Assembly (NCBI GenBank): GCA_025786725.1
Contig: JAHLTZ010000059.1
Location: forward strand, 12,975 to 76,974
Source of the DNA: Syncephalis fuscata S228
Taxonomy: Eukaryota > Fungi > Zoopagomycota
DNA: 64,000 nt
Direction: 5' to 3'
Every line of letters begins with the position of its first letter. Positions within the stretch are counted from its first letter, which is position 1. This document shows positions 1 to 64,000 of this stretch, one piece after another. Below the pieces are notes generated by a model that saw only the letters and a list, made by a program, of their open reading frames with translations, did no database searches and had not been told where the DNA came from. The position numbers and the translations under genes are program-made.

Positions 1-634
1 TAAAAACAAAGCTTAAGGCGTTACTTTATTAAGAAACAATTTGAGATCTCTACAAATAATCAGTATGAGCAATACATAATATTATTAAAATAAATTACTA
101 AATAAATTAATAGCATTATTTGTTTATTTAAAGTTGCGTATGTATAATTGAAGACATAGCTTACCTGTAGATTACAATACAATAAAATAATGCTAAAAAT
201 GAAATATCGAAAATGGATAGTGTTTTATTTGTCTGCAACTTTGCATGCCTTTTATATTTGTGTAGCCTCGGTTATTTTGGTTGAAACTAGCAAATAAAAG
301 AAAAAGAAAATAAAATAAAAAATAGAAAGTAAAAGATAAATGCAAAAGAATATTCGTTTTGCGTAGGCCATGCAGTGGCCATGTTCTATGGTCGATGTTT
401 AAAGCATTGACCATAGTGCTAAATAAAGTTATGTTCAATGGCACCGGAAGGCCATCGTGCTACAATTAGTGCCATGCAAATAGTACGATAGGACTATTTT
501 GCTATACTAATAATAAACATTTTACGTTGCAGAAACACTCTTTGTGCACCCATGCATTGATGCAAATGAGCACATGCACAAGCGTGTATATGTATGTACA
601 CCACGCCTATATGTATAGGATGGTTATCGTCTGA

Positions 635-2276
635 TTAAACGTGCCAGCTAGTGACGGCGCGTCGTTGTTCAATACGCGTGTCACGACCACCATGCTGGCC
701 TAGTTCGTGTAATTCACGCGTTACCGCGACATTGGACGAGACGGGTAACTCGATACTGTGCGGCCGTTCATTACGTAGAACTGGCCGTCCAGCCAGTAAT
801 GAACTATAGTGATAGCCAGATTTTGACTTGTTGCCATTACCAGGTACCGATGAAATAGAGACACGACACGATGTATCATGGTAGTGGTGATGGTGATCGC
901 TGCAACCGTCGTCAAACGATGATTTACGCATGTATAATGCGTGTGTGTGCTGTACGATAAGCATGCTGATGGTGGTGTTGGTGGTGGTGATCACAGTGTG
1001 ACAAAGCGCTATTTACACTGCCAACAGACGGTGCACCCGATGAATTGGCTGCAATACTACGGCGACCACGAGACCACCAATGGCTGCCTGGCTGACCAAA
1101 TGTACCGGCCGGCGAGGGTGCCGCTTTAGATGAGACGTGAGATTCGATAGATGACGATGTAACCGAAGCCAGCGATGTTTGTGATTTATTTTTAGGCGGT
1201 TGTAGTCGTAGTGATTGGCGCTGCGATGACGGTACGCTAAGATGTAATGAAGAGTTGGACACAAATTCAGCCGATACAACAAGCGGTGAGGGCGATGGTG
1301 AGGGCGGTGTTTCTGTTACTATTGCCACGCTTGATGATAAAGAAGATGAAGCACTTTCGCGACTACCACGTAATCTTAAAGTAAGCATACGAGGTGGCAC
1401 CGATGGGCTCATAAGCTCTGAAGGAATATGCAGATCCGGCTCGCTAAGAGTAGACGGCTCTTCAGCTACACTTGTTGTTGCAACGTTAGTGTCGGTGATG
1501 GTAGTGGCTGCTGCGCCATAAGCCATATCTGTAACTATAGCAGGTGTGTTTTTTGTAAGGGATGTACTATTTCTACGCAATGTATCAGCCAGTGATCCAT
1601 GCCGCCATAATGTCTTGCCCAGCATCGTATCAGTAAGTGAACGTTGGCGACGAGTATTACCATTGAATAGATCACTATGTGTATTCTTTTCATTACTCGC
1701 TACCATTTTCTTGCTATCAAATAAAGCATCGGTTTCTGTTTCATCTTGCCGCTGCAATGTATGAAAATCCACCGAATGGCGCATATCATGCTTATTTTTC
1801 TTAGTCTTACTTGACCTTGAAAACCGTTTACGATGGCCGGTAAGACTACGTTTCACAAACCTGGTTAAATTATTCTCACTACTGGCCGATGGCAATGTAT
1901 CCTCATCGTCATTATCATGTTGCTGCCCTTGATATTTATCGGTAATGGTGGTTACACATGGTTCGGACTTTCCATGATGTGCCATCTGTAAATGATCTTT
2001 ACTAATGGCAGCTTGTGCTGCATTATGATGTGTTGGCAATAATGAGAGCGGCTGACTATTGATATCTTGAGAGACGACCGGTTTATGCTCGGTTAGACTG
2101 CCATTAGGCAACCAATCAGCGCCGGTCTGACAAGGCAGCGGCCCTTCCAACGATGTAAAATACATTGGTAGTCGGCGCGATGTCTCATCAATGTCAATAC
2201 TTTGTGTGCGACACATAATAGAGGATAGGAAACGGCGAAGACGTCGCCGCGGTGGCGATGAAGACCGCCGTTTCAT
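635..2276 (-). CDS. Hypothetical Ser/Thr/His-rich, probably disordered protein
   Basis: 450-aa ORF 924..2276 from an ATG. The overlapping ORF 635..994 (RKSSFDDGCSDHHHHYH...ERPHSIELP) looks like its frameshifted C-terminus. No recognisable domain. Confidence 0.55.
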
Positions 2277-4041
2277 GAAAAGCGACTATCTAACTAACCG
2301 ACTAAATAGATGATAAATAAATAACTAGCTAATTAGATAGATAGATAGATAGACTGGTGGATTGGTACCAAGTACCGTTTGTAGTCAATTTCTAGAAAAG
2401 ATGGCACAAATGTAATAATAAACGTGAATGCTAATGGCTATCAATGATCAATAGGTTGTATAAAATTAGGGAAAACATAGATGGCCTATTGAATGTGATA
2501 AGCAACGTATCGATTATAAAATTGTAATAATAACAATAGCAATAATCACTACAATTACTACTACGGCTACTACGGCTACGATAAATGGGAGGCGAAAATT
2601 GTATAAAATTAAAGGATTGGTAAGAATGCTTTTTAAACACAAAATAAAGAGTATGGTCGTGCGGTTAAATCAAGGATGAATCAAGGTGGCAGTGACTGCG
2701 TGGTATTTAAAAAGCCTGTCGTGATGTTGTTTTGAATGTGGGGAGAGATAATGAAAGAGCAAGTTGATGAAATAGCTACGCGCTTAAAGGAAACTTCCAT
2801 TCGTCAAAACAAGGAATCTCAATGCCGCCAGGTCCTATGTATATCAACGTACGTGTGGACGTGCATGTACATTTATATGGTAATAACGGTGTTGTTAATC
2901 ACAAATCACTTGTTGTGTAATTCAATTTATTGCTGCATTGGCAAGAACAACAACAGTACACAGACAATAACAACAATAACAATATCAATAAAACTGACCG
3001 TAAAAATGGCTGTGACAACTTGTAAAAGGCCAAATAACCGGTAAATGGATCAGTTCTTGTATATCGAGCACCAAAAGTCGAGGCGTAAGCATGAGATTTG
3101 CGCGCCAATGAAATGTTAGCAATGTGGTAGAAAAGGAGGATCCTATTTGGTGTGTGTGTGTACTTGTGTATCAGGAGCCACTATAGCTCGTGTGGGTGTA
3201 TGTATGTGTATGTGGCTGTTTGTTTGGCCACATGTCATCCACGATAATGATAATAATTATTACTTGAACAATTACATGTGGCGACTACACTCTTCCTTCC
3301 TTCTAGAGTAGCCATTTTTCGACCAGCTGTGCCGATGTTGTAACACGCAATAAACGAGTCGATGACAGTATTTATTACTAGCAAGTCGATTACTCGATAT
3401 TTTGGCATAACCACATCATATCAATGTATTTATATTGTAAAGTCATTAGTATCTCTATTATGATTATTATTATTAGCGAGTTATACAAAGGCCAGTACAC
3501 AAATAGTTGCAAATCAAAGGGCTTTTATTACACCACTGTGATATGGACCCATGTTGTTTGCTTAAACGTAGTACTAAAAACAATCTCGTTTAGTAAACAG
3601 TAAAACAGCCACAGTATACCAAGGCCAAATCTACTAAATTGGACCATCTCGCCTTGTAATATGTGTGTGTGTGTGTGGTGTGTTATGTGCACCAATATGT
3701 GTGGTGAGATTATATTTGTCTTTATTCCTCGTAACTACCCATTTTGTATGGCTGTCTATTCATTAACATGACATCATATAGCAATCCGCCTTGACTCTAG
3801 TGCATATGCATGCCTATATATACTCGTGCCATTCCTCTCTCTATAGTTATATAACCAGTTCTGCCTATCACAACATCTCGGCCCATCTGGCTAGACTCAC
3901 GAGTGCATAAAAGCATGAATGGCAAGTTTAAGGGGAATTAATTAAATTACCAAATTGGGTAATCTAAGTAATGCGTGCTGATCAATTTATTAGACAAAGT
4001 TTATTCAGCCAATTGCTTTATTCTAAATAGTGCCAATCCAT

Positions 4042-6149
4042 TCAATTGGGCGTGCCTTGAGGTTTAGTTTTACGCCGTTGCACATAAGCTCGCACCTGGA
4101 CATGTCCTTCATCGGTGACTACAAGCATTCGTTTATTCTTGCTATACCATGTCACTACACCGAGTTCTTGAGCATATTGCAGCACCGTATCAAAGTCTTG
4201 TTGTCGCGCAAATTGTTGATATAGAAATCCTATTAATACATAGCTATCATAAGCACTTGCAATCTATGGTAATATGAATAGCCACTTACCATGAGTAGGC
4301 TGTAAGCGATTCTTCTCCATCTCCCATAAACGAATTTGATCCACAACGGTTAATGGCAAAATGGGTGTCTAGATGCAAGTTAATCAATTAATTAATCAAT
4401 TATTTTATTTACTGTTCATGTCACTTACTTGTTGTCGCATAAGTGGATGGGCATGTGAAGATAAATAAGTTACAATCTATGATGTTTTAGAATAAGTAAC
4501 CTTTAATCTATATCTCTATTACTATTACCTGATCGGACGTAATACCATTGGCCAGAGCCGAACGAATGCTTTCACGGGTAACAGCACCGCATACCATATT
4601 TTGAAATCGACTGCGCATTGTGCAAAATAAGCTCAACACAGCAATTTGTAACGGAGAATCTACAATGCATTCCAATATTATCAATAGTTAGATAAATTGA
4701 CTTGACAAATTCTACTCACCAGTATAAGCATAGACTCGATAGTTTGTTTCAAGAATAATATAGCCGCTTTCACCTTGTTCTGACGCCAGTGTGGCCGAGT
4801 GGCCTGACGCCAGGGTAATCGCCAGTCTAGTTGGATAATAGCGTCGAGATCCTTTCTATATCATACTTTTAGTAAGTCATAGATGTTGCTGCACCAACAC
4901 TGTCTACAACCTTTCTTCGATAACAAAGACCATAGTCTTGGAGGTCATCGAGCATTCTTCGCTGTGTATCGGTTAATGGCTCAACAGAGTAATCCTACAC
5001 ACTCAATATAAGCTTTAATCGCCCTTGGTATCTATCATTGCCTACTTTGCCTAGTTCAAGTGTGCCCAATTGAAATAGAAAGTTGAGCACTTCTACTAAA
5101 TCCATGCCCAGATCCTAGCCGTCTTTTAGCCTATTTAAATTCTTTTCATGCTGTCCATGTCTTTATTTACCTGAACCATATCTAGATATTGCAGTAGAAA
5201 TGCCCACATTTGTGTATTGACATCTTGTAGTAAAAATTGAAATCCCTTATTGGTGATGGCCATAGACACCGAGTCGGCATCGCCCGTATGACTAGTTCAG
5301 TTAGTTTCATCGCTCGTAATTGCCTATCATCTTTATTACCTTGATGCCATAAGACCGGAACGGCGAAGTAGATTCAATGCTGCTCGGCCCGGTCGTTTTG
5401 TCACCGCAGTACCAATCATAAAATGCAAAATGGCCTATTCCATATTGATTATTATCGCCATACCCTTTATATTATTGCTTACCTCCCATTGTTGTGTGGC
5501 ATAACTATCTAGAAATGCTTCATCAACTGAATGTTTATCGGGCACTTGACATGGCACACCAAATGTACCATGCTCACCTCTATAATAATAACAATAATAA
5601 TCCACAACAAGTAAACAACACGTCAATTTACTATTGCTTATTAATTCAATTTAATACTTACCCGCCAGTTAGTGCATTACGCAATTCACGACCAAATACA
5701 ACATTCATACGTAATTTGTTTTCAGCTGCGTTACTATTATTTTTGCTACTATCGGCATGTTCGATAATATGAAGTCTAACTAGTTTCTGTAGACTTTCGT
5801 TGAATGTTCTATTACGATATTGCAGAATAGCTGTTAAAAGCCAAATCAATACAAGTGCTGCTCACTTACTCTGCGTATTCTTGGAAACAACGCGCAGCAA
5901 TATCAGCTGCTGCTACGTCACCTTGTATATAAAGTAAGGACATAACGAGCTGCTTGGCAAGATTCGGCAGCAATCTATCGTGGACCTTGGATTAGTCCAA
6001 GCTAGTCATGATATTGAATCTTACCGAAATACGGCCAGACAAGACGCTGGACTCTGGTAGAGTCGCTGGCATGTTTGTGCTGGTAACGTTTCTAAATACT
6101 CATCGATGGCGGTGCGGAAATGCGAATGCTCGCTATCTGCGGCCGGCAT
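4042..6149 (-). CDS. TFB2: TFIIH core subunit Tfb2/p52 (multi-exon)
   Basis: Exons read [121 protein letters not shown] introns; stop at 4042-4044. Confidence 0.93.
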
Positions 6150-6233
6150 GACTAAAGCAATACTGCGTATGCCGCAAATAATACACTACGCGACAATAAA
6201 AGAAGATTGTTTAGTAGCTAGTATGATAGTTGC

Positions 6234-6259
6234 AATAATAATAATAATAATAATAATAA
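6234..6259. repeat. (AAT)n microsatellite
   Basis: Tandem AAT run upstream of TFB2. Confidence 0.85.
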
Positions 6260-6436
6260 CGGTGTAATAAAAGAAAGCACAATTAAAAATGATACCTCGG
6301 CTTATTGCTATTCTATTAAAACATTTACTTTGTAGAAACGTTATTTACTACAAAATATACATTCATATCAATTAATGTATATTGGTCACGTCTTAGTAAT
6401 AAATATATAAAACATAGCAGCTTTAATTAACGTCTA

Positions 6437-7785
6437 TTAAGGGCGCCAATAAGATTGAACATGATCAGAATCATTCGGTAATCCAAATCCTTCTGTAATC
6501 TTGGTAGTTAAATAGCGTAGATCTTGTCCCATGACCGTAATACGTATGCTGTAATCAACAGCCTGTGGATGTTCTTGTGCTGCTTTGGTTAGAGTACATC
6601 GACCAAAAGCACTATTAACAATCCACAGATCGTTGGTATCGTGGTCGACAAATCGAACAAATCCTTTGACCCGATATACTTGATCGGTGGGCAGCGATGC
6701 AAGGAATGTTTCAAGTGTAGAACGGGTTAGCGAACTTGCAACAGACGCTGCAAGTGTTAGTTGAACAATATCGATTTCACGTGCATGGTGGTGTCGTAGC
6801 TGTTCTATTGCTTCGAAATCTGTTGGTTGTTGACGTGAAAATAGTGGCGTATCAAGACCAAATGCCATCTGCGGTGATAGTCCTTGAGTCAAATCAACCT
6901 TAAGTTTAGGTGTATCCGTATTAAGATCGTTGACATGATCAATAACTTTATCTAGATGACGTTCATCGACCTAATCATACAATATAATAGTGTTTATTGC
7001 GCAATGACTATTAATAAAAATACACCACTTACCAGCTCGTGTTTATTAAGTATAATGAGATCGGTGTATTTGGCCTGCATCTTTGCTGTATATGATGTGT
7101 CTTCATATCCCATGAAATTAACGCAATCAATTACAGTTAAAATGGCATCGAGGACAAATCCATTCGATGCCATTTCGCGTATTTGCCATGCAATAGGCGC
7201 TAATAAATGATAATTGCAATTAATACTTGATGAACAGCATTAGCATTATTTACTTGCCTGGAAATGCTGATCCACTTGTCTCGACAATAACACGATCTGG
7301 ATTATATTTTTCTATTTCATTTAACATAATCATTAGATTAAGCAGATAGCTGACCGCTGTTCATTGGCTATGTCTTATATAATCTATTATGATATTTATA
7401 TACCTTGAAGTTCAAGCAATGCATTCTTCATTTGTCCAACCAAAACACAGCATAAACAGCCATTAAGCATTTCCTGGATCTATTAGTATATATATATATA
7501 TATAAGTCATTCAATACTATAGAAGCAATAAAAGTTCCTACAGCAACGTTGCTATCTCGTACTAGCGCACTATCCACCTCAACGTCGCCAAATTCATTTT
7601 TAAGAACCACTAGTCAAAATAAATACAGCAATTCATAGTATGTTATAGTAAATACTTACCAATCTTATAATCACTGGGCACTTTACTAAGCAAAGATAAA
7701 ATAATACTTGTTTTTCCAGCACCTAGGAATCCTGTAAACACAGTAACTGGCACAGTTTTAGTGTTGTGGTTATTTAGATAGTCAT
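6437..7785 (-). CDS. CobW/COG0523-family G3E P-loop GTPase (putative zinc metallochaperone)
   Basis: VPVTVFTGFLGAGKT (Walker A), VLKNEFGDVEVD, NGCLCC (CxCC), IVETSG, ILNKHEL, and CobW C-terminal VYRVKGFVRF. The start ATG at 7783-7785 needs a one-base correction. Confidence 0.9.
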
Positions 7786-8620
7786 GGCTGCAAAGACGTG
7801 ATGGAAATGTATAAAGTTAGCTTATTTAAAATAAGAAAACAGACAGTAAAATACGTTGTTTGCCATTTGCCAGCTTTTAAGTTGAAATAGAAACTATGGC
7901 TAAATGACCTATTAAACAACTAATATCATAAATGACAATGTATATATTAAAGCAATAATAGAAATAACTAATTAATTACATTATTATACCAATAATTACA
8001 TATAAATTAATTAATGTTGGATGTAATATTATACATGTTACAGTGGTGGATAAGTGTTTAATTGTATTTAAAAGTATTAAGAAAAATGAAATGAAATGAG
8101 TAAATAAAGATATGGATAACGTATAATAATCATTCAAAACACAATAGCAAAGCAGAGGTCTTTTTCTTTACATTAAAAGTATGTTTGGACCTGAAAACAA
8201 GATTCCCGTCTTATTTCTACTTCTAATCATTGCGATCATACTTCGCTTCTAAGTCGGAAGCAAGCCAGTTTGCGTCATAAATCCTTAATAGAGGCCGCGC
8301 TAACTCGTCGAACTAACCAAGTAACGGGTAAACATTTTGACAAACAACTAGTTTAGTTAGTAACATTATATTTTTACTTATGTTTATTCTGTTATTGGCG
8401 TTATTAAACAATAGCTCCCTCTGACTGTAACGATCAGAATGGCTCATTAAACGTAAATGATGATATAGATAAGGATGGTTGTTTACAAAGGAGGTGGCAG
8501 TTAAAACACTTCACTGGTTACTTGAACATTATACGACGCAAGCATCCAATCATTTGACATCAAGTGTAGAAAAAAGTATGTTAAAACAGTCTTATTGATT
8601 GCATCTACTTATCCAAGATA

Positions 8621-9638
8621 TTGGTGCAAATAGAACTTTGCGAAGCAGCACTAATTGCTGATCAGGCCGTGTTTGAAAAAAGATGTCAAAAATACATGGC
8701 CGAACTGGAGGAAGTCAAGAATACAATAGCACAGGATCGACCATCACATCCTGATGCTCGTCTATCGGTAATTACAGCCGTGTTAGTGATACACGCGGCA
8801 ACTCCACGTAACCCGTCGGAAATACCTTGGCATAGTATGAAACGAGCTATTTGTTTATGGGATCGCTTACACTTTAGCTATCTGGCACTGGCAAGAAGTA
8901 AAGAAGGTCATGTGCTGCCTTCGCTGCCACTGATCGATATGGGCGATTGGGAGAAGTGTGATGATTTTCAGTTTGTTTCAATGGCTCTACGGCGCGAGGT
9001 AGGTGATGAACAATGGACAATAGGCTATAGACACTGACTGGAGCGGTTTATACACTTATGTTTAGTTTGCCTTACATGTAGTGGCTGAATCATGGTCAGA
9101 TACAACTCGGTGTATGGCAACGCTGAATTGGCTATTTCCATCTAAAACACGGAATGATGGTTACGATACAATTAAGCAGCAGTTACAGATAGATGAATTG
9201 TATTTGCAACGGAATTTAATGCAAATAACAGCTGGTGATTTAAATCAGCCATTTTTACCATTACAAAATGTTGATAATATTCGATCAGAGTTGATTAATT
9301 TGTTACATACCATGACGGAATATGCACGAAAACATTCGATTGGCAGGTAAGTGGTTTGCAATAGCGAATATAGAATGACTAGTTAATTAGCTTTAATGGC
9401 CTGTGTTATTAAAAGTGTTGCCGAACAAAATAAATGGGGTGTTACCCAGTGTCCAGCATTTGCGAAAGCGGCTAGACGTGTTAGTTGGCTATCGATACGG
9501 CGTACGGTTCGTCATCAGCTAGTATGGCTACTTAAACAATTGCAAATAGAATACATAGCCAGTAATAATTTTCTTGAAGAGCAGCAGCTATTGGGTATTG
9601 CTGATAGTGATGATGTATTAACACGGGTATGGAATTAA
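8621..9638 (+). CDS. Hypothetical protein (multi-exon, 5' end uncertain)
   Basis: Three consecutive same-strand ORFs with protein-like composition and GT donors at ~8999 and ~9347. No recognised family. Confidence 0.5.
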
Positions 9639-9842
9639 TATGATGTTAAATGTCGCTAAACTTTATTTAGATTGCTAAATGGGACGTTTGGAATCAAGAA
9701 CAACTGAATGCGTTGCAAATGGTAGAATAATAAAACATAATTGATATATTGGTAAAAAGCAATAGTGTAATAATGGTTGTTAGATAGTTATTATCATAAG
9801 CGCAATAATAGTATATCAATAATTATTTAATCAATTCAAGTC

Positions 9843-11113
9843 GATTCAGGTACAAAGCTTGTAATAAGTGTTGTTTTCTTATTCATCAATAGCATGTGCC
9901 GAATGCAAGTCTAAAATAATACACCTTGATATTGGAAATGGATAAACGTTTACATTCCCTGTTACAATATCAATAATGCAACATTGGTTAGTGGTATAAC
10001 TATAGCCAATAATTTTTGTATCAATGAGGTTCTGAAATTGACAAAATGTATCACATAGGGTGCTTATATCAATGCTACGCTGGATCTTTCCATCAATAAT
10101 GAAATGATAACCAGTGGCAGACTGCATGTCGTGTAAAATGCGACCAAATATGTGCAGGAATTAAAAGCACCTTTCATAACTATTGATGGATAAAAACATT
10201 CAAAAATAGTTCCTTGCTTAAGAAACTACTCTGATGTAACGCTGCCAACTTTTTACACTGTCATTCAAAGCACTTTTATGTTGGCAAAAGCAGCAGAAAA
10301 ACAATACACATCACCGTCAATCAAATAGGCTTCTAATTGCTGCGTGGATGCGTCGTTGGGCAAATTCAAACGTTTTGATGCAATTTCAGTTATTTTCGGT
10401 GTATCGTAATTGGTCATCAACAAATTGGCATCAGGAGTCAATAGAACGCGTATTATCTTATACAAGCTTGCCATTCCCAAAACAACGTATTGCAGGAGGA
10501 CTATTTCGTTATTGTTTACCGTATGTATTTTAAACATATTATATTGGCCAATGTTCAATACATTAATGCGCTGAGGCTCATCTACTTGCAATTTTGAAAG
10601 ATTCCTATAGAACAGCTTAGTGATGCCATTGCTTTGCTATTGGAACAATAACATGGACGCATTTATAATTCTACCATCCCAATCGCCATTGAGATTGATA
10701 GACTGTAGCAGTTGGCGATGATTTGTGTTCCATACTTGAAGTACCTCTGGAGTGTTTCCAGCGTATTTTGAATGTAGAATTAAACGCAAATCTTTATCGT
10801 TGCCATTTACTTGCTGTCGATATTGATAAAACCTTATGGCTTTTATCGCTTTTAGATGGGTTTTATCCAGATCTAGTGGATATGTTTTGGCTGTATTTGT
10901 CGACAAGAGTTCAATCAAATCAATATCCCAATCTCGGCCAGTTGATATTGCAAACCAGCCAGGATAACTTGCAATAATTGCTGGCAAGTAATTTCTAAAC
11001 TTATTATTTGAGTCATAACAAATGATTTTAAATGTACTGTTGATGTTGGCTTGTTTTTTGCCAATTAAACCCGTGCCAATACGCTGGCTGTATAATATCT
11101 GTACTTTTGACAA
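9843..11113 (-). pseudogene. 5'-truncated copy of the F-box-like gene at 24.3-25.9 kb
   Basis: 9843..11094 is the near-identical reverse complement of 24622..25877 (same LDKTHLKAIKAIRFYQY and IDISTLCDTFCQF peptides). Fragmented frames; lacks the F-box-like N-terminus. Confidence 0.75.
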
Positions 11114-11578
11114 TATTAATGATGTACTTGCAAATGATATATTCGGCTACATTACCAACATAAATTGTTACACTGTTCACACACATGATTACTATTTAAA
11201 TAAAATCATTATTATAACCACGTCCATTCATTTTTATGCTTAATATAACAACTTGTACAAAATTGGTGTTAACATACCTACACGGCTAATGATTGTTGAT
11301 TGTTAAATACAGATAAGCCTTGACATAAATATAATAACTTAATCAAATATAATTAAAATGGAACCATGTGTTTATTATTGCAGTTTGTACGACTGAATAG
11401 GTACAGTTATGTGCATACTTGCTGATAATCCAATGATACCATTGATTAGAGAGTGAATAAACCAGAGCACTGACTGAAACTTGCTGTATGAATGGGCTGA
11501 ACGGCAAAGGTAGGATGGTCTTGTTTCCACAAAATATATACCAAAAATATGTTAGCTGGTAATTCAATTATGCAAGCT

Positions 11579-11803
11579 TTAAATGACTGGAGCCGTTACC
11601 GCCTGTGCCAACGTGAGCGTATATGCCTTGGTAGCTAGGGGTAGCGCCATCTTCAAGCAGCTAGCACAATAACCTTCAAAATTTCGACATTCGCAAGAGT
11701 CAAAGTTTTCACGACGGGCTAGAGCTGGCTTGGCATCCACCATGACTGTAGTAGCTACAAAAGCCACGACGACGGTGCAAACGACGGCAATGGAAAGCTG
11801 CAT
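11579..11803 (-). CDS. Small secreted Cys-containing propeptide (effector-like)
   Basis: MQLSIAVVCTVVVAFVATTVMVDA signal peptide, KPALARR pro-region with dibasic site, then ENFDSCECRNFEGYCASC. C-terminus uncertain because of a possible indel. Confidence 0.65.
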   Translation of the reverse strand: MQLSIAVVCTVVVAFVATTVMVDAKPALARRENFDSCECRNFEGYCASCLKMALPLATKAYTLTLAQAVTAPVI

Positions 11804-13942
11804 GGTAATGTTGACTTGTTGAAACAAAGTAGAGCAAAAAGTAGGAAGCGGTAGTTTAAAGTAGATAGTTGCAAGTACTTGCCAGCAAGTAAAAAATGAT
11901 AACCTAATGTATGTGGTTTCCTAGAGTAGATAGAATAAATGTTTAGTAGAAAGCAGAATGTGGTGATAATGTCACTGGTCAGTTGTGTGCATTTTGTGGG
12001 CTATTTAACATATTTGTGTTATGGAAGTGTTCAATCAATGCATAGAGCAGCGAACATTAGTTTATTACTTAATTTAGTAATATAGTTGCCAAATAATTAA
12101 TGATGGGAAAACATTAATAATATATTTATAAATGTATGTATTGCATTTAAGGAAATACTAAATAAGATATTTATAATAATGTTTTGGTTATTGTGTGAAT
12201 TTTATGGGTTATTCAACTTTCTAACTACGCTAAAGCGCCAAGAAATGCATTGTATTAACTATTCCATTGCGCGTTAATAAAATCAATATCAACACTCACA
12301 TGCAATTTGAATTGTGTTTATACCGATATACCAATGGTATGCTATTATACAATAACTAATTAACTCAGCCTACTCAGACATCTGAAATAGCAATACCGGT
12401 AATTCAATGCGTATATTGCAGGGATGTATATATTAACCTGGGTTCTATTACGCAATTTGGTCATTTAACGATATAACCTGTAATTCACAAAAAATAATGA
12501 CTACTTTGCTGTCCCTTCTATCAATTCAAGCATCAGTATTTATATATAACCAAGCCAACACAATACTAATGCATTAACAAATTTAATAAAATATACGGCA
12601 TTTTGCACAAACATATACTTTTGTGCATAAACCAGCCATACCTTTTCAAATCATAAAAATTACTGATTGGTTCACAAATTTATTTAATTCAACACTATAA
12701 GAACTATTACATAAATAACTAGTGTTTGAATTTATAAATACGTTATATCCAAGTATACAAATGCCAAAAATTGTGCTATCTCCGACACTTCATACGATAG
12801 CTAATCGGAATTAGCTAAGAATTAGTTGTGCAATAGAAACTATTGTAGTGCAATACATCGCTATATCTTAAGAAATAATCATTTCACTCAATCATTGACG
12901 ACATTAACGTTTGACTGTAAAATAAGCTGTATTTATTAAATTACATACAACACAATTTTTAAAACTAAATACACACATCATACAGTATCAGACAAATAAT
13001 ATTAGTGTTGAATGTACAGCGGTAGCGGACCGCATATTAATCAATAATCACTCAAAATCTAGTTGATAATATATGTTCAAAAACATGACTCTGATAATAG
13101 ATTAAACAAAGTTTTCGACAAAATAACAAACTAAAACAGAGGTTAATGAAAAGCATTTGGTAATACAAGTATTAATGGTTCAGCTTAATAGCAAACTATT
13201 ACAGGTATGCCAGCCTGTATTGGGTTTAATAAATTTAACTAGTGTTGATGCAGTTAAAAAGACAATGCTAAGCAGAAGTGAGTTATAAAAAAAAGAAAAC
13301 ATTGCGTATAATACCTAATAATTTAATTACTTTCTAAAATTAAATTAGCAAAACCTAATGATTAAATAACATATTATTATTTGTAGTATTTATTTATAAA
13401 TGTTTTAATATTTGTGTCATATATTGACTTAGTCAAAATGACAACAGCGCGATCATATACGCAATTCATAAAAGCCACAACATATGGTCAAAACGTTTAA
13501 TTATATATTAACAAGAACTTGGTGTACAATAAAAGAAGCTATACAGTGCTTGATTTTTAGCTTGTAATTGTATATTTGGTGTTGATATAACTGCAGCCAA
13601 AAGAACATAAACTAAACACAACTTTTACATTAAATCAAACCATTAATGATGATTCTACTATAACATTATATATTTATTAATTAATAAAATCAAAGAATGA
13701 CGTGTTTTTTTGTTACCATTTTTATAAAATATACTTTTCTTTTTTCTTCACGTTAATTGCTACTTTTTGTTTCAACTTTAATGGTTATTGTTACTACAAC
13801 TGCTATAGTTGTTATAAATAGTATTATATTTCTATAGTCGCGCCATAGTTTAACATACTCAAGTATTGAGACAGCAGTAGCACCTGCATAAACTAGCTTG
13901 ATCATTGAATAGTCCCGCTACTTGGTGTATGCACAATTTGTG

Positions 13943-16900
13943 ATGGTGCAATCACATACAGTCAAGCATTCAGGGGTGGCCACTACCAACGGCATTTACA
14001 TAGATGACAGTAGCACAACGGACAGCGATCATGGCAAGGCGGTACGCATTCTCGAAACACCTCCGCGTCGTCGTCAACAGCAAACAAAGCTTTTTCAGTG
14101 GATCAAATCGCCTAGTATCGATAGCAATAGCGAGCATCACCATCGAAGTACTACAGATATAAAGTCACCCACGCCAACAAAGCGAACGATTCTCGGCCAA
14201 CATACTAATCTATCAAATTATTGTAAATTGACTGGTGACCATTCGGAGTTGGTGTCTGATGACATATCAGATCATACAAAAGAGCCAATAACACTATCAT
14301 CATCGATGTCACCATTATCAACTAATAAGAATGGCCATGGCAGTATAAAACAATCAACAAGCCATATTATGGATCCATTATCAATTAATGATGATCTATA
14401 TAGTGAGGAGCCCAGTGAACTATTACCACTTAATCCAGTTCGACGACGCGTAAAAAGAATTATTGATAGTCCTGAACCAGAATCATTTATAGCTAATGAT
14501 GATGGAATTGAAGAGAAAGAAGAAGAAGAAGAAGAAGGAGAAGAAGAAGAGATATTGCAACAATCGTATAAAAATAACGAGAATCTATTAAATAGAAAGC
14601 GGTCATCTATCGAATCAGAACCAATGGATGTAGACCAGGATCCGTTAATGATATTCAACGATGATATACAAACAGCAAATAGAAAGCGGCGACTTGTTAC
14701 TAGAGCAGATTCAATTAAACCAATTGAAATGGATATTCAAGCACCATTAGTAGACATAAATACGCCAACTATTGATTTAACAGCTATGGTGAAGACACAC
14801 CGTTGGATACCATTGATATTGATAGTGACGACACTGACGAGGATATGGACGAACAAAGTGAAAGCACAGTAGAGTTCTTTAGTAATGCATCACAACAAGA
14901 ATTACAAGATGCATTGCGTATTAGTGATAAACAAGCAGTGACCATTATTGAACAGCGTCCATTTACCGATATCGATCATCTATATACACTGTTAGGCAAG
15001 GCACGTGGTGTATCAGCACAGCTTATTAACCGTTATGAAGAAATGATAGAAGGATATGAAGCAGTTGATAAGTTGATTAAACATTGCCAGAATGAATCTA
15101 AACGCGTAGTGCCACCCACCATATCTGAAGAAATGTTTGCCATTATGACAGAGGCACAACAACCCACTGGATTAGCACCGGATTTAAATTAAAAGGCTAT
15201 CAAGTAGCCGGTGTTCAATGGCTGACTTCACTCTATAGCAATCAATTAAAGGCGGCATATTAGCTGATGAAGTAAGTATCAATTGCTATTATAGATGTTA
15301 GTATTAATATAATGTCTATATGTATTCGATTAGATGGGATTGGGCAAGACGGCACAAGTCATTGCATTTCTATCCGAGTTACGGCATAGTTTAAACGAAG
15401 AAGGACCTCATTTAATTATTGTTCCATCATCAACACTTGGTTAGTTAGTTTATTAATGAATTACCATAATTAATAGTAATTATTACTGTTGTTATTATTA
15501 TTATAGATAATTGGTTAAGAGAATTCGAAAAGTTTTGTCCAAGTTTACGGGTCATTTCATATTATGGTAAGTAATTAAATATTGTATTGTATTGTATTGT
15601 ATTGTATTTATTATATTTATTTGAATATAGGCAGTCAAACAGAGCGTAGGGAATTAAGAGAAGATATTCTTAGTTTACGTCATACAGATACAGACTATCA
15701 TGCCGTTATTTCAACGTAAGTATTTCATTGTTGTAGCTTATAATGGCGTTAATCCTATTGGGATGAATAGATACTCTGTTGCCACTTCGGATAAACATGA
15801 TAGGATATTTATGCGTAAAATGCATTTCAAGGTAAGCATGGCTAGAATATTGATTAGTATTGACTGTAACATCAATAGACTATGATACTTGATGAAGGGC
15901 ATATGGTGAAGAACTTTACCAGCGATCGATATGTTAAGCTTATGAGTATCAATGTTTCATTTCGTCTTTTACTCACTGGAACACCATTGCAAAATAATCT
16001 ACAAGAACTGTTGTCGCTATTAACCTTTGTGATGCCACTTAATAAAGAACATGATGTGGCAACAATGCGTTGTGTATTTCGGCCTGTATCAGTGGCCGAG
16101 ATTGACGGACAAGGTAATAGAAGAGCGGCTAAATTTGCTCTATTGTCGGTCAACGTATGAATCGGGCCAAGAGTATGTTGGATCCATTTATCCTACGACG
16201 TCGTAAGGCTCAAGTAAGTTGTTAGCTATTTAAAAATATTTACTAATAACTAGACTAGGTATTAAAAGACTTGCCCAAAAAGATCCGTTATCAGATTACA
16301 TGTTCAATGACGCCATTTCAACGACGGGTCTATGCACAAATTGATAAAAGATCGCGTGATCAATGCCAACAAGAAACGGAGAATCAATCGGCTCAATCCA
16401 GTGCAGTCATTCAATTACGTAAAGCATCGTGTCATCCACTTCTATTCCGCACCCTTTATACCGATAAAATGTTACATAAAATGGCCACTAATTTATTAAA
16501 GGTAAATAGCCAGTAGTGGATGTCTATAGGATAGATACTGAATGAAGCAATAGGAACCGGATTACTACGACTCAGAACATCAATATCTAGTAGAGGATAT
16601 GCAAGTAATGAGTGATAGTGAATTACATAATTTATGTAAAAAGTTTAAAGTAAGTAGTTAGTAATGTAGTATTAATAACTAATGTACTGTTATAGCATAT
16701 TAATTCATATCGATTAAAGAATAACGAATGGATGGATGCCGGTAAAGTAAAGGAGCTGTGTGATATTATTGATAAAGCAAAAGAAAAGGTAATTAGTATA
16801 GATACAATATGTATGTATGTATATATTATTTAAACTGTCTATTAGAATGATCGTGTTTTAGTATTTAGCCAATTCACTATGGTACTTGATGTTTTAGAAT

Positions 16901-17588
16901 TAGTAATGGAAACAAGAAATGAAAACTATCTACGTCTTGATGGCAATACTAAAGTGGATACAAGGTAAATAACATTCATATTAACATAATGATTAATTGT
17001 TAATATTATTTAGACAAGATATGCTTGATACATTTGCCACAGATACATCTATTTCTGTATTTCTACTATCTACAAAGGCAGGTGGATTTGGTCTTAATAT
17101 TACTGCGGCCAATGTAGTCATACTCTATGATCCCGACTTTAATCCACATAATGACCGACAAGCTGAAGATCGGGCTCATCGAGTGGGTCAAACCAAAGAT
17201 GTTACTATTTATAAACTTATCAGTCAAGGATCCATTGAGGTAACTAGCCTCGTCTATCCATTAATTATTTAACATTTATTTATTTATTATTTATTGCTAT
17301 TTAGGAATATATGATTCAATGTGCTAAATTAAAATTAAAACTTGATAAAAGTTTACGTGGTCGATCAGGATCTGCAGTATCTGGCGATAAAGCAGTATCC
17401 GATAATAGTGGTAATTAGTAATTCTATTTAACTATTTACTATATACTAACTAATTGACACTCATTGTATTAATTATAGATGATAGCGATAGTGATGCAGA
17501 TGACGATAATCAACGCAAGATTAATGATGCACTACGAATGACTACACTACGACAAGCATGGCTAGCATCTCAATTGATAGAAGAATGA
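13943..17588 (+). CDS. SNF2-family chromatin-remodelling ATPase, Fun30/SMARCAD1-like
   Basis: [119 protein letters not shown]. Several one-base deletions. Confidence 0.92.
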
Positions 17589-17667
17589 TGGAATTATACG
17601 AATACTACAATGAATTCTATTTAAAATAAACCTATTTATTTTATGGTATGCAATCAATCTTATCCTA

Positions 17668-20501
17668 TTAATCCTGTGGCTGTTTCCCTTCAGCTTTATC
17701 CATTTGCATTAACTGACGAGCCAGTGTAATAGCCCGTTGAAATTCACGTCTTGATTTCCCCTCTTCATTTGTATCAGTATTAGCTTGTTCATCTTCATCG
17801 CCTAGTTCTTTAGCATAGTCTACAGTATATATTATTAATGAATAATTAATTACTAGTTAAATGATCAATACTTGCCTAATAAATCTCGACTAACATCTTC
17901 GAGTGTTGTGCTATTACGTCGTAATAACATACGAATATGATTTAATAGCTATATTGGATGGTTTAATTCTGTTAGATGGTCATACTACACACACACACAC
18001 ACACACACTATAATATAGCTATATTTACCTTGTTATCCATAAGTGCTAGTTGAGCAATAACTAGATCGGCCATCTGTACAGTAAATAATCCTGCATCGAG
18101 TCGACGTAAATAAATGAAATCTGGATTAAGTTCTGAATCATCGTCATCACTATCACCATTTGATTCATGTTTGGCCATTTGCTCATACTATTGAATTAAT
18201 AAATATAGATCAGTACACTGGGTGATGTACTTATGGTATGGGACCTACAGTGCGTTTACGTTGTCGTTTCTGCTGTTCAGCAATAATGCTATCAACTGCT
18301 GTCACTTTAGATTGCCAATGACTACGTAATTCAATTAAGCGATTTACTTTTTCCATATTGTCATCAATGAATTTAAATAACATTCGATCACGGGCTGATA
18401 ATGTATTACTAGATTCAGAGGATAGTGGTGATGGATTATCCGTCTTTGTTGTAATAGTGGGCAGTGAACGGAATAGTGCAGCAAATATAGCCATAATATG
18501 TTCTAATAATAACCATTCTTATTATTAATCTAATGAGAGTAATGGTAATAGTGTGACATACCTTCATCTTCAGATTCAGAAAATGATTTATATACTTTTT
18601 TAATCTTCTTATTGCCCTATTACAATAATAAAATAATTATAGTGAGTAATCCTACATCTATCTATCTATCTATCTATCTATCTATATTCTATATGTTATA
18701 TACCTTTTGCATAAATGCAGAGAATAATGGACCAAGTCCACGGGCATCAACTAATCTTTGAGCACAGGCTGTAGATGCCATATCATGTCCACCAACTGCG
18801 TGACTAATTACTTTAAGTGCTCGTAATCGAGCAAATTTCTTTTCTCTATTCATATCGATAGCCATACCACTAATAAATAAAGCGATGATTATAATTATTC
18901 TAATACTTACTTTAAAAGAATAAGCATTAGTTCAATACCTTCTGATTTAAAGAATGCTTCACGTCCCTCTGGTTCCAATAGTACTGAACACAGTATATTA
19001 AATAGGTTTTCTACATGTTCCTCTACTTCAATATCCTCTGGATCACGTCGTTTATATATCTATTCATCATCACAAATATTAAATATAACTAGACTAATTA
19101 ACTGATTAACTTACTGCTAGTCCACGCAATAATACATCCATGCCACCCTTTGTGACCAATAATACACGATTGGCTATATTAAATATTAATAATATGCTAA
19201 TATTGCACATCCGCTATAGTATCTACCTTGTTGTTCTTGTACAAAGATGGCCAATAGTTCACTGGCATAGTTTCTATTAGAATCAGATTCACGTTGTCCA
19301 ATACGTGACAATAGCCACTCCAGTAATGCTGTACTATTTAGAATAGTGCGGGCATGTTGTTGATCAACAGAAATCATATTTTCAAATACACCTATTATAA
19401 TATTAATATACACGTAAAAGTATATAACTATAATTACCTAATGTATAAAATATGCCTTGACGGTCAGCTGAATTGGATTCATCAAGTCGTTTTAAATTAT
19501 GTACAAGCATTTCTGGGGCCTGTTCTTCAATCTATTATGGTTATTGTGGTTATTATCTTAGTACTATTGCTAATACTATAACTATAATATAACTTACCAA
19601 TGCTTCAACAAACTTTTGTATGGCTTCTTCATTCTCTTCCGTCACCAGTTCTTCATCTAGTAACTCGTTTAACAATTCAACTACATCGATAGAAATATCT
19701 GTATTATCATGTCCTAACAAGCCTAGAATCGATGGTATCGAATTCTGTTTAATAAGTTCAGGATACAAATGAGGTGCCTGTGATAATGCCAATAAATGTT
19801 TAATTGACTCGTCAAGGTCAGCTTCAGAGTCTCCAAATCTGTCATTCAGTGTTAATAGACTGATTAGTTATTATAGTTATTTATATTGCTATTACTTACT
19901 TGACTGGATTATTGGGATATTTAAGTCGCATCATTTGATTCTTATTAATTGAATCTTCCAACTTTAACAACATTCTACGTACACCTTGTACATCAAGACG
20001 TTCAATCTATACAATATATAATATACAATATATGTTATAGAGCATCAATACAAGTAGGTTGTTAATTCATTAACTTAATAGTTAATCTATTTCTAACCAT
20101 ACTTACCTTGATATCTTCGGCTGCATCGACTAAAGATAACAGCTCAGCATAATCTTCATCAACACCTGCTTCATAGAATCGACCGTCTTCTTCCTCTTCT
20201 TCTTCTGTAGTGCCATTGCGATGCGATAATTGACTTTCCGGTAACTCATCTTCAATTAATACGCGATCATGAAATGAGACCTCTTTTTTACTTTGTCGTT
20301 GGGTTACGTGTGTCGCGTCATTCTCTGGTGTTGTAGACAATTTACGCTTTAGAGTGGTCTTCGTCGGACTCTATTATTATAGATATAGATATAGATATAT
20401 AGATATAATGATAAGATATAATATCATGGTGGTGCATTCCTCGTATAAGCTATCTCTATAGTCTCTAGTTTACCCACCTTAAATATAGAATCAATATCCA
20501 T
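17668..20501 (-). CDS. CTNNBL1: Beta-catenin-like protein 1 (Prp19-complex spliceosomal ARM protein)
   Basis: MDIDSIFK, INKNQMMRLKYPNNPVKFGDSEADLDESIK, LLGHDNTDISIDVVELL, NRNYASELLAI, EGIELMLIL, DRMLFKFIDDNMEKVNRLIELR, YLRRLDAGLFTVQMADL. Confidence 0.9.
17987..18008. repeat. (AC)n microsatellite in a CTNNBL1 intron
   Basis: Tandem AC run. Confidence 0.85.
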
Positions 20502-21144
20502 GTTTACACGATACAACAGTTAGAACGCGGCGCCTATTATGTATATTTATGTATATGACACTGAATACAACACGATGTAACAGTACCGTGATAGTCAACA
20601 GTTGGTTAACAATAATCAATAGTAAAATGATGAGGTGTGCGCTATTATAACACTTTATTTTCATAAACATGGAGTAATACGTAGTTTATTAAAAACTCTA
20701 TAAATAATTTAACATTTATTATTATTATTATATCATTTAACTATTGAACTATAAGTAAATAGAATGTAGATAAAATTCAGTTTATAGTTACATGGATTAC
20801 TGTAAAAGTAATAAAATGATATCGACATAAACAAATGATGAATAAATATACAATAGCATAATTTTTTACTACCACTATACTTGTATCTATATTGGTGAAT
20901 TTATATACTATCGTTTGATTCTGAATAGATTTATTATTTAATTATCTAATTATTTGGTTTTTGTAAAATATTTTAATAACCACAATAGACGTATAATTAA
21001 ACATTTGATAGCCATTTTGTTATTCAATATAGGGGTTCTTAGTGTAAACTTGGTTTTATTTGTTTTACTAAACAGTAACGTAGTAAAACATCACCATAGG
21101 GAGAGACGATGCCATATAACGTGCAGTTGAAAAAGAAAAGCTAT

Positions 21145-21738
21145 TTACTCTTCAACCACTTGAGTCTGGAGACCTGTCATATTACCATTCATTAGCCATT
21201 ATATCAACTATTCGAGCGGCTATCCCGTCGTATGATAGCCCTACTATTAATACTTACCCTTGAAGTTGGTCACTGGGACAAAAGTCACGAAGGTGAAAAG
21301 CTTGTCGGCAGCCTCCTCATCGTCACTGCGACGGCGAGCCAAGCGCAGACGAATGCGGTGTGGCACGTTACGGACACCACGGCCCCAGACTTGCTCGTTC
21401 AAGCTTGGGTCGATGCGGACATCCTTGGTGCCCATATGCTTGGTGGCGAAAGCCTTAATAGCCTTGATGGCAGATGGAGCACGTTCCTTGAAACCACTAT
21501 CATTGATATAAAATAATTAATGTGTTGTATATAAATGTATAAATGTGTATAAAGATATACAGTATGGTAAGTTTAACACATCCATGACACAGCGTGTCGT
21601 TCCAAGTCTATCACGCGCCAATAACGCATCATTGTCTATAACTTACCGGCCGTGAATGTGACGGTGGAGATGGAGGGTGTATTCGCGAGTCACCACTTCG
21701 GCGATCGTGGACCGCTTGGTCTGGTTGTCCTTGGCCAT
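21145..21738 (-). CDS. RPL31: 60S ribosomal protein L31 (eL31)
   Basis: EVVTREYTLHLHRHIHG, FKERAPSAIKAIKAFATKHMGTKDVRIDPSLNEQVWGRGVRNVPHRIRLRLARRR, FKGLQTQVVEE*. Two coding introns. Confidence 0.97.
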
Positions 21739-21740
21739 TG

Positions 21741-22233
21741 CTATGACAAACAAACAAACAAATATATACGTTAGTATCAATAGCAAATATGACTATGACT
21801 AGTATTATGCGGCTATGGACTATAGTCAATTTTGTAGAATAGATTGCTAGTGAATCTACAGCACGTACACTCTATACATTCCAAATAGTAATATACTGCA
21901 CTGTTCATGTATACCGTCTAGCTATTACCACTACCCGTAACATTGTAACAGTGTCAAGTAATAGTAGTAAATAGCTAGACGCAACAATAACCACCACTAG
22001 TATACTATATACTATTTTAGTATTGCTATATTCGCCAATGTTTTTGTCTATTCATCTAACATGCTGTATATCATCCATCCATCTTTCTATTTATCTATCC
22101 ATCCATCCATCCATCCATTCTTATGAATTGAATCGCTATAATGACCAATATTGAACTATATTGTCATGAATACTCACCTCCAATAGATAGAACGCGTCGA
22201 CGGTTCTGGTTGAACTGGAAAGGATGGAAGAGG
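21741..22233 (-). promoter_or_regulatory. RPL31 putative non-coding first exon starting at a pyrimidine tract, plus a 437-nt 5'UTR intron
   Basis: CCTCTTCCATCCTTTCC at 22233..22217, GTGAGT donor at 22177, and TAG acceptor at 21741 two bases before the ATG. Confidence 0.6.
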
Positions 22234-22579
22234 CCGTTCCTTGTGGCGGATGATGGCCCACCCACTGCGGATCACTCTCCCCCACTCGGAAATTGGTTTG
22301 ATCTCAGTCTATATTTATGACTCGTTTCAGTTTAATTTCAATAAATGGCAATGCATCGTTGATAATCCATCTATGTTAGTAATCTTCTTTGCCATTGGCT
22401 TAGATCAAACGCAGTAGCTATGTTAGTTATTTAAACAAATAAAGCATATCTTTCTCCCTCTATCTGTGTGAGTTATTGTCTATCTTTCTTCTTAGCAATT
22501 GCTACAAGCTTGACTTTAGCAGTAGTATTTGTAGTAAGAGTGCAAAATTGCAATAGTTGGTTTGTAGTTTTAATACAGT

Positions 22580-24014
22580 ATGAATACCAAACACGCTGTA
22601 TCCATGTCGTCGCCAGAAGAAAATACGCCAGTACTTCGTGACCGTTTACGCGGTTTTGCAGCTGGTATTGCATCCGGTGTAAGCAAATTGGTTATTGGCC
22701 ACCCTTTTGGTAAGTGGAACTATGTCGATGCATCTTATTGGTAATAATAAAGAAGTGTATTTATTGTACAGATACGTTAAAGGTACGCCTACAAACTGAA
22801 GGAGGGGCTGGCCGATTTAACGGTTTAACCGACTGTTTACTATCAACAATACGCAAGGTCAGTATTATGTATGTTATGTTATTTATACGCCAATGTTGAT
22901 GAATGGGGAACTGTAGGAGGGCATATTTGCATTGTACAAGGGTAGGTGTGCAATATTAACAACACCTTTAATCTAACTAGTTGCACATTATAGGTGCTAC
23001 TCCGCCATTAATCGGATGGATGTTTATGGACTCTATTATGTATGTAAACATGGATCGACAATAGCTAGTTTCTATTGATGGTTTTAAATAGGTTGGGCTC
23101 ATTGTCAAATTACCGACTACTATTGCAAAAAGGAGATAAAACAAAGCCGTTGTCGATTAAGCAACACGCCATTGCAGGTTGTGGTATGTTGTTATTGATC
23201 CACCCATTCAGAGTATTGGCTGAATGAGCTATTTAGGCGCTGGATGGACTGTTTCTTTAGTGGCTACACCAGTAGAGCATATTAAGGCGCGTCTACAAGT
23301 GCAGTATGGCGACAAAGCCACACGTACCTATACTGGACCTATTGATTGTGCCCGTAAATTGGTAGGCTATTAGCTATTAGTTGTATTTATAGCATTAATT
23401 GAGTATTAGATTCACAATAATGGCATATTTGGTTTGTGGAAAGGATTAGGATTGACACTAGCGTTTCGTAGTTTCTTTGGTGCATTCTGGGGTAGTTACG
23501 AGGTAAGTAAGACGGTAATAAGTAATGCAAATTGTTGAATACAGTATTTCATTGTAGATTTATTCAAGAAAGTTGCGCAGTTTAGGTTATGATAAAAACA
23601 CCGTTAGCTTTATTGCTGGTGGACTGGCCGCCAATACTTATTGGACATTGGCATTTCCAGTTGGTGAGTATTTATTTATGTTATGCGTTGATTATTTATC
23701 CACATTTAACGCAATAGATGTTGTTAAGAACCGATGGATGACGCAACCTGACGTAAAACCACCGCGCTATCCCAATGTAATGGCTGTATAAATGATGTGT
23801 ATCGAGTAGGCAAGTAAAATACACTTTTAAAAATAGACAAACTGACTAGTAACTACCAAAGAGGGGCTTCGTGGTTTTTATAGAGGTAAGTAAGTGGAGT
23901 TTTGTTACAATTAGCTTATTATGGCTATTAGGATTTTTGCCAGCATTCTTACGTTCATTCCCTACCAATGCGTGTGCAGTAACTGTGTTTGAAGCATGTA
24001 TGAGATATCTGTAA
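22580..24014 (+). CDS. Mitochondrial carrier family (SLC25) protein
   Basis: Three PX[DE]XX[KR]X[RK] signatures: HPFDTLKVRLQ, TPVEHIKARLQ, FPVDVVKNRWM. Also LYKGATPPL and RSFPTNA. Multi-exon. Confidence 0.93.
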
Positions 24015-24042
24015 TTTACTATATAAAATAAAATATTTATTT

Positions 24043-24188
24043 TTTATTAATAACCATAGTGTGTTTGGTGCAAATGACTACATTTAATAACGTTCAATTT
24101 ATTGAACATGATGATGAGTGGCGAGTGACATCAATCATCAAAATACTCATCATCTATTAGATTAGTCATTGGTTACTGAATCACAATA
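24043..24188 (+). mobile_element. Short MITE-like repeat (family A, mini form)
   Basis: Diverged reverse complement of 31681..31830. Shares the CAAATGAyTACATTTAATA...GAGTGACATyAATCATCAAA(A)TACTCATCAT core with the arms of the 54/60-kb elements. Confidence 0.65.
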
Positions 24189-24321
24189 TTACTAAAAAGT
24201 TATTGTCAGCTTAAAATGTTTAGTTTAATATGTTCGATATTCAGGTCGCCATGTTATTTTTATTTAGTCCAAAGGCCCGTTGGGTTTCAAGCAACTTATT
24301 CGTTTTTTGATTTATTTCATT

Positions 24322-25877
24322 ATGTCGATTTAGAATAATAACGCATTGCCAAAGATATGACAAATTGTTGAAGTAGTTCATCATATATCGCTGTTGAGTA
24401 AAATAGCTGTCTCTATTGCTTTGTTACGTACTTGTAAAACATTGTATAATTCTATCATAAAATGCGATAGTCTATGGTACCAATTATACCAGCTTGATTT
24501 TCCCCGTGACATTGATACCGATATTGACTGGTCAGAGTGGCAATTAGAACAAGAGCAACAAGTACCAAGAACAGTAGCTAATGTGGATAATGAAATAACG
24601 CCAATAGTTACTTACTTTAGCTATACAGCCAGCGTATTGGCACGGGTTTAATTGGCAAAAAAAAAGCCAACATCAACAGTACATTTAAAATCATTTGTTA
24701 TAACTCAAATAATAAGTTTAGAAATTACTTGCTAGCAATTATTGCAAGTTATCCTGGCTGGTTTGCAATATCAACTGGCCGAGATTGGGATATTGATCTG
24801 ATTGAACTCTTGTCGACAAATACAGCCAAAAATATCCACTAGATTGGATAAAACCCATCTAAAAGCGATAAAAGCCATAAGGTTTTATCAATATCGACAG
24901 CAAGTAAATGGCAACGATAAAGACTTGCGTTTAATTCTACATTCAAAATACGCTGGAAACACTCCAGAGGTACTTCAAGTATGAACACAAATCATCGCCA
25001 ACTGCTACAGTCTATCAATCTCAATGGCGATTGGGATGGTAGAATTATAAATGCGTCCATGTTATTTTCCAATACCAAAGCGATGGCATCACTAAGCTGT
25101 TCTATAGGAATCTTTCAAAATTGCAAGTAGATGAGCCTCAGCGCATTAATGTATTGAACATTGGCCAATATAATAGGTTTAAAATACATACGGTAAACAA
25201 TAACGAAATAGTCCTCCTGCAATGCGTTGTTTTGGGAATGGCAAGCTTGTATAAGATAATACGCGTTCTATAGACTCCTGATGCCAATTTGTTGATGACC
25301 GATTACGATACACCGAAAATAACTGAAATTGCATCAGAACGTTTGAATTTGCCCAACGACGCATCCACGCAGCAATTAGAAGCCTATTTGATTGACGGTG
25401 ATCGTGTATTGTTTTTCTGCTGCTTTTGCCAACATAAAAGTGCTTTGAATGACAGTGTAAAAAGTTGGCAGCGTTACATCAGAGTAGTTTTCTTAAGCAA
25501 ACGAACTATTTTTGAATGTTTTTATCCATCAAATAGTTATGAAAGCGTGCTTTTAATTCCTGCACATAGTTTGGTCGCATTTTACACGACATGCAGTCTG
25601 CCACTAGTTATCATTTCATTATTAGATGGAAAGATCCAGCGTAGCATTGATATAAGCACCCTATGTGATACATTTTGTCAATTTCAGAACCTCATTGATA
25701 CAAAAATTATTGGCTATAGTTATACCACTAATCAATGTTGCATTATTGATATTGTAACAGGGAATGTAAACGTTTATCCATTTCCAATATCAAGGTGTAT
25801 TATTTTAGACTTGCATTCGGGCACATGCTATTGACGAATAAGAAAACAACACTTATTACAAGCTTTGCACCTGAATC
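24322..25877 (+). pseudogene. F-box-like protein pseudogene
   Basis: N-terminus LPKI*QIVEVVHHIS...IALLRTCKTLYNSIIKCDSLWYQLYQLDFP resembles an F-box plus following helix. In-frame stops TAG 24331, TGA 24358 and TGA 24982 (TGG in the other copy), plus frameshifts. Confidence 0.65.
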
Positions 25878-26295
25878 TAATTCATAACAAAAACTTAAAT
25901 ATAATAAACATACCAATTTGCAATGTAATATAAAAGTGAAGTAATAGCGTACCAATTAAACAAATACCTTGTGTTTTGCAAATATTAACATATCATAACT
26001 AGTTACATTTGATATAATTACACTCACCAATTATTTAATAATAATAGCAATGGTTTATTTAGCTAATTATCTTATTTATTTATATTGCTGTTACTATATT
26101 AATAAATATGTGGACTGGTTTATAGGCTCTACATAATGCAGCGGTTTTTAGATAGTAGTTTACTTAAAATGCTATTTTTAATACTTTCCCATGCACACTT
26201 TGTCCAATACATTATTATTTATATTTATTAATACTAATAACTGATATGATTCGAGAATTAATGAGCAATTTTGTTATAAAAATAGCAACGACATG

Positions 26296-28345
26296 TTAAA
26301 TGGTTGGATATACGTCTTCGTTGTGATAATCATCAGCAAGATCGCCTCTCCAACTATGCAGTGAATGGCCAGTACCACTGTTAATAGAGTTGTTTATAAA
26401 CGATGACACTGATAATGATTGCAGTGTATTAATAGGTTCTGGCGCAATGACATTTACCGGAAGATTGGCTATTTCGTTTTGAAAAATGCTGGCTTGAGAG
26501 GGAGTTGAATTGATGAGACCGCCATAATGAGCCATTAATAAATGATCAGAATTAATTGAAAGCCTTAGCGTATCACGCACTCTGTCAGGCGAATCGCTTG
26601 CTGTGCTGTTGTTACATTGAACATAGTCATCGATGCTAAAAGTATCTTCACGTCGATCGGCACTACTTGTTTGCACTCTTACAGCTGCCTCAATGGCGGC
26701 TTTTTCCTCAGTCGACAGTATTTCATCTTGATCAGCTATTAAAGATGTATTGCTTGGTATGGGTGTATCGGCACGGCTATAGCGTATTGTTGCTGCTGTA
26801 CTGTTTGCAGTCTCAGCCATTTTTTCAACTGCATCAGCAAGTCCACGTAGCAGCAAATGATGCGAGTTCGACTCGCCACTTAAATTATGTGGACTGTTTG
26901 ACCGTAGACTAGAGATGGTATCACGTGGCGATGTACTGGATTTTGTCGACGTATTCTCGTCCTCCAGCTCAGCGCTAGGCTTCAGTGTAATTATGACATC
27001 ACTAATGCCCTCAGGACGACTTTCGAGGGTATTTGCGCGATTTACAATGATTGCCGTTGGTATCATTAGCGCATTGCCGTGCTGGGAGATACGCCAATCC
27101 ACCGATGATGCCGACATGCTTTTTGGTCGATTGTTGCTCGTGCACTCACCTGTGTTTTCGACCATCAAAGAGTGGCTGGTCCACTGCTTTCCATTACTGT
27201 TTGGCGCAGCCATTAGGGCCGATGTTCGCCGGCTTGTTTTGACATTTACTTCTATATCACTTAATGTATCCCATTCATTTAATCCGGCATTATAGCGAGA
27301 CTGTCGTGCGGTGTTTATAGTCATTTTGCTACTTGTATTTATGGAATTGTGTTGCGTCGACTGGCGAGCAATAGATGCTGCTTTTGCCGCCGAATTGATG
27401 TAAATACGCTTCATTATGACGAGTACAATTCCAGGCCACCAAAAAATATGAATAGGTATTTCCATAATTAAAGAAAGCCAGAATCGACTCATTACTTGAG
27501 TGTGAAAAAATCCCCAAGTAATACAGATTGATGTGCCACCAAAACAAACTAACCAATTGTAAAGAAAGGTGCGCTGTAGATGATGTACCGAGGCCATTTC
27601 TTGGCCATTGGCATTGGATGACTTGTGAAGTTTAGATTTTCTCGAATGATAATAAGCAAAGAAATGCAGTAGTAGCAAGCAACGGCGCCAAGTATTATTA
27701 AATTTATAGACCACATACTGTAGCCCCACTGTAGGCCCCAGTCAAACAATTCCCAGTCTCCAATGTCTGCGCCATGACCGCCTATATAGACGAATGGAGC
27801 CGTCAAGCAAGCACCCCAAAGCATAAGCACTGTAAAACAGCTGACAAATATCCAGCGTGACGGCACCCAAACTGTCAGCTGTGGACCATACATGTTTGGA
27901 TCATTATCACAAACTGAATTGCCAATCCCTCGAACAAACACTGGCGGAATAGCTTCAATAATACCGGCTAGAAACACGGTAACGCCCATAGACCAAACCA
28001 GTACGAAAAGTCATTGAAGAGTTCGCGTGTCGCAAATGTTGGTAGTGCATCGGTGAGTACCAGAATTGTTTGAATTAACCGGGTAACACATGCACCTAGA
28101 AAACAGCCTATCATTCCGTCGGCTGGCAGTCGAACTATCTTTCCTGATCCAGAGTCTGCCAGTAATGTTGGCCAAAGGTAATGCCAACGGTACCACAGTA
28201 AATAGCCACCAAATATAATTGGAACTGAATGTGCAACTAAACTGATATACATAATCCATCGATGAACCATTTCGTGTTCACACTCGTAGATAGAAAGCAT
28301 CCAGTAGCATTCTCTTCCAAATGGTGCGGAATCTGGAAACCTCAT
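26296..28345 (-). CDS. Seven-TM GPCR-like protein, C-x8-C family, paralogue R1
   Basis: CYWMLSIYEC, GGYLLWYRW, LPADG, TRLI, RELF, FLAGIIEAIPP, GADIGDW, IFWWP; long Ser-rich tail. Three ORFs join by restoring one G (~27986) and one A (~27638). Confidence 0.8.
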
Positions 28346-29926
28346 TTAGGCAAGGATTTTTAGCTAAAAAATATTATTACGCAAGATAAAAGATCTATAG
28401 TGTATATGAGCAAGATGGTAACAAGCAATTTTGAAATAATGGTTTAAAAACAAGTCCTGAAAACATTTATTTTCTCCTTTAACATACTGCAGAAAACTAC
28501 AACTATGACTGGCGTTTATAGTATAAGGTTCAGCCCAAAGTTATGTAATCTTTCTTATGAAGGATACCATCAACCGTGGATCCTTACAGTCACTATAGAC
28601 GATCAATTGCAACGATCTAAGCCGGTGATCAAATAAATCCAGTTTGCAACTAATGTGCCATTATATCAGCCGTATTCTAGCAAATTATGCTATGTTTAGC
28701 TTTAATATGTAATTTTATAGTCATAATAAAGTAACAATAATATAAAAAAGAACAAATATTGAGCAATATTGTTTATTGCCAGTTGTGTTTGCTTATTAAG
28801 TGCATATTTTCATCTTATCATCTTAATTTGGCTTGAATAGGTTTATAGTACAATACAAATGAATTAAAATATATGCTTTAAGCGATAATGTAAAATAGTT
28901 TAAAGGGATAGCATAGTGTTATGCGTAAGTTTAACAATTGGTGTCATAACTATTAAACTTTACCATGCTGCTATTCCCCGGCCTATTCCAGATTATGATC
29001 ATATAGCATTGCGTATTCCAGCACCGTTAAGATTTATTTTGCCTATGGCAATTTGAAGCAGTTCTATAAAAAGTGCGTATTAGCTATTGTTTGTATAATC
29101 TGGGACGACACATGGTCAGTGTGCTACTATGATGCAAAGATCTGCATAGCGCATGAGATAGCAGGACTGCTTTTGTGTCTGAATCATTTCGGAAGTGCTT
29201 TTGGCAACAGCTTTCATCCATTGCCTTTGTACAACAAGTAGGTATACGGATAAAGAAAGTCAAGTAACGGCACTTCCAAAACAAAAAAGGCTGTATGACA
29301 CAAATTTAGAAAGTAGGGCGTTACTTGGTACTGGGCAATAGACTGGCTACTAGTATACTCTTTGCTCTGTGTGATGGCTTACAATTTAAGAAAATATGCC
29401 ATGATCCGCGCCAATGGTACAAGAGCACCGCTGCAACTTATAAAACAAACAGGATTTTAAGCCAGGATACATATATTATTCTGGTTATGTTGCACAAGAC
29501 TTAATGGCTCGCCGCTTGCGGAAATATTCTAGGCAGCATCATCAGCTGCACGCCATATCGTTTATTTCAAATTTCCGGCATGTTCAAGGAAATGCTAAAT
29601 TCATTTTGTTCCGTATCCGACGACTTACACAGTCCTTGAAACCATTTCTAATTTAATATCGCAATAGTCGTATCAGCTCAGAGAGCAGGCCTGTGCCTGT
29701 AAAGTACTCATTTTGAGTGACTGAATATATAATTGCCACCTTAATATGGTTGCACCTGGCACTAGTTTTATTTTACCCTTCAAATTTATCTGATATTAAT
29801 TTTCATTTCATGCAGACACTTTGTTTGCAACGTTCGTAATTGCGCATAAACTTACAGCTGTGCTGTAACTTGCGGCTTTTATTTTATTTTATTTTAGTTT
29901 ACCATTAACATTCATTATTACTGCTC

Positions 29927-31276
29927 ATGCACTTCAAAAAGCTGTCCCTTTTGATGGAAACTGCTTGTGGACAATCAATATTTATGACTGCAAGCAGCAA
30001 TCAGTGTTTATTTTTGTAGCTTCGCCAGCTGTGCCATTTATGGCATGGCTGCACTTATGGGAGTTTCCTTGCTAATTTATCGCTACCGACATGTTTGGTC
30101 GGTTGAAACGCGCGTTAACAGTGCTCGATTGATTCGACGCCCCGTTGACTGGATGATTGTTCATTTGGCCTGGTGCTCATTCGCACGTTCAGCGTACACT
30201 CTTTTGTTGGCAATTGACGTAATTCCAGGTGCAGCCATTCGCCAGTTGATTCTGGCATTTACCAATTGGGGCTACTTGTGGGCGCTGGCTGTTTTTCTGG
30301 CCGGTGTGGTAGAAGCATTATTTTTAGTTTTACAACAAACTTCTTTTGAAACTAACTTTCGTTGGTGTCGTGACACAAATCAGCCAAGTAGCCCAGGACG
30401 AGGAACGAGAAAGTTTTGTGGCATTTCACTACACTCGATAATGGAGCGAGGTATTCTGATGGTCATTGGACTCATAGTGTGCGTTGTGCCATGTACGGCC
30501 ACTGCTCTTTCGTATATGGCTGGTCAAGCACTAGATACAGAAAATTGGGATGAATACGCAAGACTAGAGCAGCTCAGTTGGCTAACTTGGACTGCAGGCC
30601 TAGGATGCTTAGCCTTTTTGGCTTCACTCTATCTGGGCTCTCTTTCATCTGTTCTACGCCAGTCGGCAAATCTATTACGCTTAAGCGCTGCAAGTTATGA
30701 CGCTGATACATCGCAGCAATTATTATGGCTCATCAAATTAATGATATGTTTTTATATTAGCAGCACGTTAGCATCTATTGCTCATTCACTATTATTTTCA
30801 ATAATGTTGGCTCATTTCTACCCAAGTATTGCTTATTTTGCCTTTTTTGAAGTAATTTGGTGGCCATGTCTTACTTTGATTATATTTATTGTTATTAGTC
30901 AAAATAGACAACGGACGCCTTCAAATACATTTGAAAGCAATCAGTCCAACACATTGCCAGCTTTATGGCACTCTGGCTTCTCCAGAGGACTTGCCCAAAC
31001 TTCAACACAAAGCCCAGGAATGCTTGCGCTCAATAGAAGCATTTTTCAATCCCAAATTCTTTGCATTCTGAGGATAACTTTTCTGTTCATACCTGGTCGC
31101 CTTTAATAGATAATGACACAGAGATAACACCAATACTTCCTATACGAACCTGCTCATTACCTCGTGAGTTGCCCCCATCACCCTCTGTCTCTGTTACAGT
31201 AGTTATAGAAAAGTCATTTATGGATGCGGCTGTAAACGCAGTGCCAAAGCACAAGTCGGTGCCAAACTTTTTCTAA
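29927..31276 (+). CDS. Seven-TM GPCR-like protein, C-x8-C family, paralogue R2
   Basis: Upstream of ORF 30045 the DNA encodes MHFK(K)AVPFDGNCLWTINIYDC after two homopolymer corrections. Then GVSLLIYRY, RPVDW, ARSA, RQLI, FLAGVVEA, ALDTENW, VIWWP; tail continues into ORF 31061..31276. Confidence 0.8.
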
Positions 31277-31680
31277 TACGAATAAGCCGGTGTACCTCCT
31301 ACGCTGTATAATTGTGACGAATTCAGGCTTGTCAAAGTGGGTGCATTTATTTATTATATAAGCCAGTAAATCATTGCTTTATTTCTTGAACATGTCAGCG
31401 TGCAATATTTTTATGTGGGTTGGCCTAAAAGTGTCATGCGACGGTAATTTTTAAATAGTAATCCATTTAAAATATTTTTTGTCAATGCTGTCATTATTTT
31501 ATTAATGACATTGTTCTATGAATATGCTTGCCTTTAAACAATTGATAATAATCTTTTACTCCTTAATTATTCTCGCTGTTTATTTGTTTTACAATACTGA
31601 ACTTTGATATAAAATAAAACTTGAGTATAATTTATCGGCTAAATTCATACATTTATTTAAACAATTAAATTATTTAATTA

Positions 31681-31830
31681 TATTGTGATTTAGTAACCAA
31701 ATGACTAAACTTAATAGATGATGCGTATTTGATGACTGATGTCACTCATCACCCATCAGCATCATGTTAATAAATTAAATGTTATTAGATGTTAGTCATT
31801 TGCCCAAAGCACACTATGGTTATTAATAAA
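31681..31830 (-). mobile_element. Short MITE-like repeat (family A, mini form), inverted partner of 24043..24188
   Basis: Reverse complement TTTATTAATAACCATAGTGTGCTTTGGGCAAATGACTA...GGTTACTAAATCACAATA aligns with 24043..24188. Confidence 0.65.
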
Positions 31831-31902
31831 TTGTTTAATATTTGCAATATCGTAGTATTTATCTATTTATTTCGTTGCACTTGATGCCGTACTTTTGTCT
31901 TC

Positions 31903-33907
31903 AATCCGCCACGAGTTGTAGAACACGAATGCGGTTGTTAGAAGACATTTTCTGCTTGGAATTATCAACCAGATCCTGTTCTTGCACGCCAATAACTATG
32001 TGTATATCCTATTAGCTAATCGTATTAATACATTGTCATTTACCTTCTGCTAATTCTTGGACAACATCATTGGGCAGCCATGCAAATCCATTGTTTGCAG
32101 CAATACTTGGCCACCTTACTGTCAAGTATTCTATACAATTCTAATAAAGTTGCATAATATTGCCATGTTAGGATCGGATATTTCAATCTCATTATACTGG
32201 CCATTTTCCTGTTTAATTGGTTGATCGTTGGTTATAGATTGATTTAGATTTGTTGGTACTGTTGTTGCGAATAGTATTTCTGTAGTTAATTGAGATGAAA
32301 AGAAGATGATATTATTCAGCATTTTGAAAGCGACGTTCTGTCTCTTTACAATAAGCTTTTTGATTTCCATGTAAATCACTAGTTTATCTCGCTCTCGACC
32401 AGAAAGAGAAAGCATTGCATCTAACCATTCTTTAATTATCTCTGCATTCCAACCAACTAGCAGCTTTGGCAAATCTTTATCAGTCGTTAAACAGCCAGAA
32501 AATTCTTTTGCAGCACATTCGATTGCCCGACTATATATTTCATCATTCATCAAATGGACCTGTGACATCCATTGGGAGGAGTTTGAAGCACCAGCTATCG
32601 CTTTCCGTTCTGAAAGCTGCCATTTCAACTCGTGACATCGCATCAATGTATCAGCTATTGAATTAGGCGTACATTTTCCAATACTAGCTGTAAAATCTCA
32701 TCACGTTTTTCCTTAGATAAACGATTAACAAAGTTTGCCGAAAGCCAGGCCCGGTTGTAGCCATGAGTAAGAACATAATTGCAGCCTTTTGTTAATGCAG
32801 TCAAGTTGTAGCGTTCCGAAAATGATAAAAGACCGGGTATCTGTGGTACACACGTATCACATATACAGCGCAGACCATGAAGGCGATGGACTATTCGGTG
32901 CAAGCAATAGGAATGTAGAGATGGGAAGTCAAGGAAATCGGCTGCACGCCAAATAGCCGTCCAATCTGCTAATGTTAGTGTGGCTTCTTTTTCAGCTGAA
33001 GCAACGCTAGAGCCTGTATAAAGAAAATGTATCATATATGGCAGTGCGCGCGCAGGAACGCAACTATCTGGCAGGTGAAATTGCCCTAAAGATGATTCAA
33101 TATAACGATCATCAACAGATAGCATAGCTCGGAAATATCCAGATCGTGCTGCTAGAGAAATCGGTGTACGCGCTCTTCTGTCTTTTGCTCCTTCAATATT
33201 TTATCTGTATCTTCAATGTCTATAACCAGTTTTGCATCTCCGTGAGCACGGCTTGCTAAAAGACAGTCTAGCGAGGTAATAGCAGCGTAATAGCTACGCA
33301 GTTCAATGGCTGAACTAGATGTCGAATTCCATACAAGCTTTGTATCTGATGCCGTATCGTCTCCACTTGTAGTACTAGTGCTATTATCATAAGCTGTATT
33401 TGTTGTACAATTGCAACGACCGTAGCAATGCAGTATAGCTTGGTGTGTTTGCAAGCCATCAATAGTAGTATCGGCAAACATCGGCGCATCACAGTTAGTA
33501 TCACCGCCAAGAATACAAATAGCTCCGCTAATTCTTTGCCCAGACATGACTCTGGTCGAACAAGTAAATGGCGCAATTCCTTAGAGGCATGTGGTAATAG
33601 AAAACGTTTAGAAGGCTTAGTGTTCTTGTGTGCCATAGTAAGTCCAAGTAATTATGGAATTCAAAAACTACAGCGTGTGATAAAGACAACGATTATTCAT
33701 GCTGGAACATTTCAAAGGTCTTGTGATTAGTAATGTACACGACGCTAAATAAAACGTGTGATCCATCCATACAAACTCTTTAGCATGAATGAATACGCTG
33801 CTGCTACGATGTTTAAAATAATGATATATTCCGCCATATACTGTAACTATATCACTTGGTAAACGAGTAATACAAATACACAAGTAATTCCATATTATTA
33901 GCTTCAT
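31903..33907 (-). CDS. BTB/POZ-domain protein (ends approximate)
   Basis: RVHRFL(L)AARSGYFRAML...ALPYMIHFLYTG...AIWRAADFLDFPSLHSYC is a typical BTB signature. Split by several single-base frameshifts. Confidence 0.72.
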
Positions 33908-35245
33908 TTATATTTATTCCCATCAGGAACCTACTTTAATAGCCAAAAGCTTATTTTGATCAAACACAAAACAATAGAATATATTAAGCAAGCTTTTTAT
34001 TTAAATCAACAATTTTTGTCTTGATAGTTTAATATATCCTGTGTTTTATCCACTATTTCAAATTGTTTATTTGATTTTAAGTAGCAAATATGTAATACCG
34101 CAGATCCTTTACAATTATTAATAGAAGCATAAAGAGTAGTATAGCTTGGTTTATACAATTGCTAGAATAATAATGTTCAGTCAATTAGCTTAGTAATAGT
34201 GCCACGCTTGTAAAAACAGAATTACCATAACGTGAAATGACGTGTTATCTACACATGTATATAATGGTATAACAGCAATAGAAATAAATAAGCCAATTAG
34301 TCAAATGGTTTATTTCTATTATTGTTAATAATGGATAGTATGATGTAGTCGTATTAACGTGACTAGTATTGATCAAAATAGTCATAGAGATGGGATGGAT
34401 GAATAAGGATGTGTAAATAGCACTGCAACTGCAACTGCAACATGCTATGTAACTATGATTTAATAATTAATGTTACTTAGCATCTTAATTCATTCATACT
34501 AGGATAAATTCTTAGTAACAAATAGCGCAATACTATGAAACTATGTGTTTTGAATAACTCGCGCAAGTACTTTTGTGCTTAAATTAGAGTCGGCATGCTG
34601 TCTTTATTTGGTAACTGACAACAGACCTCAATAGGCTGCCGAAACCTTTGCGTGGTTTAAAACGAAGCTCTAAAGCGCGGACAATATCTTGTATGGTTGG
34701 GCAAACGCGCCGTTGCACTGGCCAGAGCGGCAGTACGTTTCTGGGATCTTTGTGTTGCACTTTGTCTATTTTTGCTTTTGGAGCAGCGCTTGCAGCGTGG
34801 GTTTACTGGTCATTGCCATGTTGGTCGACGCTCCCTTGAATTTGTGTTACGGCGCATTGGCTTTTCGGGCATATTGGACCACGTACATGGTGTTAGTATG
34901 GATTGTCAACCTTGATCATACCATCTCAACAAGTACCCGAGCAACCTATTTTAATTTGTAGATTAGTGGTTTATTTGTAAATAGCTACACTGTTGCTGCA
35001 ACGCCAACATTCTACCATTTGTCTATTCTTTTCTTGATGCTATTGAGCTAGCCTAATTTCATTGTTTCTTATTGTCCATAGCAGTTATCCTTACGCGACG
35101 CTAACAGCAAGCGTTGTTTCTACTTAATCTATTTATCTGCAAGCTGGATACTTGTTACAGGTTTTATTTTAAAATTAACGTCGCACCCAAAAGACAAATT
35201 AACAACAACAACAGCAACAATAGCGTTGGCTCTAATTAACGCAAA

Positions 35246-37465
35246 ATGACACCAGAGTCGACTGCGCCAGAATGGACTCACCATTGTTATTGGCTCACTG
35301 AAGTGCGCAATTGTCGATACGATAATGTCCACGAGAATATTGTCATTTTCAGTTTATGTGCGCATGCCATTCCAATGTTGGTTGGAACACATGCACTATG
35401 GCTTCGTTATCGACACTTATGGCGCGGCCTATACTGTCGTATTCGCGGCCATATTGTGCCATCCACCGTTGAATGTTTGCTTGTCCTTTGGACTGTTGAA
35501 AGCTATGCTCGCGTTGCCTTCTTGCTAGTTACTCTTTTGGGCGCTTGGCCTAGTCCAGTATGGCAAGAAGTGGCGTTTAGTGTTGCTATTTTTCCGTTTA
35601 TATTTGGTATTATTCTCTTTTTGTGCGGTTTAATCGCCGCCATTCCGCCGTCACTTACCTATACGCACCATGTTAACGCCGACGGCACCGACAGCTTTCA
35701 CTGGAGTTTTTCGCATTGGTCGAAAATGCCACAGCGACTTTCCGGCGCTGGTGTCTACGTACCATCCATCCGTGCTTTGCAAATCACTACTATTATCATC
35801 ATGCTTAGTATAGTAGGGGCCATTATCCCACTTTCCGTGATGAATGGACTTGCATGGTCGCAAGGCAATTGGGACGCGCTTCTTTACTGGCGAAAAATCG
35901 AATTTCTCGTTTGGGGTGCCCATGTGTTTATAATCTTCGCTATTACCATCTACTACAGCCGCGGTCTATCGGCCATCATGAGAGGCAGTCTTCAAACGCC
36001 CGAATCAGAACATGATAACACCGAACACGGCTTTACTTCAACCGACCTCTCGATTGAGCACGGTCAACGCCGAACCAACCGTACCATGAATCAACGACAG
36101 TCCTATCCAATTCAAGAAAGCTTTGTCGAACCGGAGGCCCGCCCAAGATGGCCACTGGCTTTTGTGAAAAATCCTTTGAACCGTCGCCAAGATAGTAGTA
36201 ATCAGGCCGCAGTCAATGCTGCTACCCGTGTTGAACACATTTTTACGGTGCTTCATATTGTAACGGTCTTATTTCAATATTCGCTATTATTTGGGCTTTT
36301 ATTAATCATAAAATTATTTCCGATTCTGCGGCAAATATTGCTTTAAACATTGGTATGAATGGCATCGTTCTACCATTTACCTTAGGATTTACTTTGTGGA
36401 AGCTGCAACAGTCAACACTGGCCACATTGCATACACATCTTTCTGCAGTCTATGAAAATACCAAAAATGCACTCTATCGCGTAAAAAATGCTGTACGCTA
36501 TCCTCAACACATCATTAGTGATATTGATGGTAAAGATGACTATGACATTGACGAATCCGTCAACGGTTTTAGAAAGCAGCCATTTGAGATGGCCGAAATC
36601 GACGAGGACCGCTACAACTTTTTCAGGCAAAACGAAGAGTATGTATGGCCAACAACGGCAGCTGAAGAGCAACTTAACCGAACCAACCGACCGGTAAGTA
36701 AAATATAACTAATTTGTGCTGCTATTACCATTTATTAATATTCATTATTTTATTTAGCCAAGTGTGCCGTCAAAAACAAAACTATTCAAGAGTGCATCAA
36801 ACGAAGATATTACAGAATTTAGTAGTAGTTGGCGACTACAAGCGGCATTTCACCCCAACGTCCGTCATCATCCTGTGTCTATTATCAACGGACCTGCCGT
36901 GCCACGAGCCATCCACAATGACACTGATTTGCAACCAGCATGGTGTGATCGTAGCGATATTAGCATTAAAGAGCCATGGATCCATGTCGAGAACTCTTGC
37001 GCAAATAATATGGATTTTTCATCTGATGCTATGCCACAAAACAAGCATCTTGATATGGAAGAGCTTGATGCGTTTGGCCCTCATCACAACTTTTACACAA
37101 GTCCGCCACGTCCACAATCACCTGATCCATATGATCGGGGATTCGCCAGTGATGCAGAACCTGTTAATTATTATTTACGCAACAGCAATAACAATAACAA
37201 TATTAATACTGTTACTGCTGCTACCAATAATAATAATAATAACATTGATAATATTAGTATTGATATTAATGATAGCAGTCATCATCACTACGACGACGAA
37301 GATGATAACGAAAATCATATAAGCAGTTGGTGGACAAGTGCCACTCGGCCATCACCTATCATAATGATATGGATAACTCGTCTGATGACCAAGAGTCAAC
37401 TCTGTACAGTAATCCCTTTCCAGAAGTATAGTCGCCACTGGCACCATAAGCCATTAATTCAATAA
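35246..37465 (+). CDS. Seven-TM GPCR-like protein, C-x8-C family, paralogue R3
   Basis: CYWLTEVRNC, GTHALWLRY, STVEC, ARVA, QEVAF, FLCGLIAAIPP, AWSQGNW. Restoring one T near 36272 gives TM6-7 (FSIFAIIWAF...NIGMNGIVLPF). One intron (~36694-36758) in the long Asn/Asp-rich tail. Confidence 0.8.
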
Positions 37466-38866
37466 TTTAATAACTATAGTTTAAAAATAGCCGTATTTAA
37501 TTCAAATCATGCCCATTTATCAGCATTATTACTAATAGTACTATTATTATCGTCATCATTGCCATTATTGTTAGTCATTTTGCTTTTTTTCTATAAATCT
37601 TGTTGCATCTATTACTATTTACTGCTGTTGTCCGATAATAAATCTAGTTTGTTTGTGTAAAGTAGCCATTTGCTACAACATCAAATCAATAGATTGCTGA
37701 TAGATACACGTCATTTGCAACACGTGCTAAATTACCCAATTAGCTGGTTCTTGCTAAATACACAACTACCGTATTCCGAGTTCAAACGGCTCTTTCTTAG
37801 TGTGTAACCATCGCTACAAGGAACAGCATAGGCGACATCCTAGTAAGTTTACTGTTATGATTGCGCAACTGCACATCGGCACATGATATCACTCGTCAAG
37901 TATCAGCTGATATGCACCCTGACTTTAATAGAACTAACATAGTAAAACTTGCAGTTATAGCAGCATTTGTTATTTTGATATCATACGGAAATGGCGAGTA
38001 TTTATTCGACTGTCCCAATATAGTATCGGCGATGACTTTTGTTACTAAATAGAACTAAATATAAAACATTCCACATGTGAAGACTTGAAATAAAAGATCT
38101 TTGCTCTTTATTATTTAGTATAAACTATTCATTTAGCTATCTATGTTCTGCTTATACGCAAAATAGCACTACTGGAATAAATAAACGCAATGGTTACATT
38201 TATTTCTATTTACTAACGACTCATCCTACCATTATGGCAGGTTATCAAATTGTGTCGATGTAACGATAGCCGCTGCCTTAATAGCATTAACAATACACAT
38301 TCGGTGAATCAATTTAAGTTGTACACAGACACAGACGCCCCGTCCGCACTACCATCATGGTTACAATGATTATCGTTACAGTAGATTGACAGCAACAACA
38401 ACAGCTACTACGATATAAGGACCATTTTCTTTATTATTATTAGTATGTCGCCTTTTTTGCCCTTTTTTCGCATTCCTTGATTTTGTTTTCTGTGCAGTGT
38501 TGTTGTTAACGATTTATTTGTTGGTTACTGTGCCGATACTTACGTTTCCTTTTTTTGTTCTAACTAACACATCACACCGTTACTGCATACCAGTTACTTT
38601 ACGATACCGTTCTAACGAATTGATGTTCACATTTTGTTGTGAAAAACCAACTTTTTTGTTCAAATTTAATTGATGTAATTACAGAGCTATTGTCTCTTTT
38701 GAACTTGAGTTTGTGCGTTTAATGGCCCCGCCATGATTAAACAACACCTACTATTTATTCTATTTATTCTATACTTACTGGCCATCAGTGATGTTGCACT
38801 ATCAACGGAACCATCTATATCCAGACAACTAATAGCAATAATTCCAATCATTATGATCACGATTCA

Positions 38867-40682
38867 ATGGGAATGAATGGCCCATCCTCTGATGAACAAC
38901 CGCTACCTAATTGTGACTGGCGTCTGTCGACAAGCAAATGCTATGCCAGTTGGATACATGAAGGTATTCTAGGCACGAGTTTAGGCTGTTACTTTTCCCT
39001 TATTCTCGCCGGCACTATACTATTACGACGTCGATGGAAGGTTGACTGGACACTGTCACAGCTCGATCGCTCCTATGGACATGCTAGGGCCGATGATGGC
39101 GGTATTCGGCGCTACTGTCCTCTTTTTCGTCGTCTCGTGCACTACACTTATTGTAATGCACAAAAAGCGCCCACCTCGCACCATAGTCGACTCGGTTCGC
39201 CGAACAACAACCATGACGATACAGTGCACTGCAACGTACACGGCACTGGTCGTTGGTCGCGCATGATAACCTCCCCCGTCGATTGTCTCTTGCTATGCTG
39301 GACATGCTATGGACTACTAAGGCTGATCGGGGTCACCATTACTCTACTCGGATTTATTAGCACAACGGAGATACAAGAAGTAGTATTTAATCTATCGCTA
39401 TGGCCAGCCTCTATTGGGGCCATCACTTTCATGGTGGGCCTAGTAGGTGGTGATCCACCTCGACGTCTTATCAACTGTTCAAGTAATAACGGCCAGCCAA
39501 AATACTGGATCCATAGACCACCTATTTGGTGTCTACAGTTTATTGCTCTATTCCATTTAATTGTCTATCCGGTTGTCACATTAACTTGTTCTATCTATTC
39601 GGGTATTAAGGCTGATTTATTTGATTTCTCGTCATCGCTGCAATGGGATAATATTTCTATATTATTCTGGTCTATTCAAACCTGGCCGTTTGCCATTATA
39701 GGCGCCGTTTATATGATTCATTGTTTACGAGTACAGCGTCGCTTTAATAGCCCGATTTATCACGAAGCAGCCCCATCTAATAGTAATGGCAATGGCCATG
39801 GCCATACAATGACTTGCCAGCCGCTTAATAATGAAGAGCTGCTTTATATTCGACAACTAAACCGTATCTACGGCACTGTAGCTGCAGTAGGCATTGCCGT
39901 TGGTCTATGGACACTTACCGCCTCGTTATTGCCTGTACGCCGTATTGGTCATACTGTCACCTCATCCATGTTAAGCAATATTGCCTTTAACTGTATTGCC
40001 CCCATTCTAGCTATTGTTATTATGATGACTGTCTAAACAAATCACGTGTCTACAAAGGCTTTTACAGCACTAATGGAAGTTATCGAATGTTATGGAGTTC
40101 CGATAAACGCTTATCTCCTCCAAAGATGATGACAGAACAACAACATCCATGGTCAACGAGCAATTCTATTTATTTACCAAAAGGTTCACTTCATCCAACT
40201 GACTATCTTCAGCAACAAGCCATTGTTCTGATATACTTGAAAGTGTTCATTCAATGGAGATGCGATCACCTTCACCTATGAAACCACCTCCTATAGCCTA
40301 TCAACGCAATGATCGACACCATCATTACCAGCAACAGTTATATCATACCAATTCAACTGCTACCACTACAGATCATGATTATAGTAGGACTAGTATAACC
40401 AGTGCTACTAGCTATACGCACTATGATGATCAAACGGGCAAACGCGTCTTTATTGAAGGGCGTGGTCCTCGAGTGAGTGCCGTGGGCACCCATAATAATG
40501 GATTCTTAACAGTGGGCACCTATAACGAAGAACGACTCGTTAATAATGCCAGTGAATATATGTCACCACGAGGTTCGTTCTCTAGTGGAGATGGACGTGG
40601 TTATATTATTGAAATGTATTCAGTGGAAGAATCAGCTTATATTGAACGTGAAATTACTGATAGTTGTGATAGCCGTGTTTAA
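38867..40682 (+). CDS. Seven-TM GPCR-like protein, C-x8-C family, paralogue R4
   Basis: CDWRLSTSKC, GTILLRRRW, SPVDC, LRLI, QEVVF, FMVGLVGGDPP, NIAFNCIAP. The tail appears to continue via indels into ORFs 40087 and 40254. Confidence 0.8.
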
Positions 40683-40792
40683 ATAAATATCATGTATTGT
40701 TAACAACATTAACACTGGTGTAAACATTAACACGTTAGATGATGCATTTGATAATAACATAATATTAATTAATTAAAGTAAATACGTTCAAT

Positions 40793-41593
40793 TTAATGTT
40801 TGCTCTTCTTTTTCTTCTTTTTAGGTGTTTCTACTTCTGAATGATGTGATTTATGTTTCTTTTTATCACGTGGACTCTGATCAGTCTCCATTTCTACTTT
40901 GTTATCTGTCATAGTCACTATATTAACTGAATGGCTATTATAATAGTTGTATTGTTTACCTGTTGTTGATTCAGTTTTACTAAAGATACAGCTTAGGGGA
41001 AATTGCATCTTCATTCCCTCAGGATGTAATCGCTTTTGAATAGTTTGTGCCTTAATCTCTTTAGCCAATGGTTTAGAGGAAGGAATGTTGACAGCATGCG
41101 TCAGTGTAATATGGCGAGTAAATGGCATAGGTGCTACAAAACTATAAATATTGACTTTTACTATCAATACTGTATGACTTACCTAGAACCAACTTGTCTT
41201 CTGAGGGTACTAGACAGTGCATACCACGCATTTCACGTCCACCGACAGCCGCTGATGCATCTGAACCCATACAGTGTACATTATACTGCTGATCGCTGAC
41301 TTCAACTATAGATTCAGTGGAATCACTCGGTAATTGGAGTGTGATACCGTCCAAGTCTGCTGCATTCACATTATCTGGTATTCTAATAAGCCATAGCTCT
41401 TTGTCGTCAGTGCTTGCTTCGAGTGTATCGGCATCAAACGTAGATTCGTGTTCATCATCTATTGGAGCAGACACAAAGTGTTCCGGTGGTGTCCAAGTCG
41501 TTCTCTGTTGAATTCATAATAAATAGTTGTCAATAAGTATTGAAGCTAAATCAATAGATGTATGGTAGTCATTATAACTTACGTGATAGGCAT
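40793..41593 (-). CDS. RNA polymerase I subunit RPA34.5-like
   Basis: WTPPEHF, DDKELWLIRIPDNV, PFTRHITL, HPEGMKMQF and a Lys-rich tail (KKKKKKSKH), consistent with the A34.5 family. Confidence 0.72.
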
Positions 41594-42315
41594 TGTAGGC
41601 TGTTCAACTAGTGTGTGTGCGCGTAAAGAATACTGACACAAGAAAATGAATCAATTTTCTTTTTTTTCTAATATTCTTTGATTTAAACCTTTAATTCATT
41701 CATTATTTTATTAATTATTTAGATATTATGATTATAATTACTGTTCTTGCTCCTAATGATTACACAAACTAGTTTGCTATACCTGTTAAATAGTAAATAC
41801 ACTGCTGTTATTAATGTCTATAGTTATTACAATCTATAATATAGAATGAATAGTAATTACGAGTGGATATGAATAAATGCGGTTAAACATCTTGTTCAAA
41901 TGCCGTGGTTCCCAGGTTCTATCCACATTCATACTTGCCACACGAATGATGCGCGTGTCTCTCTGTCTCTATTTCTCTCTTTTTCACACTTTCTCATACT
42001 CACTGTCACTCTTACTACATATCACTTCTTTGTCACCACGTGTAGGCATAGACTCACTTGACTGTATGCTACATGCTTCATCCAAATACGCCACTTATTA
42101 CATATTCTTTTATAATCCTTCACTACTTACCACTACTATAGTTTGTATTCACAGACTATTGTCGCCTTTACTGTCGACTCAAGCTTAGGAATATTGATTA
42201 CGCATCTGTACATCGCTTGGGTTATAGCCATCTATAGTTAATCTCTCATTACAACGGCTTCTATTACTGCCGCTACTAACAAGCATATACTATAAGCCTC
42301 AAGACCGATCACGCA

Positions 42316-44072
42316 ATGTCGTCTCAAACCACCACTACAAAGATCATGACCGCTGACCATAAAGCAGAGACGGCACCGATAGCCGAACGGACACGTCCTC
42401 ATCCTGAAGAGATAGATGTGCCTCTATTTACACTGCTTACCACCTATATATCCTATGCTATTCTGATTGCTGTTGGGCATGTACGCGACTTTTTCGGTAA
42501 GCGATTCCGTCGTGGTGCCTACGCCTATTTGATGGAATCGGATGTAAGTAGTAATAGGCGCTGATACGAGCAATCATGGCTAGAACGACGAACAGCCAGT
42601 AGATATGAGTTGGGTTCTATTGTTGTTAATACTATCGCTATTATTGCTATTATTATAGGGATATGCACCCATTATTAGTGATTTTGAGTCTTTATATACT
42701 CGTCGTTTGTATTATCGTATTCGCGACTGTTTTAACCGTCCTGTAACGGGTGTGCCAGGCCGTACCATTAAGGTATTGGGCCGTGCATCCAGCGATTATA
42801 ACCGCACCTTCCGTATGACAGGAGAGGTGCGAGAAGTACTTAATCTTAGCTCGTATAACTATCTAGGATTTGCTCAAAGTCATGGTGCATGTGCTGATGC
42901 AGTAGAGGCGGCGCTTAACACGTATGGACCAGCTGGTGCTAGTACGCGCTTAGATTCGGGTACATTAGATCTACACATAGAAGCGGAGAAGCTAGTGGCC
43001 CGTTTTCTTGACCAAGAAGCCTCTATTATTGTGTCGATGGGATTTGCTACTAACAGTACCATTATTCCAGCTTTAGTCTCTAAAGGCTGTTTAATCATTT
43101 CAGATGAACTTAACCATGCGTCTATTGTAACTGGTGTGCGTCTATCCGGTGCCGGTATCCGTGTATTTAAACATAATGATGTTGAGGATTTGGAATTAGT
43201 GATACGGATGCCATTTCTCAGGGACAACCACGCACGCATCGTCCATGGAAGAAGATTCTTATTATTATTGAGGGATTGTACAGTATGGAAGGTGAATTTG
43301 CCGATTTACCAGCCATTATTGCGCTGAAGAAGAAATACAAGGTAAATAAGACGAATAGTGTTTAATGATTGCATTATTGATGTATTGCTATATAGTGCTA
43401 TCTATTTTTGGATGAAGCGCATTCTATCGGTGCCTTGGGTGCACGTGGTCGTGGTATTTGTGACTTTTACGGTGTCAATCCAAGTGAAGTGGATATACTG
43501 ATGGGTACATTTACCAAGTCATTCGGTGCAGCTGGTGGCTATATTGCCGGCAAACAGGCCATTATTGATCATTTACGTATTAATAGCTATGCGCCAGTCT
43601 ATGCAGAAGCAATGCCACCTCCAGTACTACAACAAGTTGTGGCATCCATGCGTATGATTATGGGCGAAGATGGCACGGATGAAGGTGCAGAGAAACTTGA
43701 AGCATTGGCCCGTAATTCTCGTTACTTTTCATCGCGTCTTCGTGAAATGGGATTTATTGTGTATGGCAATGCCAATTCACCTGTTGTTCCTATGTTGCTA
43801 TTCCATCCTGCAAAGATTGGTGCATTTTCTCGTGAATGTTTAAAGAGAAATGTTGCTGTAGTTGTTGTTTCCTATCCTGCTACACCTATCATCACTTCAC
43901 GAGTTAGATTCTGTTTATCAGCTGCTCATACCATCGAGGACCTTGATTTGGCACTGGAAAAGATTAGGTAAGTAATACTGTTGTTGTTGTTGCTACTATT
44001 ATTAATTGTAATACTAATACAACTATTATTAGTGAGGTGGGAGATATTCTTAGTCTCAAGATGCTAGCCTAA
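42316..44072 (+). CDS. LCB2: Serine palmitoyltransferase catalytic subunit 2
   Basis: [53 protein letters not shown]-lysine motif [19 protein letters not shown]. One missing G at 43206-43207. Confidence 0.96.
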
Positions 44073-45092
44073 GCTATGTTACACCTATCCAATGATACTG
44101 TACAGTATCAGGTGTATTACATAGAAATAAAGTTGAATTTATTAATTAATTAGTGTGGATCAGTGTGTGTATTGTAAAAGGGAATAAATAGTGCTATAGA
44201 TACTAACAAAAGAGCAATATAATGCATTGTGATATATTGTATATCGTATTAATAGAGAGTAGAATAATATAGAATGCTATTATTGAACAAGTAAAGTACA
44301 TGACAGCGATATGGATTAATATTTATAGTAAACACAGCTAGTAACGAACATGTAGCTTTTATTAATGGTATGTATTCAGTAGATAATATATTGATATACA
44401 GTATAATGTTATTTATTATTTATCTTGTTAGTATGTCAGTACCAATGATCGGAGTAGTGAACGTGATTTGTAAAAAAAAGATAAGATTAAATAAAAGCAA
44501 TCCAAGTACATAGTGTAAATAGTATTTGTAATTAACTAGTATTCAGTCAACTACTAACACTATCTAGTTAGCATATATGGAGTGTACAAGTATATGCAAT
44601 GGGTATATGTTGTCAAGTGTGAAGAAAGAGAAAGAGAAATGTGATGACGTAGATTGTGAGCTGTGAGCCTATTAGTCAATATTTATAAACAGCCGAGTTT
44701 AATTCATTAATAAATGGAGTGTAAATAATAAAAGTCAATCTACCCAACATGTCAATACATCATAGAATAGATTAATAGTAAATGAACAAATGCATTGAGA
44801 ATAAAAGCCATTTGACACCAAACTACTCATTATTATAGAACATATATTCAATGTAATGGTAAAAGCATTAGGAAAAAGAGTATTTTAAATGGATTGTCTA
44901 AAAATTATTGTTGCATAATGCTTCTAATTCAGTTTACGTAAAAAAGTGATACAACACATTTAAGATGGTAAAACAATTGCTTACTAGTATATATAAATAA
45001 AATGCACCCATTTTAACAAGTCTGGATTTATTATAATTATGTACGAACACGGCTTAAACATTAGTCAATAATCTTTAAATTTATTCAAAACA

Positions 45093-46196
45093 TTAAGGTT
45101 GGGTAATGGCCACTTTTAAAAGCGATAATACTTTTTGTCCTAGCACTTGATGAACATGTCGGGTTGGATGCAAACCATCCCAGAAGAAATAGCTGTCAGG
45201 ATTGGCGCAAACCTTCATATTAGGCCCCAAACATGGATCGCGCATATTATTGAAAGAAAGCTGCTGCTGTTGTTCCCGAACGTTATATAAAAACGATGCT
45301 ACATTATAGAAATGAAGTCGTGCATTGGGTAATCGCTGCTGCATAGCCGTTAAACGGTTCAGCAATAGCTCGTTGTGTTTTCGCGTAGCCATTAAGCCAA
45401 TGTCTAAATGTTTAGGCTGCATATTACGATATAAAGGCGATTGATCCATCGGTGGCATACCCATCACCAATACATGGGCCGTATTATTTGACGAGGCTTG
45501 AATAAGATTGACGGTATCCATCATCGTAGTAACGATACGATCAACGAGACCATTCAGCATTGTTATATTAGTACCAACGGCAGGAACACCCATAACATAA
45601 TCGTTACCGCCCACTTGCAGTATATACAACGGTTTTCCCTCGCGTCTAACTGACGTGGTTAACGACGGCAGTGGATCTTGTCGAGGAAATGTAGGAACAA
45701 AATACTATAGCATACAGTTAATTAAAAGTAACACAGATCAATAACTAATTAGGCTGCATCATATTAATCTTAATACTTACTTCACTGACTTGTTCGTAAG
45801 CGGTGGGTACCCAATTCGATTCAAGTGTACTGGTGGCAGCGCCTGGTGGCAGTATAGTGGCACCGGAAAGAGCACCGCCGAAAGCCAGTGTTACTAGTGG
45901 AACTCCTAGACCGTCGGCCATCCATTCAGACCATACACGTCCATTACTGAATCGTCCCTTGTAGTAAATATTGCCATCGGGTACTGCGCCATTCGTAAGC
46001 TCGAATACATTGCCCGTATCGAGTAAACTATCGCCAAAAGCAATAATCTCGCTAATGTTGTAGTTATTGCTATTTTTATCAACTGCGGCAGTATAAACTT
46101 GCACGCACTAGATGGCGTGGCCAACGCAGCAAGCAGAATAACCGTGACGGCAATAGTAGCAGTCGCACCAACTGTAGTCGACCAAAAGCTGGGCAT
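45093..46196 (-). CDS. Secreted GDSL/SGNH lipase-esterase
   Basis: Signal peptide; FGDSLLDTGN (block I), GRFSNG, QVGGND (block III), FFWDGLHPT (block V). One intron and a probable indel after the signal peptide. Confidence 0.92.
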
Positions 46197-46965
46197 GTCC
46201 AAAAAGGGTAGCAACAACAACAATAATAATGATTAAAAGAGGGAAATTTAAAAGGAGCTTTTTAAGATTTAAAGTGGCTTCACTTTATATGATGGGTGGA
46301 TGATTGTATTGTTACTAACCATGTTATTGTTATTGTAATGCTTATTTTTATTATTGTAGTTAAGGCATATGCCGACCAAGTGATATACAATAGCAGATTA
46401 TTTACTTTCATATGATGTGTAAACAATGCATTGCGCTCTCTGCTGAACAGTCATGTTGTTACCATCCTGACATTACAGCCATATTGTTATGAAATGTGAA
46501 TAAGAAATACACCACGTAATTGGGTGATCTATTAAAGTCACATGTATTTGGCCATAAAAATAATACATATATCAAATATCAGTATTAATTTCTAGTAACA
46601 GACAACGATTGCAAAGATTTAATTAGTAAATATCTGCTTGTTGAAAACATGTGAACAAGTGCATAAAATAATGCGCTGCGTTAATGATAAAATAGTATGT
46701 AGCTTTTAAATTTTATTATTAGTTATGTTTACTATAGTTAAAACTGTAACAATTAATTATTAGTAAAAGATAAGTTTACTATCAAATCAACATAACCAAC
46801 CAATGCATTGGGCCTTAAGCTTTAAACTAAGTACTAAAAACGTCAAATTCTAAAATTATAGGATAGAATTAGGATAAGACGCTGTTTGATCATTTAGTTT
46901 ACAATTCTTAAAAGCAAATTTGTGGCAACATTACTTATTATTGTCATCGCATATGGTTATCATAA

Positions 46966-47816
46966 AAAAGAATTATAGTATAGTTGTCAGTAAAATGCAA
47001 TGAAATGTAAATTAATGGTGATAACTTAATTAATAAAGCGTTACTAAATCTATATACAACTTTACTAAAAATGAATCAAATTGCTTGATATTTTGTACAA
47101 GCATGCATATAGCATACATGGAACTATCGACAAAATATATTGCAATTGCATTGCTTTATGGACAATGAGTGTGCTAATGCGTTAATAAATGTGCAAAATA
47201 GCAGGCTTTTACTGTTTATGGCTTGTATAACTAAAATATAGCAAACGATTGCCGGATTCAAGTTCTCCATGCTTAAATAAACCGTTTATTATGGCTTGTA
47301 AAATAATGATTTTTGCAACAAAAGTTGGCCAAAAATACGATTTATGCGATATAAACTAACGAAGCTTTACGTTATACATATGTGTATACGACATAAATTG
47401 TCATTGTATATCAGTATTTCTGCATAATAGCAAGCCATTATGCTCGCTTTAGCGCTTTAGAGCGCTTGGATTTATCTTATACCAAATTTCGTTTAATATT
47501 GAGATTTTAAATCATAAGTTTAGTTGCTTTTTTGTTAGCTATTTACACGTAAATTGTTTTTTGGCTAACATTTATTGCAAAAATCGCTGTTCTATATTTT
47601 ATACCAGACGCAGCACCTAAACATAAAAAACTTGAATCCGGCAATCGTTTTGCTATATTTTAGTTATACAAGCCATAAACAGTAAAAGCCTGCTATTTTT
47701 GCACATTTATTAACGCATTAGCACACTCATTGTCCCATAAAGCAATACAATTGCAATATATTTTGTCGATAGTTCCATGTATGCTATATGCATGCTTGTA
47801 CAAAATGTCAAGCAAT
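46966..47816 (+). mobile_element. Foldback/MITE-like repeat (family B), left copy
   Basis: Internal ~185-bp inverted arms 47080..47264 and 47629..47816 around a ~365-bp spacer. 46966..47720 is the reverse complement of 52285..53044. No ORF or clear TSD. Confidence 0.8.
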
Positions 47817-49770
47817 CAGTCTCATTTTACGCAAAATCATAAATAATCTTAGTAACGCTTATTAATTAATTAATTATTAGCTCCGCTATTGTCTTTTACC
47901 ATCTAATTACACTAGAATCACTTTTTAATATTGCTGCATAATTTCACAGCATCCAATCAGCATTTTCGTTTTTAAACTTATAAATAGCGTTTTATTAGCA
48001 TTTTAAGCTAATACAAGTAAAGATATTACGTTTTTACAATGCCATATTCTTACATTCCAATATTATGGCCATACTGCTGTGCTAGCACGCCTAAAAAACT
48101 ATCATATTATCAAAAACAATCACAGGTGAACAATTACAATAATAATATCTATCTATCTATCAAATGTCAACACTAATTACTAACAAAAAACAACTATTGC
48201 AAAGATATGACGCCTAAATACTTGTCGTTATAATAGTGTTATTATTTTAATAGCAATAGTAGTAATCTACATTGCCATCGTTGATGTGATAAGTGAATCT
48301 GGCTGCCAAATCAGTAAATTATTTGGTTTGGCAGCTGGCCGTTACCGGCTGGTTGGGTTTGTGGTGGGGGGGGGGTTTAGTCAGGCAAAGATTAAAGCTC
48401 CAATATTTGACTTTAATGTTTTTGTTAGCTCTTTGCTTATAACAATGAACAGCTGTTTGATAGCTTTATTTAGATAATAAATAATTTATAGTTGAATTGT
48501 TAGTTGTTATTACTTAATTTAACCTCTTATTGAGGTTCGCCATATTGACTACATTTGATGCAACAAACAAGACTGATGGTTACAGCTGCAAGATTTGACG
48601 CCATACGGTGACAATAGTGTTACTTCTTGTTATTCCGTAACTTTTGCTTAGTGGTGAATTCTATGTACTGTTGCTTCTATTTTGACGTGCAAAAAATTTC
48701 ACACGTTTACCATTCTGCATGTGCTGATATGCGCGACATTTACAACCAAAATAGCATGCATGAAATAGTGATGTCCATACTTCTTGGCAGTTTTACAGTA
48801 CCATGTGATTGATAAGACGGAAGACTAAGTGTAAACATCACGTAAAATTAGTAACGTGTTTAATTGTATTTTATAATACCAATTTAACCAATATAATACT
48901 TATTGGCTTATAAATAAAATCAATATTTATTCAGCACAGGCCATCAGCTTAGACTTGTTATTAGTGTTAACGTGGAGCAACAGCCAAAAGCAGTAGACAC
49001 GCTTGCATTTTGCATATGTTATGCATTGATGCACGTCAAATATTGTGCAGAAAACCTGTATTGCATACTATATTTTTTGTAAAGCTATTGATATACAACC
49101 CAGTATTTACATGGCAAAAATAAACATGTATCAGCCTGTCTTTCGACTTAAAGGATCTAGTTTCAAGTACGACCGACGCGTGAATGGTTGACGTACAATT
49201 CAACGTGAAACAGTATATTTTACCGTGACAGCACCCATGTGACTTAATCCATGCATAATCTACTGCTGGTGGTCATTGGCTTATGTCGGCTGGTAGCTGC
49301 AGAGTATCGCTATCGTATAGCAAGTTATTTATGGAACAAAGCTGCACGCAATGCATGTGAGGATTTTCTGCTACAAAGGCATTATAGTAAGCGACAATTG
49401 TTTCACAAGGCGACTTAATCGCGAACGAACCATTGCAAGGTCTAACTGTACATGGCTGTCGTACCGAATAGAATGCTACATTGGCCGAATTATGCACGAC
49501 TGTATTTTTTACCACAATGAGTGGTTCCGTATTATGCACAGTTTATTGCTTTCGTGTAAATACCGTTTTCCGAGTTGGACTATGGCCAGTCGATTAGTAT
49601 AAAAGATGTGTTGGACGACGACGTTCTACTCCACAATATCATCACATAAGCTACCAACTGCTCTCTAGCACACTCACTCAGTTCTGCACTTAGTTGTTAT
49701 ACTAATCGTTTATATATTTGTTCGGTATCTATTGCACAATACTTTTGGCATTATAAATATTATTTTCAGT

Positions 49771-50919
49771 ATGCGTACTTATTCTTCTTTGACTTTTGCC
49801 TGCTTCTTGGTCGCTGCGCTGGCCCGCATCGATACAACAGCCGCTCTGCCAACCTACAACAGCTATGGAGCTCCCGCAACATACACTGCACCAATGGCTA
49901 ATCACCAACGACCAGAATTTGGCCATGGACGTGAAATGAACAACCGTGACCACGAGCGTTATGGCAAGCCAGCTTATGGTGGCCGTCGCCCTGAGGACTG
50001 TGACGACGATCACAAGCCAGCATATATTACCAAGCGTGGCTACAACGACTACTCGGCCAAGCCAGCCGGTGGACGTGACCACGACCGCGACTACGACAAC
50101 CACGGCAAGCCAGGCATGGGTCACGGCAACGACCACCATGACAAACCAGCTCACGGTGGCCGTCGTCCTGAAGACTGCGATGATGAGCACAAGCCAGTGT
50201 ATGTCACCAAGCGTGGCTACAACGACTACTCGGCCAAGCCAGCTCATGGCAATCGTCCTGAAGACTGCGATGACGAGCATAGTCAAAAGCCAGCTGGTGG
50301 CCACGACCACGGCCGCGACTACGACAACCACAGCAAGCCAGGCATGGGTCACGGCAACGATCACCACGACAAACCAGCTCACGGTGGCCGTCGTCCCGAA
50401 GACTGCGATGATGAGCACAAGCCAGTGTATGTCACCAAGCGTGGCTACAACGACTACTCGGCCAAGCCAGCTCATGGCAATCGTCCTGAAGACTGCGATG
50501 ACGAGCATAGTCAAAAGCCAGCTGGTGGCCACGACCACGGCCGCGACTACAACGACCACGGCAAACCAGGCATGGGCCACGGCAACGACCACCACGACAA
50601 ACCAGCTCACAATGGCCGTCGTCCCGAAGACTGCGATGATGAGCACAAGCCAGTGTATGTCACCAAGCGTGGCTACAACGACTACTCAGCCAAGCCGGCC
50701 GGTGGTCGTGACCACGACCGCGACTACGGCAACCACGGCAAACCAGGCATGGGCCACGGCAACGACCACCACGACAAACCAGCTCACGGTGGTCGTCGTC
50801 CCGAAGACTGCGATGATGGGCACAAACCCATCCCAGCTCCATACATTCCACCACGCAGGTAAGTTATTTTTATTCCAAATACATTTTTACTAATATATTT
50901 CTCGATTAGTGCATACTAA
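49771..50919 (+). CDS. Secreted Kex2-processed repeat protein (KEP-like peptide precursor), His/Asp/Gly-rich
   Basis: Signal peptide MRTYSSLTFACFLVAALARIDTTAA; four Y[IV]TKR|GYNDYSAKPA junctions at 50032, 50209, 50437, 50665; seven RPEDCDD motifs. Terminal intron 50859..50909 gives ...PYIPPRSAY*. Confidence 0.88.
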
Positions 50920-51376
50920 ATAACTGCTAAACTTTAGTTTGTTGGCATTCAATTGGTGGATATATAGACGTCCAATCTTTATACTTAAAGATTAGCTCAA
51001 TGTTTTCACATTGCTTACAAAAATAAAACAGCTTTAATTAAAACAACAACTTGGTTTACTTGTCTTTACAGTATTAAAATGTGGTATTTTTTTAATAAAT
51101 TACAATGACACTACAAATACGATAGTAATTATAAGCATATACAAGTGCGCAAAATATAAGTTAAAAGATTATATATATTATTAATAATAAAAAGCAATCA
51201 GCTGCGTAGCTATTTTTGCATAAGTATAAAGTAACGCCTGAATATAGTAAAATTTGTGTAGTTATGGCTCTTGAACGTAAGAAAATTAAATAATTTGTCC
51301 ATATTTGGTAATCATAAACCACTAATTTTTCCACGTTCAATGACCATAAAATATATTTTGAAATTGGGCAGTACAC

Positions 51377-51454
51377 GACATTAGAGTCTAAATAATCACT
51401 ATCATAGATTTATTATCCAGCACGCATATATCCTCTACCCACATATATCATTTT
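51377..51454 (+). repeat. Degenerate fragment of repeat family A
   Basis: GACATTA...AAATAATCA...TAGATTTATTATCCAG...ATATATCCTCTA...TATATCATTT aligns loosely with ~59905..59995. Confidence 0.45.
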
Positions 51455-52284
51455 ATTGCATAATTTTATGATCTACTGGCCACATTTATTCATTATATTA
51501 CAACACAATTTGCCTATTCTATCCATTAAGTTGTGAGTGTTATAGCTTTACTTCCATTATTCATAGACATTTCATTTTTTATTGCTACTCGTAGCATATT
51601 TTCCTACACGATTGCGTCTCCTCAGTCTCCCAATGATCAATTGTTAATAAAAACTACTTAGTTTATTACTTGTAACGACTAAGTAAACCACAATGATTCT
51701 TTGGCAGTTAGCGACTACTGCAGTTTGACAACAATAAACTGAATAATGTTTGTAGCTAAAACTAGAAAAAATAAAACGAGGTAACTGATGATATTTTATT
51801 TGAATGATAAAAATATTCGCATATTTATGCTGAAATGCTGCGTGTACATTAAATATTGTTTAATAAAATTGAACGTTTTTTTCATTCATGTGGCGCTTAT
51901 CAGTTCATATGACTGACTATATAAGTTGAATAGCAGATTGGTTCAAAGATCATTTGTATTATTGATACTGTGGACTATACTTAGAAATAGTTAATGCCGC
52001 TATATACTTACGAATATTCGCACGTATATTGGTAACTTCATTGGACTATATGTATCGGATATGCCATACGCTCGGTAGCTCATGTTGGAACAATCAATCA
52101 TGTAACTTATCAACGGTATTTATAATTATATCTGGCCACGTGATATTAATGTGTATTTAATACCTTTTAGATTTTTTGATATAATTAATATAGTTATTAG
52201 TGCATCTGTAGCAGCGTATAATATATGGATAGCTATTGGCAAAATATATCATAATTACATTGTGTGATTATGTAGTTATTGCAA

Positions 52285-53044
52285 TAATGCGTTAATAAAT
52301 GCGTAAAAATAGCAGGCTTTTACTGTTTATGGCTTGTATAACTAAAATATAGCAAAACGATTGCCGGATTCAAGTTTTTTATGTTTAGGTGCTGCGTCTG
52401 GTATAAAATATAGAACAGCGATTTTTGCAATAAATGTTAGCCAAAAAACAATTTACGTGTAAATAGCTAACAAAAAAGCAACTAAACTTATGATTTAAAA
52501 TCTCAATATTAAACGAAATTTGGTATAAGATAAATCCAAGCGCTCTAAAGCGCTAAAGCGAGCATAATGGCTTGCTATTATGCAGAAATACTGATATACA
52601 ATGACAATTTATGTCGTATACACATATGTATAACGTAAAGCTTTGTTAGTTTATATCGCATAAATCGTATTTTTGGCCAACTTTTGTTGCAAAAATCATT
52701 ATTCTACAAGCCATAATAAACGGTTTATTTAAGCATGGAGAACTTGAATCCGGCAATCGTTTTGCTATATTTTAGTTATACAAGCCATAAACAGTAAAAG
52801 CCTGCTATTTTGCACATTTATTAACGCATTAGCACACTCATTGTTCCATAAAGCAATACAATTGCAATATATTTTGTCGATAGTTCCATGTATGCTATAT
52901 GCATGCTTGTACAAAATGTCAAGCAATTTGATTCATTTTTAGTAAAGTTGTATATAGATTTAGTAACGCTTTATTAATTAAGTTATCACCATTAATTTAC
53001 ATTTCATTGCATTTTACTGACCAACTATACTATGATTATCTTTT
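52285..53044 (-). mobile_element. Foldback/MITE-like repeat (family B), right inverted copy
   Basis: Near-identical reverse complement of 46966..47720; one internal arm is truncated. Confidence 0.8.
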
Positions 53045-53975
53045 GGTACTGTTAAATACTGTAATGGTATTGGAGCAATGCTTTTATGATTAAATTTGTA
53101 AAATGACATTCTATCGGTATTTTAAGGTATTATATATTATAATAAGACATTTTTACTGTGGCAATAGCTATCAAAATAAAATATTATATTTTTATGATAG
53201 CCATTTTTGTTTTAAATAACAACAAATAACATTGTTTTACAATGTTTATAAATATTACGTGTCAATGGTAAGGCTTTATGTAGCGTAAATGCAACACAGC
53301 TATTCATATTATTCCATATTATTTATTCTGTACTAGTTAAGTACTATTCATAACTGCTATCCGTTTGTCTCTATTTCAATTACCAATAAGCTTGATTCAT
53401 TTCATTTGTTGAACTATACACACAGATAAACAAACAATAAAAGTATACCTAAACTTATTGATTGCTTAAAAGTATGTATTATGCTGGCCATTTATGTTTA
53501 TTGCTTGCTAAACTAGCTAACGTCAAATAAGTCTGTATGAAACTGTAGAAAGCTAATAAAACAATGCAAATATTAATATTGCGATACTGTGAAAATGCAG
53601 CGATAGGGCGGCATTTACAATACATATACTTTGATGACCTATATGACTTACCATCCATCATCATGTTCAATAGAACAAATGTGTAGTTTAATTACGCGAA
53701 TATCGTTTAGTCATTTAACCATCAAATCATATTAAATCACAATTAGTTTCTAGTAAAAAGTATTAGTTATAGAGCGGTATAGCCTTTAACGCTATAGAAC
53801 ACAACGATAGATAACTAATTGTCGCATCTACACATTACTATAGAAGCACTGTGTTGTTGTAGTCGCGATCACCATAATATTGTTTATAGACTGAATTAAA
53901 CTGCACTTATGACTGACATTATATGTTTAAGCATTAGCATTAGTGTTAGTGCTAAGCATGATTATTACTGCAAAC

Positions 53976-54837
53976 TATTTAATTATATTGTTTTCTGGCG
54001 GTCAAACGACTGTATTTAGTAATATTTAATCTATTAAACATGATGGCGGGTGAATGACATCAGTTATCAAATACTCATCATCGTAGATTCATTATCCAGT
54101 ATGCATATATCCACCATTTACTTGTATCCTTTATCCGCCTATATAATTATCGCTGTAAATTTATACTATTATATATAGTTTTATGCTATATTGAATACAT
54201 TTGTTTGCTATAAATTTCAAGTACATATAAACTGATGGACGAATGACTGACACTAGTTGAAACATTAATAACTGAGCTAGAACCAAACAGACAACAGCTA
54301 CAGACAGCGCATGTTCAATATATAATAAAATAATATGCAATATAACGAAGATACAATATTGAACGGCGATTAGCTCTGTTAAAGCTATTGAGCATATATG
54401 CATGATCAATGAGCGGAACTAGTCAACATTTATAAATAATAAAGCTAGAACAAAAATAAAAGCAGTTTTGGATAGAGGAAGGTTAGATAATTATTGAATG
54501 GCATATAAAACGCTGTTGAAGTTATAGTGCGTATAATGTAATAAGTGAGGCGAGTGTAGTGCGTTGGAGTATATAATAAACGGAATGTGTCTAGTATATT
54601 GTAGAATGGTATATGGCGGTGTGGAATAGTATAGAAATGATATAGGTGAATAGAGGATATATGTATACTGAATATGTATACTGGATAATGAATCTACAAT
54701 GATGAGTATTTGATGATTAATGTCACTCACCACCCACCATCAGTTCAATCAACTGAATGCTATTAAATGTAATCATTTGCCGCTAAATCACAATAAATGT
54801 GATGATGTGATGATTAAATAGAACTCACCACTTGTTC
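53976..54837 (-). mobile_element. MITE-like repeat (family A, long form, 862 bp), left copy
   Basis: Near-identical reverse complement of 59792..60653 (identical spurious ORFs in both). Diverged internal arms at ~53986..54109 and ~54672..54795. Confidence 0.82.
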
Positions 54838-55065
54838 ATATATTTACTAGAATGAATATTTTTGAATGTTGTCATTGAACACCAACCTATACTAAAAATC
54901 AATAAGCGGTTTAATATTAATGTAGTAGACTTTATTGTTTCAAACTTATTGACTCACAGTACCAATATTACAGCAATTTGCTTTATTTACGGATGTAAAC
55001 AAACAATAATCAAATGGAGTATTATCTTTGTAATCATTTTAATCTATATAGTTCAAAAATTACAT

Positions 55066-57754
55066 TCAATCGTCCCAGCCATTTTCTTCAACTGCTCGGC
55101 GTGCCTCTTGTTTAGCTTCTTGAATCCAGGTACGAAGGAATTCATAGCGTTCTTGCCGTCGACGAGATGCTGTCCCGCTGGCCCGTGTCATAAGCTGCTC
55201 TAATACCTGGGCCGCTTCTTCTTGGACAGCACGATCAGTAGCCATTTTCCATGTACGTTCTGCCATTTCACATCGCTCAACATCACTGGTTAGACGCCGG
55301 TAAAGACGTAGATGTTCCTTGTGAGCGTCTTTAAATAGACGATATAGTTGTCGTAGATCAGAGCGTGTAGTGACAGTCGGTGGATGTTCAGGTAATTTTA
55401 CAGGCTTATGCATTGGTTCTCTATTACCCGATACTGTGGGAACAGCCATGGTAGCTGTAGCATTTGAAGTAGCTATAGCCGTGGTAGTAGTTGTAGCACT
55501 TGGAGTAGCTGCACTGTTAGTGGTAGATATAATGCTTGTTGTTTCATTGGATATTGTTGGTTGAGTAGCTGGTGTTGTAGCTGGAACAGCTGGTCGTGCT
55601 GAAGCAACCTTAGTCGTTGGTGTAGTAGAAGGCGTCGTCAAACGAGTTCGTTTTATCGATGGTTTACTGCTGCTAGAAGCTAGTAAGGCTGTAGCATCTG
55701 CTTTCTTTGACTTTGTCGCTGGCAGTGATCGTTTAAGCGATTCATTGCCTTCTGAAGATAGCGATAATTTACCTGGACCTTCTGATTTTTCTACCAGCGA
55801 CGAGTCAATATCCAAATGGGCTGTGGGTGCTGGTGTCACTGCCGCCCATGGACTTGGGATAGATGGCTCTGTTGGTTCTGTAGCCTTTGTTGCTGCTGTA
55901 TCTGCTGCTGCTGCTGCTGCTGCGACGGCGGCAGCTTTTTTGGATTGTCGTTGACGTTTTGGCTTAACAGGTGTCGTTTCCTGTGTAGTAGATTCTGTTT
56001 CAGATGCAGTAGTTGATGTTTTTGTACTAGTAGCTGTTGTAGATCCTGGTCGCTTGGACATTGCTGTTAATTTAGCAAGAGTAGAAGCGCCTTTTTTTCC
56101 TCCAGATGTACTATTATTTTTATTCTTAGTTGCCGGCGTTGTAGTTGCAGTAATCGTTGTAGCTGCTGCTTTTGCATCATTTGTTATTACTAGAGTATCA
56201 CTGCCGGGTGTAGCTGTAGACGATGTAGTGGCTGATGTTGAAACAGGAGACGGTAAAGATGGATAGTTAGCTAATCTACTCCATGCTGGATCAGCTTCTG
56301 AAAGTCCTGTACATTCAAAGACTGATCGCATTGTCGATGCAACCTTCTTTCGTTCATCTTCTGTCCAGCCAGGCCATGTATCTACCTGTATTTCGCTATA
56401 GCTAGCATCTTGTAGTACCCAAGCATTGTTGGTAAAGCGGCCCACCTAAACATAAATAAATAAATACCAGTTAATGCACAATTTAGCTCTACTTACTTGA
56501 CGTAATGTCTCTCGAAAGCTGTCGTCTTCTGTTGCACCAGCTCGTTCCTGTGCTTGTTTAAATTCCATGGGCTTTAGCGCTAAAGCATGTATTACTCGCT
56601 CTTTTAATGTGCCTTTGTGATCCCAACCAGCTGGACGTGTCTCTGGTGCTAAAAGCATAACACGCTCCCGTGCATCTTCTGATAAGCCAAGTTTATCAAA
56701 TGCTTGCTGTGCTAGCGAAATAACCATGGCCCGTTCCTCGTCCGTATAATCCCATTCATAAATCTGTACATCTTGATAACACTCTGGCTTTAAATAGTAG
56801 ATTGAGCCTTGTCTGTCAGATAGCTATGTATCATGATAATTAGACACCAATTAATTAGCATATTAAGTCATAATATTACCCGTGAAAGATCAGCCGTTAA
56901 TGCTTCTGGTCTCTGGGCCATTCGTGTTTGTAGTGTGCCAATGTCAATAGGACCCATAGCTAATAGTTTCAACAGACGTGCACGTAGCGGCATACCGTGT
57001 CGTTTTGGCGCAGACGTAGTTTGATTGGCGGCTACCGCTGCAAGTGCAGCAGCCTGTGCAGCAGGTGAATCTACACCATAAGCCGACGATCCAGCATTAC
57101 CGCCGGCCAGTTTTGCTGGTGATCGTGCTGTATTAGCCGCACGGGCCGCAATTTGCTGAGGTGTCAGCGCCTGCATGCTAACCGCGGCAGGAGGCTGGTG
57201 CCGATGTCGCCGACTATCAAGCTGCGATACAGACGGTGCACTAATTGTTATTTATGCATACACCCTATCAGTATCATAATACTTGATACTATAATCCACC
57301 TTACCGTCGTATGGCTGACTCCGTATCGACAGCACGCTGCGTTCGGAATGGCTGCGCTGGCTGTTTCGCGGCAGCTGGCAGCGCCGACGATCCCGACATC
57401 GATCGGCCGGTAACTGCATATACTTGTCGCTGCGTTCCTAGCAGCTGGAGCGCCGAGGTATCGCCGGGCACTTTACGATAAACCTCACGCACTTCGCGAT
57501 CCCCAGCTAGAACGCGGCGATCTAGCCGGAATGTGGCCTCACCAATATGTAGAAAAGGCTCGCCCTGTATAACCGGTCAGTTTATAGATTTCTAGCTACC
57601 CGGTATAAATTGGTTTTACCTGTTCAAACACCACGGTACAGGAGTCACCGCGGCGCAATGCGGCGAGTGTCTCCTCAGTCAACCGCAAGCCAACAACTGG
57701 ACGTACGCCTTTGTTCGGCTCGCAACGCAGCGCCAAGGTTGAAGTCCAGCTCAT
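55066..57754 (-). CDS. RNA polymerase II elongation factor ELL-like protein
   Basis: N-terminal GLRLTEETLAAL; LKERVIHALALKP...WPGWTEDER (ELL middle domain); low-complexity linker; C-terminal occludin/ELL-like VTTRSDLRQLYRLFKDAHKEHLRLY. Confidence 0.75.
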
Positions 57755-58601
57755 TTTTACGGAAAAAGCAAAAAAGTATTCACTTTGCTGGTCCGGTTTG
57801 CAGCTGGCCTTAAGCAAGGAATGATTATCTAAATAAACTAATAACAAATAGAAAGATACCAAATAGAAAAAGAATCCACGTATTTACCATTGGTATTAAT
57901 CAGATGATTTTATTGCAATTGATATTATACACCAATAAAGTTTAAATTAACTTGAAGCCCGTGGAGCACATGGCCGTTTGAGACTTTGTAACACTACAGC
58001 TAGTTATTTTTAAAGTCCCAAGTTTATGAATAGTGCAGGGAAAACATACTATCAATTTTTCTTTAAAGATTGCACACCACAGACAACAGCAGCAACGATA
58101 ACGACAATGAATAAACTCTGTTAATATTAGAGAATAGGTCAGAGATAGCTATAATTGCCGAGGTGCCTCGTTTATGTGGTAGGACCGATTGATAAGATGG
58201 AGCCAAGGTGACAATTAAACATGCCATCATATTGTTTTAAGTTAATTGGCAGCAATAAACCAGTTTTCAATACAAACTTCAAAAGAAATGGGGTAATAAT
58301 ATCAATAGACAATGACTATTCGCAGATAATAAAATACTAATGATGGCAGTCCTCTGTGTGTGTAACAGAATAATGTGATAGCGCCATATGAATTTTACAT
58401 AAAGCACGGGAATACTAAACATAACTGCCGCCACAGTTTTCGACTAATGCCTTGTTTTATTTACGAATCTTTTACTTTTTACGATAGCTACAAAGATTAT
58501 AGCAATTATTACAGCACTGAATACACGTGAAATTGCTATTTTTATGACTGATTAAATATACTGCTCTTTAAGTAGCGTATTATTTTGTAACGAATTGCAC
58601 T

Positions 58602-59660
58602 ATGAAAGCTCTTTATCCATCTTCCGATGTACTATGTACACCTCATATCAATCTATATGACTGTGCTGGTCACATTCCACTATCCTATGCAGCAGCCGTA
58701 TGTGCTACTGTATCATCTTTGACTTTTTTATTTGGCCTTGTAGTCATTCTTTATCGTTGGCATCATGGTATTCTAACTGAGCTGTTTCGTCGAGTTAATG
58801 GCTACTGGATACCTGTACCGCTAGATATACTTATTGTTGTTATATGTCCAGTAGAAGCGCTAAGATCTATTATGTACATTCTAGTGCTTCTTGACTGGCC
58901 AAAAAGTATGGTTTTCCGCAATGTTCTTGGTATGGCAGTGCTGATTTTATTAGTATTTGCCGTTACACTGTTTGTCTCGGGTATCATTGCTCATATCCCG
59001 CCTGTGTTTACACGCACAAGTTGGTCCAAATCAAAAATAGCCGTCACATGTGGGGGACCATGCAAGCTATTTGTACCATCAACACGAGTAGTTTATTGGA
59101 CCACTGTTGTGTTCTGCACTCTTATTTTGCTATTAGGCTTTTGTACAAGCGCAATTGTCGGATGGGGCGAGGAACACGGGCTGGCCGCCGTAGCAAAAAA
59201 CGCACATAAAGGCGTAGCGTTTACACTTGCCATTAGCATTCTTATCATGTTCATTGTCAATGGCTATTACAGTTATGGCTTTTACAAAATCCTTTGCAGC
59301 CACGTTGAGCGCTCTTCCAGCCAAGGATTAGTAAATGGCGCTGAAATTGATGCAGCTCGTCGCTTTCGAAACATGTTTCTAGCTGTTATTGCAGCCTGCA
59401 TTCTTGGTTGCACATTTGCCGTGCTAAGCGATGTATTATCCGAACAAATCAGCCGAATTCTATGGTGGAATGTTACCTTTTCCGTTATACGCTATGGCGT
59501 ATTTTTCCCGGGCATTCAATGGATATTATATTATAATATCTTCCAAAGTTCACAAGTCCGTGTGCACCGTGCTACTTCACATGCCGCTGCTACAAAAACT
59601 GGTGCTTCTGAAATGTTTTCCAGTCCGTGCCATAGTATACATCAAGCTACCGCCGTATAA
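58602..59660 (+). CDS. Seven-TM GPCR-like protein, C-x8-C family, paralogue R5
   Basis: Uninterrupted 352-aa ORF: CTPHINLYDC, GLVVILYRW, VPLDI, LRSI, RNVL, FVSGIIAHIPP, GVFFP; seven hydrophobic segments; short tail. Confidence 0.82.
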   Translation: MKALYPSSDVLCTPHINLYDCAGHIPLSYAAAVCATVSSLTFLFGLVVILYRWHHGILTELFRRVNGYWIPVPLDILIVVICPVEALRSIMYILVLLDWPKSMVFRNVLGMAVLILLVFAVTLFVSGIIAHIPPVFTRTSWSKSKIAVTCGGPCKLFVPSTRVVYWTTVVFCTLILLLGFCTSAIVGWGEEHGLAAVAKNAHKGVAFTLAISILIMFIVNGYYSYGFYKILCSHVERSSSQGLVNGAEIDAARRFRNMFLAVIAACILGCTFAVLSDVLSEQISRILWWNVTFSVIRYGVFFPGIQWILYYNIFQSSQVRVHRATSHAAATKTGASEMFSSPCHSIHQATAV

Positions 59661-59791
59661 ACAGACACATAGGCCCAAAATATAATAAATATAACGCAAT
59701 TAAAACAAATCAATAACTATTTATTAAAATGCAATAACTATATTTAATAACATTCGCGCAATTGAACTGTACATTCAATCTATTGAACATG

Positions 59792-60653
59792 GAACAAGTG
59801 GTGAGTTTTATTTAATCATCACATCATCACACTTATTGTGATTTAGCGGCAAATGATTACATTTAATAGCATTCAGTTGATTGAACTGATGGTGGGTGGT
59901 GAGTGACATTAATCATCAAATACTCATCATTGTAGATTCATTATCCAGTATACATATTCAGTATACATATATCCTCTATTCACCTATATCATTTCTATAC
60001 TATTCCACACCGCCATATACCATTCTACAATATACTAGACACATTCCGTTTATTATATACTCCAACGCACTACACTCGCCTCACTTATTACATTATACGC
60101 ACTATAACTTCAACAGCGTTTTATATGCCATTCAATAATTATCTAACCTTCCTCTATCCAAAACTGCTTTTATTTTTGTTCTAGCTTTATTATTTATAAA
60201 TGTTGACTAGTTCCGCTCATTGATCATGCATATATGCTCAATAGCTTTAACAGAGCTAATCGCCGTTCAATATTGTATCTTCGTTATATTGCATATTATT
60301 TTATTATATATTGAACATGCGCTGTCTGTAGCTGTTGTCTGTTTGGTTCTAGCTCAGTTATTAATGTTTCAACTAGTGTCAGTCATTCGTCCATCAGTTT
60401 ATATGTACTTGAAATTTATAGCAAACAAATGTATTCAATATAGCATAAAACTATATATAATAGTATAAATTTACAGCGATAATTATATAGGCGGATAAAG
60501 GATACAAGTAAATGGTGGATATATGCATACTGGATAATGAATCTACGATGATGAGTATTTGATAACTGATGTCATTCACCCGCCATCATGTTTAATAGAT
60601 TAAATATTACTAAATACAGTCGTTTGACCGCCAGAAAACAATATAATTAAATA
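59792..60653 (+). mobile_element. MITE-like repeat (family A, long form, 862 bp), right inverted copy
   Basis: Reverse complement of 53976..54837. Confidence 0.82.
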
Positions 60654-60961
60654 AAATATAATAATATTATCATATAAATAAAATGGCTAAATGAAGTACT
60701 ATATATAGAAAGACTATGGATAGACTAGTCATTACCAAAACCATTAAACTGTTGCATAGTAGTAATGTTTTTATATTGATCATCACTGTTTAAGTACAAT
60801 GATTAACAAAACATTCTCAACAGCGTATAAATGATATAAATAAAAACAATACGTCTGTAATAATTATATGCTAAATATTTCAAGTTAAATTTTACTTAAT
60901 AAAACGCAACGATGAAGGCAACCATTGTACAAACAATAAACACATCTATTTTGTTGGTTGT

Positions 60962-62407
60962 TCATTTGTTATAAGAAGAATTTGTTGGTGAACCATATTG
61001 ACCAATGGTTTCTAAAGAATATTCGTTATGATAGCTTAATACTGAAACTGCATTAGACATGGCTGAGGCGTTATGTTCGGATAAAGAATGGGCCATAAAG
61101 TAAGCACCAGTTGAATCTAGACTGGATATTTCCACAAGCTCCGTAAGATTTGTTGGTGAGCGGCCACGCGATACTAACGGCCGAGTAGTAGACCTGAGTG
61201 ATGACCGCGATGTTTTTGATACAAGTTGCGATCGGCTGGCACTGGCTGCTGCGTTGTTGTATTCATTGGTTTCACGTGCCATGCTAGGCCGCGTATGAAT
61301 AGAATAAGTAACAGCCGTTTCAATGGCTCTACTTCTATTTGATTCTATTGTGGATGAAGCATGAATACGACTGAAAATCGCCATAATAAAGCATGGCCAA
61401 CAAAGTACTAGCGTATAAATTTCAAGAATGCCACTGGCCGCTTCATTGGATAATATCTTTCTTTTGGTGAAAGCACCAATGCTGGCAGAAACCGCTGTGG
61501 TAGCAACTAGTATTAATTCTAAAAGCAGCGTGCGTTTTAATTGACGGATTGTCCGAGCTCGTGCCACCATAGCATTGCTATGATAGTTGATGGTGCATGA
61601 CGACATTGAGGATGACCTTGGCTTATTTATATAACACCCTGTCGATTTAATCATTGCTGCAGTAGGTATAGGTGTTGTATGGTTGGCCGTAATAGCTTGA
61701 GCTGAAGTTGATTGCTGAAATAGATATTCTTGCTGTCGTAGCAACGATGCCAATGCACCAAAATAACAAGCACTTACAACTGCAATAAGTAACATAACAA
61801 AAGACCAAATAAACCACGTAATTTGATTCCAAAATATGTAGCGTGACCATTCGCCACGATCACCGTATTGGCCGGCCAGCCACGCTGTAGCGCTTGTAAT
61901 AGGCGGTACGGTCGTTGCTAAAACGCCAAGTCCACCAAGAACCATTTGGTACGGCGGGGCTTGCCAGCGAGTTTCCTGTAGGTTGGCCAGTACAGGTGAT
62001 ACTGTTTCAATTACTCCGGCTGTGAATAGCAACGTGCCGAAATAGCCACAAACAAACGATAGGCTAGAAAGTGGCTCTCTTATTGCTAATTTCGGTGCAA
62101 CATCTAACAGACAAATAAGAATATAGATTGTGCGCGTCATAAGGAACGCAGAAAAGCAAGCGACCATGCCATCGACAGGTCGTGCTATATAGCGATGTGA
62201 TACATTGGTAGGTGTATCGTGTTGATGGCTTCGTCGCCAGAAATATCGACGCCTCCAAAGAACAAAGCCACCCAGCATTGTTACAGCCAAATGAATGGCA
62301 ATAGCGGCATAGCCTAGTCCGTGGTGCCACAGCTCATTTTCGCAATCAGTTAGATTGACGGCCCAGTCACATCCTGGCGCAAATGGTGGAGGTATATCAA
62401 AATGCAT
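60962..62407 (-). CDS. Seven-TM GPCR-like protein, C-x8-C family, paralogue R6
   Basis: Uninterrupted 481-aa ORF: MHFDIPPPFAPGCDWAVNLTDC, GGFVLWRRR, RPVDG, TRTI, REPL, FTAGVIETVSP, YGDRGEW, LCWP; seven hydrophobic segments; Ser-rich tail. Confidence 0.85.
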   Translation of the reverse strand: MHFDIPPPFAPGCDWAVNLTDCENELWHHGLGYAAIAIHLAVTMLGGFVLWRRRYFWRRSHQHDTPTNVSHRYIARPVDGMVACFSAFLMTRTIYILICLLDVAPKLAIREPLSSLSFVCGYFGTLLFTAGVIETVSPVLANLQETRWQAPPYQMVLGGLGVLATTVPPITSATAWLAGQYGDRGEWSRYIFWNQITWFIWSFVMLLIAVVSACYFGALASLLRQQEYLFQQSTSAQAITANHTTPIPTAAMIKSTGCYINKPRSSSMSSCTINYHSNAMVARARTIRQLKRTLLLELILVATTAVSASIGAFTKRKILSNEAASGILEIYTLVLCWPCFIMAIFSRIHASSTIESNRSRAIETAVTYSIHTRPSMARETNEYNNAAASASRSQLVSKTSRSSLRSTTRPLVSRGRSPTNLTELVEISSLDSTGAYFMAHSLSEHNASAMSNAVSVLSYHNEYSLETIGQYGSPTNSSYNK

Positions 62408-64000
62408 CGTTGGCAGCAGTGTGTATATGCTCTATCCGCAAGTACATAAGCGGTCTGAAATACAGCGTCAACGCACATATACACCCAGTCACTTAAAACT
62501 AGCTAGTAAAGATCCGCATACAATGGCAGATAAATGCGTAAAATTTGTTATAATTACTAAGAACGCAGAAATGTAGAATTTAATGATATCGCGGTTTCGT
62601 TAACACGGTTAGCGTGTATGGTTTCGTATACAATGAGACGTCAAATTGCGTTAGGAAACAAAAGAATCAAGAAAAGCTGTGGGGCTAGAAGCCACTATCC
62701 ATTATGTTCACTAATATGGTTTTATTCATTTACTTCATCAAAAATGGAGAGCACACGTGCGATCGCCCGAATTGGCTTTATTGCTTTGAATAGAACACTG
62801 AAATTGCTTTAACTAAGTGACGGCAGTTGAATATCCGCTATTTTTTGCTTTTTAGGCATTGCCTATTTAAGCAGTATGTCCACGTGCCCGCAGATAAAAT
62901 AATAGTCATAGTTGCCCAACACATTACAAGCAAAAGGCAAGATTCAACCACCTCTATCTTTTTACTTTATCGTGTAGATAAATAGTCCTATTTTTACAAA
63001 CGTGCCACAACAGCTTTTGTATTTTAAAAATAGAAAACGACTATTCTAAAAGGATGCGAAGAAGATATCAATCTCGAAAGTGATATTGATCGGTACGTGA
63101 AAATATTGTCTTGTGCTGGACCAAAAGTCCGACTGACTACTAAGCCTTAAAAGGTACACAAAATTTCTATATTCAGGGCACATGGGTAGCATGTGCTCAA
63201 TATAAATACGCGCATGATTGCTTGTATTTTAATAAAAAAACAGTCTTTATGCCAGCATTATTTTATTATTATTTAGTAAATTTATCACATTATAATGTAT
63301 GTTTTGGCTGTCATCACATTGTGATTCCGTATATTATTACAAATTTTACACTTGAATACAATATACATTTTATACGTTGATATAGCAACTATAATGTTGT
63401 CTAATGTTCTAGTTTGTATTTGTTATAATTATGGTTAGTCCAGAGTCATTCAGCGTAAATAAATCCATTATAATTATTATAATTATTAGTTGTGTTGTAA
63501 TAATAAAATTGACGTAAAAGTAAATTAATATTTATTATTTAATAAAACTAAAACAATTTAATTGCATAGATAATTAATTATGCTAAATTTAAATAGTTAT
63601 ACGCAAGTTTACATTTATCCATTATGCAGCAAGCATGTATATAGCATTTAGTGTAACGAATAGTCATTCATTACAAAAAATAATCGTAAAAAAATATTTA
63701 CACAACTATTTTCCCACGGTTACTTTAATTTAATATCCGTAAACTTTATGTATGATTTACACAATTATATTAAATAAAGCTTATTCTTTATCCATTATAC
63801 ATTGTTTACTATTGTTAAATTTAATATACATGATAATAATACCAAGTAACTAGATAAAACTTTATTACATCCATTAATTATAATATGTTTTATAATATAC
63901 CAACATATTAATAGATAAACGTTTATTTATAACTAATGATTATTTTTATTATGCTCAGTAATTTATTATGATTTATTTATATAGCATTATAAACTATTTA

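Follow-up and report, generated by a model that had tools for sequence, protein, structure and literature searches.

What are the six related membrane-protein genes (R1 to R6) that lie between positions 26,296 and 62,407 of the window (by which I mean the whole stretch of 64,000 nucleotides of Syncephalis fuscata DNA that was analyzed), is the broken reading frame of several of them real, and do they belong to any class of receptor already described? The genes, listed in Table 1, are paralogues, members of one family, not described before, of seven-helix membrane proteins whose fold is that of GPCRs (G protein-coupled receptors). The family is marked by two invariant N-terminal cysteines (C-x8-C).

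Table 1. Coordinates (in the window) and characteristics of R1 to R6.
Feature	Position	Strand	Description
R1	26296..28345	-	~684 aa; 7TM core and ~360-aa Ser/Thr-rich tail
R1 C-x8-C	28280-28309	-	CYWMLSIYEC
R1 frame breaks in assembly	near 27983-27987, and after 27633	-	
R2	29927..31276	+	450 aa after adding three single bases from transcript contigs
R2 C-x8-C	29962-29991	+	CLWTINIYDC
R3	35246..36705	+	TM1-TM6 in one frame (35246 to ~36320), TM7 in another (from ~36330)
R3 C-x8-C	35285-35314	+	CYWLTEVRNC
R4	38867..40682	+	7TM core 38867-40033; conserved C-terminal region, in another frame, 40242-40682
R4 C-x8-C	38912-38941	+	CDWRLSTSKC
R5	58602..59660	+	intact 352-aa ORF; member of profile A1
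R5 C-x8-C	58635-58664	+	CTPHINLYDC; no Trp at +2
R6	60962..62407	-	intact 481-aa ORF; 7TM core residues 25-369, then Ser/Thr-rich tail
R6 C-x8-C	62342-62371	-	CDWAVNLTDC; N-x-T sequon inside

All six C-x8-C motifs translate from the window as given in Table 1. In the alignment of R1 to R6, the other shared motifs follow in identical order: TM1 ends in G-x6-R-[WYR], P-[AVL]-D (TVE in R3) precedes TM2, TM2 holds an Arg, TM3 begins with [RQ]-[EQN] and ends with F-x-x-G-[ILV]-[IV], and TM7 carries a Pro. An earlier note on this DNA had described the shared cysteine motif and the order of the others, a Trp at +2 in five of the copies, and tails mostly rich in Ser and Thr, and each of these descriptions holds: R5 alone lacks the Trp, and Ser plus Thr make up 24-32% of the tails of R1, R2, R5, and R6. 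The same note had made its view depend on profile similarity among the six, and this is plainly present. A profile built from R5, R6, and their relatives, with R1 to R4 left out (profile A1), finds the four omitted copies with E values of 1.3e-14 (R4) to 5.6e-27 (R2), the separate pieces of R1 matching at 2e-22, 2e-19, and 6e-09 and those of R3 at 2.7e-24 and 5e-04. By BLASTP, 13 of the 15 pairs among R1 to R6 match with E ≤ 2.3e-05.

The motif extends well beyond the window, with a family consensus of CD[WF]R..[IV]..C. It lies within the first 150 residues in 109 of 129 proteins (a set composed of search hits, the window's own R6, and the Syncephalis relatives of R6), and its cysteines occupy the same columns in 95 of 95 aligned family members, which were picked for carrying it. 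The conservation table of those 95 members shows C13 and C22 as the only conserved cysteines, G131-I132-P137 at the exit from TM3, a single Pro (53%) in TM7, and no conserved motif in TM6.

Four of the six genes, R1 to R4, change frame in the assembly, as had been noticed before. The earlier note took the changes for indels in need of repair, and where this was tested (R2 and one of the two breaks in R1) they turn out to be single bases missing from the assembly. R2 lacks bases after 29946, 30023, and 31044 that are present in transcript contigs; it is covered by one unspliced contig of 1754 nt (29616-31366, depth 162), and the corrected gene is a single ORF, from MHFKK to VPNFF. In R1, a transcript contig adds a G after 27633, joining the second and third frames, while the first break falls between two contigs (26223-27862 and 27995-28417) at a depth of about 8-10, against an intergenic background in the RNA run that is only 2-3 times lower. 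No introns were seen in the transcript contigs colinear with R1 and R2. The split of R2 and one break of R1 are thus due to bases missing from the assembly, not to introns or gene decay. All six single-base differences between contigs and assembly in the stretch compared are bases missing from the latter, and since such losses occur also in intergenic DNA and in a neighboring gene, they point to a systematic assembly error. That the run derives from RNA or cDNA can be seen from a 48-nt GT..AG splice joint in a neighboring gene, and R2 is transcribed. The contigs differ from the assembly by 20 transitions over the 5.9-kb stretch compared; the sequenced RNA may have a different allele or isolate as its source.

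Could R1 to R4 nonetheless be pseudogenes in decay, remnants of an array that was once larger, leaving only R5 and R6 functional? The assembly invites the thought, with two frame breaks in R1, three single-base gaps in R2, and at least one frame change each in R3 and R4, and read evidence for repair is limited to R2 and one R1 break. I consider this highly improbable, however, not only because of the restored frames and the losses of bases outside the family's genes, but also because every piece of R1 to R4 is free of in-frame stops and because intact relatives run continuously over the first break of R1 and both parts of R4. The relative of R1 is an intact protein of 595 amino acids from a contig of S. 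plumigaleata (P0019), 78% identical, which reads ...GLWAVTVFL... through the first break; the corrected frame of R1 agrees with that of the intact orthologue. Two relatives of R4 (P0057, from S. pseudoplumigaleata, and P0107) align at 38798-40042 in frame 2 and again at about 40242-40691 in frame 3, where they are 49-55% identical to the C-terminal region; R4 also has an insert of about 60 amino acids in intracellular loop 1. A relative of R3 (P0037) is 69% identical over 35258-36226. The 3' end of R3 is uncertain and may extend towards 37465.

The family comprises 127 clusters at 50% identity, with members in Zoopagomycota, Mucoromycota, Mortierellomycota, Glomeromycota, and one chytrid (Spizellomyces), and with none from Dikarya in the 30 clusters that were looked up. 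R1 to R6 all fall within one clade of 45 rows (starred), in which every named member belongs to Syncephalis or Thamnocephalis (Zoopagales), and the S. fuscata genome holds about 30 distinct loci of the family. The family is therefore expanded in the Zoopagales mycoparasites. Of the lineage-expanded array proposed earlier, the expansion stands but the restriction to a lineage does not, given the reach of the family into the other phyla and Spizellomyces. R1 to R6 are old paralogues and not a recent tandem array, because R1, R3, R4, and R6 each have close relatives of their own (those of R1 including a Thamnocephalis protein) and R5 and R6 are syntenic. The R5-R6 pair and its neighbors keep their order in S. 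plumigaleata, where the orthologue of R6 likewise has a family member beside it in convergent orientation. The orthologues of R6 are 57-63% identical to it, and its best local alignment is to the S. fuscata hypothetical protein BDF19DRAFT_426871 (NCBI), with 100% identity over 95% of the query.

The fold was examined through an AlphaFold model of R6 (residues 1-375, from the 95-sequence alignment), which has a pLDDT of 89.3 and a pTM of 0.87. The model contains seven helices, at 25-63, 77-100, 107-142 (briefly interrupted, so that it forms two helical segments), 153-183, 187-242, 274-320, and 322-369, and its N-terminal loop is confident (pLDDT 92-97). Hydropathy peaks in R1 to R6 broadly fit seven helices, with TM7 of R5 below threshold. 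An exhaustive structural search of 48,161 chains returned GPCR folds in all of its best 50 rows (Z 14.0-16.6, with 220-320 aligned residues): GPCRs of classes A, B, C, D, and F, LYCHOS/GPR155, and designed soluble GPCR-like folds. No microbial rhodopsin, PAQR, PQ-loop protein, or transporter appears among those 50. Foldseek, suggested earlier together with AlphaFold as a check and run on R6, also listed GPCRs only (E ~3e-3). Helical bundles without homology can reach a Z of about 14. Since rank 50 of the search still stands at Z 14.0, it singles out no GPCR class.

With regard to topology, Lys and Arg are more numerous in the predicted cytoplasmic segments, chiefly intracellular loops 1 and 3 and the tail; the third intracellular loop is long and basic, most copies have a cytoplasmic tail rich in Ser and Thr, and R6 and several paralogues carry an N-x-T sequon within the Cys loop. 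The charge bias, the Cys pair, the sequon, and the tail together indirectly favor a predicted orientation with the N-terminus outside and the C-terminus inside. The two cysteines probably form a disulfide that closes a short extracellular N-terminus.

The best explanation of these proteins, and in my estimation a fairly likely one, is that R1 to R6 are surface receptors with a GPCR fold. A ligand would bind in the extracellular half, which holds the conserved polar residues, and a candidate pocket is made up of the Asp/Trp of the N-terminal loop, the Arg of TM2, an Asp in extracellular loop 1, and, at the tops of TM3 and TM5, an Arg and a Trp, respectively. From there the signal would pass to the cytoplasmic face, to be taken up by one of the G-alpha proteins of the fungus or by factors that recognize the tail once it is phosphorylated. 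Genes for G-alpha proteins, which are spliced, are present in the S. fuscata genome, and R1 to R6 may couple to G proteins and serve as chemoreceptors, perhaps in the sensing of hosts. I give very little credence to a more specific proposal, that the family is the missing class of receptor for lipid-like or apocarotenoid signals of the 'zygomycete' fungi, such as trisporic acid and its precursors, for which no receptor is known to have been identified. The invariant disulfide-closed loop would then cover, as a lid or tethered element, a pocket with the conserved Arg residues of TM2 and TM3 in its lining, and a ligand bearing a carboxylate would suit such a pocket. If so, the expansion in Zoopagales would let mycoparasites like Syncephalis detect their hosts among Mucorales and Mortierella.

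The proteins might instead have the fold without acting as ligand-gated surface receptors, and serve in a housekeeping or organellar capacity as do GPR137, THH1/TOM1, or the GPCR-like domain of LYCHOS/GPR155, regulating vacuolar or lysosomal processes or forming a scaffold. The structural search has LYCHOS/GPR155 among its best hits (Z 15.2-16.3), the activation motifs of class A are absent, and the named clusters that language-model features place nearest are THH1/TOM1 (0.89), PRRT4 (0.87), and GPR137_N (0.87), all of these scores lying below the 0.9 under which the tool's calibration counts them as leads only; the nearest clusters overall (0.94-0.96) are unnamed ones from Mucoromycota. THH1/TOM1/TOM3, GPR137, and PRRT3/4 are, like the C-x8-C family, orphan 7TM proteins without large ectodomains. 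But the Pfam model of THH1/TOM1 (PF06454) has no hit in the family's proteins and, at E ≤ 1, none across the genome, which leaves the feature scores of 0.87-0.89 as the sole link to THH1/TOM1/TOM3 and GPR137. Moreover, some 30 diverged paralogues with variable loops and tails fit a sensory repertoire better, and the conserved extracytoplasmic Cys pair, joined in some copies by an N-glycosylation sequon, speaks for a surface that is exposed. I therefore regard the housekeeping role as unlikely, and return to surface receptors and to the question of their class.

The earlier note had called the family unassigned and GPCR-like, and so it remains: no Pfam match assigns it, and its fold matches solved GPCRs and nothing else in the best 50 rows. 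It had also recognized no signature of known classes, and a Pfam-A hmmscan of R1 to R6 and the 95 members agrees, since Ste2, Ste3, Git3, Dicty_CAR, PQ-loop, CFEM, and THH1/TOM1 are not among the families listed. Ste2, Ste3, Gpr1/Git3, Stm1/PQ-loop, cAMP-receptor-like, and Pth11/CFEM proteins are, like the C-x8-C family, fungal seven-helix proteins, and there is a structural match to Ste2 (7ad3_B, Z 14.4), but these classes were defined in Dikarya, unlike a family with no Dikarya among the clusters looked up. S. fuscata has cAMP-receptor-like genes of its own on another contig (C212), and the Dicty_CAR matches in the genome lie on contigs other than the window's. Aligned by hhalign with one such ORF, the family profile gives a probability of 0.3%, a weak test in that one side is a single sequence.

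There is also the prospect that the family is a divergent branch of true class A or cAMP receptors, which the standard models fail to find through divergence alone. When the family profile is compared with PDB sequences, rhodopsin comes first, at a marginal E of 0.002-0.02, followed mostly by class A receptors, with TM5 to TM7 aligned in order and the family's conserved Tyr-Gly set against that of rhodopsin at the cytoplasmic end of TM5. Pfam 7tm_1 (PF00001) matches two of the 95 members (best E 9.2e-05) and, weakly, a paralogue elsewhere in the genome (C306:343874, 18.5 bits), and two members bear the UniProt automatic annotation 'G-protein coupled receptors family 1 profile domain-containing protein', from the PROSITE family-1 profile. 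Against this, the other 93 members, like all six of R1 to R6, have no 7tm_1 match at E ≤ 1, and none of the sequence models for known GPCR classes reaches its threshold with the family. The DRY (D/ERY), NPxxY, and CWxP motifs, class A micro-switches that mediate G-protein activation, are not conserved in the 95-member table, nor is the disulfide between TM3 (Cys3.25) and extracellular loop 2. Structural Z values are alike for classes A, C, and F and LYCHOS, and the hhalign result is no more favorable. On balance I judge such a branch quite improbable.

The comparison can be made within a single organism. In chytrids and Blastocladiomycota, a search with Pfam 7tm_1 had brought to light 'rhodopsin family' GPCRs, which retain the ERY and NP motifs, and eight genes of this family were listed for Spizellomyces (Krishnan et al. 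2012, PMC3251606). Both those genes and the C-x8-C family are GPCR-like and restricted to early-diverging fungi, and Spizellomyces has both kinds, but its C-x8-C members (SPPG_05190 and SPPG_00997) are not in that list and are without ERY and NP motifs. With class A receptors in general, the family shares the order and packing of the seven helices (Z up to 16.6, with CB2, S1P1, GPR6, and others), a short N-terminus that is predicted to lie outside, and a tail rich in Ser and Thr, predicted to lie inside. Its own set of conserved features consists of the N-terminal C-x8-C loop, the Arg of TM2, the Arg at the entry to TM3, the G-I at its exit, and the one Pro of TM7.

The six genes of the window, R1-R6, are best read as members of an undescribed family of GPCR-fold receptors that belongs to the early-diverging fungi and has expanded in the Zoopagales, and as six old paralogues that have been kept close together. 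The family is real and unannotated; a receptor function, a ligand, G-protein coupling and a role in host sensing are what I infer for it. The C-x8-C strings (the cysteine pair near the N-terminus that is the family's hallmark) translate in all six genes where an earlier note had implied, and every motif it listed is present, in common order, in the alignment of R1-R6: G-x6-R-[WYR] where TM1 ends, P-[AVL]-D (replaced by TVE in R3) ahead of TM2, an Arg within TM2, [RQ]-[EQN] at the entry and F-x-x-G-[ILV]-[IV] at the exit of TM3, and a Pro in TM7. For this alignment R1-R3 were read across their frame breaks, with X at breaks that have no read support and the bases of transcript contigs elsewhere. 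The joined readings were confined to local alignment, and the inputs to searches and fold prediction were unaltered sequences. The tails of R1, R2, R5 and R6 consist of 24-32% Ser plus Thr. The note had also made the family depend on profile similarity among the six, and this was found: a profile of nine sequences (R5 and R6 together with four intact paralogues on other contigs and three orthologues from Syncephalis) matched pieces of R1-R4, from which it had not been built, with E values of 1.3e-14 to 5.6e-27. By BLASTP, 13 of the 15 pairs had E <= 2.3e-05.

The number of homologues, a point the note had raised, was estimated with the same profile, which, at a cutoff of E <= 1e-3, picked out 127 representatives from 1.84 billion clusters made at 50% identity. 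C-x8-C, with the consensus CD[WF]R..[IV]..C, lies within the first 150 residues in 109 of 129 proteins (the 127 cluster matches, R6 and its Syncephalis relatives); most of the others align from inside the profile only and appear to be N-terminally truncated. Among the 30 clusters whose taxonomy was looked up, the family spans five early-diverging phyla: Zoopagomycota (three Syncephalis species and Thamnocephalis), Glomeromycota (Entrophospora, Funneliformis, Dentiscutata), Mucoromycota (Bifiguratus, Calcarisporiella, Spinellus, Gongronella), Mortierellomycota (Linnemannia, Podila, Entomortierella) and Chytridiomycota (Spizellomyces). Three of the 30 are metagenomic or Logan sequences, and none is from Dikarya. 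A word-index protein search with a 95-sequence profile returned only four close Syncephalis proteins and left this range as it was. Catalogues of fungal GPCRs are built on Pfam models and Dikarya-defined classes, so a family without a Pfam model is invisible to them, and the scale of what they miss is at least 127 clusters (50% identity), five phyla and about 30 loci in one 29-Mb genome. The family is undescribed in the literature covered on GPCRs of Syncephalis, Mucoromycota, Zoopagomycota and Rhizophagus and on the member accessions, subscription journals being mostly outside that coverage; an automatic PROSITE label in UniProt had already flagged two members as GPCR-like.

Syncephalis fuscata is a haustorial mycoparasite in the Zoopagales, and its assembly amounts to 29.4 Mb in 371 contigs (the window is C327:12975-76974). 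The 95-sequence profile matched 54 pieces of this genome, or about 30 distinct loci once apparent duplicate contigs had been dropped by matching scores and lengths. The R5-R6 pair recurs on two other contigs with 100% protein identity, except for one 94% stretch on C356, and contig C163 mirrors C306:916-919 kb; these copies look like haplotigs or redundant assembly, inflating copy counts. Two further tandem pairs occur (see the table), and the first gene of the pair on C306 (locus L008) has a weak Pfam 7tm_1 match of 18.5 bits over the TM5 region. The ORF of R6 is 100% identical to the S. fuscata hypothetical protein BDF19DRAFT_426871 at NCBI (best local alignment, 95% of the query), and its orthologues in S. 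plumigaleata and S. pseudoplumigaleata have 57-63% identity.

The history of the paralogues was read from a quick maximum likelihood tree (LG+G4, SH-aLRT support alone), relying on starred clades and on the relatives that group with each copy. All six genes fall in one starred clade of 45 rows, the named members of which come only from Syncephalis or Thamnocephalis. Within it R1 groups with P0019 (an intact S. plumigaleata relative) and a Thamnocephalis protein, R3 with the relative P0037, R4 with P0057 (from S. pseudoplumigaleata) and R6 with P0002 and P0003; R5 lies among several S. fuscata paralogues and R2 alone on a long branch. Since the six occupy separate subclades, the cluster holds old paralogues. 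Of the lineage-expanded array proposed in the earlier note, the expansion stands, in the number of loci and in the Zoopagales-only named clade, whereas the six genes themselves are old and the family extends over five phyla. S. plumigaleata keeps the order aminotransferase, GDSL lipase, ELL-like gene, R5-like, R6-like, and another family member adjoins its R1 orthologue. The GDSL lipase and the ELL-like gene are about 9.4 kb apart in the window and about 1.3 kb apart in S. plumigaleata, so that the cassette between them looks like an insertion among receptor genes. It contains an ORF of 376 aa that appears to have a signal peptide and carries His/Asp-rich repeat units parted by Lys-Arg sites, features by which it resembles a Kex2-type peptide precursor, to judge from its sequence; Pfam gave it no meaningful match. 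Inverted repeats of 549 nt (94%) and 177 nt (99%) flank it.

Features of the window and of other S. fuscata contigs (contig named where not the window; strand in the third column)
Feature	Position	Strand	Remarks
Bases missing from assembly	after 27633, 28985, 29946, 30023, 31044, 31924		basis: transcript contigs
R2, bases added	29927-31276	+	one ORF, 450 aa
R4 C-terminal region	40242-40682	+	about 140 aa
Aminotransferase class I/II gene	42707-43971	+	split into two ORFs; between receptor copies
GDSL lipase	45093-45629	-	between receptor copies
Cassette	46986-53021		
376-aa ORF	49732-50862	+	within cassette
ELL-like gene	55066-56445	-	faint match; between receptor copies
R6 ORF	60962-62407	-	
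R5-R6 copy	C185:3450-7264		
R5-R6 copy	C356:22390-26191		
Tandem pair (L008)	C306:343226-346490		
Tandem pair	C24:172890-175726		
cAMP-receptor-like (Dicty_CAR) genes	C212:164229-180278		three within 16 kb

Four of the six genes are split, as the earlier note had observed, and the split copies might be taken for pseudogenes. Frame changes interrupt R1, R2, R3 (between TM6 and TM7) and R4 (between the 7TM core and the C-terminal region), the last two as seen in the assembly sequence; the cause was traced with transcripts in R2 and at one break of R1. Introns are ruled out for R1 and R2, because adjacent profile pieces, though in different frames, meet or overlap and leave no space for them, and because the transcript contigs show no splicing in either gene. 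These contigs come from one public run, in which 57% of sampled words of 26200-32100 are present and which must be RNA or cDNA because a 48-nt GT..AG splice joint appears in a neighbouring minus-strand gene (31995-32044). A single unspliced contig of 1754 nt covers R2 from 29616 to 31366 at depth 162, and two (26223-27862 and 27995-28417) cover R1 at a depth of about 8-10. Compared with the assembly over 26200-32100, the contigs have six single-base insertions and zero deletions, and four of the six (after 27633, 29946, 30023 and 31044) are in the receptor genes. The added bases make R2 a single frame, and the base after 27633 joins the second and third frames of R1. The corrected R1 agrees through the loop region with P0019 (78% identity), which also reads straight over the first R1 break, outside contig coverage (GLWAVTVFL). 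Between 26200 and 32100 there are also 20 substitutions, all transitions, so the contigs may represent a different allele or isolate. Most simply read, the assembly drops single bases, in this stretch and probably genome-wide. For this reason a split ORF in this genome says little in favour of a pseudogene, and the dropout, frequent enough to split ordinary genes, is a practical warning for anyone who meets broken ORFs in it. The C-terminal region of R4 has 49-55% identity to the Syncephalis relatives P0057 and P0107, the 7TM core slightly less (41%), and a Pfam search with the region gave no match; possibly it represents a conserved cytoplasmic domain peculiar to the R4 subfamily.

The earlier note recognised no known fungal GPCR signature, and Pfam-A likewise offers no meaningful family for R1-R6, with nothing at E <= 1 save a chance match to Pho86 (E 0.19). 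Over 95 family members, 7tm_1 touched two (best E 9.2e-05); other matches (Pho86, DUFs) were scattered and judged chance. AlphaFold modelled R6 with a pLDDT of 67 from a nine-sequence alignment, and residues 1-375 with a pLDDT of 89.3 and a pTM of 0.87 from the 95-sequence alignment. The latter model shows seven long helices; its third intracellular loop is disordered, and its N-terminal Cys loop is confident (pLDDT 92-97). This predicted architecture is in keeping with the GPCR-like one proposed from sequence. When both models were compared exhaustively with 48,161 PDB representatives, the best 50 matches were GPCR-fold chains only (Z 14.0-16.6 over 220-320 residues), from class A (CB2, CB1, S1P1, GPR6 and others), B (GLP-1R), C (GABA-B, GPR156), D (Ste2) and F (Smoothened, Frizzled), as well as LYCHOS/GPR155 and designed soluble GPCR-like folds. 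The matches listed by Foldseek were GPCRs alone (E about 3e-3); ESM Atlas matches (acyl-CoA dehydrogenase, AraC) were unrelated folds with TM 0.2-0.4 and were discarded. The family profile, run against PDB sequences, gave rhodopsin at the top (E 0.002-0.02), with class A receptors making up most of the matches below it, at marginal significance. Model, structural matches, Foldseek and this marginal link together make the GPCR fold well supported.

A less likely rival gives these GPCR-fold proteins a non-receptor role. In R6 numbering the 95 members conserve C13 and C22 (100%), D14 (72%), W15 (Trp 57%, Phe 18%), R53 at the cytoplasmic end of TM1 (85%), P75, P77 and D/E79 ahead of TM2, R92 in TM2 (79%), D102 in ECL1 (72%), R110 at TM3 entry (76%), Y/F128, G131 (89%), I/V132 and P137 at TM3 exit, P151-S152 ahead of TM4, G179, W201 in TM5, Y214, G216, L219, I222 and L223 at the cytoplasmic end of TM5, and P338 in TM7 (53%). 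The majority of the polar ones are on the extracellular half, a placement compatible with a ligand pocket or with a network that holds the N-terminal loop over the pocket. The genome has G-alpha genes at two loci on C306; THH1/TOM1 is absent by model search. Another rival makes the family divergent members of class A or of the cAMP receptors. The class A hallmarks (DRY, NPxxY, CWxP and the TM3-ECL2 cysteine pair) are absent across the conserved positions, and hhalign, a weak test here, found no relation to an S. fuscata cAMP-receptor-like ORF (probability 0.3%). One of the cAMP-receptor-like genes on C212 is the genome's only above-threshold 7tm_1 match. No GPCR class is singled out by the fold and profile comparisons.

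As a putative receptor family, R1-R6 and their relatives offer concrete candidates for the sensing of partners, hosts or pheromones in Zoopagales parasites, arbuscular mycorrhizal fungi, Mortierella and Mucorales, where few such receptors are known. An extra GPCR-fold lineage with its own set of conserved residues bears also on the evolution of GPCR activation motifs. The rhodopsin-family genes reported for the Spizellomyces species (PMC3251606) do not include its members of the present family. The link to rhodopsin and class A suggested by the profiles is marginal but consistent: TM5, TM6 and TM7 of rhodopsin align in order with the family profile, and the Tyr-Gly at the cytoplasmic end of rhodopsin's TM5 aligns with the family's own conserved Tyr-Gly.

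Follow-up and report, generated by a model that had tools for sequence, protein, structure and literature searches.

The gene described here lies in a window of 64,000 nucleotides, the whole stretch of Syncephalis fuscata S228 DNA that was analysed, and encodes a putative secreted precursor built of tandem units separated by KR dipeptides. Its open reading frame comprises 363 codons, from the ATG at 49771 to the TAA at 50860, in one uninterrupted frame (translation of window positions 49771-50859), and the surrounding region is about 36-42% G+C and eukaryotic. The features of the locus, in window coordinates, are the following.

46986..47791, no strand: left inverted-repeat arm flanking the precursor gene (pair I1, 549 nt, 94%; pair I2, 177 nt, 99% complementarity)
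49598..49605, + strand: TATAAAAG box, about 170 nt before the ATG; Syncephalis plumigaleata has an identical octamer upstream of its orthologue
49671..49680, + strand: CACTCACTCA motif, within what may be the 5' leader or start region; S. plumigaleata carries a CACTCACTCACTCA run at the matching place
49771..49845, + strand: predicted signal peptide, residues 1-25, with the cut predicted after A18 or A25 (hydrophobicity, -3/-1 rule, AF2 helix)
49846..50037, + strand: leader fragment ending RRPEDCDDDHKPAYIT-KR; first KR codons at 50032-50037
50038..50214, + strand: unit A1 of 59 aa, opening with GYNDYSAKPA and closing with HKPVYVTKR; KR codons at 50209-50214
50215..50442, + strand: unit B1, 76 aa, similar to A1 plus a 17-aa segment (second RPEDCDDEH), two Cys; KR codons at 50437-50442
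50443..50670, + strand: unit B2, 76 aa, missing in the four copies on contig C356; KR codons at 50665-50670
50671..50858, + strand: C-terminal unit A2, exon-1 part, ending ...GHKPIPAPYIPPR
50859..50909, + strand: putative intron, 51 nt, GTAAGT ... CTAAT ... TTAG; donor at the same codon in three species
50910..50919, + strand: putative mini-exon, 10 nt, giving the C-terminus -(S)-A-Y-stop; equivalents in two relatives
52214..53021, no strand: right inverted-repeat arm flanking the precursor gene; the same arms separate the alternating copies on C356

The translated N-terminus (MRTYSSLTFACFLVAALARIDTTAALP...) is signal-like, with an MR n-region, a hydrophobic core of 12 residues (LTFACFLVAALA, Kyte-Doolittle 2.5-2.8) and AXA-type sites after A18 and A25; this call is based on hydrophobicity and the -3/-1 rule as heuristics. 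Outside the signal peptide, the highest hydrophobicity over 19 residues is -0.32 on the same scale, and no second hydrophobic stretch is present. The KR dipeptides fall at residues 88-89, 147-148, 223-224 and 299-300, with intervals of 59, 76 and 76 aa (177, 228 and 228 nt), and delimit four units of 59, 76, 76 and 63 aa with four Y-[IV]-T-K-R|G-Y-N-D-Y junctions. GYNDYSAKPA opens all four units, each of which contains GMGHGNDHHDKPAH and RRPEDCDD, and HKPVYVTKR closes units 1-3. The leader also holds RRPEDCDD, and its final stretch (RRPEDCDDDHKPAYITKR) stands directly before the first unit. The 17-aa segment with the second RPEDCDDEH motif is the main difference between long and short units, and Tandem Repeats Finder reports a period of 228 nt over 50059-50696 (2.8 copies, 95% matches, score 1164). 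The original prediction of a signal peptide, a leader and KR-delimited repeats is borne out by this layout, including all the motifs that it quoted and the three spacings.

The precursor is rich in Asp and Gly (13% each), His and Pro (10% each), Arg (8%) and Tyr (6%). Its AF2 model has a mean pLDDT of 37 and no fold, the signal peptide being the sole helix, and the mature chain is thus predicted to be fully disordered, so that every KR site should be accessible. Two overlapping reading frames, an antisense ORF of 305 aa (49729-50646, - strand) and an ORF in the +2 frame (49946-50893), were rejected as by-products of the codon composition of the repeats, because only the frame of the ATG at 49771 encodes a signal peptide, matches an orthologue and shows codon optimisation.

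Relatives of this protein are few. A word-indexed search of 5.8 billion proteins gave one match, a hypothetical protein of 358 aa from S. plumigaleata (E 2e-23), and only one further relative, a JGI metagenome fragment, emerged when 1.84 billion cluster representatives were searched exhaustively with an HMMER profile. The relative from a third species is found on two short metagenome contigs, which keep the intron and are therefore DNA that gives no expression evidence. Pfam returned sub-threshold noise only for the precursor (PhdYeFM, 18 bits; SSI, 13 bits), a PDB sequence search gave no match at E <= 1, and an ESM-atlas feature search gave only weak, non-diagnostic matches (0.84 or below). 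Also, no mention of this family was found in the literature on Syncephalis secreted proteins, and both GYNDY and GYNNY are absent from the available part of the supplement text of PMC7329392.

The S. plumigaleata gene is a positional (syntenic) orthologue, since beside it lie homologues of window ORFs 60962-62407 and 58602-59660 (about 60% identity) together with an ELL-like gene. The precursors themselves are 36% identical, versus 60% for the neighbouring proteins, and this identity is unevenly distributed, being 17 of 26 residues in the signal peptide, 26 of 36 aligned residues in the twelve-residue surroundings of KR, and 78 of 211 aligned residues (about 37%), with many gaps, in the rest. 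As a side observation, the public S. plumigaleata model (GCA_025201365.1, JAIXMF010000001.1, L014:11008-11650) omits further repeat units in shifted frames, to be explained either by indel errors within the repeat or by partial decay of the array; with these skipped units, the true unit number would be above that of the 358-aa model.

Across the three species, the boundaries follow the motif P-[AV]-Y-[ILV]-[TVM]-K-R | [GN]-Y-x-[DN]-Y, and its surrounding codons differ synonymously (CCA/CCC/CCG, GGC/GGT, AAC/AAT, TAC/TAT). Loss of KR in orthologues had been named beforehand as one outcome that would refute the proposal, and the proposal passes this test. Of the 13 unit boundaries, 12 have KR, the third species having five AYLMKR|GY boundaries and one in which KH takes its place. 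The four KR of the window alone would be within chance, given that about two are expected from composition and that three of the four were copied by one recent duplication. What is beyond chance, judging from the alignments, is the retention of KR at 12 of 13 boundaries in three diverged species despite interiors that are only about 37% identical where alignable. Also kept is the D-C-D cysteine upstream of each boundary, as [ED]DCDD in the window and KDCDK in the relatives.

The interiors of the units behave differently, being acidic and His/Asp-rich in the window (pI 6.0-7.2) and basic and Ser/Lys/His-rich in the relatives (pI about 10). The His/Asp/Cys-rich core of the original prediction is thus present in the window, although it is not the conserved part of the unit, and this change of charge weakens the case for an acidic chelator or a signal of a specific kind. 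What the species share is the boundary motif, one Cys together with the Tyr residues in each unit, and a His/Gly-rich disordered character.

The end coordinate 50919 of the original prediction implies an intron at 50859-50909 and a last exon of 10 nt, and comparison among the species supports both. In S. plumigaleata, GTAAGT after the pre-stop codon is followed by TACTAAT, TTAG and then T GTT TAC TAG (P-V-Y-stop), and the same layout leads to P-I-Y-stop in the third species. The branch-point-like motif is CTAAT in the window and in S. plumigaleata and CTAAC in the third species, and all three share the AG acceptor and an [AVI]-Tyr-stop mini-exon. As non-coding sequence would lose alignability at such divergence, the 3' intron and the [AVI]-Tyr C-terminus are taken as real, and the unspliced end (..PPRR-stop, 50860-50862, as in the public S. 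plumigaleata model) is not adopted, since the three species have donor, branch point, acceptor and Tyr-stop mini-exon in common. It is possible that the intron lies within the 3' UTR of some transcripts. Exon 1 (window positions 49771-50859) served as the query for the homology searches, and exon 2, which amounts to three codons, was read by eye.

Codon usage sets the precursor apart from its neighbourhood. Its GC3 is 0.59 and its fraction of C-ending NAY codons (NAC) is 0.76, close to the reference values of cytosolic EF-1alpha (0.60 and 0.72) and GAPDH (0.63 and 0.75), and nine neighbouring ORFs have GC3 of 0.25-0.44 and NAC of 0.19-0.35. The same tendency is found in the precursors of the relatives. 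The gene is apparently highly expressed, to judge from its codons, and the TATAAAAG octamer would be a conserved promoter box.

Moreover, four more copies of the gene are found on C356, a contig of 31 kb, in alternating orientation and with 99% identity. Three of these encode 287 aa, with one long unit missing, and the fourth (C356:16630-17445, - strand) is frameshifted by a deletion of 1 nt near its 3' end. In C356:1-20800 (loci L009, L011 and L012) the copies stand head-to-head across an inverted-repeat element and tail-to-tail across a spacer of 1.75 kb that is absent from the window, and the rest of the contig is 99.6% identical to window positions 54787-64000. C356 would be either the other haplotype with a (palindromic) amplification of the cassette, a segmental duplication, or a mis-assembly or artefact; as a haplotig or palindromic artefact, it could lower the true copy number, which is five at most. 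The arms of the inverted repeat are about 800 bp long with an internal foldback in each (pairs I3 and I4), and may be a foldback-type element or the recombination substrate for the C356 amplification. GAPDH itself has two matches of equal score, one on a large contig (C13:572695-573168) and the other on a small one (C236:8300-8773), and this duplicate, like C356, hints at haplotigs or duplicated small contigs in the assembly.

Among the other genes of the window is a family of six orphan multi-pass membrane proteins without a Pfam match, at 26296-27729 (-), 30045-31106 (+), 35246-36346 (+), 38867-40036 (+), 58602-59660 (+) and 60962-62407 (-). For the product of 58602-59660, AF2 gives a model with seven long helices (pLDDT 75, pTM 0.70), and in a Foldseek search of the PDB its best 50 matches are all GPCRs, weakly so (E 0.01-0.05, TM 0.3-0.55); in the ESM atlas, the model matches a Mucoromycota cluster without a name at a TM of 0.74. 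Two of the six 7TM genes adjoin the precursor gene in S. plumigaleata as well. The DNA that separates the 7TM cluster from the precursor cassette holds a class I/II aminotransferase gene with two exons (42707-43327 and 43408-43971, +), which looks like an ordinary housekeeping gene. Elsewhere in the genome, tyrosinase (PF00264) gives 40 matches at roughly 20-25 loci, many of them clustered on C223:399000-463500 and some with internal stops, and these loci would be a possible cross-linking capacity. Enrichment of tyrosinases in Zoopagomycota is already published (PMC10079182).

The enzyme required for processing is encoded in the genome. A kexin gene lies on contig C317 at about 796.5-799.7 kb, with matches to the S8 and P-domains, the latter (PF01483) being matched only once in the genome. 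Its product combines a pro-region and the catalytic D/H/N/S motifs (DDGID, HGTRCAGE, ASGNGG and GGTSAAAP) with a P-domain, an acidic tail and what is predicted to be a TM segment, and by these features the encoded kexin is intact. The boundaries of the three species suit such an enzyme, P4 being always I, L or V, P2 Lys, P1 Arg except at the KH boundary, and P1' small. An aliphatic P4 is preferred by Kex2 (Rockwell and Fuller 1998, as cited in PMC2515848), and small P1' residues are favoured (PMC2515848; PMC6624476). The precursor is very probably cut at the four conserved KR sites into His-rich peptides of about 60-76 residues, and its processing by kexin into a leader fragment plus four peptides is likely.

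The internal RR-Pro sites had been expected to survive because Pro at P1' would block Kex2. The expected survival fits the relatives, where the equivalents are KR-Pro in one orthologous unit and TK-D in the others, so that a dibasic site is not conserved there in most units, and the direction of the effect is supported by a review, although "blocked" is too strong, since according to the latter a P1' Pro "appears to disturb" processing (PMC6624476).

On the other hand, KR is embedded in a longer conserved motif, and its conservation could reflect a purpose other than cleavage. The precursor might then be an uncleaved, secreted and disordered repeat protein of the wall, the spore surface or an adhesive matrix, with PxYxxKRGYxDY as a cross-linking or binding module. 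This would account for the conservation of all 12 motif residues and not of KR alone, and for a motif that is rich in Tyr and adjoins the conserved Cys in a genome with many tyrosinase loci. It also agrees with the KH boundary of the third species, with KR sites that stay uncut in some secreted fungal proteins, and with the finding that only about two thirds of predicted Kex2 sites are cut in vitro (PMC2515848). However, the sites of the precursor lie in a chain predicted to be disordered, with an aliphatic P4 and a small P1' that are favourable for kexin, an intact kexin gene is present, and KR is maintained at the boundaries while other Lys and Arg residues vary freely. These observations make an uncleaved protein unlikely, and the best explanation, which we consider probable, is a KEX2-processed repeat protein (KEP) of the Syncephalis lineage.

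For such a KEP, the following pathway can be proposed. The signal peptide would carry the disordered pro-protein into the secretory pathway, where Golgi kexin would cut after each [ILV]-[TVM]-K-R that precedes G-Y and spare RR-Pro, and KR would then be trimmed off, probably by a carboxypeptidase. This would yield the leader fragment and, in the order A-B-B-A, four peptides related to one another and roughly 57-76 residues long, each starting with GYNDY... and containing 7-10 His and 1-2 Cys inside the acidic DCD motif, with the internal ones ending in ...KPVYVT. Once released, these peptides could form a His/Tyr/Cys-rich coat at a surface or interface, perhaps where the fungus contacts its host mould. 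The charge of this coat would switch with pH, from a net value of about -4 at pH 7.4 to about +6 at pH 5, and its peptides may bind metals or be cross-linked via Tyr, Cys and His.

The five copies and a codon usage typical of the top expressed genes suggest bulk production. High predicted expression, amplification and the conservation of the interiors at the level of composition argue for a bulk material over a specific signal or a tailored RiPP, and we favour abundant extracellular material over a low-dose signal. A cross-linked or metal-bound surface or adhesive material would be a reasonable guess in view of the conserved Tyr at both ends of the units, the one Cys in each of them, the abundance of His and the many tyrosinases of the genome. 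Since the unit interiors vary in charge and composition, no specific chemistry can be pinned down. A histatin-like antifungal role at the host interface would be an alternative.

Members of Syncephalis live as obligate parasites on other moulds, and to our knowledge almost nothing is known of the molecules they secrete. A more specific role as a mycoparasite weapon or glue can be imagined, in which the kexin-released peptides would be oxidised by tyrosinase or loaded with metal at the appressorium or haustorium interface, or would act as antifungal effectors, as the basic, histatin-like relatives could; in a weaker variant they would be ligands of the syntenic GPCR-like 7TM family. If this were true, the interiors would evolve fast under host pressure, with the ends for processing and cross-linking held fixed. 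This scenario is improbable.

For the KEP reading preferred here, the interest lies in the biology of the product in a mycoparasite. Knowledge of the KEP class is unchanged by this precursor, the class being already catalogued in Zoopagomycota. Judged by its EF-1alpha-like codons, a copy number of up to five and the putative promoter box that is conserved in S. plumigaleata, the precursor looks like one of the top expressed secreted products of the genome. It is unusual for a Kex2-type precursor in keeping the flanks of the cut sites, one Cys and Tyr, with interiors that shift between acidic and basic from one species to another. Moreover, it offers a concrete and inexpensive target for peptidomics, with predicted GYNDY N-termini and VYVT C-termini, and is a candidate through which the chemistry of surfaces, adhesion or metals could be studied in a fungus of an early-diverging lineage.

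In comparison with known systems, KEPs are defined by a signal peptide, internal repeats and KR, RR or KK between the repeats (Le Marquer et al. 2019, PMC6339444). The precursor shows a signal peptide without a membrane anchor (by heuristics, and conserved in the orthologue), four units where at least three internal repeats are asked for, and KR at all four boundaries, and a kexin is encoded in the genome (C317). At the level of sequence it thus agrees with the class on every point, and reported KEP repeat sizes of 3-352 aa cover its units. The class is set by architecture and not by homology, and no sequence relative of the family was found beyond three Syncephalis-like sequences, the window's own included; the precursor is a new lineage-restricted family within an already known class, with a few unusual traits. 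Precursors with KR-separated repeats had been described in the original prediction as characterised mainly in Dikarya. This does not hold, as KEPs are catalogued in Zoopagomycota at 11.6 per strain, the most of any phylum, including Syncephalis pseudoplumigaleata (Umemura 2020, PMC7329392).

Rep1 of Ustilago maydis would be the best functional analogy. It is likewise secreted, and Kex2 cleavage at KR releases numerous related peptides of considerable length (37 aa, PMC6339444) that form bulk material of the hyphal surface, and a surface role of the window peptides would follow by analogy. Unlike those of Rep1, the window peptides are hydrophilic, rich in His, Asp, Gly and Pro and predicted to be disordered, with a conserved Cys and a terminal Tyr. 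Homology to Rep1 was not found, the HMMER search over 1.84 billion representatives giving only the two Syncephalis-like relatives, and the likeness is limited to architecture and peptide size.

The precursors of ustiloxin, phomopsin and asperipin (dikaritins) share the signal peptide, the KR-separated repeats and a conserved Tyr beside the cut site, and a RiPP of this type, as the original prediction had suggested by likeness, would treat VYVT and GYNDY next to KR as modified cores and the His-rich stretches as spacers. In favour of this, the most conserved residues flank KR and include Tyr, as in dikaritin precursors (PMC6339444), and tyrosinases are plentiful in the genome. However, the window units are far longer and lack an EDYxI-type core, their conserved Tyr motifs being PVYVT and GYNDY. 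Moreover, a profile search of the whole 29-Mb genome (371 contigs) gave no match to UstYa/DUF3328 (PF11807), while the same type of search detected the kexin P-domain (PF01483) and tyrosinases (PF00264) and prokaryotic control genomes were silent for PF11807, as expected. No tailoring-enzyme gene was found among the scanned neighbours, and codon-optimised spacers of 45-60 aa would be wasteful. A RiPP is therefore very improbable.

In the precursors of Saccharomyces alpha-factor (MFalpha) and of other ascomycete alpha pheromones, a signal peptide and a leader precede tandem copies that are delimited by KR, and processing is carried out by Kex2 and Kex1. Pheromone cores are short, of about 13 aa. 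With the same precursor logic, two orphan 7TM genes that stay neighbours in S. plumigaleata and one seven-helix model whose best 50 PDB matches are all GPCRs, weakly, the precursor could be read as that of a peptide signal, pheromone-like or for host sensing, perceived by the adjacent 7TM proteins. This reading is highly doubtful, as the STE13 signature XA/XP that follows KR in alpha-factor is replaced by GY or NY, no short conserved mature peptide is found in units of 59-76 aa with diverged interiors, the peptides would be disordered and of low complexity at 57-76 aa and acidic in one species and basic in another, codon bias and amplification suggest a bulk product, and the GPCR assignment is weak, with adjacency alone being no proof.

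Finally, histatins, the His/Gly-rich proteins of squid beak and Nereis jaw, and mussel foot proteins are histidine-rich secreted peptides or materials. The window precursor resembles them, as a compositional analogy only, in being disordered and rich in His, Gly, Tyr and Lys, with frequent K-P and G-H-G. For the peptides of a Syncephalis KEP, this composition suggests metal binding, a pH-switchable charge and Tyr-based cross-linking.
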